Assembly (NCBI GenBank): GCA_000002445.1
Contig: CP000070.1
Location: 1,568,001 to 1,632,000, forward strand
Reading direction: 5' to 3'
Source: Trypanosoma brucei
Taxonomy: Eukaryota
DNA: 64,000 bases
Shown here: piece by piece, positions 1 to 64,000 of the stretch
Layout: each line of letters opens with the position of its first letter
Numbering within the stretch: the stretch's first letter is position 1
Translations under genes and position numbers: made by a program
The notes under the pieces: generated by a model
Database searches by the model: none
What the model saw: only the letters and a program-made list of their open reading frames with translations
Told to the model about the DNA's origin: nothing

Positions 1-710
1 TGCAGATGTTTTCCTCTTTTTTTGCTGTTTCCATTACACTTCACCATCACCTCCCTTTTTCCCACATCTTCTTTAAGTTATTGCCTTCACTTTTACCCTA
101 CACCCCGATGTTTTGGTTGTTGTTTAAAAAAAAAATTAAAGTGTCTCCAAAAATAAAAAAAATTGTATTTCTCTTCTTCACTTCTCCTCTTTTTTTTCTT
201 TTTAAAATTACGCGCTTCTATTCTCACTGTCTGCTCGTCATTTTACCTTTTGCCCTGTTGTTCCCTCATTCATTATTATTATTACTGTTACTATTGCCAT
301 AAGGCCCCAAAAAAAAATTGTGAGAGTAATTAACAAAAGGGGTAGTGGGAAACCTGCATTAGTGCCGAAGTCGTGTTATTATTTTTTTTTTAATTGAAAA
401 AAAAAGAGTAGCAAACAAGCAAAACAAATATTTGTATCATATATATATATATTATTTATTTACATATAAGGGATAGAAAGAAGTAATTGCTTGGCTGGGG
501 TTTGTGCTCCTTGAAGAAATTCATACAGCCACCATTTTCAAAGAGCCATAAAGTATTCCTTTACAAGCTAATAGAAATACCATAGAACGAGAAAGGAGGA
601 AAAAAAGAAACACGCGAGATAAACTTTAGTTGCACGGTGTCAAATACAAGTGGCAAAAAGGGAAAAGAGAAAAAGAAAAAAGAAAATAGGCAGATATTTT
701 TATTAAACAA

Positions 711-711
<1 letters not shown>

Positions 712-745
<34 letters not shown>
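712..745. repeat. (TA)n microsatellite
   Basis: Direct read: uninterrupted TA dinucleotide run inside a T/A-rich non-coding stretch (1-760). Confidence 0.9.
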
Positions 746-746
<1 letters not shown>

Positions 747-769
747 CATTTACGTATTTTGGATACCAG

Positions 770-1432
770 ATGGGCACACACATTATAGCGTATGACAGTG
801 ATGAAGAATTCACTCCCATTAATGTGTTGAGGAAAAGAAGAGCTGCTGCAGCCAAAGCAGCGGCTCTGGTGGCCAGACAAAACCGAAAGGCCACAGCAAA
901 GGCACGGCAGAAGATTAGAGAACGCCTGGCGCAACTTGGTGGTGTATATGAAGAACTTTGCAATGGATTACTACCAACTCTCCTCCACCCGCCAACGGGC
1001 GCAGGACCGGTAATTGGCTGCAGTAAACCACTGCCACGCAGGCACACCGATGATGAAAACGAAACGGCATTGGTTATTAATTCAGTGAAGGAGCCGTGTG
1101 AAAATGAGATACCTTCAATAACGAGTGGCCCTACAACTCCATTTGCCGGTGCTGCCGCGGCAACACTTCAGTTATCACCCGCAGAGCAAATGGCAGCAAC
1201 GATGTTAGCGATGGAAGCGGAAGGCGTCATGCCGGGAGGTGGTGGCGTCGCCGCGGTATTATTTTCCCCAAGTGAAATGTACGGTGATGTGGCGTATGGC
1301 GATGATGTGGAAATGGATGTTGGGGAGTCGGAATGTGGGCGTCCATTGGCAGCAGGGGCGGCGTTGCGGCAGTACAGTGAGAGGACACGTAATCGGATAG
1401 TACAATCCGGTAGCGATATGTTTCCGTGGTAG
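770..1432 (+). CDS. hypothetical protein (220 aa) with basic Ala/Lys/Arg-rich N-terminal segment
   Basis: ATG-initiated ORF. No motif I recognise. First gene of the + strand unit. Confidence 0.4.
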   Translation: MGTHIIAYDSDEEFTPINVLRKRRAAAAKAAALVARQNRKATAKARQKIRERLAQLGGVYEELCNGLLPTLLHPPTGAGPVIGCSKPLPRRHTDDENETALVINSVKEPCENEIPSITSGPTTPFAGAAAATLQLSPAEQMAATMLAMEAEGVMPGGGGVAAVLFSPSEMYGDVAYGDDVEMDVGESECGRPLAAGAALRQYSERTRNRIVQSGSDMFPW

Positions 1433-2258
1433 TTGCCGCTTATTTATTTGTTTATAATATTAGTTGCTGTCGTTGGTGGTGGTGCCTTCGCATTTTTTCT
1501 TGTTACTTCTTTTAGTGTGTCACCGAATAGCTGCTATATTTCAAGCATTTTTATGCTATTTGCGCGTGCTTCCTATTCAGTGTTTCATTATTATTATTAT
1601 TTCCTGATGAATGTTTTCCCATTTTCTTCCTTTTTAATCTTCTGTGCGTGTTCGACCGACACTCCCTTTTGATCTGTACCTATATTTCTCCTTGGTGGTG
1701 TCATCTACTTTCACTATTTGAAACTGCTGTCGTTTTTGTCCGTACCGAAAGCCAAATGTTCGGTGTTTTTCCCGTTGTAAATCTCATATGATTTCACCTC
1801 TTATTCTTCACGACATTTTACCTCCCACCTCTCCTCTTTTGTTCGTACACATCTTTATCAATAGTCACACAAGCATACAAGAAATTTTATAAATTTGTAT
1901 GCGAAGGTAACCATGGTGACGGGAATACGTATGCCGCAAACTCCGTACAATGTGCGTTGTTGTGCTTGTTAATATTGTGATTTATTATTATACCGTGAAC
2001 CGCTACTTCTTTTCTTCTTTGGGCAGCATGTTACTAACTCGTATTCTGCTTCTGTTTGTTTGCTCAGTTGGTTTGCTGCTGTCATATCTGCCGTCCTTAT
2101 ACTTGCATTTTCTTGCTTTCCTGACTTTAAAAAACACCGTTATACGAACCGACTGGATGAAAGGCACCTAAAGGTTGAATCGCCTGCCCACGGTCAGCAT
2201 TAAATTTGTTATTGAAGAGAAGTTACGTTGTTATTATTGTTATTGGCATAAAATCTGC

Positions 2259-3029
2259 ATGTTGGCGCTTCGTGCTGCCCTTGAGGCCAATAGCGGTCAG
2301 TTGTGTGGTGACAGTATTGTGCGAGCCTTATGCCAACTGACGGTACGTGACCTTGGGCAATACATATCGGCAGTACCTCCTTTTCCGCAGGAGGGCGGTA
2401 GTTCCACCGCACCATCATCTGTTGTGACCGCCTTTTCCCTTCACGACCTCCTTCATTTCCCCGGCCCCACGATTTGGAACAGTAGTTCCTTGGGTAAACG
2501 TCGTGTTGGTTGCGCTACCCTTTACGAAACGGATAGCGTTCACGTTAGTTGGTTTCTCATGTCCCCTGGAAGCATGTTGCCACTTCATGATCACTGTTTA
2601 ATGGTTGTTTGGCAGCGCATGCTGTTCGGTAGTATTCGTGTTACGTCAATGGACTGGAGGGAAAAACCTCTAAGTGCCGAAGACGCCATACGGAAGCAGC
2701 GTGAAGGTGGTGAAGCGGCTATTGTTTCTTCTTCTGTTGTTACTGCGCAGCGTGAACCCTGCGACCCTTCTTCAGTGACGTCTTTCGGGCCAACAGAGGG
2801 CGGTGTGCTGCATGAAATAGTGAATGAAAGTGACGGACCTGCACTTTTCTTGGACGTCATAGCACCTCCGTATCATAGCCCGCCAGATTTTTTCGACTGC
2901 GGCTACTATAAGGCATCCTTTAGCCACAGCGAAGTTGCCGGGGGGGTTGCTCACTTGACGCCGTGTGCTTATGATTGTCCACCAATGGTCGAGTTTTTTC
3001 CGTTAGAGTCCCTGCGGCACGGAGCATAA
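2259..3029 (+). CDS. putative thiol dioxygenase of the ADO/PCO (DUF1637, cupin) family
   Basis: The ORF track starts at a TTG (2175). The first in-frame ATG is at 2259. Motif LPLHDHCLMVVWQRMLFGSIRVTSMDW resembles the cupin His motif of 2-aminoethanethiol dioxygenase/plant cysteine oxidases (…IHDHPGM…LYG…DW). Confidence 0.5.
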   Translation: MLALRAALEANSGQLCGDSIVRALCQLTVRDLGQYISAVPPFPQEGGSSTAPSSVVTAFSLHDLLHFPGPTIWNSSSLGKRRVGCATLYETDSVHVSWFLMSPGSMLPLHDHCLMVVWQRMLFGSIRVTSMDWREKPLSAEDAIRKQREGGEAAIVSSSVVTAQREPCDPSSVTSFGPTEGGVLHEIVNESDGPALFLDVIAPPYHSPPDFFDCGYYKASFSHSEVAGGVAHLTPCAYDCPPMVEFFPLESLRHGA

Positions 3030-3528
3030 ATGGCACCTGCAGGTGTGTGTTCGCAGCTACATTCCAATCCCGGAAGGAGGTTGAGAAGGATGGTGTTGTG
3101 ACACAAAAGGGACAGCACCAAAAAGACAACGCACGTGGAGACAAATTTCTAACCTGCACAGGTGGGTGTTGATGGTTTACGGTTAAGTTGCATAGTGGTG
3201 GTTCGGGGGGGGTGGGTCTGTTTTTCAGACCCAAGTGAGTGGTGAAAAGGACTGGGAGGCGCACAAAAGTTGCGAGTAACAAGGAGATACGTCAATCAGT
3301 TACTTTGATGAGTGTAGCGCTATATGTTTTTTTTTGTTGTTAACATGTTAACAAAAGCATTATAAGAAGCTCTTTCTCCGGTGTATCGGACTGTGACTGC
3401 TAACCTGGCAGTTAATCTCTCACTCTTGTTGTTCATGCCTTGTAGTCGGTACAAAGATACATTTATACACACGTAAGGGTATTAGCCAGGAAAGGAAAAG
3501 ATAGTAAAACATCAGGTATACACCGATA

Positions 3529-5076
3529 ATGAATGGTCGTACACGGGTATTGTTTACTGCCGGGGTGCCAACACCTCCCAACTGTGCGCACAACGTTGTT
3601 ATTTCCGGTGGAGGAATTGTAGGAGCCGCCGCAATGGCTGCACTTCAGAAACTCAGAGCGCGTTTTCTCGCAGAAAGTGTCGGAGCTGAAGGTTCCGTTT
3701 CACATAATGTGCACTCGAGGTGTTTGTCTCGACTCCTCCTTGCGGATCCCATGGCACGACCGCATTACGACGCGGCGAATATCATGCATAACCTACGCAC
3801 TGTCAGTCTCACACCGGTATCGAGCAAGTTGTTGGATAACCTCGGCTCCTGGAAACGATTGCAAACGAAGCATGCCTATTATCGTATTGCCCTTCGGCAC
3901 GAGCGCACGAATGGGCCAGTCGCTCCGGACCAATCCTCACAAGAGAAGTCCAGAAATTTTTTTGTGAATGGCCCTTTGGGTAACGGCACATCCACGGCGG
4001 AGCCGCTGCTCGAGTTCACGAACTTAGACAGCCCACTTGGGTTCATTTGTTACAATTCAGACATTAACACCACACTGCTGGATGTTGTCGAGGAACAAAT
4101 GAAACAATATCAACAACCTTTGGGAAGTGACGGGTGTGGAGTTCAGGAGCAACCCACCGATTGCATTGAATTCGGCTCATCCTTGGGATCATATTCGCTT
4201 CCTCATCGTAATATCGTCGATGGTCCTGCAGGTCGGGCAATTCTGCGGAAGTCAGTGGGTGATCAGCCGGTTGAGTTTTCGCTGCTACTTGGCTGTGAAG
4301 GGCGTGGCGGTCACCTGCGCGAATCTCTCGGTTCAGCACTGGTGCAGCACGACTACGCGCAAACCGCCTTTGTTTGTACAGTTCAGTTGAAGCGGCCCGC
4401 GGATGGCAACGTTTGTTGCTTTCAAAACTTCTTCACGAATGGTGACATCATTGCGTTGTTACCAACGTCTGAAGACACTTCTAATATTGTCTTCTCCACA
4501 ACGGCCGAGCATGCCCGCGAGCTAGCCGCTGCGAAGCAATCGGAACTTGTAGAAGAACTTAACCGATGCCTTCATGCATTTGCCCCACGCGACATCCCGC
4601 TTATCATCAGTGTCCCGGAAGTTGAACTGGGCGGCAAGACAGTACGCGCGCAGGGAATGTTTCCGGTAAGACTCAGCGTTGCTCTTCAACCCTTCGGCCC
4701 CCGTTGCCTTCTCCTCGGTGATGCCGCGCATGGGATTCATCCTTTTGCCGGACAAGGATTAAATTTGGGACTCTACGATGTCTGCGCACTGGTGGAAGTG
4801 CTGGAACGGGCGGTAAGAAGTGGCCAAGATATTGGTAGTGTCATCGCCGTGGGGCAACCATTTGCCGCTGCAATGATGTCCCACACTGGGATCATGATTA
4901 CGGCAATGGAGAGTGTATTTGGGCTTCTCGCCACAATGCCTGGTTTGAGTTGTACTGGGATGAGTGTGTTGCAGAAGCTGCCACTGGTATCGTCATTGGG
5001 TAAACAATCTATCATTCATGTGGCATCAGGTGGCTTTTTCGCATCGCACCACCGGGAGTCATTTCTCCTTGCATAA
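3529..5076 (+). CDS. COQ6: FAD-dependent monooxygenase, UbiH/COQ6 family (ubiquinone biosynthesis monooxygenase-like)
   Basis: N-terminal dinucleotide-binding motif VVISGGGIVGAAAMAAL. Signature LLGDAAHGIHPFAGQGLNLGLYDV matches the GDAAH..HP.AGQG.N.G.D fingerprint of UbiH/UbiF/Coq6 hydroxylases. Confidence 0.6.
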   Translation: MNGRTRVLFTAGVPTPPNCAHNVVISGGGIVGAAAMAALQKLRARFLAESVGAEGSVSHNVHSRCLSRLLLADPMARPHYDAANIMHNLRTVSLTPVSSKLLDNLGSWKRLQTKHAYYRIALRHERTNGPVAPDQSSQEKSRNFFVNGPLGNGTSTAEPLLEFTNLDSPLGFICYNSDINTTLLDVVEEQMKQYQQPLGSDGCGVQEQPTDCIEFGSSLGSYSLPHRNIVDGPAGRAILRKSVGDQPVEFSLLLGCEGRGGHLRESLGSALVQHDYAQTAFVCTVQLKRPADGNVCCFQNFFTNGDIIALLPTSEDTSNIVFSTTAEHARELAAAKQSELVEELNRCLHAFAPRDIPLIISVPEVELGGKTVRAQGMFPVRLSVALQPFGPRCLLLGDAAHGIHPFAGQGLNLGLYDVCALVEVLERAVRSGQDIGSVIAVGQPFAAAMMSHTGIMITAMESVFGLLATMPGLSCTGMSVLQKLPLVSSLGKQSIIHVASGGFFASHHRESFLLA

Positions 5077-5657
5077 AGCGTGTGAGCAATATCCTCCTAC
5101 TTTTCCTCGCGTACACGCACCCCTGTGGTCTAATGAACTGAGGTGCATATATGTGTGCTGGAGAAAGTACATGATTGGTTTTCCGTTGGTGTTCTTGTTG
5201 TTTTTCGTTTTTGTCGTTGGCCACATAAATAGAGGATGTGACATTATGGCTTTCCTCTTGTTTTATTGGAAAGAAGAGTACATGGTTTATTCACCATAAA
5301 TTGTGCGTTTTCCAGTGCGCGCGCATACGTACTCATTCGCTCCCACCAGCTTTCTGACCGTTTGGGTCTTTTTTTCTTCTTCTATTTTTACTTTTCATCC
5401 GCTTGCAACTGACACGTATCGACGGTGTCCTCTTTATATGATTTATTTCCCCCTCTTCACTTTTTTTCATCTCTGTTTAACACGCGCATACACGCCTCCG
5501 TGTAATTTCATTCACGTAAAACTGCTGTAAGAAGGGGTGGCGAGCCAGTTCATTTATCGTGAAGTAGTGTGCTTTGTAGTTAGTACGGTTGCTTTTTTCA
5601 CTCTCGAGTTTATTCAAATTGTGCCTCATACATCATTGAACAACCGCTAAGTGCAAC

Positions 5658-5978
5658 ATGAAGCCCGCCACTATTCCACATGGCAAAAATGATGCGGAAG
5701 GGGCCGGGGCGAGGATGTACGAAGGAATGAATACACTTCAGAAGGAGGAGCTGAATGATTATTTAATCAGTCAAATGGGACCCGGAACTAAGTGGCATGA
5801 TGAAATGTCGGATGTTGTCAACACCATCATACGGCAAAGGTCTATCAATGGTGAGCCGCTTGACGTGCATGATGTATTGAGTGAAGCACTGCCGCACTGC
5901 CAACTTGCCATCTCGCATGAAGTACGGGATGGATTGTTTCGTCGTATCGCAGGAATGTGCACCACAACAGATGTTTGA
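5658..5978 (+). CDS. small hypothetical protein (106 aa)
   Basis: ATG ORF on the coding strand of the polycistron. No recognisable domain. Could be spurious. Confidence 0.25.
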   Translation: MKPATIPHGKNDAEGAGARMYEGMNTLQKEELNDYLISQMGPGTKWHDEMSDVVNTIIRQRSINGEPLDVHDVLSEALPHCQLAISHEVRDGLFRRIAGMCTTTDV

Positions 5979-6322
5979 GTGCACATGTTTGTTAGTTTGT
6001 TTGCTTTTGGAACTCTTGTGGAAACGGGCAAACTGTGGAGCGGCGACGCGAAACCGCTCTTTCGTCACAGCGGAGTTGCCAATACCACCGGCGATGTTTC
6101 TCTTCCTCCCTTTTTTTTTCTTCTTTGGCTTGTCCTCCCCTTTGCATGCAACACCTCCTTTGCTTTCCATATTATTCTGTGCGCAGCAAACTCGTCGTTG
6201 TTGTTGCTCTTCTTCACTTTGCTCGAGCAAAATGCTGAAATGAGTGAGTGTTGGACCTTATAGAAGGCAAAAAGAATGAAAGGGAAAAGCACCTTTCGTG
6301 CACGTACGCCCATGCACTGAAA

Positions 6323-6346
6323 TATATATATATATATATATATATT
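6323..6346. repeat. (TA)n microsatellite
   Basis: Direct read. Confidence 0.85.
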
Positions 6347-6647
6347 TACATGGTTGATCTATACCCCTTGAATGAATCGTTGGTAATGATTTTAATATAA
6401 TATCTGCCTGCCAAATTATTTCCTTTACTCAGTTTAACAAACGATAGGTGAAAGACACGAGGTTAATCTGCTGTTGTATCTGTGTTCGTCTGTGTTGGCC
6501 ATTGCTGTTGGCAGACCACATTCACGCACGCGGTTCATCTGCAGAACAAATAACACCACTATCTGTAAAACCAATAATAATAATAATAGTAATAGTAACA
6601 ATAATTATAATCACAATCCTTAGAGTAGAGTGACGTTGGTGGACACC

Positions 6648-7337
6648 ATGAGCAGTTCCAATGATATCGCCAGTAAGATTCGGGAGGCGAACCGCCGCCG
6701 CGCGGAGGAGGGCAGTCGGATTCGGCAGCTGCAGCAGGAGCGGCGTGAGGAAATGTTGGAGCGCGAGGCGGAAAAGGCGGCCTCAAAACCATCCGGTTTT
6801 ATTCCATACATCATTATCTCGCTTATTTTCCTCAGTTTCCCCTTATCAGAGCCCATTGTGGACTGGGTGCTTGTCGCCTGCTTTGCTCTTCTGAACGGTG
6901 CGTGGGTTTTGTTCTTCCGCTCAGCCTCGTGGGTGAATTGGGGCACACTCGCCTTATGTGACTTCTCACTTATCCGAATTTCACATGTGATTCCACACAT
7001 TCCGCGCCTCATCAAAGAAACGCCGCCTCACGTTTTGGCTGCTTTCATTGGTGGAAACCTTGTTGCGATGGTGATATTATATTACGCATATGTGGTGCGG
7101 AGGCTGCCGTGGAAAACAGAAGTCGGTTCAAAAAAACCCAAACGTGTGAAGCGATCGGACGGGGAGGAGGTCGAAACATTGGAGGAGTTTGCCCGTCGCC
7201 GCGAGCGGGCGAATCGCATTGACAATATGTTCTCCGGCCTAATTGTTGCCAATGTGGTGGTTCTTGTGCTGGTTGGTGCCATCCCATTCCGAACTGTCTT
7301 TGACGCGGTCAGGCAAATCATTGGATTCTTCCATTGA
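6648..7337 (+). CDS. hypothetical membrane protein (coiled/charged N-terminus, ≥3 predicted TM helices)
   Basis: The track start 6630 is a GTG. The first ATG is at 6648 (MSSSNDIASK…). Hydrophobic segments IPYIIISLIFLSF, WVLVACFALLNGAWVLFF, VVVLVLVGAIPF. Confidence 0.45.
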   Translation: MSSSNDIASKIREANRRRAEEGSRIRQLQQERREEMLEREAEKAASKPSGFIPYIIISLIFLSFPLSEPIVDWVLVACFALLNGAWVLFFRSASWVNWGTLALCDFSLIRISHVIPHIPRLIKETPPHVLAAFIGGNLVAMVILYYAYVVRRLPWKTEVGSKKPKRVKRSDGEEVETLEEFARRRERANRIDNMFSGLIVANVVVLVLVGAIPFRTVFDAVRQIIGFFH

Positions 7338-7412
7338 GAAGGGCAAAGGAAAGAAGGAGGGGTTTCTTTTCTTTCTTTTTTCCCCCTCTTTGGGAAGCAG
7401 CACTGCATACAA

Positions 7413-7445
<33 letters not shown>

Positions 7446-7446
7446 C
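7413..7446. repeat. (AT)n(GT)n compound microsatellite
   Basis: Direct read, immediately 3' of the previous CDS. Confidence 0.85.
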
Positions 7447-8639
7447 AATAGAGTGTGTGTTTGCTGTGTTGCTTGGTTCGTATCTTAACCAAAGGGTCTC
7501 ACCAGGTAGCGAGTGGCCCTTTTTTTATTTTTAGTGTTTTGTTGTATTTTGATGGACAGAGGATGAATTTTCACTTTTCTAAAAAGGCTATCCACGTCAA
7601 CCTTCTGAGTGTGTTGTTACTGGATTTCCGCTCCTTGTCTTTGTATTTTTTTTTCTCTTGTTACATCTTTCGAAAACGAGAGAGTGAAAATTAAAGTGGA
7701 CAAGCTCATGAAGGAGTGATGGAAAAGAACCGTGGAGGTATCGTGAGGCGATTGAATTAAGGGTGAGTGATTACGTAATTGTGTTTTCATTCTTTTCTTT
7801 TTTAGGTTCAACAATTTTAATTAGCACCGCCACGACTATTATTATTATTATTACCATCATTATTTATCTTTTTTCCCCCTCGTCTAAAAAAATTCCTCTT
7901 CATCCAGTAGTATGTATACCGTCGGCTGTAACACAAATGTGAGCGGAGGGGCTGTAAACAAAAGGGAAAAAGAAGAGACAGAGAGGATGGAAAAGGAGGA
8001 AGAGAAGGGAATTTTGTTCGTTTGTTTGAGCTGCATGTCACCCTGTGGTACCACTCCCTTACTTTCTCACACGAAAACACAAAAAAAAATAATAATTAAT
8101 ATGTCCCTTTTTTGCATCACGTCATGTCGTTCCCACTTCATTTTTTTTGTCTCGTGGTGAGACATCCCGCTCATATGTGTGCCGGCTACTCAAAGATTTC
8201 TTACTCTGGTTTCAATTTGTCTTTTCTCCCTTCTTTTCCCTTATTATGTAGTTATTATTATTATTATTTTTTTGCTATTTCCTCCCTCCACTGCCTCCCT
8301 GACACCTCTTCCTACAGAAGGGAAAATAGTGTACCCAGTGTAGGAACTTATTGAAATAAAAGTCAAAAAGTGAAATAGAAAAATAAAAAAAAGGGATATT
8401 CTTTCTTATTCTTAGATTTGTGGTTCACGTGACCAAAGCACAAGGCTTTTGCTTTAAATATTTATTTCTTTCCCTTTTTCTTTCCCTCCCTTCTATTTAT
8501 TCCCATTGTCTCCCTTTGTGTGCGTGTGTATTGGTGTCGGTGCTGGTGGTAGGTCACAATAAACGAATAAATAAATACTTTAGGTAAATATAAATATTAT
8601 ATATATTTATATCAGTTCGTATATTTCTCCGCTGGTGTC

Positions 8640-10514
8640 ATGTTGCGTACATCCCGCGGCGGTAAAAATGGCAGGAGGTCCGCAAAGTTAGAGGAAATTG
8701 CCGCCGAGCGCATTGATGCCATCACAGCCGAGCCTCTTCACCCGTCGAAGTATGTTGAAATTTTGAGTCCGGACGGGTTTCTGCGTTTGTTTTACAATAC
8801 GTCGACGCTCATTCGCATAGCTATGGAAAAGGGGATGTTTATGCAGCCGCCGCACTTTCGTGAGCCCATGTGCTCCGAATTGCAGCGGAAGGTGGAGGAA
8901 GTAGAGGGCCGTACATTTAGGTTTGAGGCCAGAAATAGCACTATTTTTGGCAGAGGAAGTGGGGGTGGTACCACCATCCAACATAGACACGTTTATTTTG
9001 AACAAATCATGGATCAGTTTTATTTACTCAACCCGGCGGAGTTGTATGTCTGCCCCACGTGTTATCTTCACTGGTTATCCACGCGATACATTCCTAATGC
9101 GATAGACAACGGCTTGGAGGTTGAATACATGGAGGGTAACCCAAACCCTCTCATTGATCCGTTAGACGTCTTTGAGCAAATGCAGAGGGCCGTCGTGCCC
9201 GTATCATCCGATGCAACTAATGAAAGTGGCAGTCATGGAGCACAAGGCGACGGCGAACGGTGTAAAGGTCAGAAGGGCGCAGAGCCGGTGTCAAGAATAC
9301 ACCAGAGTCGTGACATCGAGTGGGACACACCCCTTTCGTATATTGTGTTTCGCCGCGCCATTCACTGGAAACAGCATGTCCGAAACATCCACAACGCGGC
9401 AGTCGTTACAGCTGAAGACTATCGCCTGAAGGAATTCATTTCTCAATACATTTCACATTATAATCATCTGCATGAGGAAAGGTATAAAAAGTCTGTTCAG
9501 GAGTTTGGGGATGCCGCCGTCGCCGTACCATCATTGACAGTCACGCGCTATTGGTACATCAATGCACGCTTTAACCGTCTGAGGTATAACCGAGTTGTCG
9601 AGGCTACAGAACGTGCTGAATTACATATATGTGAATGTGTGCAACGGACGTTGTTTGAGAACGAAGAAGTGATAAACACTTTTCCTTCCAATGATGTCGA
9701 TACATATGACGATTTCATCTGTAGTAGCGACACTGAAAGCGATGGTAGTGGTTATGGTGGGTTCCCCCGATACGAGGGTCCGAAGTACTCGAGTGATGAT
9801 GAAGAAGAGGAAGAGGAGACAAATAATAATAGTAGTAAGAAGCGAGGGAAGAAGAGTAAACCCCGGAAAAAGAGTGCCCCAAAACGTCAGCGCTCGGAAA
9901 AGAGTTCTAGGGGTTCTGACGGTGCAGAAACAGAGCTAGAGAAACGACGGCAGTTGTATAAACGAGGTTTGTTAGCTCCCTTGAAAGATGCATACAAAAC
10001 GCTCTCATACGAGGAGCGTCGTCTCCTGGACGTAGAATCACGCCGGGTTCACAAACCGGTAACAATTTATGTTCCCACAAGGGAACGGTACTCCGATAGT
10101 GATGATGATGATGATGGTGATGAAGGGGGCGAAGGAGGAGGGGATGGCGATGGGGATGACGAGGATGATAATGATGGCGGTGATTGGGAAGGGGATGACA
10201 ACAATCAGGGCATATGGGTTGTTACGGATGGCGAGGTAATTGATTGGGATGGTATTGGTGGGTGTATAGAAAACGCGGATGAATACGTTCGTGACATACA
10301 GAAGCGCAGTAATACAAATGGTGCCAGCAAATCGACAGCGGTGGGAGAAGCACAAGCAGAAAATGTCCAACCGAATGGTTTTCCGACTTTTTCAGGGGCT
10401 GAAGCTAACCGCAATGACTCCAACGCAACATCACCAGCCGCTGTAAAGGAATCCACAAAGGAAAAAGGAAGGGAGGAAAGAGGGCACAAGCTTTTGCTCG
10501 ACGATTCGGAATAA
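8640..10514 (+). CDS. hypothetical protein (624 aa) with Lys/Arg-rich NLS-like patch and long Asp/Gly/Glu acidic tract
   Basis: ATG ORF. KKRGKKSKPRKKSAPKRQR basic cluster. DSDDDDDGDEGGEGGGDGDGDDEDDNDGGDWEGDD acidic low-complexity run (nt ~10085-10200). No catalytic motif recognised. Confidence 0.5.
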   Translation: MLRTSRGGKNGRRSAKLEEIAAERIDAITAEPLHPSKYVEILSPDGFLRLFYNTSTLIRIAMEKGMFMQPPHFREPMCSELQRKVEEVEGRTFRFEARNSTIFGRGSGGGTTIQHRHVYFEQIMDQFYLLNPAELYVCPTCYLHWLSTRYIPNAIDNGLEVEYMEGNPNPLIDPLDVFEQMQRAVVPVSSDATNESGSHGAQGDGERCKGQKGAEPVSRIHQSRDIEWDTPLSYIVFRRAIHWKQHVRNIHNAAVVTAEDYRLKEFISQYISHYNHLHEERYKKSVQEFGDAAVAVPSLTVTRYWYINARFNRLRYNRVVEATERAELHICECVQRTLFENEEVINTFPSNDVDTYDDFICSSDTESDGSGYGGFPRYEGPKYSSDDEEEEEETNNNSSKKRGKKSKPRKKSAPKRQRSEKSSRGSDGAETELEKRRQLYKRGLLAPLKDAYKTLSYEERRLLDVESRRVHKPVTIYVPTRERYSDSDDDDDGDEGGEGGGDGDGDDEDDNDGGDWEGDDNNQGIWVVTDGEVIDWDGIGGCIENADEYVRDIQKRSNTNGASKSTAVGEAQAENVQPNGFPTFSGAEANRNDSNATSPAAVKESTKEKGREERGHKLLLDDSE

Positions 10515-11368
10515 TCAAACGTGAAAACATGTCTTGGATTTTGTGCCTGTGGTTTTTTTTTCCATTGGATGTAAGGTTTACTGCCACTGAGAAGGGTGAC
10601 ATGTCAAAGAAAATGGTATAAGGCAGTGGTGACGGCGGTGGGACAGATGGAGAGACCCGCGGATGAGCCGCAGTCTTTTTTGTTTTTTTTTTTCCTATGT
10701 GCTCATTTGATCCTTCTCACAAACCATAGAGTAAGGGAAACTTCAAAAAAGAAAAATAGCAGTAACCCGAACAGGCGCTTTATCAACGGTCCCCACGTCC
10801 TCTTGTTTTCTTCCCCGTATTATAATTTTCTGTGTTGTCGTTGTTGCTGTTTTTTTCTTTACGCCTTAGGAAAGAGAGTTATTTCAGAGACTGTTTGTGT
10901 TTTCTTTTGTTTATTTGCTGTTTCATTTTTTTTTTCTCACATCAACACGAACCTCCTTTTCATTCTTTGTGCGTGTTTCGTTGGTCTCAGTCACATTCAC
11001 GCAAGAAAAGGAGATATTATTTTCCTCAATTTAAAATATGGTTGTTTTATAGTCGTGTTCTTCTTCAATCACATGCTTACTCCACACAGAAGGCATGTGT
11101 TACCTCTTTATTTACTTTCCATTTTTTTCTTTTTTAAAAAACCATGCAAAATATTTACTTACGATGTTTGTTTGAAAATTGAAGTGAAAAAAAAAACAGG
11201 TGTTGTTTTCGTTGGTGGCGTTTGACTTCTGGCGATGCGTTCTCCCTTCCTTCACTATCGTTTTCGTTTTTGTCGCTGGATTGCGGGAAAATGTGAGAGG
11301 AATTTAAAAAAACAAAGAGCGAAATCCAACAGAACAAGATAATGCATTAGGTAACTTTTAACGTAGTT

Positions 11369-11403
11369 CTTTGTTTGTTTGTTTGTTTGTTTGTTTGTTT
11401 TTG
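11369..11403. repeat. (GTTT)n microsatellite followed by (GT)n
   Basis: Direct read in the 1.7-kb intergenic region. Confidence 0.85.
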
Positions 11404-12200
11404 TGTGTGTAACGGTAAAGTTGTGTGAGCGGGAACACAAAAATATCTGTAATAATTGCTATTACTATTATTGAAGGGAATTTTAAAGGGATGAAAAATA
11501 GTTGGAAATGAAGTTCTTCTTTTTCGTGTCAAAGGGAGGGAAAAGGAAAAGCAAGCTTTACTTGATAGTAGCGTCAAGTTGTTGTTGTTTTTTTAAGTCT
11601 GTAAAGAACATAGCCCGTGGTGTCACATTTTCTCTTTTCCTGTTGAGACTGCGGACCGGTTGCGAGTCATAATTCACAGATGAAAAAAGGGGGAAAATAC
11701 TTCTCCCATTTTCATATATTTTTTTAATTCTCCTCATTTGTGTTCTTTTCTTTCCCTGCTATGCATGCATGCAAAAAAAAAAAAATGTGGCTGCTGCGCA
11801 TTCCAGTGGTGGCACCTTTTGATCCCTTCTCTTTTGACTCATAACTAAGCGTTTTTTGTATTTATTTTTCTTTCTTTTTATTCAAAGTAAAGCTGATATG
11901 CTCTGCATGTAGACGACTTTACTGTGGAACCATTTGTGGGTGTCGGTATGCGGAGAGGACCTCCATTTCAGGTAAATATGGTGTTGCGCTAAATCTTTGT
12001 TGTTGTTGTTGTTCTTGTTTATTTGAGCTCCATCCACCTCCATGTCTTTTTTTTTTTAATTTTCATTTTTCTTGCAAACATTTATTTATTTAATTATTTT
12101 ACTCAGCATGTATTTAAGCGATAGCGTAGCGGCAAGTGGAACTTATCCACCAATCACAATCACGCTCTCGTAAATTTCGTGTATTAGACAAACTACGCTG

Positions 12201-12827
12201 ATGAAACGATGGGATGAAAAGTTAACGTTGGCTTTGCGACGCGGCAGCGGAAGTGATGACGTCACACCCAACCCTGTTTCTGAGGCGCTTCGCAACCTGG
12301 AAGAAACGATGGAGAGCATTAAGAGGCGATTGTCCCAACTGGAAAAGTGTGTTGAGCGGCAGCGTGTGGCCATAAATGAGGTGCGCACAAACACTTCGCC
12401 GTTTGATGACCTGCTCACAAAAACAAATGGAGATATTCAGTCTATTCAACAGCAACTCGAGTATGTTGTTATTAGTTTGGAGCGAGAGCGGGGAATTGTA
12501 ACCGACCATACGGAGCAGCTACGATTATTTGTTCGGGAATCCACGCGTCGTGATGGAGGTCGATCTGGTCTGTCCGATAGCGATCCATCTTTTCTATTCC
12601 TACTTGCCACATGGCTCTATCGACCGGTCGTAGATTTTGCAAATGGATGTTATGTTCTCCTTTCGCCACTGATTGGAACCCTTCAATCCTTGTCACTTTT
12701 TAACCCCGACGTGCAGGTGCGCCAAACGGAAAGTGGTGTGTACCTCAACAACGCCCAACCCAGTGAAGATCTGCTGTCGCGACTCCAAAAGGGACAGTTG
12801 GATCCCGTTCTCACATCAAAGACTTGA
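12201..12827 (+). CDS. hypothetical protein (208 aa), predicted coiled-coil N-half and hydrophobic C-terminal segment
   Basis: ATG ORF. Heptad-like region (LEETMESIKRRLSQLEKCVERQRVAINEV…). Hydrophobic FLFLLATWLY. Confidence 0.4.
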   Translation: MKRWDEKLTLALRRGSGSDDVTPNPVSEALRNLEETMESIKRRLSQLEKCVERQRVAINEVRTNTSPFDDLLTKTNGDIQSIQQQLEYVVISLERERGIVTDHTEQLRLFVRESTRRDGGRSGLSDSDPSFLFLLATWLYRPVVDFANGCYVLLSPLIGTLQSLSLFNPDVQVRQTESGVYLNNAQPSEDLLSRLQKGQLDPVLTSKT

Positions 12828-13106
12828 ACGTTTCTTGTTGTTGTTTTTTACTGCCGAACATCTGAACGTTAATCGTGTTTTCACCCACTCAGTGCGGGCG
12901 TATTGACCCGGATTCTCTACGTTGCGTTGCCTGAAGTCGTCAGCATGAAAGTTGTTCATTCCCTAGAGTTACCTTACTGTTGCATTTGCTTCATCTACCT
13001 CCTTATTTCGTATTTCTTTCTCTTTTTTTTTCTCCTCTTTCTTTTTTTTTCGACGATTCAACCTCGGTTTTATTGTTGCTCGTTTGTTTGTTTTGACTTT
13101 TTTAAA

Positions 13107-13141
13107 AATATATATATATATATATATATATAGATATATAT
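13107..13141. repeat. (TA)n microsatellite
   Basis: Direct read. Abuts the start codon region of the next CDS. Confidence 0.85.
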
Positions 13142-13147
13142 AGTAAA

Positions 13148-14407
13148 ATGCAGCCTGTGCTGGTTGCCAACAGTGAAGATGCCCTGTCATGGATTTTAAT
13201 CGATAGCAGGGGCCATGGGTTGGCGAAGAGCCACCTTCCCATACGTGGCAACGTCACTGCAATTACCGAAGGATTTGAGGTCATTACTCTCCTGTTCTGG
13301 ACCATCTTTTTCTTCAGTTGTTTACTATGTTTGAGCGTACCTCTTTTTTACGGGACGCTTTCCGGGGTAATCCACCACTGTAACGTTGGCTTTCAGTTAC
13401 TTTCTGCTCTCACAACGAGTAATGAGCAACACTCAAATCAAAAAGGAGGTGTAAAGAAGGACAGGTTTAATATCACTACAGCTGGTAATGGCAATAACAG
13501 AAATGGCCATGTGCACCAACGGAGTAGTCGCGCTGCAACCACTCCGCATGATCACAATGTAAAACACCTTGCCGTTATTATGGACGGAAACCGAAGGTAC
13601 GGGCAGAGGCATTCTGTTGAAACCGTATGTGTGAAAGAGTTAGAAGATGTGTGTGAGTTTATCTTCAATGAAGATATGCCGTTGTTTGGTGTAGAACCAA
13701 TTTTCAAGCGACTGGCGTTTCTCCTCAAACGCACCAAGTTGGATGGGCATCGTGTGGGAGGTGAGAAATTGCTAGAGTTCGTGAAAGATTGCATTGATTT
13801 TAACATCAGTATGCTAACTGTGTATGCCTTCTCTACGGAGAACTGGTCTAGACCTGCGCTAGAGGTCAAGGTGCTCATGACGTTGTTTTACTGTTATTTT
13901 GAGCGCATGCGCCAAACGGCAAGAAAACAGGGGATTTTCATACGCTTCATATCACCTGCGTTTGAAATGATCCCTTCCCGTATTCGACGTATTATGGTGG
14001 ATATTGAAGAAGAAACACGACGGCATGTGCCGAGGCGTATTGTAGTTAACGTGTGTGTCAGCTACAGTGGGCGGGATGAGATCATCAACGCCTGCAACGG
14101 CCTCTTGCAGAAGAGGAGCGAATATTCCCCGATTTCAACCGGGGACTTGATGAGTCAAATGCTTCGTAGCGTAACGCAGGCTGATCACGAGGAGGAAGAT
14201 GCTTCTGTTCTGTTCGATGGCGGAGGTGCAGAGCCACAAATTCTACTACGAACTAGTGGAGAGCAGAGACTCAGCAACTTCCTATTGTTTGAATGTGCCT
14301 ACACAGAGTTCCTCTTCGTTGACAAAACCTGGCCCGAGATAAATAGAGAGGACCTTGTTAAACTCTTACAAGATCATGATAAGCGTGACAAACGCTACGG
14401 CAAATAA
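13148..14407 (+). CDS. cis-prenyltransferase / dehydrodolichyl diphosphate synthase (UPP synthase family) with ~140-aa N-terminal extension
   Basis: Catalytic signatures HLAVIMDGNRRYG, LTVYAFSTENWSRP, RTSGEQRLSNFLLFECAYTEFLFVDKTWPE are the conserved UPPS/DHDDS motifs. There is no in-frame ATG between 13148 and the catalytic core, so the extension (with hydrophobic segment ITLLFWTIFFFSCLLCL) appears genuine. Confidence 0.8.
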   Translation: MQPVLVANSEDALSWILIDSRGHGLAKSHLPIRGNVTAITEGFEVITLLFWTIFFFSCLLCLSVPLFYGTLSGVIHHCNVGFQLLSALTTSNEQHSNQKGGVKKDRFNITTAGNGNNRNGHVHQRSSRAATTPHDHNVKHLAVIMDGNRRYGQRHSVETVCVKELEDVCEFIFNEDMPLFGVEPIFKRLAFLLKRTKLDGHRVGGEKLLEFVKDCIDFNISMLTVYAFSTENWSRPALEVKVLMTLFYCYFERMRQTARKQGIFIRFISPAFEMIPSRIRRIMVDIEEETRRHVPRRIVVNVCVSYSGRDEIINACNGLLQKRSEYSPISTGDLMSQMLRSVTQADHEEEDASVLFDGGGAEPQILLRTSGEQRLSNFLLFECAYTEFLFVDKTWPEINREDLVKLLQDHDKRDKRYGK

Positions 14408-14416
14408 CGTTGCCCT

Positions 14417-14428
14417 CCCCCCCCCCCC
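14417..14428. repeat. poly(C)12 homopolymer
   Basis: Direct read, 10 nt after the stop of the prenyltransferase CDS. Confidence 0.9.
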
Positions 14429-14728
14429 ATCCGTTTAACATTGGATTACACTGTTAATATTTTTGTGACTTGTGTGGGTGACGTAAGTAGCGGTGATGCT
14501 CTCTTTTTCAATTTCGTCTGATCTCCAGCGCGTAAACTCGTCAGTTGACAAAGTGATAGCGGGAAGTTTTAGGTACGTGCAGTGCCAAACTCACGTGAGA
14601 TCCGGCACTGGCACGATCCGTACATTTCGCAGTTTATTCTTGCGTGTGTATGTGCGTGCGGGTATTTCCGATTTGCCAACCCTTGTTTTTTCCTCCCTCT
14701 TGACTCGCACATTTATTAAACCCATGCT

Positions 14729-16960
14729 ATGAGTATATATATATTTATATATTGTCCTGCATGCTTTGTCCTCTGTACAAATGTCCAAGCACTCTTTCCC
14801 CCCTCTACAACTTGTCGTTCCGCCTCATCCACATCTGCATACACTTATCGGCGTGCGGATAGCGGCAGAGGTTGTGTGCGTATCGTTAAATCATTAAGCA
14901 AAACAAAGACAACCAAGAAAAGAGACAAGGCTGTACCCGCTGTTTTCTCGTTAGATTCAATGAATGAGGATAAAAAAGCACCCTTGACCGTTGAAACGGG
15001 GGCTGATTCATCGGAGAAGAAGTCCATTTTTTCAGTTCCGAACGAGACACTCGTTGAGTTTGACGCGAAGAGTGATACTATTCGTGGGGAACTGGTTCAG
15101 GTGATAGCGGCCTGGCTCATTGAGCAAGGTCTGACATCATCTGCGCAGTTGTTATGTGATGAAGCCGCGGCACTCTTCCACCAGGAGCACAGCGAGCGGA
15201 AAACCCTTCGGGACGTCTCTCGGTCCGTGCAGGAAGGCAACTGGGAGGCTGCAAGTAGTAAATTGAAGAAACTTGAACCATTAATAGCACCGGAGGCTGA
15301 TGTGAGTCGTGACTCGTCATCTCAAACTGCATCACTCATTCGATCACTGCCTTTCTTGCTCGCTCAACAGCAATTCTTGGAGTATGTTGACGAAGACGAT
15401 GGGCAACGGGCGCATCATTTCTTTATGAGAAGAATTAAACCACTTGAGGGAACAATCAATAGGGAACATTTCCAGCAGCTAGTTTATTTGCTTACGTGCA
15501 GAAACGTTTCAGAGGCTGGAACGACCTTCCCAGTTTGGCGTGGTTGGACACCAATGAAGGGGCGCCTGCAGCTTCAATCCCTTATTGCGAACATCATTGG
15601 ACACTATAATACGAGTCCGTACTGCCACCAGTATAAGTACCATGTTGATGACGAACCAAACGCCACTGTCATAAACCTGGAACAAATATTAGCGAATTCT
15701 TTATCATATGAACTTTTAAAGTCGCAACATCCCAATCTATTGGCGGGTCTTCCTGTGCACCCCGTGTACTCCATTTGGAGACCCTTGGGTGAGCAGTTGC
15801 TTCCCACAAACCTCGTCATGACGCTGGATGTCAATACATTGTGCCACAGCGCCAAACTTCACACGGGGGAAAACGTACGGCTGACGGCTTGCCAGCCCTT
15901 CCTTCAGGTGCCCGCACTCGCTGTTGGGACGGATGCGGGGGAAATCTTGTGGGTGCCTCTGAAGAACAGAAAAGAAGACACAACACTGGAATCACATGGG
16001 GCGTGTACGTCCTTGTACCGTTACAAGGCTCCCGTGAGAGGAATGACGTACCATGAGCAACAATTGCTTCTCTCATGGAGTGGATGTCAAGCTGTAGTCC
16101 TTAACGTTGTTCAACTAAAGAAGTCAAGAGGCACTGTCCCGGAACAACAGGATTATTTGGCTGACTGTGTTGCGAACACATTTACTCATGCCGCAGAGGT
16201 GCGATCGGCTTGTTTGTTCCCATGCGGTTTTATTCTCGCAACGGGTTTGTCTGACGGAACCGTCACTGAATGGAATCTCATAACAGGGGCACAGATGTCT
16301 CAGCACGCATTTAGCGCCTCATCCATCGAGTCTTTAGCGGTGAATCGCTCAGGTAGTTGTTACTTCGCCGCCTCGCGAGAGGGTCTTGTCCGCGTTGTGG
16401 ATGCTTCCACGGGTGTGCTTCTCTTCACATTCGCGCTGTTGATAACCAGTGAAATATCTTCTATAGCTATTTCCCCTTCCTCCTCACTGCTGCTGGTGTG
16501 CTACAAAACTGGTACGCTTCGACTATGGGATGTGCTGACAGGCAATTCACTTGCTCAGCGACTGGAAGGCATGGAGAGCACAAAATGTCGATGCACCTGC
16601 GTCACGTTTGGTGCCAATGACTCGCATATTATAACGGGACACGACGACGGATGCCTTTATTTCTGGGACACGGGTCGTTCGCGGCTACGGCGGTGCCAAA
16701 CCGCCTCATCTCCGCTATCTTCTGCCTTTGGGAGTCGGGAGGGTGCTCACGGGGAGTCACCAGTGCTTTATTCGCCGAATAATCCAAGCATGCATAACTT
16801 CCCTCCGGGTGAAGCAGTGTCGCCGCAAACGTCTCTTCGACTTCATCGAGCGCAAATAACCGATGTGAAGTTTCAGCACAACTATGTGGTGACGTGTGGG
16901 GGTGACGGTAGGATATGCATATGTGCGAGCGTCATGAAGGACATGGAAAGGAGAGTGTGA
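14729..16960 (+). CDS. LisH/CTLH-domain WD40-repeat protein
   Basis: LisH-like helix TIRGELVQVIAAWLIEQGLTSSAQLLCDEA near the N-terminus. C-terminal WD-like repeats (…GTLRLWD, …GHDDGCLYFWD, …VVTCGGDGRICI). The first 77 codons are hydrophobic low-complexity. The true start is more likely the ATG at 14960 (MNEDKKAPLT…). Confidence 0.6.
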   Translation: MSIYIFIYCPACFVLCTNVQALFPPSTTCRSASSTSAYTYRRADSGRGCVRIVKSLSKTKTTKKRDKAVPAVFSLDSMNEDKKAPLTVETGADSSEKKSIFSVPNETLVEFDAKSDTIRGELVQVIAAWLIEQGLTSSAQLLCDEAAALFHQEHSERKTLRDVSRSVQEGNWEAASSKLKKLEPLIAPEADVSRDSSSQTASLIRSLPFLLAQQQFLEYVDEDDGQRAHHFFMRRIKPLEGTINREHFQQLVYLLTCRNVSEAGTTFPVWRGWTPMKGRLQLQSLIANIIGHYNTSPYCHQYKYHVDDEPNATVINLEQILANSLSYELLKSQHPNLLAGLPVHPVYSIWRPLGEQLLPTNLVMTLDVNTLCHSAKLHTGENVRLTACQPFLQVPALAVGTDAGEILWVPLKNRKEDTTLESHGACTSLYRYKAPVRGMTYHEQQLLLSWSGCQAVVLNVVQLKKSRGTVPEQQDYLADCVANTFTHAAEVRSACLFPCGFILATGLSDGTVTEWNLITGAQMSQHAFSASSIESLAVNRSGSCYFAASREGLVRVVDASTGVLLFTFALLITSEISSIAISPSSSLLLVCYKTGTLRLWDVLTGNSLAQRLEGMESTKCRCTCVTFGANDSHIITGHDDGCLYFWDTGRSRLRRCQTASSPLSSAFGSREGAHGESPVLYSPNNPSMHNFPPGEAVSPQTSLRLHRAQITDVKFQHNYVVTCGGDGRICICASVMKDMERRV

Positions 16961-17332
16961 TAGTTTATAATGTGGGATGGAGTATTGCTCGCATCAACGG
17001 AGGACATGGTTATTGGTAGAATGAAAAGGCAGAAAGTCTCCTATTTATACCCCCACTTTACTGTGTATGTTCTGGTGTTTGTCGTGCACGTCACCTTTCA
17101 CTGCTCCGAGCAAACGAATGTATGGTTTTCAGGATGGTTACATGTTTTGGTCTCCCACATCTTCTTTTTTCTCATTTTGCTCTTATTGCTTCATTGTAGC
17201 AAAGTGGGGGAGGCAAAGGGGTAAACACCTGCCTTCATACACCGCACAATTACAGATATTACGCTAGGGTAGGGAGAAGAAGGGAAAGCTGTGGTAAGTC
17301 AAAGGAGAGCAAGGGGGGACAGGGACAAAATT

Positions 17333-17683
17333 ATGAAGTATAACTTCAAGGATTCACATTCTCTGGTAAAGCGATTGAATGAATCCGCAAAGGTGCGCAA
17401 GAGTCACCCCAACCATTTTCCCGTCATATGTGAAAAGGTGTATAACTCCGATATTGGTGAGTTAGACAGGTGTAAATTTCTCGTCCCATCTGATCTAACG
17501 GTCGGACAGTTTGTCAGCGTGCTACGCAAACGTGTGCAGCTGGAAGCCGAATCTGCACTCTTCGTTTATACCAATGACACAGTACTCCCCTCCAGTGCGC
17601 AAATGGCGGACATTTACTCCAAATATAAGGATGAAGACGGTTTCCTATACATGAAATATTCAGGTGAGGCGGCATTTGGATAA
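17333..17683 (+). CDS. ATG8.1: autophagy-related ubiquitin-like protein ATG8, paralog ending in exposed C-terminal Gly
   Basis: The track ORF starts at a GTG (17291). The first ATG is at 17333 (MKYNFKDSHSLVKRL…), giving a 116-aa ATG8/GABARAP-fold protein. It ends …KYSGEAAFG-stop, i.e. the lipidation Gly is pre-exposed. Confidence 0.8.
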   Translation: MKYNFKDSHSLVKRLNESAKVRKSHPNHFPVICEKVYNSDIGELDRCKFLVPSDLTVGQFVSVLRKRVQLEAESALFVYTNDTVLPSSAQMADIYSKYKDEDGFLYMKYSGEAAFG

Positions 17684-18189
17684 TGGGGTATCGTCCGTGT
17701 GCGAGTAGTGATTGCGTTACTGTGCAAATATATGTCACACCCCACGGCGGTGGTGAGGGCACCTCGTTGGATTCTCTACCATGTTTAAGTGTTTATCGTG
17801 TTGTGGAAGGAAGGAAGGAAGAGGTGGAGGGGGGGAAATGCGGTGATTAGTGTGACGTAAGGAGGAGGTGAGGAGTTGAACTGCTCGACTCCCGAAATGA
17901 AGTTGTGCTTTTGTTTCCATTTTGTTTTTATACCATGCTTTTACCCTTTTTTTTTGTTTTTGCGTTGACAGCGGGAAAATGAACTGCGGAAAACACAAAC
18001 TATATGTGTGTGGTGTATCTTTCAGTGTTTATGTGAGAAGTGTCAACACACCCGCACCCTCTTCTTTGTCACCTATAGCGGAGAGAACAAAGGAGCGCGT
18101 AGAAAAAGAAAGTGAAACACTCTTTTTGATGTAGTTTCACACCCCACCCCCTAGCCTCCATGGAGCGTCCGTGAATAACGTATACGCAC

Positions 18190-18192
<3 letters not shown>

Positions 18193-18222
<30 letters not shown>
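18193..18222. repeat. (TA)n microsatellite
   Basis: Direct read between the two ATG8 genes. Confidence 0.85.
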
Positions 18223-18223
<1 letters not shown>

Positions 18224-18968
18224 GTGCACCTGCATAGTTTTTTTGGTGGTTTTTTTAGGAGTTGATTGCTTTGTAGTTATTTTGTTCCTCTCTCACACGT
18301 GCGCCCTGCAACCTCTTTGAGTGTTTCACTTACTTCAGTTTCTTGCCCTAGTGATGACCGTTGTAATCGGTCTCTTTTTTTTTGTCTTATTTTCCCCTTC
18401 GGTCTTACAGTTAGACTTCTCTTGTTGTAGTCTCCATCTTCACTATTTCTCGTTTGTGCTTCTTTTACTTACTTCATTCATTTCATGTGTCACTGGAGCC
18501 CCATTGTCTGTTCAGCACAACAAACGGATGAAATTTATTTCCCCTGCTGTCGTATGGACCATCTTGTGGGGTTGCTTTTTTGCTTGTTTAGTTCTTTGTT
18601 CATATATATTTATTTGTCAACAGAGTTGCCATATAATCAATTTTGTCGAATTTACTCTTGAACGAGCTTTGTATCCCTTTGCCTCTCTCTGCTGCACTTC
18701 ATTTTCAATTGTCATTGCATACCAACTAATATGAACGTTCTTTCATTCAACATTCGCTCGTTTGTTGTTGTTGTTGTTGTTTTCTTTTTTGCCTCACTTC
18801 GCTTCGCTTGTGCCGGCTGGTGTGATAACACACACTGCAATAATACCAATTAGGACCAGCGCTAGAAAACAAATTTTATTAGTAAACAGTAAGTAACCCG
18901 CTACAGCCTGAATTGATATTCACCACTGGTACATATAAAAAGAAAGCACAGAAGAATTAGTGTACATA

Positions 18969-19331
18969 ATGAGTAAAAAAGATAGCAAGTACAAAATGAG
19001 CCACACCTTTGAGAGCCGACAGTCGGATGCCGCAAAGGTGCGTGAAAGGCATCCGGATCGTTTGCCCATCATATGTGAAAAGGTGTATAACTCCGATATT
19101 GGTGAGTTAGACAGGTGTAAATTTCTCGTCCCATCTGATCTAACGGTCGGACAGTTTGTCAGCGTGCTACGCAAACGTGTGCAGCTGGAAGCCGAATCTG
19201 CACTCTTCGTTTATACCAATGACACAGTACTCCCCTCCAGTGCGCAAATGGCGGACATTTACTCCAAATATAAGGATGAAGACGGTTTCCTATACATGAA
19301 ATATTCAGGTGAGGCGACATTTGGATGCTAA
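18969..19331 (+). CDS. ATG8.2: autophagy-related ubiquitin-like protein ATG8, paralog ending Gly-Cys
   Basis: The track start 18960 is a GTG. The first ATG is at 18969 (MSKKDSKYKMSHTFE…). The core PxICEKVYNSDIGELDRCKFLVPSDLTVGQFVSVLRKRVQLEAESALFVYTNDTVLPSSAQMADIYSKYKDEDGFLYMKYSGEA is identical to the upstream paralog. It ends …TFGC-stop, one residue after the Gly. Confidence 0.8.
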   Translation: MSKKDSKYKMSHTFESRQSDAAKVRERHPDRLPIICEKVYNSDIGELDRCKFLVPSDLTVGQFVSVLRKRVQLEAESALFVYTNDTVLPSSAQMADIYSKYKDEDGFLYMKYSGEATFGC

Positions 19332-20515
19332 TTTCCTTCAGTGTTAGTAAACCATTAGTTGCTTTGATGCGCAATAAAACATTTGAGTGCCTCTCCTTAT
19401 ATTCTGTTGCCTGCGCCTCATCTATTCGTTGTTGGGTGGAAAGGGAGTTCTGTGTTTCCGTGCATGTGATGCGAAAAGCACGGTAGGGGGGGGAAATGCA
19501 TCGCGTGCTTCCTTCGTTGTTTGCTTTATAGTGGAATTATCTTTTTTTTTTGCCGACGTTTTCGTTGTCACTGCTCCTTTGTGTGCCGGCACGAATGTTC
19601 CCACAACTTCTCTACATGTTGTTCTGCAGGTAATTGAGGAGGCAAGGTGCTGCACTGAGAGTTGAGTGCAAGTGACTTGTTATGAGATGTCAACAATTCC
19701 GTGATTGGAAAAGTTGGGGAAGTGAAGAGAGGAAAGGGATGAATGGTGACTGAGTCTTCTATTTCCTCATCGTATTTTCACCGGCTCAACTTTGAATACG
19801 ATGGATGACGTCCCTTCCAAATTTTATACGCGAAGGATAAGTCAGCCGAAGGCATCTCCTTTTTAGCGAAGTACGAGGTGAGCTATTACCTTAAGTGTGC
19901 AACCCACTGACCCCTCATCAAGTGATCAAACAGATAAACACATTTATTTGCGCGTGCATGTGTTTGATTGTATTTCCACCCTTAGTTTTTTATTTACTTA
20001 ATTTCTTTTTTGTGTGGTGACAGTGAGGGAGACAGTTGTCCCTTGGAGGCTGACGGTCAACCACCTGCGGCGTTATTGGTCAGCTGTTTAACTGCCACAG
20101 TCGATTTCGGAAAAGGCAATTCAACACGTGCGTGTGGAGGATATGGAAGTTACGTTAAATAAAAACAAAAAAGGCAGAGCGGAGGAAAGGTAAATTAGAT
20201 GCGGAAAGGGAATGTACATATGTTTTGTCCTCATCTCTTCCTGCCTGATTTGTTCACTCACACTTGATTCCTCTGCCCAGCACGTCCCTGTTTGCTGTCG
20301 TTTGGTCGCGTTCGGGTGCACACTGTGGTTTTGGTGCTGCTAACAACACAAAGCGCTTTACTCTCCAAATTGAGCAGGACTAAAGCAAACAAAAAGGGAG
20401 GAAGAAGAAGACCCTTTTAAGTGCATTTGGGTATAGATATACAAAAAAAACTTCCACTTCCTTCCACACTGCGAGCTCCATCACAACCACTGCCGGTTAG
20501 TACGCGTATATACTG

Positions 20516-21640
20516 ATGCACGGTGACGGTTTGGGGCGTCTGCACCCCGGTAAGGTGTTCCTTACCATTGACGAGATTAAAAATGGCATATCTTCCTATC
20601 AGATCTTCGATGTCCGCTACGACCTCCGCAATAAAGAGTACGGTATCAACCAATACAACAAAGGGCATGTCGCGCGCGCCACATTTGTCGACTTGGATCG
20701 ACACCTTAGCGGTCCCGTCGTGGAATGCAGCAAAGCACGGCACCCCATGCCAGACCCGCACGAGTTTGTCGAGTGGTGCAAATCCAAGGGAATTGGCCAC
20801 TTCAAGCCCGTCCTTTGCTACGATGACGAATGTGGGGCGATGGGGGCGTGTCGGATGTGGTGGATGCTCAACGCCCTTGGTGTCGAGGCTTACGTAATGA
20901 CATGTGGATTCAAAGCATATGAAGCAGCAGGTCTGCCCGTCGAGTCCACACCGTATGACAAGAACCAATCGACAAGCTATTGGCCTTACGCAACAGAGTT
21001 TAAGAGGCTGTTGAAAATCAAAGACATTCCTCCCTGCGCACATATGGTCGACACACGACCCGCGCTGCGCTTCAACACGACCGTGCGACCATACGGACCC
21101 GACGATATCCCTGGTCATATCGAAGGCGCGGTCAACCTTCCGTACGATGTGAACATATTGTTAGTAAATCGGCACGAAAAACGTTTGAGACCCAATGACG
21201 AATGTCGTAGTAACACTCTTAAGCTTCTTCAAGGAATGTGGGGTGGCGGTGAGCCTAATATTTCCCACTGCGTATTTTACTGCGGTAGTGGGGTGACCGC
21301 TGCATTCAGCATTGCAGTTGCATATCACGTCGGACTCGGCGAGCCCTATCTATATGCCGGTTCGTGGTCCGAATATGCAGACACATTTAACTTTACACTG
21401 GCGCGCCGTATCATTAAAGAGCACGGCTTGCTCATAAGCATGGTCTCATCAAGTTTGCCGTATAACATGAAAGCTACTCTTAACAACGTTACCCTTGTTG
21501 TTGATGGTGTGGTTGTAAACAATCCTGATGAGGAACTGAAACAGGCGCTAGTGCACCTCCACATTGGTGAAAAAGCACATGTAACGTTCAAAAGTCAGCG
21601 ACAGGCTGTCATAGAGGCTCATCCTCGCATAGACACGTAA
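20516..21640 (+). CDS. MST: 3-mercaptopyruvate sulfurtransferase (tandem rhodanese domains) with ~80-aa C-terminal extension
   Basis: Active-site loop FYCGSGVTAAFS is the CG[ST]GVT motif that diagnoses MST rather than thiosulfate sulfurtransferase (CRKG…). Two rhodanese-like halves. An extra C-terminal domain as reported for trypanosomatid MSTs. Confidence 0.75.
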   Translation: MHGDGLGRLHPGKVFLTIDEIKNGISSYQIFDVRYDLRNKEYGINQYNKGHVARATFVDLDRHLSGPVVECSKARHPMPDPHEFVEWCKSKGIGHFKPVLCYDDECGAMGACRMWWMLNALGVEAYVMTCGFKAYEAAGLPVESTPYDKNQSTSYWPYATEFKRLLKIKDIPPCAHMVDTRPALRFNTTVRPYGPDDIPGHIEGAVNLPYDVNILLVNRHEKRLRPNDECRSNTLKLLQGMWGGGEPNISHCVFYCGSGVTAAFSIAVAYHVGLGEPYLYAGSWSEYADTFNFTLARRIIKEHGLLISMVSSSLPYNMKATLNNVTLVVDGVVVNNPDEELKQALVHLHIGEKAHVTFKSQRQAVIEAHPRIDT

Positions 21641-22146
21641 AAACATGGACAGTCAACATCTCCATATGAAGAAAGTTGGGCATCCGCAGATAGTAAGGCT
21701 GAGTCACTTTGTTTTTATATTTGAAAACGGCAACAAAAAATGTGCAAACGGGGCTGCAAAGTAGTAACTACTCACAGGAAGATAGCAGCAACTCTTACAC
21801 ACCAAACAATTCAACGGGCAACCATTTACAAATCCTATAGCACTACTAGAAAAAAACTCTCGGAGTCAATAAATTTTGCCGTCCCCTCACAAAACGCCGC
21901 AAGTAATAAAGGAAAATAACTTTTTTTTTTGGAAATTGTCAACCACACAAGCAACGACGGAATGATAAACAGACATTTAAGGAAGAGTTCTAAAAATTAT
22001 TGTTATTTTTCAACAATAAACACGACCAAAAAAACTTAATGCTCTCATTTCTCCCTTTTTTGACTTATTGAACCTTTGAACAATACCACAGACTAACAGC
22101 AATAAACAAGCACGCAGTCACGTAAAGGAACCTAACATTTTAGGGA

Positions 22147-22222
22147 AACAAAAATTATCTGGCAGCACACTGGGCGAAACATCAGGAGGAATACAACTGA
22201 GCGTACTGTACAAAACATTGCC
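22147..22222 (+). promoter_or_regulatory. conserved ~75-nt 5' flank / 5'UTR block shared by all eight PAD copies (example at copy 1)
   Basis: cagcacactgggYgaaacatcRggaggaatacaactgagcgtactgtacaaaacattgcc immediately precedes the ATG of every copy (22147, 24904, 31202, 34507, 37750, 40737, 43974, 46949). Copies 1, 2, 3, 6, 8 additionally share ~130 nt further upstream (…ctcccaaaacttaatgct…cacgtaaaggaacctaacattttagggaaacaaaaattatctgg). Confidence 0.6.
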
Positions 22223-24013
22223 ATGAGCGCACCCGTCGACAACGTCGTGGTGGAGCGGCTCTCTACAGCCAACCAAAAACCCATCAACGAGCCCCGCCGC
22301 TTTGCGCTGTTGGTTCTTGGAACCTTCTGCTGTATATGCACATCCTTCATGTATGCTTTCAATCTTATATCTGGAGCAATGCAAGCGCGCTACAACCTCA
22401 CACAGCGAGATCTCTCCACCATCACTACTGTTGGTATCGCAGTTGGATATTTCTTGCTGCCCTACAGCTTCATCTTTGACTATCTGGGGCCGAAGCCTAT
22501 CTTCGTGATCGCAATGACAGTTTTCTGCCTGGGTGCGCTTCTGTTTGCCTTGACATTCCAAGAAGTGATTGAAGGATCTGTTGTGAGACTCAGTGTCTAC
22601 AATGGTTTTTTAACATTGGGATGTATGTTGTTTGACTTGGGTTCAGTGGTAACAGTACTCAGCGTGTTTCCATCCAACCGTGGTGCCGTGATGGCTATCG
22701 TGAAGACATTTACGGGTCTTGGTTCCGCAATCGTCGGCAGTATTCAGTTGGCCTTCTTCAGCAAGAGTGTTGCCAACTACTTTTTCTTCCTGATGTCGTT
22801 TTCACTGGTCGTTGGTACCCTCGCCGTCGTGTTCATGAATCTACCACCATTCCATTTGACGGGTTATCAGAAGACACACCTTGATGAAGAAGAGAAGGCA
22901 CAGAGGCTTGCGCGCAAGGGTGTGTACCTGAAGCAGAAGGCACCCATGTGGCGTTTCGTTCATGGTTTCGCCATTCTCGTAACCCTCATTGTGTTCCTCC
23001 CCCTGCAGGGAGCGCTCGTAGCGTATCTCAAACTCGGAAGCAACTTCAAGGTGGGGTTTGCTGTGACAGTTATTGTGTTGACGGTAATATTCCCTTTTAT
23101 GGCATACCCACTTACTACCTTCGACGGAAAACGCCCACATGACGATTCTGAGGGTGAAACGTGTTGTAGGAGAGAAGTGGCTGAGGAAGTTTCCGCGTCT
23201 GATGACACGGGTGTTGAGACTGATGTCGACTATATTGCTCCACAGTTCCAGGAAACATTTATCGAAGGATTGAAAACAGCACGGTTATGGTGCCTACTGT
23301 GGTCAATTTTCTGTTGCGTCGGTGTGCACTATGTTATCATCTACAATGCTCGTTTCATCTACACGGCACTTGCGGGTGAGGCCCCCGACGACGCGCTCAA
23401 TGCCCTCCTTACTGTTCTCAACGGTGTGGGTAGTGCTGTAGGACGACTTTGTATGAGTTACTTCGAAGTCTGGTCGCAGAAGCGCCGTGCTGAAGATCGC
23501 GTCCCCATCACCTTCTCTATGTTTGTTCCTTCGGTTTGTATCATCACCATGTTGACACTCTTCCTCACTCTCCCGAAGGCTGCATTACCTTTACCATACT
23601 TCATCGCGGCACTTTCAAATGGTTTCACAGCGGCGATTATTGCATTGGTAACGCGCACAATATTCGCCAAGGATCCTGCAAAGCATTACAACTTCTGCTT
23701 TCTTGGCTCCGTGCTTTCAGCCATCTTCCTTAATCGACTACTGTACGGTGAGTGGTACACGCAACAAGCCGATAAGTTGGGTCAGGATGTTTGCACCGAG
23801 CGTGTTTGTGTGGTGATGCCGCTTGCATTTATGTTAGGTCTCGCCTTCCCAGCATTTGCTACTAGCACCTACTTGCATCTGCAGTACCGCCGCCTTTGCA
23901 TGCTTGCGCTTGACGAGCGTCGTCGCATCCGGGAGGGCGAACGTGGACCAAAGGAACCTTCTTCCTGCCCAAAAGAACCGACGAGGGATGCCCGTGAGGC
24001 TGCTCCGCAATGA
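22223..24013 (+). CDS. PAD1: nodulin-like MFS transporter, PAD (protein associated with differentiation) family, array copy 1
   Basis: 596 aa, ~12-14 hydrophobic helices, conserved N-terminus MSAPVDNVVVERLSTANQKP. Symbol assigned by position (first of eight tandem copies downstream of ATG8.1/ATG8.2/MST), matching my recollection of the T. brucei chr7 PAD1-8 locus. Unique C-tail …GERGPKEPSSCPKEPTRDAREAAPQ. Confidence 0.7.
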   Translation: MSAPVDNVVVERLSTANQKPINEPRRFALLVLGTFCCICTSFMYAFNLISGAMQARYNLTQRDLSTITTVGIAVGYFLLPYSFIFDYLGPKPIFVIAMTVFCLGALLFALTFQEVIEGSVVRLSVYNGFLTLGCMLFDLGSVVTVLSVFPSNRGAVMAIVKTFTGLGSAIVGSIQLAFFSKSVANYFFFLMSFSLVVGTLAVVFMNLPPFHLTGYQKTHLDEEEKAQRLARKGVYLKQKAPMWRFVHGFAILVTLIVFLPLQGALVAYLKLGSNFKVGFAVTVIVLTVIFPFMAYPLTTFDGKRPHDDSEGETCCRREVAEEVSASDDTGVETDVDYIAPQFQETFIEGLKTARLWCLLWSIFCCVGVHYVIIYNARFIYTALAGEAPDDALNALLTVLNGVGSAVGRLCMSYFEVWSQKRRAEDRVPITFSMFVPSVCIITMLTLFLTLPKAALPLPYFIAALSNGFTAAIIALVTRTIFAKDPAKHYNFCFLGSVLSAIFLNRLLYGEWYTQQADKLGQDVCTERVCVVMPLAFMLGLAFPAFATSTYLHLQYRRLCMLALDERRRIREGERGPKEPSSCPKEPTRDAREAAPQ

Positions 24014-24979
24014 AGCTTAGGGGAGCCAGTGGAGGGCGGCTTCCTGACGTTTATTCAACATTTTGTGTATTTATATAATGTTAGCGACGACAGGAGAAAG
24101 TAAAATGAACAGATATACTTTGATTCCTTTTTACTATACTTTTCCTTTTTTTTTGCTTCTTTGTCTATACATATCGCATACCATTAGTGAGTTCCTTTAT
24201 TATCGCCTCCGACAATGAAGACGGTGCGCCAACTCTGGTAAACGATAAATAAACGGTTTTAAAAAATCATCTTTACACATATTGTACGAGCAGTCCATGC
24301 ATTATTATTCTTTTTTTTTGAGTTTTCTCATCAGAAGAGATCGATACAACAACACCAGTCACTATATGAACACACCAACTTATATCGTTAAATTCTTCAC
24401 TTAGCTCTCGTTTATGATCGATAAAAGTTCGAATTCACCTCAAAAAATTTCCAGAATTAATATTATATTTTCTTTCCATTCTTTGCTATTTTCAGAGCGA
24501 TCTCCTTACTCTCACCCACTCTTCACCCGTGGAAACACCATGTAATCCTTTTCTTCTTGCGGTGGGAGAGAGGAGAGTGCAGACCAACACAGGCACCCCA
24601 ACACCGTTGATCCGTAGTGCTACCTATCTCGTCTTCATATCTTTACTGCTTGTTATAATTTTGTCTTTTTTACCTTTTTTTTTCGGCTGCGCTGTCACGG
24701 TTTTATAAATGTCCATTGCAAAATAGTTGCTCTCAAGACACACATCAATAGCATTATATCCGCCCAATACCTCTTCTTTCATTCTCCCAAAACTTAATGC
24801 TTTCATTTCTCCCTTTTTGACTTATTGAACCTTTGAACAATACCACAGACTAACAGCAATAAACAAGCACGCAGTCACGTAAAGGAACCTAACATTTTAG
24901 GGAAACAAAAATTATCTGGCAGCACACTGGGCGAAACATCAGGAGGAATACAACTGAGCGTACTGTACAAAACATTGCC

Positions 24980-26797
24980 ATGAGCGCACCCGTCGACAAC
25001 GTCGTGGTGGAGCGGCTCTCTACAGCCAACCAAAAACCCATCAACGAGCCCCGCCGCTTTGCGCTCTTGGTTCTCGGAACCTTCTGCTGTATATGCACAT
25101 CCTTCATGTATGCTTTCAATCTTATATCTGGAGCAATGCAAGCGCGCTACAACCTCACACAGCGAGATCTCTCCACCATCACTACTGTTGGTATCGCAGT
25201 TGGATATTTCTTGCTGCCCTACAGCTTCATCTTTGACTATCTGGGGCCGAAGCCTATCTTCGTGATCGCAATGACAGTTTTCTGCCTGGGTGCGCTTCTG
25301 TTTGCCTTGACATTCCAAGAAGTGATTGAAGGATCTGTTGTGAGACTCAGTGTCTACAATGGTTTTTTAACATTGGGATGTATGTTGTTTGACTTGGGTT
25401 CAGTGGTAACAGTACTCAGCGTGTTTCCATCCAACCGTGGTGCCGTGATGGCTATCGTGAAGACATTTACGGGTCTTGGTGCCGCAATCGTCGGCAGTAT
25501 TCAGTTGGCCTTCTTCAGCAAGAGTGTTGCCAACTACTTTTTCTTCCTGATGTCGTTTTCACTGGTCGTTGGTACCCTCGCCGTCGTGTTCATGAATCTA
25601 CCACCATTCCATTTGACGGGTTATCAGAAGACACACCTTGATGAAGAAGAGAAGGCACAGAGGCTTGCGCGCAAGGGTGTGTACCTGAAGCAGAAGGCAC
25701 CCATGTGGCGTTTCATCTATGGTTTCGTCGTTCTTTTGATTCTTGTTGTCTTCCTCCCCTTGGAGGGAGCGCTCGTAGCGTATCTCAAACTCGGAAGCAA
25801 CTTCAAGGTGGGGTTTGCTGTGACAGTTATTGTGTTGACCGTAATATTCCCTTTTATGGCATTCCCACTTACTACCTTCGACGGAAAACGCCCACATGAC
25901 GATTCTGAGGGTGATGCCAAAGAACACGTTGAAGCGGATGATGAAGTTTCCGCGGCGGAAGATAAGGTAGTTGAGACTGATGTCGACTATATTGCTCCAC
26001 AGTTCCAGGAAACATTTATCGAAGGATTGAAAACAGCACGGTTATGGTGCCTACTGTGGTCAATTTTCTGTTGCGTCGGTGTGCACTATGTTATCATCTA
26101 CAATGCTCGTTTCATCTACACGGCACTTGCGGGTGAGGCCCCCGACGACGCGCTCAATGCCCTCCTTACTGTTCTCAACGGTGTGGGTAGTGCTGTAGGA
26201 CGACTTTGTATGGGCTACTTCGAAGTCTGGTCGCAGAAGCGCCGTGCTGAAGATCGCGTCCCCATCACCTTGTCTATGTTTGTTCCTTCGGTTTGTATCA
26301 TCACCATGTTGACACTCTTCCTCACTCTCCCGAAGGCTGCATTACCTTTACCATACTTCATCGCAGCGTTCTCAAATGGCTTTATGGCGGCTACGATGGC
26401 ACTCGTAACACGCACAATATTCGCCAAGGATCCTGCAAAGCATTACAACTTCTGCTTTCTTGGCTCCGTGCTTTCAGCCATCTTCCTTAATCGACTACTG
26501 TACGGTGAGTGGTACACGCAACAAGCCGATAAGTTGGATCAGGATGTTTGCACCGAGCGTGTTTGTGTGGTGATGCCGCTTGCATTTATGTTAGGTCTCG
26601 CCTTCCCAGCATTTGCTACTAGCACCTACTTGCATCTGCAGTACCGAAATCTTTGTTTGAAGGCCCTTGAGGAGCGACGGAGGATAAAGGAAGCTGAAGA
26701 TAACCAAACAAATGCTGAAAATGTTTGTGCTGAACCTACCTGCGACGATAACGCTGATGCTTGTCTGGAGGAGAAAGCTGCTGATTCAAGCAAGTAA
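24980..26797 (+). CDS. PAD2: PAD-family MFS transporter, array copy 2
   Basis: 605 aa, ~95% identical to copy 1 over the first 300 aa. Distinct acidic loop (GDAKEHVEADDEVSAAED) and unique C-tail (…KEAEDNQTNAENVCAEPTCDDNADACLEEKAADSSK). Confidence 0.7.
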   Translation: MSAPVDNVVVERLSTANQKPINEPRRFALLVLGTFCCICTSFMYAFNLISGAMQARYNLTQRDLSTITTVGIAVGYFLLPYSFIFDYLGPKPIFVIAMTVFCLGALLFALTFQEVIEGSVVRLSVYNGFLTLGCMLFDLGSVVTVLSVFPSNRGAVMAIVKTFTGLGAAIVGSIQLAFFSKSVANYFFFLMSFSLVVGTLAVVFMNLPPFHLTGYQKTHLDEEEKAQRLARKGVYLKQKAPMWRFIYGFVVLLILVVFLPLEGALVAYLKLGSNFKVGFAVTVIVLTVIFPFMAFPLTTFDGKRPHDDSEGDAKEHVEADDEVSAAEDKVVETDVDYIAPQFQETFIEGLKTARLWCLLWSIFCCVGVHYVIIYNARFIYTALAGEAPDDALNALLTVLNGVGSAVGRLCMGYFEVWSQKRRAEDRVPITLSMFVPSVCIITMLTLFLTLPKAALPLPYFIAAFSNGFMAATMALVTRTIFAKDPAKHYNFCFLGSVLSAIFLNRLLYGEWYTQQADKLDQDVCTERVCVVMPLAFMLGLAFPAFATSTYLHLQYRNLCLKALEERRRIKEAEDNQTNAENVCAEPTCDDNADACLEEKAADSSK

Positions 26798-29700
26798 CAT
26801 CTTTTTTTTCTTTTCACTAACTTATGTTTTTAGCGGCACGTTACAGTGTACTAATTATCGTTTTACCCTCTCTTTTTTATTTTTTAATTTGTTAAAAAAT
26901 TTTCCCTCAAAACGTCTTTTCTTTTTGTGAATTACTATTCCTTCCCTTTTTTTTTTGTTTTTGTGGGGAAGGGGGAGGAAATTGTGGTAATGTAAACTGG
27001 TATATGTGTTTAATAACTTAAATGCCTTATGATGTGCAATTTCATTAGTAGTTCCGCTGCTTTCCAGTACCGAATATATTTTATGTTACTTAGCCTTCGC
27101 TGCGATGTAACAAGTAGTGGGGTGGTTGATTACTTGGCATATATAATGCACAGCATCAGGGCAGAGGCCACAGTTGTTTAGTTACACATTTTCCTACCTT
27201 CCATAATGTTGTTTTTTTTAGATTGAGCGATTCTTCCCCTTAAACTAATAATGTTTTTTAATTACCTCCTTCTTCCATCTTTTTTTTATTTTTGAAGGTC
27301 AGATTCCTTTTTATTATTATTATTTCTTCTCCCCTTTTCTGTGACTGTCTTTCAACCGCTTAGCACGTTGTTAGCGGAAGGACAAACGAAAACCTTAAAG
27401 GTTTTTGTTAATTTTGTCTATTTACTCTGTTTTGTATCGATTTTCTTTTGAAACGCCACTGAAAATGTGGAGCACATTTACTTTTTTTCCGGCTGTTCAC
27501 ACATGTACACATGCTTGGCCTTTCAAATCCACGCAAACCTTTGAACGCCTCTTTTTTTTTAAGTTTCTTCTTAAGAGAACGTTTTTTTTGATTATTTTTC
27601 TTTTTTAGTTTGAATACTACAAAACTACTTGTTCCCAATGTATTGGTTAATTGCCGGTCGTGGGATTTTGGTCCTTAACACGTAGCGGATAGATGCGTCG
27701 CTCATGATTAACCTGTGCTTTACTGCTTAATTCCTTTAGTCATAGTGTAGGAAAATATACGAATAGGAAAATGCAAACCACATCATGAGAGCATGGCATT
27801 CATTGTTCAATGTCTGCGGTGATGATGAAAGGTGCAGAAGCCAACTTTCGTTGCTTCGTCGGGGAACCCGTGTGCAGCGAAGGTTCCTCTTAACCGTCGG
27901 GTGCTCGGCATTTGACAGGCAGTAGCTTTATACCGCGTTCATCCCATTAATTATTCTTTTGCTTTGTTGCCTCTACAACATGCTCGCTTGGGAATCAGCC
28001 GATGCTGATGTTATTGCACACGTTTATATTTGTGTTTACGTGTATGCTCACCTGTGTACAAGAGGAAGAAGCATGTGGGCCTATCCATCACTACCAGAGC
28101 GGAAACCTGTTGCACCTAAAAGGTGATAACCCATTGAAAAAATATTGCTATGTAGGTGAAAAACAAACGGCAAAGAAAAAAAGGAAGGGAAAGCTAAGCA
28201 AAGCATATCCCTCACCCAGACGTCTGAGATAAACGTGAAACTGGACGAAGTGAAATAACACACAAAAGAGTAATTGAACAAATGGTTTCTTCTTTGTCCC
28301 CAAATGCCACTCAGAGGGAAGATGGTACGACCCAACGCTACGAAGCACCAAAGCCCTATTTGTAAGGTAGCGAAGGGAGACGAGGAAAGGGGCTAACGCT
28401 GAGGCGGGAAATTTTAGCGGAGGCAGCGGGAGGAACGTTGGGATTTACAGGGCGCAAGTGACGTCATCATTCTCTGGCAAGTTTTTGTGGTAAAACAGCG
28501 AATGCTCCGGGTGGGAATGAAGTGCTTTTAGAGTGCCCTATACCTTTTTAACGTGCTTTTCTTTCTTTCTGACTTTCGTTTGCTTCGCGGCGGCAATGTA
28601 CGTGCTCACTTTGGTAGTATTTCCAATACCATTGGTAACACTATTTACTGGGGAAAAACGTTAAAACTCTGTATGCGATGTGTTGACGGCGATTAGTGGT
28701 GTTGGAGCGAGGAGGTCTCGTTTTCTCAATATTCCACGATGGGTGTGTGGGTGTGTCGCAAGGGCGGGAAAATTTCTCGTAGCAATTCCTACATATTTGT
28801 CGTGAGCAATTCACCAACGCAGCAAGATGAGGGAACCGCGCATTGGGGAAACAGGGGTTTACATTTCGCAGAAGCGCTTAATAGACATGCACAAATAACA
28901 CATGTTTGTTGGATGTTTGATCATGCACATGTAGTGGAGAAAGTAGACGCACACCCTTCCGCGCACCAAGCTAGGAGAGATCAAGGATTCCATCCTTAAA
29001 AGCGATGATGCTTGGTGTAAAGCATATTTCTTGATGTGACATAACTTTCGGGTGAACTACGTATTGGTTGGGGAGGGTTTCCCCTTGAATGCAAGGCGAA
29101 ATTTAGGTGGTTACAATTGAATGTATTTTTACTTTTTTTTTTCCAATGGCGTGCCTCCCAGCCAACGTTATTGGTGAACGCTCTTCAGATGTGAATACGT
29201 GAGCGCACCTACAGTGCGAGTTCTTTCACCCATCAGCACGGGTATGTTCCTACTCCGAGGTCAGTCCAGCTTGGCACCTCGGTGCATCGGGAGGCCCGCT
29301 GTGAGGTAGAGTCACCTCATTTTTTTTCCTTGTGTCAGTTAAAAAGCCGCTTCGCTGTATCAATGGTAAAGCTCTGTGACGACGACACTGCGGCAGGAGG
29401 TGAAGCTTGGGCTCAAAGTGTCCAATTTGTGTGTTGAGGTGCCCCATCAACCTGAAAATCTGTGCGCACGTTGGGTGCCACTCTGGTGATTTGGTGCGCG
29501 TGTCCCCAAGCGTAATCAGCGATCCACTTGGCGGTGCCACCCTCTCCTGCGATCAAACGGCTGCGTCTGGCGCCAATGCGGCTGACGTTGTGCCAACTCC
29601 CATGGTAAGAGGCCCTGGTAGGAAGGGTCTACCCGCCTTTGGATTTGGTGGTGAAACTGCGGTGCGTCCACTGTTTTATATTTTCCTCTGCAATCGTATC

Positions 29701-31277
29701 AGTGTTTAATGAGAAGTATGAAGGGGCTTTCTGTTTCGTTGCTTGCATCTTATTCACGCTCATCTTGTCTTTTTGCCGAACAAGTCGGTGTTTGAGGTAC
29801 CTCATCCTACTACGAACGGCCGGGTCCCTCTACGTTCGGAACTGAAGATACACGATATCCACTTTATGTCGCTCTCATCACCAACGTGATGGGTAATGCT
29901 GTGCGCGTTGAAGGGAGAATGCCTTCAAGTTAACATGAGGGTGTTGCCACCCTGCCTGCAATGATACACCCCTGGGCTCCTTCAACTCATCACCACAAAA
30001 AGGACTGCGAATTCATAACCCCGGAAGGTCTCCCTCAATATCTCTTGGACAATTCAGCACCTCTCCGTTTACATACTTCAGACGTGTCCCTCTGATGTTC
30101 GGCGATGTGATAAGTCATTCCTTGCAACTGCAAGACTTATTGCGTCTCTATGCGGGCATAGCTCCAGTTTATTAGGGAGGGGGAATCAGGTGCGAGTCCA
30201 GGTTCGTCACCTCGCTGTGAAGCACGTTGTAAATGCCACGATGCTCGGTTGTAGAAACCGCTGCGTAACTTTGCGCTCATGTGTCCTGCCGGGTCGCGTC
30301 ACGTGGCAGTGATTCTCAGCGTCAAAGGGGTCCCCGACGGTATTACAAGCTTGAACCGTGCTGTTTTCAGTTGCGCAACCATGGCCATCATATCAGTGAA
30401 CCGTAGCCTCCCCGAAGGAATCGTAGGGAAGCGACTGGGGGCGTGCGAGCACTCACCAACGACTAATGTTTAGTTTCCTTCCACCCAATTATGTGCCGCA
30501 CTGCGTAGAGGATGTCTTTGCGCCCTGTGGGGAAATCGGAGCCTTCTCAGCCGAGAGATAACTGAGTGCAGATGTAAACTACCACAGCCACTCAACAGCC
30601 ACTGCCAAGTGAAACGGTTTACGTCATACCGTTTTCACTGCATCCGTATTTTACTCGTCTTTGATGCCATCAGCATCAAACAACATCATAAATACAGTAG
30701 TGTGCCACAAACTCCGAGTTATGCTTACTCTAACCGTAGAAGCAGAAAGGGTATGACAACAAAGGAGTCATTAACCCCTCAAACCACGTAGAATACATAA
30801 CAGTCCCCCTCTCCACCCCTACGCCAGGAAAGCACATTTCACATAATGTCGGAGAGACTAATGTGACTACAATGCGCGCACAGCACCTTTATTACCAAAA
30901 AGAAATGGACAAGCGAAGCAAAAAAAAAAAAAGAGACATTTGATCAACGCGCAAAAAATGAGGGATTGAACCTTCCAAATGGAAAGCACCTCCCGTCTTT
31001 TTCATGAAAAACAGCAAGCAAGATGTATTCTCCCAGACAACAATAGAGCTATGATTAACTTCTCACCACCTAGTTTCGTTCTCCCAAAACTTAATGCTCT
31101 CATTTCTCCCCTTTTCGACTTATTGAACCTTTGAACAATACCACAGACTAACAGCAATAAGCAAGCACGCAGTCACGTAAAGGAACCTAACATTTTAGGG
31201 AAACAAAAATTATCTGGCAGCACACTGGGTGAAACATCGGGAGGAATACAACTGAGCGTACTGTACAAAACATTGCC

Positions 31278-33050
31278 ATGAGCGCACCCGTCGACAACGT
31301 CGTGGTGGAGCGGCTCTCTACAGCCAACCAAAAACCCATCAACGAGCCCCGCCGCTTTGCGCTGTTGGTTCTCGGAACATGTTGCTCAATCTGTACATCC
31401 TTCATGTATGCTTTCAATCTTATATCTGGAACAATGCAAGCACGCTACAGGTTTTCCGTAAAAGATATAATGAATGTCAATGCGGTAGGGCTTGCAGTTG
31501 GATATTTCATGCTGCCTTATGGTTTCATCTATGACTATCTGGGGCCGAGACCCATATTTATGCTCTCACTAACGGTGCTGTGTCTCGGTGCGTTGCTGTT
31601 TGCCTTGACATTACGAGGTGACATCGAAGGAACTGTTGTGAGACTCAGTGTCTACAATGGTCTCATGACATTGGGATGTATGTTGTTTGACTTAGGCGGT
31701 GTGGTGACAGTACTCAGCGTGTTTCCATCCAACCGTGGTGCCATTGTGGCTATCATGAAGAGCTTTGTGGGTCTTGGTGCTGCGATCCTAGGCAGTATTC
31801 AGTTGGCCTTCTTCAGTGACAGGCCAGATATATATTTCTTTTCTATCATGTCGTTTGCCCTAACGGTTGGTATCCTCGGCATTGTATTCATGCGTCTGCC
31901 ACCATTCCATTTGACGGGCTATCAGGAAAAGCACCTTGATGAAGAAGAGAAGGCACAGCTTCGCATGACCAAGACCGTGTACCTGAAGCAGAAGGCACCC
32001 ATGTGGCGTTTCATCTATGGTTTCGTCCTTCTTTTGATTCTTGTTGTGTTCCTCCCCCTGCAGGGAGCGCTCGTAGCGTATCTCAAACTCGGAAGCAACT
32101 TCAAGGTGGGGTTTGCTGTGACAGTTATTGTGTTGACCGCAATATTCCCTTTTATGGCATTCCCACTTACTACCTTCGACGGAAAACGCCCACATGACGA
32201 TTCTGATGGTGAGGTGGATGATAAAGAGGAAATGAGTGAAGAGCCCTTCCCTGTGGAAGATAAGGTAGTTGAGACTGATGTCGACTATATTGCTCCACAG
32301 TTCCAGGAAACATTTATCGAAGGATTGAAAACAGCACGGTTATGGTGCCTACTCTCGTCAGTCTTTTGTTGCGTTGGTGGCAGCTTCGTCGTTGTGTTTA
32401 ACTCTCGTTTCCTGTACACGGCGCTCGCGGGCGAGCCTCCGAGTACTAATGTTGGTATTCTTCTTTCCGTGTTGGGCGCCTTGGGTAGTGCTGTAGGCAG
32501 GCTGTTAACGAGCGGTGTAGAAATCTGGTCGCAGAAGCGCCGTGCTGAAGATCGCGTCCCCATCACCATTGCGCTGTTTATCCCTTCGGTTTGTATCATC
32601 ACCATGTTGACACTCTTCCTCACTCTCCCGAAGGCTGCATTACCTTTGCCACATTTTTTGGCGGCAGTGGCAGATGGTTTTATGGCTACAACAACACCTC
32701 TCGTCGCCCGCACAATATTCGCCAAGGATCCTGCAAAGCATTACAACTTCTGCTTCCTTGGCTCCGTGCTTTCAGCCATCTTCCTTAATCGTCTACTGTA
32801 CGGTGAGTGGTACACGCAACAAGCCGATAAGTTGGGTCAGGATGTTTGCACCGAGCGTGTTTGTGTGGTGATGCCGCTTGCATTCTTACTTGGTTTATCT
32901 TTCTTGGCATTCATCACCAGCACCTACGTGCATCTGCAGTACCGAAATCTTTGTTTGAAAGCTCTTGAAGAACGTCAGCGTGTTAAGGAACAGCATCGTG
33001 CATCAAAGGATGATTCTCGTGTTTCTACGGAACCGATAGGTGTAATTTAA
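31278..33050 (+). CDS. PAD3: PAD-family MFS transporter, array copy 3
   Basis: 590 aa, the most divergent N-terminal half (RFSVKDIMNVNAVG…). Loop DGEVDDKEEMSEEPFPVEDK. C-tail …QHRASKDDSRVSTEPIGVI. Confidence 0.65.
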   Translation: MSAPVDNVVVERLSTANQKPINEPRRFALLVLGTCCSICTSFMYAFNLISGTMQARYRFSVKDIMNVNAVGLAVGYFMLPYGFIYDYLGPRPIFMLSLTVLCLGALLFALTLRGDIEGTVVRLSVYNGLMTLGCMLFDLGGVVTVLSVFPSNRGAIVAIMKSFVGLGAAILGSIQLAFFSDRPDIYFFSIMSFALTVGILGIVFMRLPPFHLTGYQEKHLDEEEKAQLRMTKTVYLKQKAPMWRFIYGFVLLLILVVFLPLQGALVAYLKLGSNFKVGFAVTVIVLTAIFPFMAFPLTTFDGKRPHDDSDGEVDDKEEMSEEPFPVEDKVVETDVDYIAPQFQETFIEGLKTARLWCLLSSVFCCVGGSFVVVFNSRFLYTALAGEPPSTNVGILLSVLGALGSAVGRLLTSGVEIWSQKRRAEDRVPITIALFIPSVCIITMLTLFLTLPKAALPLPHFLAAVADGFMATTTPLVARTIFAKDPAKHYNFCFLGSVLSAIFLNRLLYGEWYTQQADKLGQDVCTERVCVVMPLAFLLGLSFLAFITSTYVHLQYRNLCLKALEERQRVKEQHRASKDDSRVSTEPIGVI

Positions 33051-33570
33051 GGCTGTTGAATATTTTGAATGTGTTATTTCTGACGGTTTAACTTTACTTC
33101 GTAGCAGTGAGGTTTCCTATTTTATTTTATTTTGTTTCCTCGTTTGCGATAATGCTGCACGCTTCGTTACAGGGCGGGCATGTATGTCCTCCATTTTCAA
33201 ATTTTTTAGTGTAAGAGCTGAAGTATTTTTTTTTCTTTTTAATACATTTATCTATTAAGTGGATAAACCCATCACATTTGTTTTGGTTGTGTTAAATCAC
33301 CTGTTATTATCAGGACTAAATAGTGTGAAACAATCATATAATACTACAATGCAATATAAGAGTGATGCGTTCCATTTGTTTTTAGATATAAACATGTAAC
33401 CTTGACACGTTTAAGACCGCAAAATACGCGGCCTAATAATAATCGTACCATTAATGTACTATTGGTGAAGACACTGAACGTCATTAGCATTCGATATAAT
33501 TTACAACACCAAAAAAACACAGAACACTTTTAAGGTAAACCTCACCCTCGAACCGCCTTAGCGTTTTCAT

Positions 33571-34530
33571 TTTTGCATATGGGTTTACCCAGCGTGAGAT
33601 GTCCAGCAGCAGGCAGGCACATACACACGCAGCAAATAGTGGTTTCACTGCTGTTTATCTTCTGTTGGGTTTAAAAAACTCGCAATCTGAGCACCTTTCT
33701 GTTCGAGGGCTGACGATATTACTCCCCCGCTTCGGAGCTAAGGTTTCTTTGGCAGGTTGTCTTTCGCCCGCCCTCCTAAATTGTGTTGTCTTTTTGGGAA
33801 AACGGCAATAACTTTCAGATACCTTTGTTACTTATTTGTGTGTGACCCTCCCTGCCTCGTTGTGTGCGCAGGTGGGATGCCACCACTCGTCACTTCCGAC
33901 TTAACTCCTCTGCATAATACAGAAAAAGCTATTGATCTTTCCTTACATTTTCTCGTGTTGGAAGGTTTGTTGCGCGGTTGGTCAAGCATACATATATACG
34001 GATGGACGATGGTAAGGGAACAAATACCCGGTGACCTTTCATTATACTCAGTATATAAAGAATGTTTTCTTATGGCCAACTAGCTATCAGCTGATGGGAA
34101 CCATTCCAGTTTGTATAGTTGTGCGAACAATAAATAGATGCTACAGTAGTAGTCTTCAACATAACTATGGCATATTTAGTAACACATCATAGCTACGTAA
34201 GGCAGTGTGAAACTTTAAATACTTGGAGGCCTATTGGAGGTTGTAACAAGAAACAACATCGCCTATGATATGTGTACCTCCACAAATGACGGTAAATACC
34301 TACTTAAAAGGCTGTTCTGTGGAATCATCGGACCAAACATCGAGATGGAGTTATTCACTAAACACAGAAAAAAGCGATCATCTTACCTTTATACACATGA
34401 CACTGGTAGCTACTCCCATTATTACTTCTTTTCATTTGCAACCTACGTTATTATCCCCTCACATCCTCAAAGCTTTCAAATACATAAGATAAACACATTT
34501 ATAAGAGCAACCACCATCACCACAGCACAC
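33571..34530 (+). repeat. ~1-kb interspersed 'type-B' intergenic element, copy 1 of 4
   Basis: Near-identical ~960-bp block (tttttgcatatgggtttacccagcgtgagatgtccagcagcaggcaggcac … cacagcacactggg) found upstream of array copies 4, 5, 7 and, truncated, after copy 8. Its short internal ORFs (e.g. 108 aa MSFARPPKLCC…) repeat only because the DNA repeats. Confidence 0.8.
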
Positions 34531-34582
34531 TGGGTGAAACATCAGGAGGAATACAACTGAGCGTACTGTACAAAACATTGCC

Positions 34583-36379
34583 ATGAGCGCACCCGTCGAC
34601 AACGTCGTGGTGGAGCGGCTCTCTACAGCCAACCAAAAACCGGTCAGTGAGCCCCGCCGTTTCCTCATGCTCGTCATTGGAGTCTCATGTTCCATGTGCA
34701 CATCCTTCATGTATGCCTTCAATCTTATATCTGGAGCAATGCAGGAACGTTACGACCTCACACAGCGAGATCTCTCCACCATCACTACTGTTGGCATCTG
34801 TGTCGGATATTTCATGCTGCCTTATGGTTTCATCTATGACTATCTGGGGCCGAGACCTGTATTTGTAATATCAATGACAGTTTTCTGCCTGGGTACGTTG
34901 CTTCTCGCACTGACATTCCAAGAAGTGATTGAAGGATCTGTTGTGAGACTCAGTGTCTACAACGCCCTCATGATGCTCGGCTGCACACTCTTTGATTTGG
35001 GAGCCCTTGTGACAGTACTCAGCGTGTTTCCATCCAACCGTGGCATTGTTGTGGCTACTATGAAGACTACCACCGGACTTGGTTCCGCAATCCTCGGTAG
35101 CATTCGCCTTGCATTCTTCAGCGGCAACACCTCTGCTTATTTCTACTTCCTCATGTCGTGGGCCCTGGCCGCTGGCATCTTGGCTCTTACGTTCGTCCGG
35201 CTACCGCCATTCCATTTGACGGGCTATCAGGAAAAGCACCTTGATGAAGAAGAGAAGGCACAGCTTCGCATGACCAAGACCGTGTACCTGAAGCAGAAGG
35301 CACCCATGTGGCGTTTCGTTCATGGTTTCGCCATTCTCGTAACCCTCATTGTGTTCCTCCCCCTGCAGGGATCTCTTGTAGCGTATCTCAAACTCGGAAG
35401 CAACTTCAAGGTGGGGTTTGCACTCGTTGTTATCGCGTTGATCGTAATATTCCCTTTTATGGCATTCCCACTTACTACCTTCGACGGCAAGCGCCCACAT
35501 GACGATTCTGACAGCAAAGCCAAAGAACACGTTGGAGCAGGTGATGAAATTTCCGCGGCGGAAGATAAGGTAGTTGAGACTGATGTCGACTATATTGCTC
35601 CACAGTTCCAGGAAACATTTATCGCAGGATTGAAAACCGCACGGTTATGGTGCCTACTGTGGTCAGCTTTCTGTTGTCTTGGAGCCAATTATGTCATAAT
35701 TTACAATGCCCGTTTTTTTTACACGGCACTGGCGGGTGAGGCCCCTGAAGACGCGCTAAACACCCTCCTTACTGTTCTAAATGGTGCCGGTAGTGCCGTA
35801 GGACGACTTTGTATGGGCTACTTCGAAATCTGGTCGCAGAAGCGGCCTGCTGCTGACCGTATTCCGATCACCGCCGCTCTTTACGTTCCTTCGGTTTGTA
35901 TCATCACCATGTTGACACTCTTCCTCACTCTCCCGAAGGCTGCATTACCTTTACCATACTTCATCGTGGCGTTCTCAAATGGTTTCACAGCGGCTACGAT
36001 GGCACTCGTAACACGCACAATATTCGCCAAGGATCCTGCAAAGCATTACAACTTCTGCTTTATAGGTTCTATCATGTCAGCCATCTTCCTTAATCGTCTA
36101 CTGTACGGTGAGTGGTACACGCAACAAGCCGATAAGTTGGGTCAGGATGTTTGCACCGAGCGTGTTTGTGTGGTGATGCCGCTTGCATTTATGTTAGGTC
36201 TCGCCTTTCTTGGTTTTCTTACCACAACGTACTTGCATCTGCAGTACCGCCGCCTTTGCAAGCTTGCGCTTGAGGAACGTCAGCGCATCCGGGAGGAGGA
36301 GCGTGTGCTAAATGAGTTGCCTTCTAACCCTACAGAGCCGACGGGGAATGCCGGTGAACCTGTGCATCAACTCAAGTGA
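34583..36379 (+). CDS. PAD4: PAD-family MFS transporter, array copy 4
   Basis: 598 aa. Loop DSKAKEHVGAGDEISAAED. C-tail …RVLNELPSNPTEPTGNAGEPVHQLK. Preceded by the ~1-kb 'type-B' intergenic element. Confidence 0.65.
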   Translation: MSAPVDNVVVERLSTANQKPVSEPRRFLMLVIGVSCSMCTSFMYAFNLISGAMQERYDLTQRDLSTITTVGICVGYFMLPYGFIYDYLGPRPVFVISMTVFCLGTLLLALTFQEVIEGSVVRLSVYNALMMLGCTLFDLGALVTVLSVFPSNRGIVVATMKTTTGLGSAILGSIRLAFFSGNTSAYFYFLMSWALAAGILALTFVRLPPFHLTGYQEKHLDEEEKAQLRMTKTVYLKQKAPMWRFVHGFAILVTLIVFLPLQGSLVAYLKLGSNFKVGFALVVIALIVIFPFMAFPLTTFDGKRPHDDSDSKAKEHVGAGDEISAAEDKVVETDVDYIAPQFQETFIAGLKTARLWCLLWSAFCCLGANYVIIYNARFFYTALAGEAPEDALNTLLTVLNGAGSAVGRLCMGYFEIWSQKRPAADRIPITAALYVPSVCIITMLTLFLTLPKAALPLPYFIVAFSNGFTAATMALVTRTIFAKDPAKHYNFCFIGSIMSAIFLNRLLYGEWYTQQADKLGQDVCTERVCVVMPLAFMLGLAFLGFLTTTYLHLQYRRLCKLALEERQRIREEERVLNELPSNPTEPTGNAGEPVHQLK

Positions 36380-36813
36380 GTATGGAAGTTACTCGATTTT
36401 AAGCTGTGAGGTAATTTAAAAAAAACGTGTTTATTTGTTATTTTTTTTTTTGCGTGTACAAAACGCCTTTAGTGTCTTGTGGTAATATCTTGTATGTCTT
36501 AATTATGCTAATATACTAAAAACCGTATTTCTTGTTCTTACCCACTGCGGGAAGTGGACACTTGGATTAACAGTATCATAAGACAGAACTCTCTTTTTGA
36601 TCCATGGTAAACTTCCCGCTACATTCTCTCATTTTCTCCGGGTGTGTTTGTAGGGATTTTTTTACAATTCTATCCTCTATTTTTTTTTTTTAATGCGATA
36701 CTGACTTTACCTTTTGTTAACAAAAATTGGTTTGTTTATTCCCTGCTTTTTTTTCGTTTCTAATGTTGTCGTAATATTTTATTTACAATTATTTCTTAAT
36801 CTAATATATTTAT

Positions 36814-37773
36814 TTTTGCATATGGGTTTACCCAGCGTGAGATGTCCAGCAGCAGGCAGGCACGTACACACGCAGCAAATAGTGGTTTCACTGCTGTTTA
36901 TCTTCTGTTGGGTTTAAAAAACTCGCAATCTGAGCACCTTTCTGTTCGAGGGCTGACGATATTACTCCCCTGCTTCGGAGCTAAGGTTTCTTTGGCAGGT
37001 TGTCTTTCGCCCGCCCTCCTAAATTGTGTTGTCTTTTTGGGAAAACGGCAATAACTTTCAGATACCTTTATTACTTATTTGTTTGTCACCCTCCCTGCCT
37101 CGTTGTGTGCGCAGGTGGGATGCCACCACTCGTCACTTCCGACTTAACTCCTCTGCATAATACAGAAAAAGCTATTGATCTTTCCTTACATTTTCTCGTG
37201 TTGGAAGGTTTGTTGCGCGGTTGGTCAAGCATACATATATACGGATGGACGATGGTAAGGGAACAAATACCCGGTGACCTTTCATTATACTCAGTATATA
37301 AAGAATGTTTTCTTATGGCCAACTAGCTATCAGCTGATGGGAACCATTCCAGTTTGTATAGTTGTGCGAACAATAAATAGATGCTACAGTAGTAGTCTTC
37401 AACATAGCTATGGCATATTTAGTAACACATCATAGCTACGCAAGGCAGTGTGAAACTTTAAATACTTGGAGGCCTATTGGAGGTTGTAACAAGAAACAAC
37501 ATCGCCTATGATATGTGTACCTCCACAAATGACGGTAAATACCTACTTAAAAGGCTGTTCTGTGGAATCATCGGACCAAACATCGAGATGGAGTTATTCA
37601 CTAAACACAGAAAAAAGCGATCATCTTACCTTTATACACATGACACTGGTAGCTACTCCCATTATTACTTCTTTTCATTTGCAACCTACGTTATTATCCC
37701 CTCACATCCTCAAAGCTTTCAAATACATAAGATAAACACATTTATAAGAGCAACCACCATCACCACAGCACAC
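36814..37773 (+). repeat. type-B intergenic element, copy 2
   Basis: Same block, offset +3243. Confidence 0.8.
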
Positions 37774-37825
37774 TGGGTGAAACATCAGGAGGAATACAAC
37801 TGAGCGTACTGTACAAAACATTGCC

Positions 37826-39583
37826 ATGAGCGCACCCGTCGACAACGTCGTGGTGGAGCGGCTCTCTACAGCCAACCAAAAACCCATCAACGAGCCCCGC
37901 CGCTTTGCGCTGTTGGTTCTTGGCGCCTTTTGTTCCATGTGTACGTCCTTTCTCTATGCCTTCAATCTCGTATCTGGAGCAATGCAAGCGCGCTACAACC
38001 TCACACAGCGAGATCTCTCCACCATCACTACTGTTGGTATCGCAGTTGGATATTTCTTGCTGCCCTACAGCTTCATCTATGACTATCTGGGGCCGAGACC
38101 CATATTTATGCTCTCAGTAACGGTGTTCTGCCTGGGTACGTTGCTTCTCGCACTGACATTCCAAGAAGTGATTGAAGGATCTGTTGTGAGACTCAGTGTC
38201 TACAATGGTCTCATGACATTGGGATGTATGTTGTTTGACTTAGGCGGTGTGGTGACAGTACTCAGCGTGTTTCCATCCAACCGTGGTGCCATTGTGGCTA
38301 TCATGAAGAGCTTTGCAGGACTTGGTTCCGCAATCCTAGGCAGTATTCAGTTGGCCTTCTTCAGTGACAGGCCAGATATATATTTCTTTTCTATCATGTC
38401 GTTTGCCCTAACGGTTGGTATCCTCGGCATTGTATTCATGCGTCTGCCACCATTCCATTTGACGGGCTATCAGGAAAAGCACCTTGATGAAGAAGAGAAG
38501 GCACAGAGGCTTGCGCGCAAGGGTGTGTACCTGAAGCAGAAGGCACCCATGTGGCGTTTCATCTATGGTTTCGTCCTTCTCATCATCCTCATTTTCTTCC
38601 TCCCCCTGCAGGGAGCGCTCGTAGCGTATCTCAAACTCGGAAGCAACTTCAAGGTGGGGTTTGCTGTGACAGTTATTGTGTTGACCGCAATATTCCCTTT
38701 TATGGCATTCCCACTTACTACCTTCGACGGAAAACGCCCACATGACGATTCTGATGGTGAGGTGGATGATAAAGAGGAAATGAGTGAAGAGCCCTTCCCT
38801 GTGGAAGATAAGGTAGTTGAGACTGATGTCGACTATATTGCTCCACAGTTCCAGGAAACATTTTTCGAGAGCCTGAAAACAGCACGGTTATGGTGCCTAC
38901 TGTGGTCAATTTTCTGTTGCGTTGGTGCCGAGTTTGTCATCATTTTTAATGCCCGATTTGTATACACGGCACTTGCGGGTGAGGTCCCCGACGACGCGCT
39001 AAACACCCTCCTTACTGTTCTAAATGGTGTGGGTAGTGCTGTAGGACGACTTTGTATGAGTTACTTCGAAATCTGGTCGCAGAAGCGCCGTGCTGAAGAT
39101 CGCGTCCCCATCACCATTGCGCTGTTTATCCCTTCGGTTTGTATCATCACCATGTTGACACTCTTCCTCACTCTCCCGAAGGCTGCATTACCTTTACCAT
39201 ACTTCATCGCAGCAACAGCCAACGGCTTTATGGCCACAACCATCGCCCTCGTCGCCCGCACAATATTCGCCAAGGATCCTGCAAAGCATTATGATTTCTG
39301 CTTTCTTGGTTCAATGCTTTCAGCCATCTTCCTTAATCGTCTACTGTACGGTGAGTGGTACACGCAACAAGCCGATAAGTTGGGTCAGGATGTTTGCACC
39401 GAGCGTGTTTGTGTGGTGATGCCGCTTGCATTCTTACTTGGTTTATCTTTCTTGGCATTCATCACCAGCACCTACGTGCATCTGCAGTACCGAAATCTTT
39501 GTTTGAAGGCCCTTGAAGAACGTCGGCGCATCAGAGAAGGCGAAGAGGCATTAAATGATGAGTCACTGTCCCACACAGAATAG
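37826..39583 (+). CDS. PAD5: PAD-family MFS transporter, array copy 5
   Basis: 585 aa. Shares the copy-3 loop. C-tail …GEEALNDESLSHTE. Confidence 0.65.
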   Translation: MSAPVDNVVVERLSTANQKPINEPRRFALLVLGAFCSMCTSFLYAFNLVSGAMQARYNLTQRDLSTITTVGIAVGYFLLPYSFIYDYLGPRPIFMLSVTVFCLGTLLLALTFQEVIEGSVVRLSVYNGLMTLGCMLFDLGGVVTVLSVFPSNRGAIVAIMKSFAGLGSAILGSIQLAFFSDRPDIYFFSIMSFALTVGILGIVFMRLPPFHLTGYQEKHLDEEEKAQRLARKGVYLKQKAPMWRFIYGFVLLIILIFFLPLQGALVAYLKLGSNFKVGFAVTVIVLTAIFPFMAFPLTTFDGKRPHDDSDGEVDDKEEMSEEPFPVEDKVVETDVDYIAPQFQETFFESLKTARLWCLLWSIFCCVGAEFVIIFNARFVYTALAGEVPDDALNTLLTVLNGVGSAVGRLCMSYFEIWSQKRRAEDRVPITIALFIPSVCIITMLTLFLTLPKAALPLPYFIAATANGFMATTIALVARTIFAKDPAKHYDFCFLGSMLSAIFLNRLLYGEWYTQQADKLGQDVCTERVCVVMPLAFLLGLSFLAFITSTYVHLQYRNLCLKALEERRRIREGEEALNDESLSHTE

Positions 39584-40115
39584 GCTGCCGATGTCAGTTT
39601 GGCCTTTGGTAAGTAAATTATGTGCTTTGCTTTGATTTATAACATTCATAAGGTTTGTAAAAGTGCTGGTCAGCTAAATTTTCTTTACACCAATTTTACA
39701 TTGTGAGCCCTTCCCTTAATATTTTTCCTTCACAATTCCATCCCATCATTTTCGTTGTTTTGTGTTAACATCTGCCTGTGACTCATCAGGTAAATACTGA
39801 TCTTTTCCCCTTTTGGTTAACTTTTATTATTATTATTTTTTAATGTGTTCGTCCATATTTGTGGTCTTATGATAATGCGTACGACAATATAAGCCGCTGA
39901 TATGAGTGAGGGAACGTTATGCAGCGTACTCGGTAGACTCCAAGTACTGTAATTTACTTCCCTTTCAAGTGGTTCGTACGAATAATTTGTGTCACGGCAT
40001 CTTATTCATTTTTGTTTTCAGATATTAATAATTCCACGAGTATCTTTCTGCCGCTCTGTAATGCTCTTTTGTTTTCTCTTAATAAGCTGTTGGTTGTCAT
40101 TTTCGTTTACGTACC

Positions 40116-40118
<3 letters not shown>

Positions 40119-40146
<28 letters not shown>
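40119..40146. repeat. (AT)n microsatellite in type-A 3' flank
   Basis: Direct read. The same position in the duplicated flank (46346-46358) has a shorter tract, i.e. length polymorphism between paralogous flanks. Confidence 0.85.
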
Positions 40147-40150
<4 letters not shown>

Positions 40151-40812
40151 ACTCATGTGTACCTATTTTACACTATAATGAAAAATGCAACGGTGTGACA
40201 TATATCACACATAGCCAACAAAACATTTTCGGCACATATAACCTCTTTAAAGAGAATAAAACATTTAAAAATAAGTACACGAAGACTATATGCGGGGACC
40301 CTACGGCGCACCAGCGTAACTACAGTATTGACAATATATTATCAACTGCCACTCTTCACCCGCGGAAACACCATGTAATCCTTTTCTTCTTGCGGTGGGA
40401 GAGAGGAGAGTGCAGAACAACACAGGCACCCCAACACCGTTGATCCGTAGTGCTACCTATCTCGTCTTCATATCTTTACTGCTTGTTATAATTTTGTCTT
40501 TTTTACCTTTTTTTTTCGGCTGCGCTGTCACGGTTTTATAAATGTCCATTGCAAAATAGTTGCTCTCAAGACACACATCAATAGCATTATATCCGCCCAA
40601 TACCTCTTCTTTCATTCTCCCAAAACTTAATGCTTTCATTTCTCCCTTTTTGACTTATTGAACCTTTGAACAATACCACAGACTAACAGCAATAAACAAG
40701 CACACAGTCACGTAAAGGAACCTAACATTTTAGGGAAACAAAAATTATCTGGCAGCACACTGGGTGAAACATCGGGAGGAATACAACTGAGCGTACTGTA
40801 CAAAACATTGCC

Positions 40813-42609
40813 ATGAGCGCACCCGTCGACAACGTCGTGGTGGAGCGGCTCTCTACAGCCAACCAAAAACCGGTCAGTGAGCCCCGCCGTTTCCTCATGC
40901 TCGTCATTGGAGTCTCATGTTCCATGTGTACGTCCTTCATGTATGCCTTCAATCTTATATCTGGAGCAATGCAGGAACGTTACGACCTCACACAGCGAGA
41001 TCTCTCCACCATCACTACTGTTGGCATCTGTGTCGGATATTTCATGCTGCCTTATGGTTTCATCTATGACTATCTGGGGCCGAGACCTGTATTTGTAATA
41101 TCAATGACAGTTTTCTGCCTGGGTACGTTGCTTCTCGCACTGACATTCCAAGAAGTGATTGAAGGATCTGTTGTGAGACTCAGTGTCTACAACGCCCTCA
41201 TGATGCTCGGCTGCACACTCTTTGATTTGGGAGCCCTTGTGACAGTACTCAGCGTGTTTCCATCCAACCGTGGCATTGTTGTGGCTACTATGAAGACTAC
41301 CACCGGACTTGGTTCCGCAATCCTCGGTAGCATTCGCCTTGCATTCTTCAGCGGCAACACCTCTGCTTATTTCTACTTCCTCATGTCGTGGGCCCTGGCC
41401 GCTGGCATCTTGGCTCTTACGTTCGTCCGGCTACCACCATTCCATTTGACGGGCTATCAGGAAAAGCACCTTGATGAAGAAGAGAAGGCACAGCTTCGCA
41501 TGACCAAGACCGTGTACCTGAAGCAGAAGGCACCCATGTGGCGTTTCGTTCATGGTTTCGCCATTCTCGTAACCCTCATTGTGTTCCTCCCCCTGCAGGG
41601 ATCACTTGTAGCGTATCTCAAACTCGGAAGCAACTTCAGGGTGGGGTTTGCACTCGTTGTTATCGCGTTGATCGTAATATTCCCTTTTATGGCATTCCCA
41701 CTTACTACCTTCGACGGCAAACGCCCACATGACGATTCTGACAGCAAAGCCAAAGAACACGTTGGAGCAGGTGATGAAGTTTCCGCGGCGGAAGATAAGG
41801 TAGTTGAGACTGATGTCGACTATATTGCTCCACAGTTCCAGGAAACATTTATCGCAGGATTGAAAACCGCACGGTTATGGTGCCTACTGTGGTCAGCTTT
41901 CTGTTGTCTTGGAGCCAATTATGTCATAATTTACAATGCCCGTTTTTTTTACACGGCACTGGCGGGTGAGGCCCCTGAAGACGCGCTAAACACCCTCCTT
42001 ACTGTTCTAAATGGTGCAGGTAGTGCTGTAGGACGACTTTGTATGGGCTACTTCGAAATCTGGTCGCAGAAGCGGCCTGCTGCTGACCGTATTCCGATCA
42101 CCGCCGCTCTTTACGTTCCTTCGGTTTGTATCATCACCATGTTGACACTCTTCCTCACTCTCCCGAAGGCTGCATTACCTTTACCATACTTCATCGTGGC
42201 GTTCTCAAATGGTTTCACAGCGGCTACGATGGCACTCGTAACACGCACAATATTCGCCAAGGATCCTGCAAAGCATTACAACTTCTGCTTTATAGGTTCT
42301 ATCATGTCAGCCATCTTCCTTAATCGTCTACTGTACGGTGAGTGGTACACGCAACAAGCCGATAAGTTGGGTCAGGATGTTTGCAAGAAGCGTGTTTGTG
42401 TGGTGATGCCGCTTGCATTTATGTTAGGTCTCGCCTTTCTTGGTTTTCTTACCACAACGTACTTGCATCTGCAGTACCGCCGCCTTTGCAAGCTTGCGCT
42501 TGAGGAACGTCAGCGCATCCGGGAGGAGGAGCGTGTGCTAAATGAGCTGCCTTCTAACCCTACAGAGCCGACGGGGAATGCCGGTGAACCTGCGCATCAA
42601 CTCAAGTGA
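40813..42609 (+). CDS. PAD6: PAD-family MFS transporter, array copy 6 (near-identical to copy 4)
   Basis: 598 aa. Differs from copy 4 at only a handful of residues (K→R in SNFRVGF, I→V in DEVSAAE, TE→KK in VCKKRVC, V→A in PAHQLK). Confidence 0.65.
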   Translation: MSAPVDNVVVERLSTANQKPVSEPRRFLMLVIGVSCSMCTSFMYAFNLISGAMQERYDLTQRDLSTITTVGICVGYFMLPYGFIYDYLGPRPVFVISMTVFCLGTLLLALTFQEVIEGSVVRLSVYNALMMLGCTLFDLGALVTVLSVFPSNRGIVVATMKTTTGLGSAILGSIRLAFFSGNTSAYFYFLMSWALAAGILALTFVRLPPFHLTGYQEKHLDEEEKAQLRMTKTVYLKQKAPMWRFVHGFAILVTLIVFLPLQGSLVAYLKLGSNFRVGFALVVIALIVIFPFMAFPLTTFDGKRPHDDSDSKAKEHVGAGDEVSAAEDKVVETDVDYIAPQFQETFIAGLKTARLWCLLWSAFCCLGANYVIIYNARFFYTALAGEAPEDALNTLLTVLNGAGSAVGRLCMGYFEIWSQKRPAADRIPITAALYVPSVCIITMLTLFLTLPKAALPLPYFIVAFSNGFTAATMALVTRTIFAKDPAKHYNFCFIGSIMSAIFLNRLLYGEWYTQQADKLGQDVCKKRVCVVMPLAFMLGLAFLGFLTTTYLHLQYRRLCKLALEERQRIREEERVLNELPSNPTEPTGNAGEPAHQLK

Positions 42610-43036
42610 GTATGGAAGTTACTCGATTTTAAGCTGTGAGGTAATTTTAAAAAAACGTGTTTATTTGTTATTTTTTTTTGCGTGTACAAAACGCCTTTAG
42701 TGTCTTGTGGTAATATCTTGTATCTCTTAATTATGCTAATATACTAAAAACCGTATTTCTTGTTCTTACCCACTGCGGGAAGTGGACACTTGGATTAACA
42801 GTATCATAAGACAGAACTCTCTTTTTGATCCATGGTAAACTTCCCGCTACATTCTCTCATTTTCTCCGGGTGTGTTTGTAGGGTTTTTTTATAATTCTAT
42901 CCTCTATTTTTTTTTTATTCGATACTGACTTTACCTTTTGTTAACAAAAATTGGTTTGTTTATTCCCTGCTTTTTTTTCGTTTCTAATGTTGTCGTAATA
43001 TTTTATTTACAATTATTTCTTAATCTAATATATTTA

Positions 43037-43996
43037 TTTTTGCATATGGGTTTACCCAGCGTGAGATGTCCAGCAGCAGGCAGGCACATACACACGCAGC
43101 AAATAGTGGTTTCACTGCTGTTTATCTTCTGTTGGGTTTAAAAAACTCGCAATCTGAGCACCTTTCTGTTCGAGGGCTGACGATATTACTCCCCCGCTTC
43201 GGAGCTAAGGTTTCTTTGGCAGGGTGTCTTTCGCCCGCCCTCCTAAATTGTGTTGTCTTTTTGGGAAAACGGCAATAACTTTCAGATACCTTTATTACTT
43301 ATTTGTTTGTGACCCTCCCCGCCTCGTTGTGTGCGCAGGTGGGATGCCACCACTCGTCACTTCCGACTTAACTCCTCTGCATAATACAGAAAAAGCTATT
43401 GATCTTTCCTTACATTTTCTCGTGTTGGAAGGTTTGTTGCGCGGTTGGTCAAGCATACATATATACGGATGGACGATGGTAAGGGAACAAATACCCGGTG
43501 ACCTTTCATTATACTCAGTATATAAAGAATGTTTTCTTATGGCCAACTAGCTATCAGCTGATGGGAACCATTCCAGTTTGTATAGTTGTGCGAACAATAA
43601 ATAGATGCTACAGTAGTAGTCTTCAACATAACTATGGCATATTTAGTAACACATCATAGCTACGTAAGGCAGTGTGAAACTTTAAATACTTGGAGGCCAA
43701 TTGGAGGTTGTAACAAGGAACAACATCGCCTATGATATGTGTACCTCCACAAATGACGGTAAATACCTACTTAAAAGGCTGTTCTGTGGAATCATCGGAC
43801 CAAACATCGAGATGGAGTTATTCACTAAACACAGAAAAAAGCGATCATCTTACCTTTATACACATGACACTGGTAGCTACTCCCATTATTACTTCTTTTC
43901 ATTTGCAACCTACGTTATTATCCCCTCACATCCTCAAAGCTTTCAAATACATAAGGTAAACACATTTATAAGAGCAACCACCATCACCACAGCACA
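43037..43996 (+). repeat. type-B intergenic element, copy 3
   Basis: Same block, offset +9466. Confidence 0.8.
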
Positions 43997-44049
43997 CTGG
44001 GCGAAACATCAGGAGGAATACAACTGAGCGTACTGTACAAAACATTGTC

Positions 44050-45807
44050 ATGAGCGCACCCGTCGACAACGTCGTGGTGGAGCGGCTCTCTACAGCCAAC
44101 CAAAAACCCATCAACGAGCCCCGCCGCTTTGCGCTCTTGGTTCTTGGCGCCTTTTGTTCCATGTGTACGTCCTTTCTCTATGCCTTCAATCTCGTATCTG
44201 GAGCAATGCAAGCGCGCTACAACCTCACACAGCGAGATCTCTCCACCATCACTACTGTTGGTATCGCAGTTGGATATTTCTTGCTGCCCTACAGCTTCAT
44301 CTATGACTATCTGGGGCCGAGACCCATATTTATGCTCTCAGTAACGGTGTTCTGCCTGGGTACGTTGCTTCTCGCACTGACATTCCAAGAAGTGATCGAA
44401 GGATCTGTTGTGAGACTCAGTGTCTACAATGGTCTCATGACATTGGGATGTATGTTGTTTGACTTAGGCGGTGTGGTGACAGTACTCAGCGTGTTTCCAT
44501 CCAACCGTGGTGCCATTGTGGCTATCATGAAGAGCTTTGCAGGACTTGGTTCCGCAATCCTAGGCAGTATTCAGTTGGCCTTCTTCAGTGACAGGCCAGA
44601 TATATATTTCTTTTCTATCATGTCGTTTGCCCTAACGGTTGGTATCCTCGGCATTGTATTCATGCGTCTGCCACCATTCCATTTGACGGGCTATCAGGAA
44701 AAGCACCTTGATGAAGAAGAGAAGGCACAGAGGCTTGCGCGCAAGGGTGTGTACCTGAAGCAGAAGGCACCCATGTGGCGTTTCATCTATGGTTTCGTCC
44801 TTCTCATCATCCTCATTTTCTTCCTCCCCCTGCAGGGAGCGCTCGTAGCGTATCTCAAACTCGGAAGCAACTTCAAGGTGGGGTTTGCTGTGACAGTTAT
44901 TGTGTTGACCGCAATATTCCCTTTTATGGCATTCCCACTTACTACCTTCGACGGAAAACGCCCACATGACGATTCTGATGGTGAGGTGGATGATAAAGAG
45001 GAAATGAGTGAAGAGCCCTTCCCTGTGGAAGATAAGGTAGTTGAGACTGATGTCGACTATATTGCTCCACAGTTCCAGGAAACATTTTTCGAGAGCCTGA
45101 AAACCGCACGGTTATGGTGCCTACTGTGGTCAATTTTCTGTTGCGTTGGTGCCGAGTTTGTCATCATTTTTAATGCCCGATTTGTATACACGGCACTTGC
45201 GGGTGAGGTCCCCGACGACGCGCTAAACACCCTCCTTACTGTTCTAAATGGTGTGGGTAGTGCTGTAGGACGACTTTGTATGAGTTACTTCGAAATCTGG
45301 TCGCAGAAGCGCCGTGCTGAAGATCGCGTCCCCATCACCATTGCGCTGTTTATCCCTTCGGTTTGTATCATCACCATGTTGACACTCTTCCTCACTCTCC
45401 CGAAGGCTGCATTACCTTTACCATACTTCATCGCAGCAACAGCCAACGGCTTTATGGCCACAACCATCGCTCTCGTCGCCCGCACAATATTCGCCAAGGA
45501 TCCTGCAAAGCATTATGATTTCTGCTTTCTTGGTTCAATGCTTTCAGCCATCTTCCTTAATCGTCTACTGTACGGTGAGTGGTACACGCAACAAGCCGAT
45601 AAGTTGGGTCAGGATGTTTGCACCGAGCGTGTTTGTGTGGTGATGCCGCTTGCATTCTTACTTGGTTTATCTTTCTTGGCATTCATCACCAGCACCTACG
45701 TGCATCTGCAGTACCGAAATCTTTGTTTGAAAGCTCTTGAAGAACGTCGGCGCATCAGAGAAGGCGAAGAGGCATTAAATGATGAGTCACTGTCCCACAC
45801 AGAATAG
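44050..45807 (+). CDS. PAD7: PAD-family MFS transporter, array copy 7 (protein-identical to copy 5)
   Basis: 585 aa. By eye, the translation is identical to the 37826-39583 copy. Confidence 0.65.
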   Translation: MSAPVDNVVVERLSTANQKPINEPRRFALLVLGAFCSMCTSFLYAFNLVSGAMQARYNLTQRDLSTITTVGIAVGYFLLPYSFIYDYLGPRPIFMLSVTVFCLGTLLLALTFQEVIEGSVVRLSVYNGLMTLGCMLFDLGGVVTVLSVFPSNRGAIVAIMKSFAGLGSAILGSIQLAFFSDRPDIYFFSIMSFALTVGILGIVFMRLPPFHLTGYQEKHLDEEEKAQRLARKGVYLKQKAPMWRFIYGFVLLIILIFFLPLQGALVAYLKLGSNFKVGFAVTVIVLTAIFPFMAFPLTTFDGKRPHDDSDGEVDDKEEMSEEPFPVEDKVVETDVDYIAPQFQETFFESLKTARLWCLLWSIFCCVGAEFVIIFNARFVYTALAGEVPDDALNTLLTVLNGVGSAVGRLCMSYFEIWSQKRRAEDRVPITIALFIPSVCIITMLTLFLTLPKAALPLPYFIAATANGFMATTIALVARTIFAKDPAKHYDFCFLGSMLSAIFLNRLLYGEWYTQQADKLGQDVCTERVCVVMPLAFLLGLSFLAFITSTYVHLQYRNLCLKALEERRRIREGEEALNDESLSHTE

Positions 45808-47024
45808 GCTGCCGATGTCAGTTTGGCCTTTGGTAAGTAAATTATGTGCTTTGCTTTGATTTATAACATTCATAAGGTTTGTAAAAGTGCTGGTCAGCTA
45901 AATTTTCTTTACACCAATTTTACATTGTGAGCCCTTCCCTTAATATTTTTCCTTCACAATTCCATCCCATCATTTTCGTTGTTTTGTGTTAACATCTGCC
46001 TGTGACTCATCAGGTAAATACTGATCTTTTCCCCTTTTGGTTAACTTTTATTATTATTATTTTTTAATGTGTTCGTCCGGATTTGTGGTCTTATGATAAT
46101 GCGTACGACAATATAAGCCGCTGATATGAGTGAGGGAACGTTATGCAGCGTACTCGGTAGACTCCAAGTACTGTAATTTACTTCCCTTTCAAGTGGTTCG
46201 TACGAATAATTTGTGTCACGGCATCTTATTCATTTTTGTTTTCAGATATTAATAATTCCACGAGTATCTTTCTGCCGCTCTGTAATGTTCTTTTGTTTTC
46301 TCTTAATAAGCTGTTGGTTGTCATTTTCGTTTACGTACCTAAATATATATATATATATGTATACTCATGTGTACCTATTTTACACTATAATGAAAAATGC
46401 AACGGTGTGACATATATCACACATAGCCAACAAAACATTTTCGGCACATATAACCTCTTTAAAGAGAATAAAACATTTAAAAATAAATACACGAAGACTA
46501 TATGCGGGGACCCTACGGCGCACCAGCGTAACTACAGTATTGACAATATATTATCAACTGCCACTCTTCACCCGTGGAAACACCATGTAATCCTTTTCTT
46601 CTTGCGGTGGGAGAGAGGAGAGTGCAGAACAACACAGGCACCCCAACACCGTTGATCCGTAGTGCTACCTATCTCGTCTTCATATCTTTACTGCTTGTTA
46701 TAATTTTGTCTTTTTCACCTTTTTTTTTCGGCTGCGCTGTCACGGTTTTATAAATGTCCATTGCAAAATAGTTGCTCTCAAGACACACATCAATAGCATT
46801 ATATCCGCCCAATACCTCTTCTTTCATTCTCCCAAAACTTAATGCTTTCATTTCTCCCTTTTCGACTTATTGAACCTTTGAACAATACCACAGACTAACA
46901 GCAATAAACAAGCACGCAGTCACGTAAAGGAACCTAACATTTTAGGGAAACAAAAATTATCTGGCAGCACACTGGGTGAAACATCGGGAGGAATACAACT
47001 GAGCGTACTGTACAAAACATTGCC

Positions 47025-48821
47025 ATGAGCGCACCCGTCGACAACGTCGTGGTGGAGCGGCTCTCTACAGCCAACCAAAAACCGGTCAGTGAGCCCCGCC
47101 GTTTCGCCACTTTGGTTCTCGGCGTCTTTTGTTGTATGTGCACATCCTTCATGTATGCCTTCAATCTTATATCTGGAGCAATGCAGGAACGTTACGACCT
47201 CACACAGCGAGATCTCTCCACCATCACTACTGTTGGTATTGTAGTTGGATATTTCTTGCTGCCTTATGGTTTCATCTATGACTATCTGGGGCCGAGACCT
47301 GTATTTGTAATATCAATGACAGTTTTCTGCCTGGGTACGTTGCTTCTCGCACTGACATTCCAAGAAGTGATTGAAGGATCTGTTGTGAGACTCAGTGTCT
47401 ACAATGGTCTCATGGTATTGGGATGTATGTTGTTTGACTTGGGTGCCGTGGTAACAGTACTCAGCGTGTTTCCATCCAACCGTGGTGCCGTGATGGCCAT
47501 CATGAAGACATTTACGGGTCTTGGTTCCGCAATCGTCGGTTGTATACGACTAGGTTTCTTGAGTCAGAGTACCTCTGCTTATTTCTACTTCCTCATGTCG
47601 TTTGCCCTGGCCGCTGGCATCTTGGCTATTGCATTTCTGCGTCTGCCACCATTCCATTTGACGGGCTATCAGGAAAAGCACCTTGATGAAGAAGAGAAGG
47701 CACAGCTTCGCGTAACGAAGGGCGTGTACCTGAAGCAGAAGGCACCCATGTGGCGTTTCGTCTACGGTTTTGCTATTCTTTTGATTCTCATTGTGTTCCT
47801 CCCCCTGCAGGGATCACTGTCCGCCTATCTCAAACTCGGAAGCAACTTCAGGGTGGGGTTTGCACTCGTTGTTATCGCGTTGATCGTAATATTCCCTTTT
47901 ATGGCATTCCCACTTACTACCTTCGACGGCAAACGCCCACATGACGATTCTGACAGCAAAGCCAAAGAACACGTTGGAGCAGGTGATGAAGTTTCCGCGG
48001 CGGAAGATAAGGTAGTTGAGACTGATGTCGACTATATTGCTCCACAGTTCCAGGAAACATTTATCGCAGGATTGAAAACCGCACGGTTATGGTGCCTACT
48101 GTGGTCAGTTTTCTGTTGCGTTGGTGTGCACTATGTTGTCATCTACAATGCTCGTTTCATCTACACGGCACTGACCGGTGAGGCCCCTGAAGACGCGCTA
48201 AACACCCTCCTTACTGTTCTAAATGGTGTGGGTAGTGCTGTAGGACGACTTTGTATGAGTTACTTCGAAATCTGGTCGCAGAAGCGCCGTGCTGAAGATC
48301 GCGTCCCCATCACCATTGCGCTGTTTATCCCTTCGGTTTGTATCATCACCATGTTGACACTCTTCCTCACTCTCCCGAAGGCTGCATTACCTTTACCATA
48401 CTTCATCGCAGCGTTCTCAAATGGTTTCACAGCGGCGATTATTGCATTGGTAACGCGCACAATATTCGCCAAGGATCCTGCAAAGCATTACAACTTCTGC
48501 TATCTCGCCTCCGTGCTTTCAGCCATCTTCCTTAATCGTCTACTGTACGGTGAGTGGTACACGCAACAGGCCGATAAGTTGGGTCAGGATGTTTGCAAGA
48601 AGCGTGTTTGTGTGGTGATGCCGCTTGCATTTATGTTAGGTCTCGCCTTCCCAGCATTTGCTACTAGCACCTACTTGCATCTGCAGTACCGCCGCCTTTG
48701 CACGCTTGCGCTTGAGGAACGTCAGCGCATCCGGGAGGAGGAGCGTGTGCTAAATGAGTTGCCTTCTAACCCTATAGAGCCGACGGGGAATGCCGGTGAA
48801 CCTGCGCATCAACTCAAGTGA
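47025..48821 (+). CDS. PAD8: PAD-family MFS transporter, array copy 8
   Basis: 598 aa. A mosaic: copy-4/6-like loop and C-tail, copy-1-like segments (…FTAAIIALVTRTIFAKDPAKHYNFCYLASVLSAIF, AFPAFATSTYLHLQYRRLC). Confidence 0.65.
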   Translation: MSAPVDNVVVERLSTANQKPVSEPRRFATLVLGVFCCMCTSFMYAFNLISGAMQERYDLTQRDLSTITTVGIVVGYFLLPYGFIYDYLGPRPVFVISMTVFCLGTLLLALTFQEVIEGSVVRLSVYNGLMVLGCMLFDLGAVVTVLSVFPSNRGAVMAIMKTFTGLGSAIVGCIRLGFLSQSTSAYFYFLMSFALAAGILAIAFLRLPPFHLTGYQEKHLDEEEKAQLRVTKGVYLKQKAPMWRFVYGFAILLILIVFLPLQGSLSAYLKLGSNFRVGFALVVIALIVIFPFMAFPLTTFDGKRPHDDSDSKAKEHVGAGDEVSAAEDKVVETDVDYIAPQFQETFIAGLKTARLWCLLWSVFCCVGVHYVVIYNARFIYTALTGEAPEDALNTLLTVLNGVGSAVGRLCMSYFEIWSQKRRAEDRVPITIALFIPSVCIITMLTLFLTLPKAALPLPYFIAAFSNGFTAAIIALVTRTIFAKDPAKHYNFCYLASVLSAIFLNRLLYGEWYTQQADKLGQDVCKKRVCVVMPLAFMLGLAFPAFATSTYLHLQYRRLCTLALEERQRIREEERVLNELPSNPIEPTGNAGEPAHQLK

Positions 48822-49187
48822 GTATGGAAGTTACTCGATTTTAAGCTGTGAGGTAATTTAAAAAAACGTGTTTATTTGTTATTTTTTTTTTTTGCGTGTA
48901 CAAAACGCCTTTAGTGTCTTGTGGTAATATCTTGTATCTCTTAATTATGCTAATATACTAAAAACCGTATTTCTTGTTCTTACCCACTGCGGGAAGTGGA
49001 CACTTGGATTAACAGTATCATAAGACAGAACTCTCTTTTTGATCCATGGTAAACTTCCCGCTACATTCTCTCATTTTCTCCGGGTGTGTATGTAGGGATT
49101 TTTTTATAATTTTATTCCCTATTTTTTTTTCTTACCTTTGGTGGCAAAGTGAGCGTCAAATTATTTATTCAACCGTGTTTTAATGTA

Positions 49188-49592
49188 TTTTTGCATATGG
49201 GTTTACCCAGCGTGAGATGTCCAGCAGCAGGCAGGCACATACACACGCAGCAAATAGTGGTTTCACTGCTGTTTATCTTCTGTTGGGTTTAAAAAACTCG
49301 CAATCTGAGCACCTTTCTGTTCGAGGGCTGACGATATTACTCCCCTGCTTCGGAGCTAAGGTTTCTTTGGCAGGTTGTCTTTCGCCCGCCCTCCTAAATT
49401 GTGTTGTCTTTTTGGGAAAACGGCAATAACTTTCAGATACCTTTATTACTTATTTGTGTGTGACCCTCCCTGCCTCGTTGTGTGCGCAGGTGGGATGCCA
49501 CCACTCGTCACTTCCGACTTAACTCCTCTGCATAATACAGAAAAAGCTATTGATCTTTCCTTACATTTTCTCGTGTTGGAAGGTTTGTTGTT
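49188..49592 (+). repeat. type-B intergenic element, truncated terminal copy
   Basis: Matches the first ~400 bp of the element, then diverges at ~49593 (…ggaaggtttgttg|ttcatgcg…). Marks the end of the array. Confidence 0.75.
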
Positions 49593-50589
49593 CATGCGTT
49601 CTTTTTTGCCGCTGAGCGATGGTTGCTTTAGCAAAGCCTTTGTGGACCAAAACGTAGTTTCCAAAAAGTAATGGATCGATGCTGATTTGGGTTGTCTGCT
49701 CTTATGTTATGTTGTTGCGTGTAAGGTCCATGTTGAGGAGGCCTGAGGCTTACTGAGAAACACTTTTTGAGCTTAAATCACTTCAAATGTGGCGGCGTTG
49801 ACTGCAGTGTACGGTGGTGTTCTGTTTTAAGACAAGGCAATTGAGAAGGAATGATGAAATATCTTCGAAAGACCCAAACTCTCGCGTGGGGCACGCATGG
49901 AGAAACGCATTATTATTACTTTTTTTTTGACCTGACACAGCATATTGTACAACCCCTTTCCACACCCCTACTGAGGAACAACACCATGCGATTGCCCAGC
50001 ACCGCCTCATGTTTATTTCCCGCTCATCAGATCCGCCCTCAACACTGAAGGATTTTGAAGTTAAGGTAGGCGGCAGGTGAATGGTTGACAGCAGGATGTT
50101 CCTGGCACCACTCTTCCTTTCTGGTGTATGCTTTACAACATCTCCTTGTCGGAACAAGTCCGGCAGCCACGCACTTTTAAGTTAAGGTGGCACATCAGCG
50201 AGTCACCCGTACACTCACCAATTTTGATCCGTTATTCCACAGAAGGATGTTAACCTTGATCGTGGCAAGCTTCGAAAACAACCCCTTTTCTATCCATAAT
50301 CGTATGTAGGTGTTGTCGTCATGCAACTCGGCTGACCCTCTCTTTCCGACTCGGAACCAAAGAAAAGAACACCCATCTTCTGTAAAAATACATTTGTCTC
50401 CGCGCCCGAAAATTAACTACTACCACTTTTTCCATGTGAGGGAGAAAAGTTACCACTCACTACATTGTTACAGTTACTCAGTAAAATCACAAGAATCAAA
50501 GTACAACAAAATAAACCCACATAATAAAAAATATTAGAATTACGCTTCCAATATTACCGCCACTCGCCCCCTCTCACTCATGTCGTTAT

Positions 50590-52771
50590 GGCGTGTTACA
50601 TTTTTGTTAGGGTATGTTGTGTCGTTTTATTTATTTAGTGGTTTTGTGGGTGACGGCAAAGTGGCGTGTGTACGGTAATATATAGGAGTGACGGTGAGTG
50701 TTTTTGACTTTTGCTTACACTTTATGAACTATTCTATCCGTTGCTATGCATAGTTGCGCGTGTTTTTGTTTAGCAAGCGAATTTTCGGGACAAGTTGCTT
50801 TACTTCACGTTGGGTGGATGTGGCTAGTGCGTGAATATCGCTCACTGTGAGTTCTCTGTGCCCTGTGCGCGTCACGTGCACCACCTGCGCCTGATACAGC
50901 CCCTGCGGGTTACCAAGTTTTCCTTATTTCTTACTCTATTCTTCTGCTCTTCTTTTCGCTTCGTGACGCGGCCCACTGACGTTGTAATTCTTCTGACTAC
51001 TTGCTGTGGGAAAGAAAGGGGACAGGTGCCTAAGGGACCAGCTGGCAACGAAACCGTCTTGATCTTTGCCAAAATCTCCGCAGCAGCATGTGTGCTATAC
51101 TGAGGGCTCAGCCCTTCACCACGCTCTAAACCTGAGGCGGTGGGGTAGCACCCCCCGCAGGTTCTCCCTTTTGGCCTTCGTCTGGCGGTGTTTCCCTACG
51201 CAGTCATTTTATATTTCTGCCCCTTTCGAAAGTCCCACGCAAGCCTCACCACTTTGACCAGGGAACCGGTTTCCGTGTGTCCCCACCCTTTTCATCCCCC
51301 TCACAAAAGACCCTTTGATTCCAACAGCAAATCTCTTGTTCGAACTCAACGGCAGCCATGGGCCCACCTCCAAACCGACCTTACGAAAGCAGGTCGCGCC
51401 TAAGGCATCTTCTCCCCGCACAGCGGTGGGCCACAGAGACGGCCCATGTCTCACTACCTGCCGCTTGGAAAGCAATGACGTCCAGTATTTCCCGATGTTT
51501 CAGAGCGCCTCGAAGAGATGCCCTTAGCTTCAAATCCTTCTGGAGTAGAGGGCAGGGGACACAAATGTCGTCGTCGGTCCTTGACCCGCGAGCCTCGGGC
51601 GATCGCTTGGTTGTATTTTTTAGCGTTTGCGCGGCCAATTCGCAGTCGTTCCGCTCTCGCTGCCCCCTTGCGCTCCGGCTTTGTTATCTTTTCAACTTTT
51701 CTTTCCCCACGAAAATAATGGGCGAACCCGGGCACGCGCTGATGTTATTGCGCGTTCCTCTATATTTCGATTCCGTTTTCGGATTGCATCCATACTTATT
51801 CGGTGAGTTTTACCATGCCGCAACACCGGAGGGGAGGGGCTCTTACTCCGAGCGTATCACTGGATTGTTAACTCTCCTCGTCCCAAATTCGGGGGCGGGG
51901 GTGCTGTGAATGCCTCGCGGGGCGTCAGTACGTTTGGTTCATCCCTTTCTAGCTTCTGACCTTATTCTCGTAATCTCACCGTCTGCGCTCGCTACTACTC
52001 TTGCTGGGGGAGCGCTCTGGAGCCGTCTGCGGTGTTTGGGGATTCCATTGTAGAACTGCGAAAGGATAATTTACCCCATTTCGGTGCATTGCGTCTTTGG
52101 TGCCGGTCCAACGCCACCGAAAAGACTTCTCCCCCGCACGCTCGTACTAATCCGGCCTCGATGCCGGTGTGTTCTTCGCGCACCCTCCTCGTGGCACCCG
52201 CCCAAACATCCACGGTTCAAGCCAAGTGTGCCTGTCGGAGGTCGCTTCCTTCGCCCGAAATTTGATCCTCTATCTCATCTCCTCCCCCCCTCTCAATATC
52301 GCGGTGGGAAAACATAGATTACCTCGAAATTGCCACACTTCTTTTGACACGTGAGCACCACCCTCTATATACAACCTAAAAGCCCATCCTCCGTTCTAGT
52401 TCGGCCCGCCATATGGGAAAGCGATGGTGGCATGAGCCCTAAATACCCCTACCTTCTTCTACGACAAGGGGCTTGTCCTCTATTTCCCGTAGCGTACTCA
52501 ACTCCATTTCTGTCGGCACCGCCCCTACGCGATGGACACAAGCTATTATTCCGGCGCTCACTTGCTTCTATATTTTTCCGTATTTTCGAAGATTATCATT
52601 TCTGCGCCAGAGAAGGTGCGTGACCCCACATGGCCATCTCTCCAAACCTGGTAATCTGATTTCCTTACTTCCACCTTTTTCAATACGTGAGACTTCTTCC
52701 TTTTGTCTAGCGCATTCCCCTTGGACCTTTTCAGGGAAGGGACATTTATGTGCACACCAGTGGTCGATGCC
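50590..52771 (+). repeat. left arm of large near-perfect inverted repeat (~2.18 kb)
   Basis: The six-frame track gives identical ORF translations on opposite strands at mirror coordinates (x + x' = 108340), e.g. 50831-51103(+) = 57237-57509(–), 51358-51909(+) = 56431-56982(–), 52351-52623(+) = 55717-55989(–). The nucleotide match was read directly at both boundaries. It starts at …gtgttacatttttgttagggtatg… (50593). The inner end is at …ccagtggtcgatgcc (52771). Confidence 0.9.
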
Positions 52772-55568
52772 CATGGCATAACCTCTATGGGGTGCAACCA
52801 AATTGTTTAATTGGAGCACCATCCTTCCGTTGAATTTGTCCAAACGAGCATTTGGTGGCCGCAGGTATGGCTTGGGGCTCGCACACCCGCAAAGTTCTCC
52901 CCTTTGGCATTTGGGGTCGGGCAGTGCTCCACCAAACTTGCGGCTAGCAGTTGCCCAACAGCCCCAGGTTTCGCGTTTTTTGAACGCCCCTTTTCCAGTT
53001 ACAGTCAGTGGGGCTCCGGCGACTGTGTCGCCTCCGGCGGTTCTCATTTGCCATTTCAAACGGGGAAATGAAAAGCACACAACCCGAAATATTTGAGGCA
53101 CAAAAGGGCACCCAGCCTCGACGAAACTCGTCAATTGGCTGGCCCTAGAGCTTCCCCCACAGTAGCCCGTACAGCAACTATGCGCACCGCAGCTGGGCCA
53201 GAACACATGGCAGGACAGATCGATAACACCAGTTCAGTTGGATGGTCTCGCCAACAGCTATTACGGAGAGGAATAAAACACCGAGTTCACAACCTTAGCC
53301 ACCCACTGGGAAAAAGGATGGGGAATGAACAATGATAAGTCAGAATTTTATATCACAGGCATGACGGCAGGAAAACTTCCAATGAACAACCAACAAATGG
53401 TCGGCTACCAGAGGCGAATGAAGATTCAAGTCAACAAACTTATGACCGAAAAGCAAATGACACGGATGGACGCAGCGGCGCAAGGTAATACCAACACGTT
53501 CGAACCATTTGCGCGTGAACGTCGTAGAGCAACGGCACACGTAGAGCAATACCCGAACATCGGTCATTCCCCCTCCGGGGATGATGCCACTACGCCAAAG
53601 GATGTTATACCAATGTTGCTAATAAAGAAACAGCTTCGTGAATTCGGAAGGGGACGGTTAAGGATGCCATTCACCGACACGTTGTCCGCTAATGTGGAGA
53701 AATTTACGACCCCCGTTGGGCAGACACAAGTGACAGGCCAGCCGGAGATATTAGTAACAGAGAAAAAGTTGTCCGCAGAAGGAATATGAGCAGGAATACT
53801 TTGGCTTCCTCTTTTATATGGCCTGAGAATAGTATATGAACTAAATCCTTATCACATTCAGGTCTAATTCGGATACGTATAATAAACAATTGATGAGGCA
53901 AAGGGATGGCATCACCGCCCACTAACGACAAAATTTGCATGAACCACGTAGTTGAACGATTCAGACACGTTCCAACGCGCCATCACAAGGAAGAGCACAA
54001 ATTTCAATGACACAGGTCAGTAATCTTGGACAGAACTAACCCAGGTGATCGCTGCACGTGCGGATGCCGGGAAAACGGTAGGTCTCCAACGGTTACGGAA
54101 AGAAGTGCTAGACGCAGCCAGGTTGATGCAACAAACTTCCAGCCGCGGTCTCCGGTATGCAAAGAACAAAACCAAGAGGAAGACCCACGCAAAGAGCCCT
54201 GGAAAGAATGACGCCAACAGGCGTGCACGCATATCAACAGTCGGTACGATGGAACTGAAAAGCCGGTAAAAAATAAGACCTCACCCCCTTCCCCAAGTTA
54301 CAAAAGGATATCCAACCCACAAGAAAGTCCTTGCCAGAAAGGCCTCAACCCACTGCCAGGGTGGCTGGGAGACATCGAAAAACGCCGGACGCTGCGATTA
54401 AGGTAGAACAAAAATAAATGAAAAAGTTCCTTGCACCCCGGAACTCAAAAAAGGGAGGCTGGCCTCAGCTTCCGCAGCTGAGACTGAAACTACCTGTTCA
54501 TTGGGATTCTGGCGGGCAACACCCGCTTTGAGTGCTACAGATTTGCGGGATACGGGCGTTGACCACTCTTTCTCCCAAAACCACAGTTGAAACACCCCTT
54601 CGGATGGCATAAGAGGGTATTGGGGACAGCGGTCGTACAGTTTCGTTTGTAAGCGGAATGTGAGACGTCGCTTTATTCTTTTCCACGTGTTGTTGTTTAG
54701 TTCGGTTTCATAATCTCGCGAACTGTCCCTCTACGGGAAGGCTGCTTCGCCCCGTATTAGTTTGATCATGTGTACGATTTTTTGCCAATTAGTGCCCAGG
54801 ATTGGCGGCCGCTCAGGCGCTTTGGACCAAAGATGCTACGGCTTCTCGGCCGTTACTTCTCGTAGAGTCCTTCCGTTGGTTTCCAATTTCATCCATAGTT
54901 TCATCCGCGACTCCCCCGGACGTTTTGGCACCCCTCCCTCTCTGGGCTCTAGGTGGTTCCACAAAAAAGCGTATGGGGTCCGAACGTCCACTTCTCTATG
55001 CGTGGTGCCGAGTTGTTTCCCCCCCTCAGGTAGCAAACGCATCACCAACTCTGTTGGTATATGATGGTTAAAGGCGATGCCGGCGTTTTAATTTCACACA
55101 CTTGTGGTGATTCTGTTTTCCCAAACCGGAACCACCCCTTGGGTCCTCAATTATTGCACGAATCTGCATTGTTTCAGGGGTTCGACGTAACCCATCGGGG
55201 TCTTGTGAAGACATTCCGTTTTCCTTCTTTGCCGCAAAAACCAAAGTTGACCTGCGGCTTTTCGTTAAGTTCCAAACGGAAATGAAGTGAATTGACGCCC
55301 CCCCCCCCTCCTATCGCATATCGCTTCCAAAATGTTAGCGGAAGATTCTTGACATAGTGGGGACTATAACAGTAGACGTAGTTTCGATCATCCAGTTTGT
55401 CGTTCATTGCCTGTGGCCGCAGGGTCATGCGCTTTCTTGTTTTACGTCTTTAAGCACGCTCATTGCAAGAGCCCGCAAATGCCTTGATAGCGGGTTGGCC
55501 AACCGAATGAATAATACCAGCTGTTTGGGGTTGTTGGGCGTCATCCTCCCACAACAAAAATTGGGAGT

Positions 55569-57750
55569 GGCATCGACCACTGGTGTGCACATAAATGTCC
55601 CTTCCCTGAAAAGGTCCAAGGGGAATGCGCTAGACAAAAGGAAGAAGTCTCACGTATTGAAAAAGGTGGAAGTAAGGAAATCAGATTACCAGGTTTGGAG
55701 AGATGGCCATGTGGGGTCACGCACCTTCTCTGGCGCAGAAATGATAATCTTCGAAAATACGGAAAAATATAGAAGCAAGTGAGCGCCGGAATAATAGCTT
55801 GTGTCCATCGCGTAGGGGCGGTGCCGACAGAAATGGAGTTGAGTACGCTACGGGAAATAGAGGACAAGCCCCTTGTCGTAGAAGAAGGTAGGGGTATTTA
55901 GGGCTCATGCCACCATCGCTTTCCCATATGGCGGGCCGAACTAGAACGGAGGATGGGCTTTTAGGTTGTATATAGAGGGTGGTGCTCACGTGTCAAAAGA
56001 AGTGTGGCAATTTCGAGGTAATCTATGTTTTCCCACCGCGATATTGAGAGGGGGGGAGGAGATGAGATAGAGGATCAAATTTCGGGCGAAGGAAGCGACC
56101 TCCGACAGGCACACTTGGCTTGAACCGTGGATGTTTGGGCGGGTGCCACGAGGAGGGTGCGCGAAGAACACACCGGCATCGAGGCCGGATTAGTACGAGC
56201 GTGCGGGGGAGAAGTCTTTTCGGTGGCGTTGGACCGGCACCAAAGACGCAATGCACCGAAATGGGGTAAATTATCCTTTCGCAGTTCTACAATGGAATCC
56301 CCAAACACCGCAGACGGCTCCAGAGCGCTCCCCCAGCAAGAGTAGTAGCGAGCGCAGACGGTGAGATTACGAGAATAAGGTCAGAAGCTAGAAAGGGATG
56401 AACCAAACGTACTGACGCCCCGCGAGGCATTCACAGCACCCCCGCCCCCGAATTTGGGACGAGGAGAGTTAACAATCCAGTGATACGCTCGGAGTAAGAG
56501 CCCCTCCCCTCCGGTGTTGCGGCATGGTAAAACTCACCGAATAAGTATGGATGCAATCCGAAAACGGAATCGAAATATAGAGGAACGCGCAATAACATCA
56601 GCGCGTGCCCGGGTTCGCCCATTATTTTCGTGGGGAAAGAAAAGTTGAAAAGATAACAAAGCCGGAGCGCAAGGGGGCAGCGAGAGCGGAACGACTGCGA
56701 ATTGGCCGCGCAAACGCTAAAAAATACAACCAAGCGATCGCCCGAGGCTCGCGGGTCAAGGACCGACGACGACATTTGTGTCCCCTGCCCTCTACTCCAG
56801 AAGGATTTGAAGCTAAGGGCATCTCTTCGAGGCGCTCTGAAACATCGGGAAATACTGGACGTCATTGCTTTCCAAGCGGCAGGTAGTGAGACATGGGCCG
56901 TCTCTGTGGCCCACCGCTGTGCGGGGAGAAGATGCCTTAGGCGCGACCTGCTTTCGTAAGGTCGGTTTGGAGGTGGGCCCATGGCTGCCGTTGAGTTCGA
57001 ACAAGAGATTTGCTGTTGGAATCAAAGGGTCTTTTGTGAGGGGGATGAAAAGGGTGGGGACACACGGAAACCGGTTCCCTGGTCAAAGTGGTGAGGCTTG
57101 CGTGGGACTTTCGAAAGGGGCAGAAATATAAAATGACTGCGTAGGGAAACACCGCCAGACGAAGGCCAAAAGGGAGAACCTGCGGGGGGTGCTACCCCAC
57201 CGCCTCAGGTTTAGAGCGTGGTGAAGGGCTGAGCCCTCAGTATAGCACACATGCTGCTGCGGAGATTTTGGCAAAGATCAAGACGGTTTCGTTGCCAGCT
57301 GGTCCCTTAGGCACCTGTCCCCTTTCTTTCCCACAGCAAGTAGTCAGAAGAATTACAACGTCAGTGGGCCGCGTCACGAAGCGAAAAGAAGAGCAGAAGA
57401 ATAGAGTAAGAAATAAGGAAAACTTGGTAACCCGCAGGGGCTGTATCAGGCGCAGGTGGTGCACGTGACGCGCACAGGGCACAGAGAACTCACAGTGAGC
57501 GATATTCACGCACTAGCCACATCCACCCAACGTGAAGTAAAGCAACTTGTCCCGAAAATTCGCTTGCTAAACAAAAACACGCGCAACTATGCATAGCAAC
57601 GGATAGAATAGTTCATAAAGTGTAAGCAAAAGTCAAAAACACTCACCGTCACTCCTATATATTACCGTACACACGCCACTTTGCCGTCACCCACAAAACC
57701 ACTAAATAAATAAAACGACACAACATACCCTAACAAAAATGTAACACATC
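55569..57750 (-). repeat. right arm of inverted repeat (reverse complement of 50590-52771)
   Basis: As above. The unique 2.8-kb spacer 52772-55568 lies between the arms. Confidence 0.9.
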
Positions 57751-58782
57751 ATATAAAAATTAAAAATGTATGATAATATTATACTTCTTCGCTGCAGGCA
57801 TTACTCAAAAAAGCTTCAGTAAACATCACGACCCATCACACTTTCACCGCTTTCGCTGCCCTCAGTATACTGCTCTCATCCACCACATATTCACCTAGAG
57901 GCCCTCACACGGTGACCGTTGGCCCCGCTATCTAAACCGATTTGTGTGCCATATCCCTCATTCCTAGTGCCTTCACCATTGGTGTCTACATTACTGGTGT
58001 TGTCAATCCCGTTAGATTCGTCTCCGCCTGTACCCACAGCCGTTGTCCCCCGATCGGTACTCAGCAACGGACTGCAAGCACTGAGGTTAGCAGAAACATC
58101 AAATACAATCTACCCACAATTACTATCCAACATATGACTGGCTTCACATCAGTGAAAACAGTGACAAACTATGATATCACATTGGGCGACTAACAGAATC
58201 AGAGGGTGAAAACGAAATGAAGAAATCAATCGAAACATGGAAGTTAACACCTAAGCAGAGGAACTTAGAGCCTACAATAAACAGAGAATCCCACAACACA
58301 CACCCCAACAAACAGGCAAAACAGTAATGGGGCACACGGAAAAGAAACGAAGCAACCTGCACGATATTAGGTGACAACAATCCAATAAGCCAACAGTGCT
58401 TCGGATCGTATACTGCCCACCCACACATACAAACACTCCTGGACTAACGAGAGGGAAAGGTAAGTGACCGGGAGCTGTTTGCCGGACATGCAAAGATAGT
58501 TTAAAAGACGCAGGTAAGTGGCATCGGCTTACAACAAGAGGGTAGCAGTATATCAATGATGAAAGAAAATATTAAGCAAAGTTCACGCGGACGCTCGTGT
58601 TAACTATCAATGCGTGAAACGCAACACGAAAATGAAAGCAAGCTACGCTGAGGTAACAATAATCTACATGGACATCAAAGAAAAAACATAAGTGTAAGAT
58701 GGCACGCACCCGCACATGCATTGTAAGAAGTAACATCTTCCAAGTACATTGCCGCGAGCTGCCTCAGCAACATCAGGAGAGG

Positions 58783-61700
58783 CTAGAGGTCACCCTTCAG
58801 CACCGTAGCCTCTACTGTGCTCCGCCGTGACAGGGCCTCAGACGCATCGGAGCTTGCTACAATACCAACCGACGCCAAATCACCGTTATCGCCAGGGTAA
58901 TTGGACCTTGATAGCAAAGGCGAACGCAAAACTTCAATACCAAGCAACGAAGGTTGGACCCCACCCATTAAAATAGTCGAAGAATTTAGGGAGTTATGTC
59001 CCACACGAAAGTCCGCCACGCGCCCAACCCTTACCGCTATACGGCAAACCACTTCCCGGCAGTAGGCCTCAGACCATCCGCTGTTCTTGCGCAACAATGA
59101 CACACGCCACCGTTCGCACAGAGGTAACAGCAGATTCTGCCGCTGGGCTGGTGCGAACACACCGAGCAGCGAATTCAGGGATATGGCAACCTGCCTGGCA
59201 GAATCAGTTAACCCAGCATGTAGAGAACTCACCTCACTCAACGAGGGGTCCGCAACCTCATCGTCCAATCCAGGGCCATCGCGGTCCAGCCTCAGTGCAG
59301 CAAAAGTGCGACCGGGAATTGGGTTCAGCTGGTACATCTCCACAGGATTGGGAACACCGCGTAACGTTACAGGGCCCAGTGCAGTTACATCAAACTGCTC
59401 ACGCTCTACCACACTCAGCGACATGTAGGTCGCACGTGTCATCAGCACTTGCCCGCCGTTCGCAACACTCTCTGTCCTTGCTGCCATATTCGCTGTCCGT
59501 CCATAGTAGTCATATCCCTTCGTCACCTCATCGTACCGGATGTCGCACAGTCCAGTGTGGATCCCAACACGCACACGCAGGCCACGCCATAGTCGGCCGT
59601 ACACCTCACGGTCCAGATGTGCCGTCGGCGGAGTGTACCCTTCCTCTTCCTCGGCGCGCTGCAGTTCAAACTCACGGTATGACTCATCCAACGCAGCTGT
59701 CCCCCAATTGTGGTGCAAAAAGTTATGCTGCAAGTCACAAGCTAGACGCACAGCCGCAGAGGGGCTCCGGCACGCAATCATGAAGGAGTCCCCGACAGTC
59801 TTCACCTCGTAGCACCTGTAGTGCATAATCAACGCACGAATTAGCCGATGATGTGTCGCTACAGCGTCCGGCATCATCTCTGGGTGCGCCGCCCACTGTG
59901 CAGTACTGCTTTCGATATCTGTGAAGATGAGCGTCACGGGATCCGTTGGTTCCTTCGGTGCATTTGCGTTATCACGCGCATCCGCAAAATACCGACACAA
60001 TACGACAACGATCACCACTACTAGAAGCAAAAAAAACAAAACGGCGCCCACACAAACACCAATCAACCGTGCCCCCGTCAGTCTCCCAGCGTCACGGTCC
60101 TCATACTGCAGCAGTTGAGAGATTGGTTCGGCAATCGGTGGGACCGACGGATCCAGTGCACGTGCCATTGACCACACAGCAATACCTGTCGCACCGTAGT
60201 TTGTTAAACAGTCATTCCACAGACCCACCTCCACCTTGCCGCATCCCTCTGTGCCATACGGGCCGTAGCGCATGTCATCAGCTCGCAAATAAGTCTCCGA
60301 AAAAAAGAGATTCGACAGGGTATCTGCGTCCACCTTCTTTAATTGCGGGAGAACCGTCCGCAGCAAGTTTCCGGCAGCAAACCCCATTAACGACAGTGGT
60401 GTCCACTTCGACTTATCCTTCATAGCATTGTGAAACTTTTTCACAGTATCCGACGACGGGTTCCCATCAGCCCAGTGTGGAAGGTTTGTCGCGAACAGCA
60501 AACGGTTACTACTCGAGCTTCCAGGACCCTTATCCCTAAACACACGGACAAACGTCTGGTAGTATAATGCCACCTCAGTAAAAGGGACGTAAACGAATAG
60601 CTTGGGGTTGGCGCTGAGGTGCTTCGCAATCACCTCGACGTCGTCCTGTTTGAGGCCTATGACAAACACGTCACCCTCGCGGGGAAGATAGCCTGTGACA
60701 GAGACTGTCCCATTCAGCATTACCAAAGACTGAGGTTCCTGATAAAACCGACTCAGCGACATATTAACCACCTTTTCAATTCTATTTGATTCGGAGCTGC
60801 TGATGACAGAGTGCACCCCTATTGAGCCCTTCTCTCCCAAATACTTGGCGATCACAAACAGTTGCTGCTCCAGTGTGGCAGAGAGGTATATCACACGTTT
60901 GTTAGGTGTTCGGAGGCGAGGAACAAGAAGCACCGGATCAACAACAACGAAGGTCGATGTGCTCAGTAACGCTTCATCCGTAACGCCCATGACAACGGTC
61001 ACAAGCTTTTCCTCCTCCTCACGTTTTAAACGCTTCCAAATGGTGCCTGAGCTTGTGTTGATCCTGTGCAAGAAGAATCTATCGTAATCTCCGAGATCCC
61101 CAGTGCCCACAAGGAGACTCGCACCTCCATGCCACTCCTCGGCCGCGTTCAGTGACAATTGACTGTTATCCATAAACGTGGCAACAGCTGCCAGCGGGGC
61201 ATGAAGCCGGGACCCGTCCGTATCGCATCGAGATGTTCCCAACGCCATGAAACCACTCTTTACACTCTCCAGCCGAAAGCCCTCCACGAGCCTTTTCATG
61301 TATACTGCCTTACCACCCTGGTTACATTGACACGAAGCACCTAGTGCAGCGACATTATCGGGGCAATCACCACCATAATCTCCATACACAAGATCATCAA
61401 TTACGTAACGCCGTTGATTGTACAGAGACTTTTTGAACGTTGAACGGTTCTTCAGCCACTCACGGGAGCTCAGCGCCCGCGACAGCATTTCACCGATAAT
61501 CCACCCATACACCATCAGCTCACCATCATCATCATCCGTCAGATGACGATCAGACCTACCATAAAGTGATGCTCCGGAATGAGAAGCAAGGTACGCTTTC
61601 ATCTCCTTCTGAAAACGTTGGATCGCTTGATACTCATTATCCTTGGCGAGTGGGTTCGTTCCCGTGGTGATCACTTCCCCATGAGAATATCCACCACCCC

Positions 61701-62586
61701 GACCATATGTAGCATTTAAGGTTTCGACAACAAAATACTGTAGCGCAAAGGGAGAAAGTATACACGCACCAGATGTACGCTTGTCCTCTAGAAATTTCAG
61801 TAGAGCCTTTTTACCGTCATCTACGGGATACACGTACAGTATAACAGCCTGCGGATTCGTTGCCGCAAACTGATCCCACTCCCTTTGAAAACCTTCGCTG
61901 CTTGCAGATGCTTCCGTCGAGCTTTTCAGAGCGAATGTGCCACAAAGCCCATAGCCCATCCTAGCCATCGCCTGAACCACAAGTTGGTACTCAGTGTCAC
62001 CGAAAAATACGCCTTTTAAATACATAAATCCCAGACACCGTACACGCAGATGGGCAAGGGCATAACGCAGGAGGGCTAATGTCTCAGCGAGTGGATCCAC
62101 CGAGATAAAGTACAAGTTGGGCCGCCACCCTCTAACCGCACCAGAGCCTGTGTACGGAGCGAAACCGATAACCTCATTTTTCGTCAGTAAATCGAGTGAT
62201 TCCAAAACAGTTTTGTCACCAAGGGGTCCCAACACAACAAGAATCTTCTTCAGGTCACTGAATTCTTTTAATTTTTGTTCTAATGCTTCATTGACATTTT
62301 GCTCGGAAGTGGCAGGCGCAGAGAAACTAACAGTCACTCCCGGCTCGGTTATATTCTCACGGGCGTGAAATGAAGCAAGCACACCAGTATTAAGAGCCTT
62401 TACGGTGCCGTTGGATACAACACTTTTATGTAGAAGCGAAAATACCTCCACATTTATTTCTTCTTCAGCATTATCGCACAATACCATGGGTGCTTGCATA
62501 ACCTGCAGTATCACCGCAAGCAGAAACAGTTGCGCCACAGTGCCACACGGGACGCCACGAGGTCCCCAAACTGCTCTGTGAGGCAT
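58783..62586 (-). CDS. GRESAG4: receptor-type adenylate cyclase (GRESAG4/ESAG4-like)
   Basis: 1267 aa. N-terminal signal peptide. Large periplasmic-binding-protein-like ectodomain. Single TM helix IGVCVGAVLFFLLLVVVIVVVL. Class III cyclase catalytic domain with the trypanosome AC signature …LIFTDIESSTAQWAAHPEMMPDAVATHHRLIRALIMHYRCYEVKTVGDSFMIA…GLRVRVGIHTG…. Confidence 0.85.
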   Translation of the reverse strand: MPHRAVWGPRGVPCGTVAQLFLLAVILQVMQAPMVLCDNAEEEINVEVFSLLHKSVVSNGTVKALNTGVLASFHARENITEPGVTVSFSAPATSEQNVNEALEQKLKEFSDLKKILVVLGPLGDKTVLESLDLLTKNEVIGFAPYTGSGAVRGWRPNLYFISVDPLAETLALLRYALAHLRVRCLGFMYLKGVFFGDTEYQLVVQAMARMGYGLCGTFALKSSTEASASSEGFQREWDQFAATNPQAVILYVYPVDDGKKALLKFLEDKRTSGACILSPFALQYFVVETLNATYGRGGGYSHGEVITTGTNPLAKDNEYQAIQRFQKEMKAYLASHSGASLYGRSDRHLTDDDDGELMVYGWIIGEMLSRALSSREWLKNRSTFKKSLYNQRRYVIDDLVYGDYGGDCPDNVAALGASCQCNQGGKAVYMKRLVEGFRLESVKSGFMALGTSRCDTDGSRLHAPLAAVATFMDNSQLSLNAAEEWHGGASLLVGTGDLGDYDRFFLHRINTSSGTIWKRLKREEEEKLVTVVMGVTDEALLSTSTFVVVDPVLLVPRLRTPNKRVIYLSATLEQQLFVIAKYLGEKGSIGVHSVISSSESNRIEKVVNMSLSRFYQEPQSLVMLNGTVSVTGYLPREGDVFVIGLKQDDVEVIAKHLSANPKLFVYVPFTEVALYYQTFVRVFRDKGPGSSSSNRLLFATNLPHWADGNPSSDTVKKFHNAMKDKSKWTPLSLMGFAAGNLLRTVLPQLKKVDADTLSNLFFSETYLRADDMRYGPYGTEGCGKVEVGLWNDCLTNYGATGIAVWSMARALDPSVPPIAEPISQLLQYEDRDAGRLTGARLIGVCVGAVLFFLLLVVVIVVVLCRYFADARDNANAPKEPTDPVTLIFTDIESSTAQWAAHPEMMPDAVATHHRLIRALIMHYRCYEVKTVGDSFMIACRSPSAAVRLACDLQHNFLHHNWGTAALDESYREFELQRAEEEEGYTPPTAHLDREVYGRLWRGLRVRVGIHTGLCDIRYDEVTKGYDYYGRTANMAARTESVANGGQVLMTRATYMSLSVVEREQFDVTALGPVTLRGVPNPVEMYQLNPIPGRTFAALRLDRDGPGLDDEVADPSLSEVSSLHAGLTDSARQVAISLNSLLGVFAPAQRQNLLLPLCERWRVSLLRKNSGWSEAYCREVVCRIAVRVGRVADFRVGHNSLNSSTILMGGVQPSLLGIEVLRSPLLSRSNYPGDNGDLASVGIVASSDASEALSRRSTVEATVLKGDL

Positions 62587-64000
62587 ACCACGCGAGCTTA
62601 AGCCGCAGACGCAGATACCTTAGTTAACAAGGGAGTAAAATAAAATTGGGAGGAAAAACAATTAAAGGCTACTTTGTTCCACAGTGTTCGAGCAACAGCA
62701 ATGCACACGAAAGCAAAAGGAAGGGAGGATAGCATGGCACCAGTATGGAGTATGCCAAATGAAGAGATACACGCCAACTTAGAGAATAGTAGGATACATG
62801 GCATGGTATAGTCGGAGTCAAGGGGAAAGCACAGCACGACACAGACTCGACGCCACACGTCACTCAGCTTGCTAGCACCCTTACACGAAAAGGTCGCCTT
62901 ACCTGCACCATCCGGTATAATAACTGGCACACCAAATGATGCTTTCAGTTTTACCGCGCCGTCTAAATCGCGCGGTGTGTGGCGGCATACCTCCAGACCT
63001 TCACCCTTCCTAATACGCTCACCTGCACTCCACCCATAGGAGAGGCGTGTACGGATAACCTCCAAGTCAGCTACAATGGATGTGTCTTGCCAGAGAAATC
63101 ACACCTATCCATATTGCCACGGTATTCACTCAGCCTATCCAACCACTCTCTCTTAGGGCAATTTGCACAATAATACTTCTCGAGGCCCCGTGTAATGTCG
63201 CGCGCTTGGTCGCCAGCCTAAGGTCGCGCTCTATTACAAGCCTGTGCCAAGTTATCAAGGGATATCAATCGAACCTCCTTCGGCACACCGCTCCTGTTAG
63301 TACCAGAGGGCACACACATACATTATGATATTGGCTCCTCGACTCAGTAGCTTCGCCATCGTATTTATGCCGGGTAGGCAGGTAGAGAACCACCGGTATT
63401 CTGTTCCGTAGCACATCTTTGCCTGCACCAGTCTGAGGAAGAACGCCCGAAGCCACTCCTTTCTCGCGCCCCACTGCAACGAGGATAACATGCGCGGCTT
63501 CAGCAGCCACAATCTGACAGCCGCCGCCTTACCTTCAACACGTTTCGGAGATGACCCCCACAGGTTACAAACTGACGCCTGGTAGTTTCGGTCTCCTCAT
63601 CTTCCTTACCTTCGTTTCAGACACTGTGAAACTCAGTGAGCCTCGCACCAACACATCGTACAATGTGTATCCTCTCTGTTCGTCTGCCGACCCACGCGAA
63701 GCAGCCCTTCGACTGTCGACTAACGAGACCCCACCCATCATAAAGAATCCAACGAAACTGAGAGATATCCGCCTTCCAGCAAAGTATCGGCATATCCTCC
63801 GCAAAGCGGTAGTACTGGATGCCTGACATTCTATTCAAAGACTTGCTTGGTCGACCCGTTGTCATTATGAACAGAATAGGAACTAACACAGGACTATGTA
63901 CTACACCACATGTTAGTCCAGCACTCCTAGGCCACTTGTTGGTTACCCCAACACCCCCTGTTCGGTTGGACACAAACCTACTGATCTATCTTGTGACGTG

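What the first reader, a model, noticed from the sequence alone, without database searches (positions are those of the whole stretch)
22223..48821. Eight-copy tandem array of nodulin-like MFS transporters (PAD-like) with mosaic structure and three C-tail classes
All copies share an almost invariant N-terminus and TM core. They fall into discrete classes for two regions. One is the acidic loop after FDGKRPHDDS: GETCCRREVAEEVSASDD (copy 1), GDAKEHVEADDEVSAAED (copy 2), DGEVDDKEEMSEEPFPVED (copies 3/5/7), DSKAKEHVGAGDE(V/I)SAAED (copies 4/6/8). The other is the cytoplasmic C-tail, with unique tails for copies 1, 2 and 3, …ALNDESLSHTE for 5/7, and …NAGEP(A/V)HQLK for 4/6/8. Copy 8 is a patchwork of copy-1-like and copy-4-like segments, and copy 1 carries a copy-4-like block (MWRFVHGFAILVTLIVFLPLQG). 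This is the signature of gene conversion between paralogs. The loop and tail are the obvious places for copy-specific regulation or sorting. In T. brucei the PAD family mediates stumpy-form citrate/cis-aconitate perception, with copy-specific expression.
Basis: partly seen in the sequence, partly recalled or inferred. Interest (0 to 1): 0.5.

Follow-up and report, generated by a model that had tools for sequence, protein, structure and literature searches.

The report
Known trypanosome PAD1–PAD8 transporter array

Summary
Eight same-strand ORFs of 585–605 aa sit exactly at 22223–48821. The loop and C-tail classes are as described, apart from three small corrections. All eight proteins are residue-for-residue identical to consecutive T. 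brucei brucei TREU927 chromosome 7 proteins XP_846216–XP_846223. These are Tb927.7.5930–6000, the PAD1–PAD8 array of surface carboxylate transporters needed to sense citrate/cis-aconitate. Pfam places them in MFS_1 and Nodulin-like, above the curated cut-offs.

The mosaic structure is statistically strong. PHI gives z = −17. Zero-mismatch tracts of 75–219 nt link copies that otherwise differ by 10–24%. Of 96 differences from T. b. gambiense and T. b. equiperdum orthologues, 87 equal a residue in another paralogue. Gene conversion in this array ("Tb61") was published by Jackson in 2007, and three of his tracts match mine.

Small additions from this work:
- PAD4-5 and PAD6-7 are a 6.2-kb duplicated unit (99.3% identical).
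- A block of about 120 nt across the start codon is shared by all copies and is the likely crossover site.
- Each C-tail class continues into its own 3' flank class.
- One T. b. equiperdum copy combines the PAD1 tail with the PAD4/6/8 loop.

Verdict: already known, low interest.

The parts
22223..24013 (+). PAD1 (Tb927.7.5930), 596 aa. It has a unique acidic loop (GETCCRREVAEEVSASDD) and a unique tail. CDS nt 700-784 (window 22922-23006) are identical to PAD4.
24014..24979 (+). PAD1-PAD2 intergenic region, containing the PAD1 3'UTR. The first 502 nt are unique. Nt 503-966 (window 24516-24979) are 98.9% identical to the ends of the PAD5-6 and PAD7-8 spacers.
   Evidence: [quoted passage not shown]
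24980..26797 (+). PAD2 (Tb927.7.5940 by order), 605 aa, with a unique long acidic tail. It is 99-100% identical to PAD1 over nt 1-699 and 991-1350. It contains PAD3-, PAD8/4- and PAD5-like tracts.
26798..31277 (+). 4.48-kb non-coding spacer between PAD2 and PAD3. It has about 1 stop per 22 codons in all six frames and is unique in the window except for its last 204 nt, which are the type-A upstream region.
31278..33050 (+). PAD3, 590 aa, the most divergent copy, with a unique tail. Its loop is identical to the PAD5/7 loop. Nt 625-699 are identical to PAD4.
34583..40812 (+). Duplicated unit A: PAD4 (34583-36379), spacer, PAD5 (37826-39583), spacer.
   Evidence: 99.29% identical to unit B over 6212 aligned nt
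40813..47024 (+). Duplicated unit B: PAD6 (40813-42609), spacer, PAD7 (44050-45807), spacer.
   Evidence: PAD4/6 differ at 14 nt and PAD5/7 at 6 nt. At most of these sites both variants occur in other paralogues.
47025..48821 (+). PAD8 (Tb927.7.6000), 598 aa, a seven-segment mosaic. The segments are 4-like (47025-47416), 1-like (47417-47570), 4-like (47571-48108), 1-like (48109-48184), 5-like (48185-48410), 1-like (48411-48671) and 4-like (48672-48821).
48822..49590 (+). PAD8 3' flank, shared with the PAD4 and PAD6 3' flanks (97-99% identical). The 4/6/8 tail class therefore continues into a common 3'UTR class.
22163..22281 (+). One example of the universal block of about 120 nt (-60 to +59 around the ATG). 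It is near-identical upstream of and within all eight copies and is the proposed crossover anchor.

Best explanation
This is the PAD1-PAD8 ('proteins associated with differentiation') tandem array on chromosome 7 of Trypanosoma brucei brucei TREU927.

Shown here or in the literature: each gene encodes a major-facilitator-superfamily membrane transporter of the nodulin-like branch with about 14 helices. The literature describes the family as surface carboxylate transporters that let bloodstream stumpy forms perceive citrate/cis-aconitate and differentiate in the tsetse fly. PAD1 is stumpy-specific. [quoted passage not shown]

Shown here: the array evolves by unequal crossing-over, which produced the PAD4-5/PAD6-7 unit duplication, and by frequent short gene-conversion tracts between paralogues. 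These processes homogenise most of the coding body and leave it a mosaic.

Inferred: the 3' end of each gene (distal C-tail plus 3' flank) is a separate homology class that largely escapes homogenisation. All copies lie in one polycistronic transcription unit, so these distinct 3'UTRs are the likely basis of copy-specific expression. The acidic loop and the C-tail should both be cytoplasmic, because they follow an even number of helices.
For: - Identity: all eight proteins match XP_846216-XP_846223 of TREU927 exactly, on a 2.2-Mb contig. T. b. equiperdum homologues are named 'Protein Associated with Differentiation'. The PAD-to-gene-ID mapping is in PMC2753553.
- Family: Pfam MFS_1 and Nodulin-like, above the gathering cut-offs.
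- Topology: hydropathy and AF2 secondary structure give about 14 helices, with the acidic loop between helices 8 and 9.
- Function.
- Conversion tests: PHI z = -17.3, p < 0.0005. All 15 class pairs have longer concordant runs than permuted data (pairwise p <= 0.001), and 6 pairs are significant after correcting across pairs.
- Conversion tracts: 0-mismatch tracts of 75-219 nt between copies that differ by 10-24% overall.
- Agreement with Jackson 2007: his tracts (copy 2 at 937-1042, copy 1 at 1393-1477, copy 2 at 1648-1814) coincide with mine.
- Ongoing conversion: 87 of 96 differences from T. b. gambiense and T. b. equiperdum orthologues equal a residue in another paralogue, against a null of 2.7%.
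- Flank classes and unit duplication.
- PAD1 3'UTR controls stumpy-specific expression: PMC3439917.
Against: - Nothing argues against the identity.
- For the functional reading of the loop and tail, the loop core has pN about equal to pS (0.40/0.40 to 0.48/0.54). That fits relaxed constraint as well as specialisation.
- No sorting role of the tail was tested.
- The AF2 model was unusable (pLDDT 33), so the topology rests on hydropathy and on the general MFS convention.
Confidence: 0.96

Rival explanations
1. The mosaic is an assembly artefact. On this view, reads from near-identical tandem copies were mis-joined, creating apparent chimeras and perhaps the PAD4-5/PAD6-7 duplication.
For: PAD4/6 and PAD5/7 are 99.2-99.7% identical. 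The T. b. gambiense assembly is reported with 6 copies against 8 here (PMC2854126), so copy number is assembly- or strain-dependent.
Against: Independent T. b. gambiense and T. b. equiperdum assemblies contain the same classes with the same mosaic blocks, differing by only 2-21 aa. Units A and B differ at 44 aligned positions plus 18 gap columns spread along 6.2 kb, which is not expected of one collapsed-and-expanded copy. According to the literature, PAD1- and PAD2-specific reagents distinguish the products.
Confidence: 0.02
2. The block pattern reflects region-specific constraint or convergent evolution, not recombination. Some segments would simply evolve slowly and therefore look shared.
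For: Three blocks (nt 1-59, 991-1038, 1306-1370) are identical in all eight copies. This could reflect constraint at the RNA or protein level.
Against: Shared tracts are identical at synonymous sites, while adjacent sequence has pS of 0.3-0.6. The nearest relative of a copy changes along the gene, which rate variation cannot produce. The PHI incompatibility test is highly significant. The non-coding flanks are mosaic as well.
Confidence: 0.02
3. The loop and tail classes are neutral drift in disordered, unconstrained segments and have no role in regulation or sorting. Copy-specific behaviour would then come only from the 3'UTRs.
For: pN is about equal to pS in the loop core, and both are near saturation in the distal tail. 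The loop and distal tail are non-helical in the low-confidence model. The only mapped determinant is the PAD1 3'UTR. One T. b. equiperdum copy carries the PAD1 tail with a PAD4/6/8 loop, so the combinations are not fixed.
Against: The last 30 residues of PAD1, PAD2, PAD3 and PAD5/7 are identical between T. b. brucei and T. b. gambiense, although their divergence time is short. PAD2 shows temperature-dependent relocalisation and PAD1 is not reported to, which needs some protein-level determinant.
Confidence: 0.4

Closest known systems
T. brucei PAD1-PAD8 array (Tb927.7.5930-Tb927.7.6000; Dean et al. 2009 Nature, as cited in PMC2921060)
   Same: It is the same locus. The protein sequences are identical. 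It has eight tandem copies and belongs to MFS/nodulin-like families. The structure of the PAD1 3' flank matches the published mapping.
   Different: Nothing differs. This is the reference sequence itself.
Array 'Tb61' in Jackson 2007, BMC Evol Biol 7:54 (PMC1855330): gene conversion in T. brucei tandem arrays
   Same: The array and the conclusion are the same. GENECONV and SISCAN found conversion tracts affecting 7 of 8 copies, and CDS relationships were not mirrored by the UTRs. Three of the published tracts coincide with mine.
   Different: I resolve five 3'-flank classes and two 5'-flank classes, where the paper speaks of three UTR types. I add the PAD4-5/PAD6-7 unit duplication with its proposed crossover site. 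I also add the observation that about 90% of differences between subspecies are templated by paralogues.
Nodulin-like / MFS_1 transporters (Pfam PF06813, PF07690); trypanosome cell-surface phylome family Fam58
   Same: Pfam hits are above the gathering thresholds. PMC3605285 places the PADs among the Fam58 MFS transporters.
   Different: There are about 14 predicted helices, with two extra helices and a long acidic loop between the N- and C-halves. No solved structure is detectable by sequence. PAD orthologues are reported absent from T. vivax.

Membership tests
Major facilitator superfamily (Pfam MFS_1 PF07690) | Profile match above the curated gathering score | tested here: met
   56-80 bits against a cut-off of 33.4 for all six copies tested
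Major facilitator superfamily (Pfam MFS_1 PF07690) | 12-14 transmembrane helices in two halves joined by a cytoplasmic loop | tested here: met
   Kyte-Doolittle peaks and AF2 secondary structure give about 14 helices, with charged loops at residues 206-248 and 296-354. This is a crude method and the 3D model was unusable.
Nodulin-like (Pfam PF06813) | Profile match above the curated gathering score | tested here: met
   28-39.7 bits against a cut-off of 24.7
T. brucei PAD array (PAD1-8) | Sequence identity to Tb927.7.5930-6000 products | tested here: met
   Exact full-length matches to XP_846216-XP_846223 of TREU927. The gene-ID mapping is from PMC2753553.
T. brucei PAD array (PAD1-8) | Eight tandem same-strand copies in the chromosome 7 context | tested here: met
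   There are eight ORFs. Upstream lie a tandem ATG8 pair and a rhodanese gene, and downstream a GRESAG4-type adenylate cyclase. This fits the Tb927.7.59xx-60xx neighbourhood from my own knowledge, and Jackson's adjacent array Tb62 is GRESAG4.
T. brucei PAD array (PAD1-8) | Carboxylate transport and a requirement for citrate/cis-aconitate perception | not testable with these tools
   From the literature only
T. brucei PAD array (PAD1-8) | Copy-specific, stage- and temperature-regulated expression | not testable with these tools
   From the literature only. The distinct 3' flank classes are compatible with it.
Tandem array evolving by interlocus gene conversion | Statistically supported phylogenetic incongruence and breakpoints along the alignment | tested here: met
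   PHI z = -17.3; significant run-length tests; 4-9 donor segments per copy, including 0-mismatch tracts

The most novel reading that the evidence does not exclude
The acidic loop and the C-tail-plus-3'UTR may behave as independently exchangeable cassettes. Conversion would re-assort them onto a homogenised transporter core, so strains would differ in which loop, tail and UTR combinations they carry. One example is the T. b. equiperdum copy RHW71539, which has a PAD1 tail with a PAD4/6/8 loop. Such re-assortment could alter perception of the differentiation signal, for instance in tsetse-independent monomorphic lineages.
Probability: 0.1. Interest if true: 0.4.

Novelty: already known. Interest (0 to 1): 0.12.

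Why it matters
The PAD array matters biologically. It is the surface receptor-transporter family for the trypanosome differentiation signal, and PAD1 is the standard marker of stumpy forms. However, the locus, its function, its copy-specific expression and its gene-conversion history are all published, so this finding does not open a new question. The re-analysis offers a cleaner map of which segments are homogenised and which are private to each copy. That map helps when designing copy-specific probes, guides or read-mapping strategies.

Tried and rejected
- AlphaFold2 on the eight-paralogue alignment gave pLDDT 32.9 and pTM 0.25. The model was unusable, so I ran no fold search.
- A PDB profile search found no solved relative at E <= 0.01.
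- The look-up of encoding contigs has no record for PAD1 or PAD8, so I could not obtain chromosome coordinates.
- Dean et al. 2009 is not held in the library. I took its content from reviews.
- An Rfam gathering scan, ARAGORN and TRF found nothing relevant in the window: no RNA family, no tRNA, and only one (AT)n run.
- Pfam on the longest ORFs of the PAD2-PAD3 spacer and of the region downstream of PAD8 gave no hits. The stop density shows that the spacer is non-coding.
- The IR3 probe oligonucleotides from Tschudi 2012 do not occur in the window, so the inverted repeat here is not IR3.
- A search for papers giving chromosome 7 coordinates of the PADs returned nothing.
Full report
**Observation**

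The window contains eight + strand ORFs of 585–605 aa at exactly the reported coordinates: 22223-24013, 24980-26797, 31278-33050, 34583-36379, 37826-39583, 40813-42609, 44050-45807 and 47025-48821. tblastn with copy 1 finds these eight and no further fragments or pseudogenes.

These are the invariant first 20 residues, the FDGKRPHDDS anchor, the loop variants and the tails.

Four corrections are needed:
- There are five different tails, not three. PAD1, PAD2 and PAD3 are unique, and 4/6/8 and 5/7 are shared.
- The PAD2 and PAD4/6/8 loops are variants of one type. T. b. gambiense PAD2 reads DSKAKEHVEADDE.
- Copy 8 also carries a copy-5-like block.
- The TM core is conserved but not "almost invariant". 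Protein identity to copy 1 is 75–91%. Non-synonymous divergence between classes in TM1-6 is 9–21%.

**Identity**

Pfam assigns all tested copies to MFS_1 (56–80 bits, cut-off 33.4) and Nodulin-like (28–40 bits, cut-off 24.7).

An exact-sequence look-up shows that all eight proteins are identical to consecutive GenBank/RefSeq entries XP_846216–XP_846223 of Trypanosoma brucei brucei TREU927, on a 2,205,233-bp contig. Near-identical proteins in T. b. equiperdum are named "Protein Associated with Differentiation". PMC2753553 equates PAD1 with Tb927.7.5930, PAD6 with Tb927.7.5980 and PAD8 with Tb927.7.6000.

The flanking genes fit this neighbourhood. Upstream are a tandem ATG8 pair and a rhodanese/DUF1930 gene. 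Downstream, on the opposite strand, is a receptor-type adenylate cyclase. The window is therefore the reference PAD1–PAD8 locus itself.

**Known function**

Reviews citing Dean et al. 2009 describe the PADs as surface carboxylate transporters. They are required for stumpy forms to perceive citrate/cis-aconitate at physiological concentrations. PAD1 is stumpy-specific. [quoted passage not shown]

The PAD1 3'UTR carries the stage-specific regulatory elements. [quoted passage not shown] My intergenic BLAST reproduces this exactly. Nucleotides 503–966 after the PAD1 stop are 98.9% identical to the ends of the PAD5-6 and PAD7-8 spacers.

The PADs belong to cell-surface phylome family Fam58. Orthologues are reported absent from T. 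vivax, and T. congolense has about three relatives.

**Mosaic structure**

Between classes, CDS identity ranges from 76% to 93%, and the closest relative of each copy changes repeatedly along the gene.

Using one representative per class (copies 1, 2, 3, 4, 5 and 8):
- The PHI incompatibility statistic is 0.230, against a permutation mean of 0.324 (z = −17.3, p < 0.0005).
- Every pair has a longer run of concordant polymorphic sites than permuted data (pairwise p ≤ 0.001). Six pairs remain significant after correcting across pairs.

A copying-model painting needs 4–9 donor segments per copy. It finds these tracts:

| Tract (CDS nt) | Match | Mismatches |
|---|---|---|
| PAD1 700–784 | PAD4 | 0 |
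| PAD3 625–699 | PAD4 | 0 |
| PAD5 301–355 | PAD4 | 0 |
| PAD5 1168–1386 | PAD8 | 0 |

PAD8 resolves into seven segments, in the order 4-1-4-1-5-1-4.

These tracts are identical at synonymous sites, while neighbouring sequence has pS of 0.3–0.6. That excludes simple rate heterogeneity.

**Ongoing exchange**

Orthologues in T. b. gambiense and T. b. equiperdum differ from the window copies by 2–32 residues. Of these 96 differences, 87 equal the residue of another paralogue at the same column. The expectation for random substitutions is about 2.7%.

Several differences between the recent duplicates show the same pattern. The TE→KK triplet of PAD6, for example, is shared with PAD8.

One T. b. equiperdum protein (RHW71539) combines the PAD1 tail with the PAD4/6/8 loop. 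Loop and tail classes can therefore re-assort.

**Array architecture**

PAD4–spacer–PAD5–spacer (34583-40812) and PAD6–spacer–PAD7–spacer (40813-47024) are a duplicated unit, 99.29% identical.

Upstream regions fall into two types:
- Type A precedes PAD1, 2, 3, 6 and 8.
- Type B precedes PAD4, 5 and 7.

PAD4 and PAD6 have near-identical coding sequences but different upstream regions. All eight copies share a near-identical block of about 120 nt, from −60 to +59 around the ATG.

The pattern is what one unequal crossover would produce. A crossover between the start-codon blocks of PAD4 and PAD8 in an ancestral 1-2-3-4-5-8 array gives this arrangement. This is an inference. The reported 6 copies in T. 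b. gambiense against 8 here are consistent with it.

The 3' flanks fall into five classes that match the five tails (PAD1, PAD2, PAD3, 4/6/8, 5/7). The class boundary lies inside the CDS near nt 1650–1700. The distal tail and the 3'UTR therefore travel together.

**Selection and topology**

The helical core shows purifying selection, with pN/pS of about 0.3. The loop core (residues 310–330) has pN about equal to pS (0.40/0.40 to 0.48/0.54), and the distal tail is near saturation. This fits either relaxed constraint or old specialisation, and it is not evidence for positive selection.

Hydropathy gives about 14 helices. The acidic loop lies between helices 8 and 9, and a 50-residue tail follows helix 14. 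By the usual MFS N-in convention, both are cytoplasmic. This is an inference.

AlphaFold2 with only the eight paralogues as its alignment failed (pLDDT 33). Its helix boundaries agree with the hydropathy result. No solved structure is detectable by sequence.

**Prior art and verdict**

Jackson (2007, PMC1855330) analysed this array as "Tb61". GENECONV and SISCAN found conversion events affecting 7 of 8 copies. These include copy 2 at 937–1042, copy 1 at 1393–1477 and copy 2 at 1648–1814, and he noted UTR types incongruent with the CDS tree. My independent analysis recovers those three tracts.

My additions are incremental:
- the map of flank classes
- the unit duplication and its probable crossover site
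- the paralogue-templated nature of differences between subspecies
- the loop/tail recombinant in T. b. equiperdum

**Seen in passing**

- A 2,185-nt inverted repeat with 2 mismatches lies at 50587-52771 and 55569-57753, with a 2,797-nt spacer. It sits in the roughly 10-kb convergent strand-switch region between PAD8 and the adenylate cyclase gene.
  - Read-through transcription would produce a long hairpin. Tschudi et al. 2012 showed that long inverted repeats and convergent transcription units in T. brucei yield siRNAs.
  - Their chromosome 7 entries include IR4 (2,520 bp arms) and CTU26 (10.8 kb). I could not map coordinates to decide which, if either, this is. It is not IR3.
  - Tb927.7.6010 is the gene ID that follows PAD8 by numbering. 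It is shown as an RBP33-bound transcript in PMC4162612.
- The tandem ATG8 pair shows its own sharp conversion tract.

Noticed in passing
window 50587-52771 and 55569-57753: A 2,185-nt inverted repeat with only 2 mismatches and a 2,797-nt spacer lies inside the roughly 10-kb convergent strand-switch region between the PAD8 stop (48821) and the minus-strand adenylate cyclase stop (58783). ORFs in it have no Pfam hits. It could form a long hairpin RNA on read-through transcription. It may correspond to one of the siRNA-producing loci of Tschudi 2012 (Tb927_07_IR4 or CTU26). It is not IR3, and its arm length matches neither chromosome 7 repeat in their list.
   Followed up: partly
window 17291-17683 and 18960-19331: This is a tandem pair of ATG8 (autophagy ubiquitin-like) genes (Pfam PF02991, E 1e-40). 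The 3' part of the two coding sequences, about 260 nt, is identical except for 1 nt, and the 5' parts and flanks are strongly diverged. This is a sharp gene-conversion tract in a second array of the same window. The first protein ends ...FG and the second ...FGC.
   Followed up: partly
window 26798-31277: The spacer between PAD2 and PAD3 is unusually long at 4.48 kb, while the other spacers are 1.0-1.5 kb. It has stops in all six frames, no Pfam or Rfam hit and no repeat elsewhere in the window except its last 204 nt. It may be a long PAD2 3'UTR or a source of non-coding RNA.
   Followed up: partly
window -60 to +59 around each PAD start codon (e.g. 22163-22281, 34523-34641, 46965-47083): A block of about 120 nt spanning the end of the 5'UTR and the first 59 coding nt is near-identical in all eight copies, synonymous sites included. 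Two more coding blocks are identical in all copies (nt 991-1038 and 1306-1370). They are candidate recombination anchors or RNA-level elements.
   Followed up: partly
window 58783-62586 (- strand): A 1,267-aa receptor-type adenylate cyclase (GRESAG4-like: two periplasmic-binding-protein-like domains plus a cyclase catalytic domain) is the first gene of the converging transcription unit.
   Followed up: partly
T. b. equiperdum protein RHW71539 (P0007), compared with window 22223-24013: This PAD1-like protein has the PAD1 C-tail but the PAD4/6/8-type acidic loop and a PAD4/8-like stretch at residues 55-108. All 32 differences from PAD1 match another paralogue. It indicates strain-specific re-assortment of loop and tail modules in a tsetse-independent lineage.
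   Followed up: partly

What the first reader, a model, noticed from the sequence alone, without database searches (positions are those of the whole stretch)
33571..34530. ~1-kb interspersed element inserted upstream of a subset of array genes (four copies)
A near-identical ~960-bp block precedes copies 4, 5 and 7, and a truncated copy terminates the array after copy 8. Where it is present, it replaces the distal part of the otherwise conserved 5' flank and leaves only the proximal ~75 nt. Copy 6 is not preceded by it: the 34583–40812 and 40813–47024 duplication units each carry the element once, before their second gene. It is not protein-coding in any convincing way: the 108-aa ORFs have no motifs and overlap each other. 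It is GC-balanced rather than T-rich. It could be a SINE-like retroposon remnant, a structured ncRNA (snoRNA cluster or other Pol III product), or a UTR module that changes processing or regulation of the downstream transporter mRNA.
Basis: seen in the sequence. Interest (0 to 1): 0.55.

Follow-up and report, generated by a model that had tools for sequence, protein, structure and literature searches.

The report
Repeated intergenic cassette with embedded lncRNA
The ~1-kb repeat in this Trypanosoma brucei transporter (PAD) gene array is not a jumping element: it is one of two alternative spacers between genes, copied with the genes and kept uniform by recombination, and it holds the upstream gene's mRNA tail end, a small already-catalogued non-coding RNA, and the splice signals for the next gene.

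Summary
A 954-958-nt block (33565/33569-34522) recurs at 36812-37765 and 43036-43989 (99.3%), and as a 404-408-nt stump at 49187-49590. The window is T. brucei TREU927 chromosome 7 (window + 1,568,000), and the genes are PAD1-8.

The "inserted upstream element" reading is only partly right. The block shows no mobile-element hallmarks, no Rfam or snoRNA signal, no unusual folding and no coding signal. All copies sit at the same position in the array. They follow PAD3/4/6/8 and precede PAD4/5/7, in 927, in T. b. gambiense and in T. equiperdum.

A second, unrelated 464-nt cassette fills the other spacers and is equally uniform (98.9%). The coding regions are conversion mosaics, and four sites show concerted evolution.

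Published transcript maps divide the block as follows:
- Positions 1-245 are the distal 3'UTR and poly(A) site of the upstream PAD (shown for PAD6).
- A pyrimidine tract plus AG gives a splice acceptor at position 401.
- Positions ~401-809 are a spliced-leader, polyadenylated ~410-nt lncRNA (nt_2615.1, Kruse & Göringer 2023).
- A second pyrimidine tract and AGs serve the downstream PAD.

This is an ordinary feature of trypanosome tandem arrays. Copy number outside the array could not be tested.

The parts
33569..34522 (+). Cassette copy A (between PAD3 and PAD4). Element position p = window 33564 + p.
33569..33809 (+). Element 5-245: inferred distal 3'UTR of the upstream PAD, ending at a poly(A) site (GGCAAT|AAC).
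   Evidence: Kolev 2010 Table S13 gives the predominant PAD6 PAS as 1611276 = window 43276 = element position 245 in copy C. For copy A this is inferred from 99% identity.
33810..33964 (+). Element 246-400: spacer with pyrimidine-rich stretches, ending in the AG at 33963-33964 (internal trans-splice acceptor).
   Evidence: sequence; the start points of two published transcripts
33965..34373 (+). Element 401-809: body of lncRNA nt_2615.1 (published as 1601963-1602373). Its 3' end lies in the A-run AGAAAAAAG.
   Evidence: Kruse & Göringer 2023 Table S5; transcripts were defined from reads carrying both SL and poly(A). The longest AUG ORF is 36 aa and the fold z-score is -0.06.
34374..34522 (+). 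Element 810-958: spacer, the main pyrimidine tract (element 849-905), and candidate acceptor AGs for the downstream PAD at element 907, 923, 940 and 942. Further AGs at 960 and 980 lie in the shared 60 nt.
   Evidence: Which AG is actually used was not determined.
34523..34582 (+). 60 nt before the ATG, shared by all eight PAD genes (98%). Not specific to the cassette.
36812..37765 (+). Cassette copy B (between PAD4 and PAD5). The lncRNA-equivalent segment is 37208-37616.
43036..43989 (+). Cassette copy C (between PAD6 and PAD7). The PAD6 poly(A) site is at 43276 and the lncRNA-equivalent segment is 43432-43840.
49187..49590 (+). Truncated copy D after PAD8 (element 5-408). It retains the 3'UTR tail, the spacer and the internal acceptor.
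   Evidence: The same stump is present in DAL972 and T. equiperdum.
49583..49943 (+). Kolev novel transcript Tb7.NT.68. It starts at element position 401 of copy D and runs into unique sequence.
   Evidence: Kolev 2010 Table S7

Best explanation
The block is one of two alternative, non-homologous intergenic cassettes of the T. brucei PAD1-8 array. It is not mobile. It was copied together with the genes by tandem duplication of a 6.2-kb two-gene unit, and a further copy was placed after PAD3. Gene conversion keeps the copies near-identical, as it does much of the rest of the array.

Within the polycistronic precursor RNA the cassette works as two consecutive processing modules:
1. Positions 1-245 are the last part of the 3'UTR of the upstream gene (PAD3/4/6/8). 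Its poly(A) site at ~245 is set by the pyrimidine-rich spacer and the AG acceptor at 399-400.
2. Trans-splicing at position 401 and polyadenylation at ~809 release a ~410-nt non-coding RNA that carries a spliced leader and a poly(A) tail.
3. The strong pyrimidine tract at 849-905 and the following AGs trans-splice the downstream PAD4/5/7 mRNA.

What is shown by published maps: the PAD6 poly(A) site, the lncRNA ends at copy A, and the transcript start at the same acceptor in copy D. What is inferred: that all copies behave alike, and that the lncRNA is mainly a by-product of having two processing modules rather than a regulator.
For: - The four copies and their sharp edges.
- The window is TREU927 chromosome 7 at offset 1,568,000. 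Predominant PAS minus 3'UTR length equals the stop codon for PAD2/5/6/7.
- Copies occur only at equivalent array positions in TREU927, DAL972 and T. equiperdum, at 99.3-99.7% identity.
- The other spacers carry an unrelated 464-nt cassette that is 98.9% identical between copies. The PAD5 and PAD7 poly(A) sites lie inside it, 261 nt before the next ATG.
- The coding regions alternate between 100%-identical and 50-85% blocks.
- Sites 802, 835, 838 and 864 have one state in all 927 copies and another in both DAL972 copies.
- The PAD6 predominant PAS falls at element position 245.
- Tb7.NT.68 starts at element position 401 in copy D, directly after an AG.
- nt_2615.1 spans element 399-809 in copy A and was defined from SL + poly(A) reads.
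- The PAS-to-acceptor distances (~155 and ~100-150 nt) match the usual trypanosome coupling of polyadenylation to the downstream trans-splice site (established knowledge).
- The same paper describes arrays of paralogous genes interrupted by identical lncRNAs.
Against: - Genome-wide copy number outside the array could not be tested, because no trypanosome DNA database is available in these tools.
- The poly(A) and splice-site maps came from short or uniquely mapped reads in a 99%-identical repeat. Assignment to PAD6 and to copy A may therefore be arbitrary, and expression from copies B and C is not shown. Kruse's 'similar lncRNA elsewhere' column is empty for nt_2615.1.
- The acceptor actually used by PAD4/5/7 was not found in any accessible table.
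- Read-through from position 401 into the PAD coding region (a ~620-nt 5'UTR isoform) is not excluded.
- There is no evidence either way on whether the lncRNA has a function.
Confidence: 0.78

Rival explanations
1. The ~410-nt RNA is a functional lncRNA, not a by-product. It would be repeated three times inside the PAD array and would tune PAD mRNA processing, stability or differentiation, in the way grumpy acts next to RBP7. It might instead encode a micropeptide.
For: It is a discrete SL + poly(A) transcript with enough reads to be tested for stage regulation. The lncRNA body has the lowest density of variable sites among copies and subspecies (6/409 vs 18/609), though this is not significant (p = 0.14). 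The PAD array is central to differentiation, and PAD4/6/8 mRNA depends on DRBD3. DRBD3 also affects lncRNAs and cryptic splice sites (abstract only).
Against: It shows no stage regulation ('no' in Table S5). It has no stable structure (z = -0.06). No homology was detectable in the 2.1 kb upstream of a T. congolense PAD gene. Its ORFs are at most 36 aa, and no predicted protein anywhere matches. Between-copy identity is no higher than that of the lncRNA-free class I cassette.
Confidence: 0.1
2. It is a SINE-like or RIME-like retroposon, or its remnant, that inserted repeatedly upstream of PAD genes.
For: It is a ~1-kb non-coding block with a very sharp left edge and 99% identity between copies, while adjacent sequence is unrelated or 80-89% identical.
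Against: There is no A-rich 3' end, no target-site duplication and no terminal repeat. The only pairs found are 10-29 nt and at chance level. The right flank is the same in every full copy and identity continues into the coding region. Copies sit only at equivalent array positions in three genomes. There are no diverged copies elsewhere in 64 kb. It does not resemble the retroposon 5' signature, though that signature was recalled from memory, so this is only a lead. The class I cassette shows the same sharp-edged, homogenised behaviour.
Confidence: 0.03
3. It is a structured small-RNA locus: a snoRNA cluster, a Pol III product or another Rfam-type RNA.
For: None beyond the absence of coding signal. 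snoRNAs in trypanosomes are often processed from SL/poly(A) precursor transcripts (caption of Kolev Figure S7).
Against: There are no Rfam hits at gathering thresholds in the whole window, and only noise at E <= 10 in the block. There is no RUGAUGA C box, there are no tRNAs, and folding is no better than shuffles.
Confidence: 0.03
4. It is the relic of a small protein-coding gene that once lay between PAD genes. Its processing signals survive, but its reading frame has decayed.
For: It has its own splice acceptor and poly(A) site. The first 245 nt are 47% GC, closer to coding composition.
Against: All six-frame pieces of at least 35 aa, concatenated to 884 aa, found no protein at E <= 0.001 among 5.8 billion. 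No intact ATG ORF exceeds 75 aa.
Confidence: 0.05

Closest known systems
Repetitive intergenic lncRNAs in T. brucei tandem gene arrays (Kruse & Göringer 2023, Figure 5: pteridine transporter array on chromosome 1, BARP array on chromosome 9)
   Same: Paralogous genes alternate with near-identical spliced-leader, polyadenylated non-coding transcripts. One copy here is itself in their catalogue as nt_2615.1.
   Different: The PAD array is not one of their examples, and no sister copies are listed for nt_2615.1. Here only every second spacer carries the lncRNA cassette, and a truncated copy drives a different transcript (Tb7.NT.68).
Ordinary trypanosome intergenic processing region (poly(A) site - pyrimidine tract - AG trans-splice acceptor)
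   Same: Each half of the block has exactly this layout, with typical spacing (PAS 245 to acceptor 401; PAS ~809 to AGs 907-961).
   Different: Two such modules are stacked in one spacer, so a short extra transcript is released between two mRNAs.
grumpy lncRNA upstream of RBP7 (Guegan et al. 2022)
   Same: Both are intergenic Pol II lncRNAs lying immediately upstream of differentiation-related genes in T. brucei.
   Different: grumpy is single-copy, ~2 kb, hosts a snoRNA and has a demonstrated phenotype. None of these was found here: there is no snoRNA signal and no functional data.
ingi/RIME/SIDER retroposons of trypanosomatids
   Same: They are non-coding blocks of 0.5-1 kb that can lie in UTRs and affect expression.
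   Different: This block has no A-tail, no target-site duplications, no dispersed copies in the sequence available, and its flanks are colinear with the array.

Membership tests
Trypanosome SL-trans-spliced, polyadenylated intergenic lncRNA repeated within a tandem array | Spliced leader at the 5' end and poly(A) at the 3' end of the same molecule | tested here: met
   From the literature, not a new experiment. nt_2615.1 (window 33963-34373) was defined from reads carrying >=10 nt of SL plus a poly(A) tail, with >=3 reads per transcript.
Trypanosome SL-trans-spliced, polyadenylated intergenic lncRNA repeated within a tandem array | Pyrimidine-rich tract and AG immediately upstream of the 5' end | tested here: met
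   ...CTATTGATCTTTCCTTACATTTTCTCGTGTTGGAAG|G, with the AG at 33963-33964. Tb7.NT.68 uses the same site in copy D.
Trypanosome SL-trans-spliced, polyadenylated intergenic lncRNA repeated within a tandem array | No coding potential | tested here: met
   The longest AUG ORF in 401-809 is 36 aa. No protein matches any frame. The authors classed it non-coding with CPC2 and LncFinder.
Trypanosome SL-trans-spliced, polyadenylated intergenic lncRNA repeated within a tandem array | Near-identical copies alternating with paralogous genes | tested here: met
   There are three full copies and one stump at 99.3-99.5% identity. Expression from copies B and C individually is not shown.
3'UTR of PAD3/4/6/8 mRNAs | The mapped poly(A) site lies inside the block, downstream of the stop codon of the upstream gene | tested here: met
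   PAD6 predominant 3'UTR is 667 nt and its PAS at 1611276 = window 43276 = element position 245. For PAD3, PAD4 and PAD8 this is inferred from identity only.
Trypanosomatid retroposon (ingi/RIME/SIDER/DIRE) | A-rich 3' tail | tested here: not met
   The 3' end reads ...CAACCACCATCACCACAG and joins the shared pre-ATG segment directly.
Trypanosomatid retroposon (ingi/RIME/SIDER/DIRE) | Target-site duplication flanking each copy | tested here: not met
   Left flanks differ between copies and right flanks are identical. No flanking direct repeat was found.
Trypanosomatid retroposon (ingi/RIME/SIDER/DIRE) | Conserved ~77-79-nt 5' signature | tested here: inconclusive
   A local alignment to a signature recalled from memory scored 10 against a shuffle mean of 9.0. 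No reference sequence was available, so this is only a lead.
Trypanosomatid retroposon (ingi/RIME/SIDER/DIRE) | Dispersed copies at unrelated loci | not testable with these tools
   No trypanosome genome DNA collection is available. Within 64 kb, and in the orthologous loci L001 and L002, copies occur only inside the array.
snoRNA cluster / structured small RNA | Match to a curated covariance model, or C/D or H/ACA box architecture | tested here: not met
   Rfam gives 0 hits at gathering thresholds and only E > 3 noise otherwise. No RUGAUGA is present. H/ACA-type AGA/ACA boxes were not scanned.
snoRNA cluster / structured small RNA | Folding more stable than composition predicts | tested here: not met
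   z = -0.06 for 401-809 and z = -0.91 for 1-245.

The most novel reading that the evidence does not exclude
The ~410-nt spliced-leader, polyadenylated RNA encoded three times inside the PAD array (plus a chimeric fourth version, Tb7.NT.68) is a functional regulator rather than a by-product. It could act in cis or trans on trans-splicing choice, 3'-end formation or stability of the flanking PAD3-8 mRNAs. Choice between the acceptor at position 401 and the proximal acceptor could also produce a long PAD4/5/7 5'UTR with 11 upstream AUGs. Either route would link a repeated lncRNA to the transporter family that conveys the differentiation signal.
Probability: 0.1. Interest if true: 0.6.

Novelty: new member of a known kind. 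Interest (0 to 1): 0.25.

Why it matters
The PAD genes are the best-known markers and sensors of the bloodstream-to-insect transition in T. brucei, and their paralogues are expressed differently. Two practical points follow. First, half of the spacers carry a different cassette, and this cassette sets a short 3'UTR for PAD3/4/6/8 and supplies a different splice region to PAD4/5/7. Anyone dissecting PAD regulation or designing paralogue-specific probes and reporters needs to know this. Second, standard unique-mapping pipelines under-report transcripts from the 99%-identical copies. Beyond that the feature is an ordinary consequence of tandem duplication and gene conversion in trypanosome arrays. 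It is not a new class of element.

Tried and rejected
- Exact-protein look-ups of window PAD1, PAD4 and the TREU927 representatives found nothing on record. Only the DAL972, T. equiperdum and T. congolense loci were retrievable.
- Concatenated six-frame ORF pieces were searched against 5.8 billion proteins, to find other genomic contexts and to test coding. There were no hits, so the search gave no information on copy number.
- Rfam in permissive mode returned only chance-level matches.
- Supplements of Siegel 2010, Nilsson 2010 and Guegan 2022 were not held, or lacked the PAD genes. Kolev's full SAS and PAS tables are cut before chromosome 7, so the acceptor used by PAD4/5/7 stays unknown.
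- An internal 445-nt periodicity (a 29-nt repeat before each pyrimidine tract) is at chance level, with 5 of 300 shuffles scoring as well.
- I considered assembly artefact as an explanation for the near-identity. I rejected it because independent assemblies show the same cassette in the same contexts.
- I considered '5'UTR class of a PAD subfamily'. I rejected it because PAD4 differs from PAD6 and PAD8 upstream, whereas all three share the block downstream.

Full report
**Observation.** BLASTN of the reported interval against the window returns four and only four matches. They are 33571-34530 itself, 36814-37773 and 43038-43997 (both 99.27% over 960 nt), and 49189-49590 (402 nt, 99.5%). A multiple alignment of the four spacers shows an abrupt left edge at 33565-33569, with unrelated sequence to the left in copy A compared with copies B, C and D. 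The fourth copy ends abruptly at 49590. To the right, the part specific to these copies ends at 34522. The last 60 nt before the ATG (34523-34582) are shared at 98% by all eight genes of the array. The 6.2-kb two-gene duplication is real: 34523-42915 matches 40753-49130 at 97%.

**What the window is.** The eight + strand ORFs (22223-48821) are MFS/Nodulin-like transporters. Their closest database relatives are the 'Proteins Associated with Differentiation' of T. brucei subspecies. In Kolev et al. 2010 Table S13, predominant poly(A) coordinate minus 3'UTR length reproduces the stop codons of genes 2, 5, 6 and 7 exactly when 1,568,000 is added to window coordinates. The window is thus TREU927 chromosome 7, 1,568,001-1,632,000, and the genes are PAD1-8 (Tb927.7.5930-6000).

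**Architecture of the array.** Each copy of the block lies 360-515 nt after the stop codon of PAD3, PAD4, PAD6 or PAD8, and the full copies lie immediately before PAD4, PAD5 and PAD7. The remaining spacers carry a different cassette. This 464-nt block is 98.9% identical in the PAD1-2, PAD5-6 and PAD7-8 spacers, with partial copies before PAD1 and PAD3. A sensitive search finds no homology between the two cassettes, or between the block and anything else in the 64 kb, apart from the common 60 nt. The block therefore replaces the other cassette rather than interrupting it.

It does not track a gene subfamily on its downstream side. PAD4 has it upstream, while its close paralogues PAD6 and PAD8 do not. 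It does follow all three PAD4/6/8-type genes.

The coding regions are themselves patchworks of 100%-identical and 50-85%-identical 100-nt windows, which is the signature of frequent gene conversion. The same cassette occupies the same contexts in T. b. gambiense DAL972 (L001) and T. equiperdum (L002) at 99.3-99.7% identity, including the truncated terminal copy. At element positions 802, 835, 838 and 864, all TREU927 copies share one base and both DAL972 copies share another. The truncated copies share their own markers across genomes. That pattern indicates orthology plus ongoing homogenisation.

**What it is not.**
- *Not a mobile element, on the evidence available.* There is no A-rich tail, no target-site duplication and no terminal repeat. 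The right flank is identical in all full copies, and identity continues into the first ~40 nt of coding sequence. A retroposon 5' signature recalled from memory does not align above shuffle level, which is only a lead.
- *Not a known structured RNA.* Rfam finds nothing in the whole window at gathering thresholds and only noise in permissive mode. There are no tRNAs and no C box. Folding energies match those of shuffles: z = -0.06 for positions 401-809 and z = -0.91 for 1-245.
- *Not coding.* The ORFs are short and mostly lack ATG starts. An 884-aa concatenation of every six-frame piece of at least 35 aa matches none of 5.8 billion predicted proteins.
- *Not detectably conserved beyond T. brucei.* The 2.1 kb upstream of a T. 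congolense PAD gene shows no similarity to either cassette.

**Transcript anatomy.** Three independent published end-points fall on the block and agree with the sequence signals. Element position p corresponds to window 33564 + p in copy A.
1. The predominant poly(A) site of PAD6 is 667 nt after its stop codon. This is window 43276, or element position 245, within GGCAAT|AAC.
2. Kolev's novel transcript Tb7.NT.68 (window 49583-49943) starts at element position 401 of the truncated copy. That is directly after the AG at positions 399-400, which is preceded by CTATTGATCTTTCCTTACATTTTCTCGTGTTGG.
3. Kruse & Göringer 2023 list a novel intergenic lncRNA, nt_2615.1, at 1601963-1602373. This is window 33963-34373, or element positions 399-809 of copy A. 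It was defined from nanopore direct-RNA reads carrying both spliced leader and poly(A), and it is not stage-regulated. Its 3' end lies in an A-run about 40 nt before the strongest pyrimidine tract of the block (849-905). That tract is followed by AGs at 907, 923, 940, 942 and 960.

The two intervals from poly(A) site to acceptor are ~155 nt and ~100-150 nt. Both are typical of the coupling between polyadenylation and downstream trans-splicing in trypanosomes (established knowledge). By comparison, the class I cassette contains a single such module, with the PAD5 and PAD7 poly(A) sites 261 nt before the next ATG.

**Mechanism proposed.** The block is a double processing cassette made of four parts:
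- the distal 3'UTR and poly(A) site for the upstream PAD;
- an internal acceptor;
- a ~410-nt SL/poly(A) non-coding transcript;
- the pyrimidine tract and acceptors for the downstream PAD.

It spread by duplication of the PAD4-cassette-PAD5 unit and by conversion, not by transposition. Three things are shown: the PAD6 poly(A) site, the lncRNA ends, and use of the internal acceptor in copy D. Three things are inferred: equal behaviour of all copies, the identity of the PAD4/5/7 acceptor, and the view that the lncRNA is a by-product.

**Caveats.** Both transcript maps used short or uniquely mapped reads in a 99%-identical repeat, so assignment to a particular copy is uncertain and other copies are probably under-reported. 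Genome-wide copy number could not be checked with the available collections.

**Comparison and novelty.** The closest described situation is the 'repetitive lncRNAs' of Kruse & Göringer: tandem arrays of paralogous genes interrupted by identical lncRNAs (pteridine transporters, BARP). This block meets every feature of that kind that I could test. One copy's transcript is already in their catalogue, although the PAD array and the sister copies are not mentioned. I therefore file it as a new member of a known kind, with low-to-moderate interest.

The most novel reading still open is that the repeated lncRNA, or the choice between its acceptor and the proximal one, regulates PAD expression. I put that at ~0.1 probability. 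PAD4/6/8 mRNA is known to depend on DRBD3, and a 2025 study links DRBD3 to lncRNA abundance and cryptic splice-site choice. However, that paper does not mention the PAD genes.

Noticed in passing
window 50593-52771 and 55569-57747: A 2,179-bp perfect (100%) inverted repeat flanks a ~2.8-kb spacer immediately after the last + strand gene. Kolev 2010 Table S14 ends the + transcription unit at PAD8 and starts a minus-strand unit at Tb927.7.6040, so the repeat brackets a convergent strand-switch (termination) region. Each arm holds a 183-aa ORF with no Pfam match.
   Followed up: partly
window 26798-31277 (transcript at 27740-31022): The 4.5-kb gap between PAD2 and PAD3 has no ORF longer than 100 aa. 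It does carry Kolev's 3.3-kb novel transcript Tb7.NT.67, listed with an alternative 3' end.
   Followed up: partly
window 24516-24979, 40349-40812, 46561-47024 (partial copies at 22031-22222 and 31074-31277): A second homogenised intergenic cassette ('class I', 464 nt, 98.9% identical) is unrelated to the reported block. The predominant poly(A) sites of PAD5 (40552) and PAD7 (46764) lie inside it.
   Followed up: yes
window 22163-22260 and the equivalent positions of all eight PAD genes: All eight genes share 60 nt before the ATG plus about the first 40 nt of coding sequence at 98-100% identity. In both upstream classes the shared stretch begins at a CAG, which could be a common trans-splice acceptor giving a 57-nt 5'UTR. 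This was not verified.
   Followed up: partly
PAD coding regions, window 22223-48821: The coding sequences are mosaics. For example, PAD3 vs PAD5 is 100% identical in several 100-nt windows and 53-68% in others. This indicates pervasive gene conversion between paralogues.
   Followed up: partly
window 62731-64000 (minus strand) and beyond: Kolev's novel transcripts Tb7.NT.70-73 are ~2,008-nt minus-strand RNAs recurring every ~6.55 kb from chromosome 7 coordinate 1,630,731. They lie next to the receptor adenylate cyclase gene (58783-62586). This is another array in which genes alternate with repeated non-coding transcripts.
   Followed up: no
window 33916-33944 and 34361-34389: A weak 29-nt direct repeat (72% identity, 445 nt apart) has each copy just 5' of one of the two pyrimidine tracts. 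The second copy spans the lncRNA 3' end. It is at chance level, with 5 of 300 shuffles scoring as well.
   Followed up: yes
L002 (T. equiperdum CM010678.1) 12758-14183: In this assembly the PAD6-like gene is split into 252-aa and 183-aa ORFs, through a frameshift or an assembly error. The array has fewer units than in TREU927. DAL972 also lacks one 6.2-kb unit.
   Followed up: no

What the first reader, a model, noticed from the sequence alone, without database searches (positions are those of the whole stretch)
50590..57750. 7.2-kb near-perfect inverted repeat (2.18-kb arms, 2.8-kb unique core) at the convergent strand-switch region
The two arms are identical enough for every ORF in one arm to be reproduced residue-for-residue on the opposite strand at mirror coordinates. 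This points to a very recent duplication/inversion or ongoing homogenisation. The structure contains no ATG ORF with a recognisable domain: the longest is 183 aa, GC-rich and of odd composition. It sits exactly where + strand (PAD array) and – strand (adenylate cyclase) Pol II transcription converge. Read-through from either side would give a long perfect hairpin or dsRNA. In T. brucei, inverted repeats and convergent transcription units are known sources of endogenous siRNAs. Convergent SSRs are also termination zones. The element could therefore be an siRNA-generating locus, a termination/recombination module, a pair of degenerate retroposon fragments, or a foldback-type mobile element with an unknown cargo in the 2.8-kb core (ORF 53325-53789, 154 aa, no known motif). 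I could not match arm or core to ingi/RIME, rDNA, snRNA or tRNA by eye.
Basis: partly seen in the sequence, partly recalled or inferred. Interest (0 to 1): 0.85.

Follow-up and report, generated by a model that had tools for sequence, protein, structure and literature searches.

The report
Self-homogenising palindrome at trypanosome transcription end-zone
This is a real 7.2-kb non-coding palindrome where two gene arrays of Trypanosoma brucei chromosome 7 converge; its arms are kept identical by gene conversion, and it belongs to an already described class of small-RNA-producing inverted repeats, so it is a well-behaved example and not a new kind of element.

Summary
**Observation.** It is confirmed. 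The arms are 50587-52771 and 55569-57753 (2185 nt). They differ at 2 adjacent bases at the outer tip, and 2179 nt are perfect. The spacer is 2797 nt.

**Location.** The window is T. b. brucei TREU927 chromosome 7. The element fills the convergent strand-switch between PAD8 (Tb927.7.6000) and a GRESAG4 adenylate cyclase.

**Coding.** Its annotated ORFs (Tb927.7.6010, 6020, 6030) are not real genes. They have no homologues or domains. The core ORF has a premature stop in two other strains.

**Evolution.** The palindrome sits at the same site, with the same outer ends, in T. b. gambiense DAL972 and two T. equiperdum assemblies.
- All 15 substitutions separating TREU927 from DAL972 are present in both arms of each genome. 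This shows concerted evolution by gene conversion and rules out a recent duplication.
- The spacer has the opposite orientation in DAL972 and IVM-t1.

**Published data.** RBP33 binds the arm RNAs. They rise 2.3-3.3-fold when base J is lost. By inferred coordinates, the region is Tschudi's small-RNA locus CTU26.

**Best reading.** It is an unlisted member of the known T. brucei class of long inverted repeats. Read-through transcripts fold back into dsRNA and are diced.

**Rejected.** Mobile element, retroposon, cargo gene and assembly artefact.

**Score.** Interest is modest.

The parts
50587..52771 (.). Left arm of the palindrome (perfect from 50593). 52% G+C; pyrimidine-rich on the + strand.
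55569..57753 (.). Right arm, the reverse complement of the left arm (perfect to 57747).
52772..55568 (.). Unique 2797-nt spacer (core). It has no internal self-complementarity above chance. It lies in the opposite orientation relative to the flanks in DAL972 and IVM-t1.
52772..52801 (.). About 30 nt at the left arm/spacer junction, specific to TREU927 and OVI. In DAL972 and IVM-t1 this position holds a second copy of the 35 nt listed next, so their arms are about 2220 nt long (boundary shift).
55534..55568 (.). 35 nt that are spacer in TREU927 but part of both arms in DAL972 and IVM-t1.
51358..51909 (+). Annotated ORF Tb927.7.6010 (183 aa), in the left arm. Judged non-coding. RNA is RBP33-bound and base-J-repressed.
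56431..56982 (-). Annotated ORF Tb927.7.6030 (183 aa), the mirror copy in the right arm.
53325..53789 (+). Annotated ORF Tb927.7.6020 (154 aa), in the spacer. Q35* in DAL972 and IVM-t1; matches only itself in 5.8 billion proteins.
47025..48821 (+). PAD8 (Tb927.7.6000), the last gene of the + strand polycistron.
48822..50586 (+). Unique flank between the PAD8 stop codon and the left arm (42% G+C).
57754..58782 (-). Flank between the right arm and the adenylate-cyclase stop codon. 57768-58783 is repeated after every cyclase gene of the array, so this array-wide repeat ends 15 nt from the arm.
58783..62586 (-). Receptor-type adenylate cyclase GRESAG4 (AAZ12668), the last gene of the - strand polycistron.

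Best explanation
The element is a non-coding palindromic module filling the RNA polymerase II termination zone between the PAD array and the GRESAG4 adenylate-cyclase array on T. brucei chromosome 7.

DNA level (shown):
- The two 2.2-kb arms are kept identical within each genome by arm-to-arm gene conversion.
- Between lineages they drift at the ordinary neutral rate.
- Crossing-over between the arms has inverted the 2.8-kb spacer in some lineages.

RNA level (inferred from published data on this locus and on its class):
- Polymerases that escape base-J/H3.V-dependent termination from either side transcribe arm, spacer and arm.
- The transcript folds back into a roughly 2.2-kb perfect duplex.
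- The Dicer-like enzymes cut it into 22-25-nt AGO1-bound siRNAs.
- RBP33 and the exosome clear the remaining transcript.

The module therefore acts as a sink that turns read-through RNA into small RNAs, so no stable antisense RNA against the PAD or cyclase genes builds up. Whether this sink is selected or is only a tolerated by-product remains open.
For: Structure.

Identity and context: TREU927 chromosome 7, between PAD8 and GRESAG4.

Non-coding:
- No Pfam hit for 10 ORFs or for all six frames.
- No Rfam family, tRNA or tandem repeat.
- The ORFs match only themselves or their Trypanozoon orthologues.
- Nonsense and mostly non-synonymous changes between strains.

Ancient and real: same site and same outer boundary in DAL972 (L004), IVM-t1 (L008, gapless) and OVI (L006).

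Gene conversion:
- 15/15 substitutions between TREU927 and DAL972 are shared by both arms within each genome.
- Arm-to-arm identity is 99.7-100%, against 99.2% between lineages.
- Arm divergence (0.74-0.78%) is similar to flanks (0.6-1.1%) and spacer (1.1-1.3%).

Spacer inversion: window 50593-57753 aligns in reverse over 7.18 kb to IVM-t1 while both flanks align forward. DAL972 shows the same.

RNA, from the literature:
- All seven catalogued long inverted repeats and all convergent units give AGO1-bound small RNAs (PMC3447711).
- CTU26 (chr 7, 1,616,700-1,627,500) has 1,609 reads split 838/771 between strands. After recomputed normalisation, 47.5% remain in dcl2-/-. That is within the range of Tschudi's catalogued inverted repeats. 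The median for convergent units is about 9%.
- Tb927.7.6010, 6030 and 6020 RNAs are enriched in RBP33 IP (log2 4.0, 3.7, 2.4) with very low input and no protein detected.
- Tb427.07.6010 and 6030 rise 3.3- and 2.3-fold on base-J depletion, with J and H3.V within 10 kb.
- cSSR RNAs are degraded by the exosome (PMC9757043).
Against: - The link to CTU26 rests on inferred coordinates. These come from gene-order reasoning, the DAL972 position at 1.676 Mb, and a window start of 1,568,001 that would make the PAD8 and cyclase stops fall at 1,616,821 and 1,626,783. I could not read TREU927 coordinates directly.
- No small-RNA reads were mapped here, so hairpin versus intermolecular dsRNA is not distinguished.
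- CTU26 read numbers are middling (rank 22 of 48), far below IR3 (372,045 reads).
- H3.V knockout alone did not raise the arm RNAs (0.5-0.6x).
- This cSSR is absent from Reynolds' cSSR small-RNA table.
- Spacer orientation in assemblies with 2.2-kb identical arms can be mis-set. DAL972 has gaps and a mis-scaffolded contig at this locus.
- Orientation tracks the arm haplotype, so a single old inversion explains the data as well as frequent flipping.
Confidence: 0.7

Rival explanations
1. Selected fail-safe terminator or insulator. The palindrome is maintained by selection because hairpin-derived siRNAs, or the DNA/RNA hairpin itself, actively enforce termination or chromatin silencing at this strand-switch. 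This would protect the PAD differentiation genes and the cyclase genes from antisense transcription.
For: - Long inverted repeats recur at convergent strand-switches. Tschudi's IR3, IR5 and IR7 coordinates fall inside cSSR rows of Reynolds' table, and this element is a fourth case.
- The palindrome has persisted across T. brucei subspecies with unchanged outer boundaries.
- Tschudi et al. themselves proposed selective pressure on hairpin formation.
Against: - Between-lineage divergence of the arms (0.74-0.78%) is about the same as in flanks and spacer, so there is no primary-sequence constraint.
- Gene conversion alone explains the identity.
- mRNA levels at two other convergent units did not change in dcl2-/- cells.
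- T. theileri and T. grayi have PAD-like arrays without this strand-switch.
Confidence: 0.2
2. Very recent inverted duplication that has simply not had time to diverge.
For: Near-100% identity of the arms.
Against: The same palindrome, with the same outer ends, is present in T. b. gambiense and two T. equiperdum assemblies. The 15 substitutions that separate lineages are each present in both arms.
Confidence: 0.02
3. Assembly artefact (false inverted join or collapsed repeat).
For: Perfect repeats longer than Sanger reads are error-prone. The DAL972 assembly is visibly wrong next door.
Against: Four independent assemblies carry it, including a gapless IVM-t1 chromosome. Lister 427 annotation has both Tb427.07.6010 and 6030.
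Confidence: 0.01
4. Foldback-type DNA transposon, or a pair of degenerate retroposon (ingi/RIME/DIRE/SIDER) fragments, possibly with cargo in the spacer.
For: Long terminal inverted repeats surround a unique core. Retroposons are the main siRNA source in T. brucei.
Against: - No target-site duplication.
- No other copy in the window.
- Arm ORF proteins are recorded only from this locus in TREU927 and IVM-t1.
- Identical insertion boundaries in all genomes.
- No reverse transcriptase, endonuclease or transposase signal in six frames.
- The cargo ORF is broken in two strains.
Confidence: 0.03
5. Tb927.7.6010, 6020 and 6030 are genuine lineage-specific protein-coding genes, duplicated in the arms.
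For: They are annotated in TREU927, OVI and IVM-t1. The 183-aa ORF is intact in all arms except one DAL972 copy.
Against: - No domain and no homologue in 1.8 to 5.8 billion proteins.
- 3 of 4 substitutions in 6010 are non-synonymous.
- 6020 carries a stop at codon 35 in two strains.
- Protein 'not detected', and RNA at about 1 RPKM.
Confidence: 0.02

Closest known systems
Long inverted repeats IR1-IR7 of T. brucei TREU927 (Tschudi et al. 2012, BMC Genomics 13:427)
   Same: - Kilobase-scale arms at 99-100% identity on a megabase chromosome, with a unique spacer of a few kb.
- Source of AGO1-bound small RNAs with mixed DCL1/DCL2 dependence.
- Several of them (IR3, IR5, IR7) also lie in convergent strand-switch regions.
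   Different: - This one is not in their Table 3. IR3 (3,636-bp arms, 1.125 Mb) and IR4 (2,520-bp arms, 1.889 Mb) differ in size and place, and the IR3 probes are absent from the window.
- It seems to have been counted as convergent unit CTU26.
- Its read count there (1,609) is far below IR3 and IR4.
Convergent transcription units / cSSR termination zones of T. brucei (H3.V, H4.V, base J; siRNAs; RBP33-exosome surveillance)
   Same: - Lies between two converging polycistrons.
- J and H3.V are reported within 10 kb.
- RNA is up on J loss and is bound by RBP33.
   Different: Most cSSRs need overlapping transcription from both sides to make dsRNA. Here a single read-through transcript from either side is self-complementary over 2.2 kb.
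Hairpin-RNA (hpRNA) endo-siRNA loci of Drosophila and mouse oocytes
   Same: A long genomic inverted repeat is transcribed into a fold-back duplex that Dicer cuts into endogenous siRNAs.
   Different: Those loci have defined trans targets. No other sequence in the window matches arm or spacer, and no dedicated promoter is known here.
Large palindromes homogenised by arm-to-arm gene conversion (primate Y-chromosome palindromes; plastid inverted repeats with flip-flop isomers)
   Same: - Arms are more alike within a genome than between lineages.
- The spacer is found in both orientations.
- The arm/spacer boundary shifts by tens of nt.
   Different: Those arms carry dosage-relevant genes. These arms carry none. 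The scale is also much smaller than the Y palindromes.
Foldback (FB) transposons
   Same: Long terminal inverted repeats around a unique middle.
   Different: Single fixed locus, no target-site duplication, no transposase, and no internal subrepeats in the arms.

Membership tests
T. brucei long inverted repeats producing siRNAs (Tschudi IR class) | Two arms of at least 0.4 kb in inverted orientation, at least 99% identical, on a megabase chromosome | tested here: met
   2185-nt arms with 2 mismatches, on TREU927 chr 7
T. brucei long inverted repeats producing siRNAs (Tschudi IR class) | Genuine in the organism, not an assembly artefact | tested here: met
   Present in DAL972, IVM-t1 (gapless) and OVI. 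Both arm ORFs are annotated in Lister 427.
T. brucei long inverted repeats producing siRNAs (Tschudi IR class) | AGO1-bound 22-25-nt small RNAs map to the arms (and spacer) | not testable with these tools
   No read data are available here. Published CTU26 counts (1,609 reads, both strands) probably cover this locus, but the coordinate link is inferred.
T. brucei long inverted repeats producing siRNAs (Tschudi IR class) | Listed as one of IR1-IR7 | tested here: not met
   Coordinates and arm lengths differ from IR3 and IR4. IR3 probe oligos are absent even with 3 mismatches allowed.
Convergent strand-switch / Pol II termination zone | Flanked by the last genes of two converging polycistrons, with no coding gene between them | tested here: met
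   PAD8 (+) ends at 48821 and the cyclase (-) ends at 58783. The intervening ORFs are non-coding.
Convergent strand-switch / Pol II termination zone | Base J, H3.V and H4.V enrichment, and read-through on their loss | not testable with these tools
   Literature only. J and H3.V are flagged within 10 kb of Tb427.07.6010 and 6030, which rise 3.3- and 2.3-fold with DMOG.
Foldback / TIR DNA transposon | Target-site duplication at the two outer ends | tested here: not met
   Junctions are ...catgtcgt|TATGGCG and CATCATA|taaaaatt, with no direct repeat.
Foldback / TIR DNA transposon | Multiple copies or polymorphic insertion sites | tested here: not met
   No other copy in the window. Arm ORF proteins are recorded only from this locus. 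The boundaries are the same in four genomes.
Foldback / TIR DNA transposon | Transposase or conserved cargo gene | tested here: not met
   Six-frame Pfam scan is empty. The spacer ORF is broken in two strains.
Trypanosomatid retroposons (ingi, RIME, SLACS, DIRE, SIDER) | Reverse transcriptase or endonuclease coding remnants | tested here: not met
   No Pfam family at E<=0.1 in any frame of arm plus spacer
Trypanosomatid retroposons (ingi, RIME, SLACS, DIRE, SIDER) | Nucleotide similarity to the element consensus (e.g. the shared 5' signature) | not testable with these tools
Palindromes maintained by arm-to-arm gene conversion | Lineage-specific substitutions present in both arms (concerted evolution) | tested here: met
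   15 of 15 substitution sites show TREU927 L=R and DAL972 L=R.
Palindromes maintained by arm-to-arm gene conversion | Spacer found in both orientations | tested here: met
   TREU927 and OVI have one orientation, DAL972 and IVM-t1 the other. The caveat is assembly ambiguity across 2.2-kb identical arms.

The most novel reading that the evidence does not exclude
Long, self-homogenising palindromes are a recurrent and selected architecture of T. brucei convergent strand-switch regions. This element plus IR3, IR5 and IR7 gives at least 4 of 8 known long inverted repeats at such sites. On this reading they work as RNAi-coupled fail-safe terminators. Any read-through from either polycistron is made self-complementary and destroyed, and the spacer flips between two isomers in living populations. 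Arm identity might even be helped by the hairpin or RNAi machinery, as Tschudi et al. speculated.
Probability: 0.12. Interest if true: 0.65.

Novelty: new member of a known kind. Interest (0 to 1): 0.3.

Why it matters
How RNA polymerase II stops at the ends of trypanosome polycistrons is still unclear, and so is the origin of the dsRNA that gives siRNAs at convergent regions.

This locus is a simple, single-copy case in which one read-through transcript is enough to make dsRNA. It sits next to the PAD genes that control parasite differentiation.

The comparison across subspecies adds two facts that I did not find in the literature searched. The arms evolve in concert, and the spacer exists in both orientations. 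Together with the overlap of IR3, IR5 and IR7 with convergent regions, this suggests that palindromes at termination zones are a pattern and not an accident.

If that pattern holds, deleting one arm would be a direct test of whether hairpin-derived siRNAs matter for termination. It would not open a new field.

Tried and rejected
- **Known RNAs and repeats.** Rfam at E<=1 over 49-59 kb gave only a chance miRNA-like hit outside the element. tRNA and tandem-repeat scans gave nothing.
- **IR3 identity.** Tschudi's IR3 probe oligos are absent from the window, so this is not IR3.
- **T. equiperdum 183-aa gene in the PAD array (L002).** It has the same length as the arm ORF, but it is only a frameshifted PAD fragment.
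- **'Third copy' of the outer 907 nt of the arm, downstream of another cyclase gene in DAL972.** This is an artefact. 26 of 46 differences lie in the last 200 nt beside a 100-N gap, and the rest match the DAL972 arm haplotype. It is the true right-arm end, mis-scaffolded.
- **Spacer as a decayed inner palindrome,** suggested by the AT-skew flip near 54.5 kb. Local alignment of the spacer to its reverse complement scores below shuffled controls. The small central hairpin patch has z = -1.3.
- **Similarity to the rest of the window.** None for arm or spacer.
- **Deeper conservation.** The T. theileri and T. grayi PAD-like arrays sit in same-strand context with no strand switch within 10 kb. An apparent 1.2-kb palindrome in the T. 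theileri locus is an N-gap.
- **Direct TREU927 coordinates.** Exact-protein look-ups for TREU927 genes returned nothing. Literature searches for coordinates of PAD genes found none.
- **Not used.** The bacterial promoter/terminator scan and the phage, plasmid and E. coli collections are irrelevant to a trypanosome.
Full report
**1.

The window contains exactly one inverted repeat of 100 nt or more. Its arms are 50587-52771 and 55569-57753 (2185 nt), separated by 2797 nt. A base-by-base comparison finds two adjacent mismatches at the extreme outer end (50591-50592 versus 57748-57749). The perfect stretch is therefore 2179 nt, 50593-52771 / 55569-57747. All arm ORFs are mirrored. A match of this length cannot arise by chance.

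**2. Where it is**

The + strand ORF at 47025-48821 is 100% identical to a T. b. brucei TREU927 protein on a 2,205,233-bp contig, chromosome 7. Exact look-ups give the annotation:
- PAD8 is Tb927.7.6000.
- The 183-aa arm ORFs are Tb927.7.6010 (51358-51909, +) and, by accession order (AAZ12667) and the Tb427.07.6030 label in Lister 427, Tb927.7.6030 (56431-56982, -).
- The 154-aa spacer ORF is Tb927.7.6020.
- The - strand gene at 58783-62586 is a GRESAG4 receptor-type adenylate cyclase (AAZ12668).

**3. It is non-coding and matches no described family**

- Rfam at E<=1, tRNA and tandem-repeat scans are empty.
- Ten ORFs, and then all six full reading frames of arm plus spacer, have no Pfam match.
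- The 154-aa ORF matches only itself among 5.8 billion proteins.
- The 183-aa ORF matches only its T. equiperdum orthologue among 1.8 billion representatives.
- Between strains, Tb927.7.6020 has a stop at codon 35 in DAL972 and IVM-t1, and its other changes are all non-synonymous. Tb927.7.6010 has 3 non-synonymous changes out of 4.
- Arm and spacer match nothing else in the window.
- The outer junctions show no target-site duplication.

These results remove the cargo-gene, foldback-transposon and retroposon-fragment readings. One test could not be run: a nucleotide comparison with a kinetoplastid repeat library.

**4. It is old, and the arms evolve in concert**

Orthologous loci were fetched from three assemblies:
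- T. b. gambiense DAL972 (L001, L004);
- T. b. equiperdum IVM-t1 (L005, L007, L008; no gaps across the region);
- T. equiperdum OVI (L006).

All three carry the palindrome at the same place, and the outer boundaries that are assembled match TREU927 (the DAL972 right-arm tip lies in a gap; the OVI contig covers only the left one). Arm-to-arm identity is 99.7% in DAL972 and 99.8-99.9% in IVM-t1.

In a six-way alignment of arms, 15 sites carry substitutions between TREU927 and DAL972. At all 15, both TREU927 arms share one state and both DAL972 arms share the other. The only within-genome differences are small indels, most of them in the gapped DAL972 copy.

Divergence between TREU927 and the DAL972/IVM-t1 type is as follows:

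| Segment | Divergence |
|---|---|
| Arms | 0.74-0.78% |
| PAD-side flank | 1.0-1.1% |
| Spacer | 1.1-1.3% |
| Cyclase-side flank | 0.6% |

The arms are therefore not conserved in sequence. They are homogenised. This is arm-to-arm gene conversion, and it rules out a recent duplication.

The inner boundary also moves. In DAL972 and IVM-t1 the arms are about 35 nt longer, because the sequence at window 55534-55568 is present at both spacer ends. TREU927 and OVI have a different 30 nt at 52772-52801.

**5. The spacer occurs in both orientations**

In IVM-t1 both flanks align forward to the window, but window 50593-57753 aligns as one reverse block of 7.18 kb. DAL972 shows the same. The OVI contig has the TREU927 orientation and is 99.92% identical to it. 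Orientation tracks the arm haplotype, so one ancient crossover between the arms is enough to explain it. Frequent flip-flop is possible but not shown.

Two caveats apply. Assemblers cannot orient a spacer between 2.2-kb identical arms without spanning data. DAL972 is also demonstrably mis-scaffolded next door. The TREU927 and gapless IVM-t1 assemblies are the better witnesses, and they disagree with each other. That disagreement is the evidence for two isomers.

**6. What the published experiments say about this locus**

*Small RNAs.* Tschudi et al. 2012 found seven long inverted repeats in TREU927, all essentially identical in their arms and all sources of AGO1-bound small RNAs. They also found small RNAs at every convergent unit. 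This element is not among the seven. IR3 and IR4 on chromosome 7 differ from it in arm length and position, and the IR3 probes are absent from the window.

Their convergent unit CTU26 spans chr 7 1,616,700-1,627,500 (10.8 kb). It fits this strand-switch, which measures 9.96 kb from the PAD8 stop to the cyclase stop. Three lines of evidence support the link:
- The DAL972 copy lies at 1.676 Mb.
- Tb427.07.6500-6520 lie at about 1.78 Mb in Reynolds et al., which puts gene 6010 near 1.62 Mb.
- If the window starts at 1,568,001 (49 x 32,000 + 1), the two stop codons fall at 1,616,821 and 1,626,783.

The link is an inference, not a reading of coordinates.

CTU26 has 1,609 reads in wild type, 838 on the top strand and 771 on the bottom. 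The dcl2-/- normalised column of that supplementary table is ten-fold too small in every row but the first. After recomputation, CTU26 keeps 47.5% of its small RNAs in dcl2-/- and 80% in dcl1-/-. The median for convergent units with at least 500 reads is about 9% in dcl2-/-. Tschudi's IR2, IR3 and IR5 keep 24-49%. CTU26 therefore resembles those inverted repeats, and differs from ordinary convergent units.

*RBP33.* In RBP33 RIP-seq, RNAs of Tb927.7.6010, 6030 and 6020 are enriched (log2 fold change 4.0, 3.7 and 2.4). Input counts are very low and no protein was detected. RBP33 targets cSSR transcripts for exosome decay.

*Base J.* In Lister 427, Tb427.07.6010 rises from 1.18 to 3.92 RPKM on J depletion (P = 0.0046) and Tb427.07.6030 rises from 1.34 to 3.14 RPKM (P = 0.037). 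Both are flagged as within 10 kb of J and H3.V. H3.V knockout alone does not raise them.

**7. Mechanism**

Shown here: the structure, its non-coding nature, its age, the concerted evolution of the arms, and the two spacer orientations.

Inferred from the literature:
- Polymerases that escape J-dependent termination from either polycistron run through one arm, the spacer and the other arm.
- The RNA is self-complementary over about 2.2 kb and folds back.
- It is then diced by DCL2 and DCL1, and the products load onto AGO1.
- Transcripts that are not diced are bound by RBP33 and degraded.

Unlike an ordinary convergent region, this one does not need transcripts from both sides to meet. Whether the palindrome is selected as a fail-safe or is merely tolerated is open. 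The neutral-looking divergence of the arms argues against constraint on sequence, but it says nothing about constraint on symmetry.

**8. Comparison with what is known, and novelty**

The element works like the Tschudi inverted repeats and like animal hairpin-RNA endo-siRNA loci. Its DNA dynamics are those of Y-chromosome palindromes and plastid inverted repeats.

It passes the structural tests for the Tschudi class but is absent from their list. I therefore file it as a new, previously unlisted member of a known kind.

Two small additions seem new relative to the papers I could search. One is the direct evidence for gene conversion and spacer inversion. The other is that IR3, IR5 and IR7 also fall inside convergent strand-switch rows of Reynolds' table, which makes palindromes at termination zones a recurrent pattern.

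Interest is modest at 0.3. A trypanosome specialist would not be surprised, but the locus is a simple test-bed.

Noticed in passing
window 49183-49590; also 33569-33972, 36808-37215, 43032-43439: A block of about 408 nt recurs in the PAD intergenic regions. It is 98.5-99.8% identical across copies and strains. The PAD coding paralogues are only 80-91% identical. This looks like a homogenised or constrained regulatory/UTR element of the PAD array.
   Followed up: no
L003 13805-15744 and L004 2371-2470, 12015-12114 (T. b. gambiense DAL972, FN554970.1): The DAL972 assembly is mis-scaffolded in the cyclase array. A contig end carrying the true right-arm tip is placed after a different cyclase gene. 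The cyclase next to the palindrome is truncated to 622 aa by a 100-N gap.
   Followed up: yes
Literature: PMC3447711, Additional file 3: The dcl2-/- normalised read column is ten-fold too small in every row except CTU1. After recomputation, several convergent units (CTU2, 24, 35, 43, 9, 26) keep 47-159% of their small RNAs without DCL2. This weakens the statement that all units depend critically on DCL2.
   Followed up: partly
Literature: PMC3447711 Table 3 versus PMC4721609 S2 Table: Tschudi's IR3 (chr 7, 1.125-1.135 Mb), IR5 (chr 8, 1.048-1.060 Mb) and IR7 (chr 11, 4.219-4.231 Mb) coincide with convergent strand-switch rows in Reynolds' table. Long inverted repeats at termination zones are therefore recurrent. 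The PAD/cyclase strand-switch itself has no row in that table, although its arm ORFs are in their S1 table.
   Followed up: partly
window 50587-57753 versus 36380-47024: The whole element is as G+C-rich as coding sequence (arms 52%, spacer 50%). The PAD intergenic regions are 37-38% and the immediate flanks 42-44%. Possible causes are GC-biased gene conversion or an ancient coding origin. This is unexplained.
   Followed up: no
window 52772-55568: AT skew flips inside the spacer near 54.5 kb: A-rich on the + strand to the left, T-rich to the right. The whole element is therefore compositionally mirror-symmetric, although the spacer halves share no detectable sequence.
   Followed up: partly
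L002 12758-14183 (T. b. equiperdum IVM-t1): One PAD gene of the IVM-t1 array is split into 252-aa and 183-aa fragments. This is either a frameshift or a sequencing error. The 183-aa length matches the arm ORF by coincidence only.
   Followed up: yes
Protein hits P0145, P0147: Two full-length trypanosome-type receptor adenylate cyclases (46-47% identical to the window's gene) are deposited as Schistosoma mansoni proteins on 17-20 kb contigs. They look like contamination or mislabelling.
   Followed up: no
L014, L015 (T. theileri, T. grayi): PAD-like arrays in these species lie within same-strand gene runs (M17 peptidase, WD40 protein) with no strand switch within 10 kb. The PAD/cyclase convergent junction therefore appears specific to the T. 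brucei lineage.
   Followed up: partly
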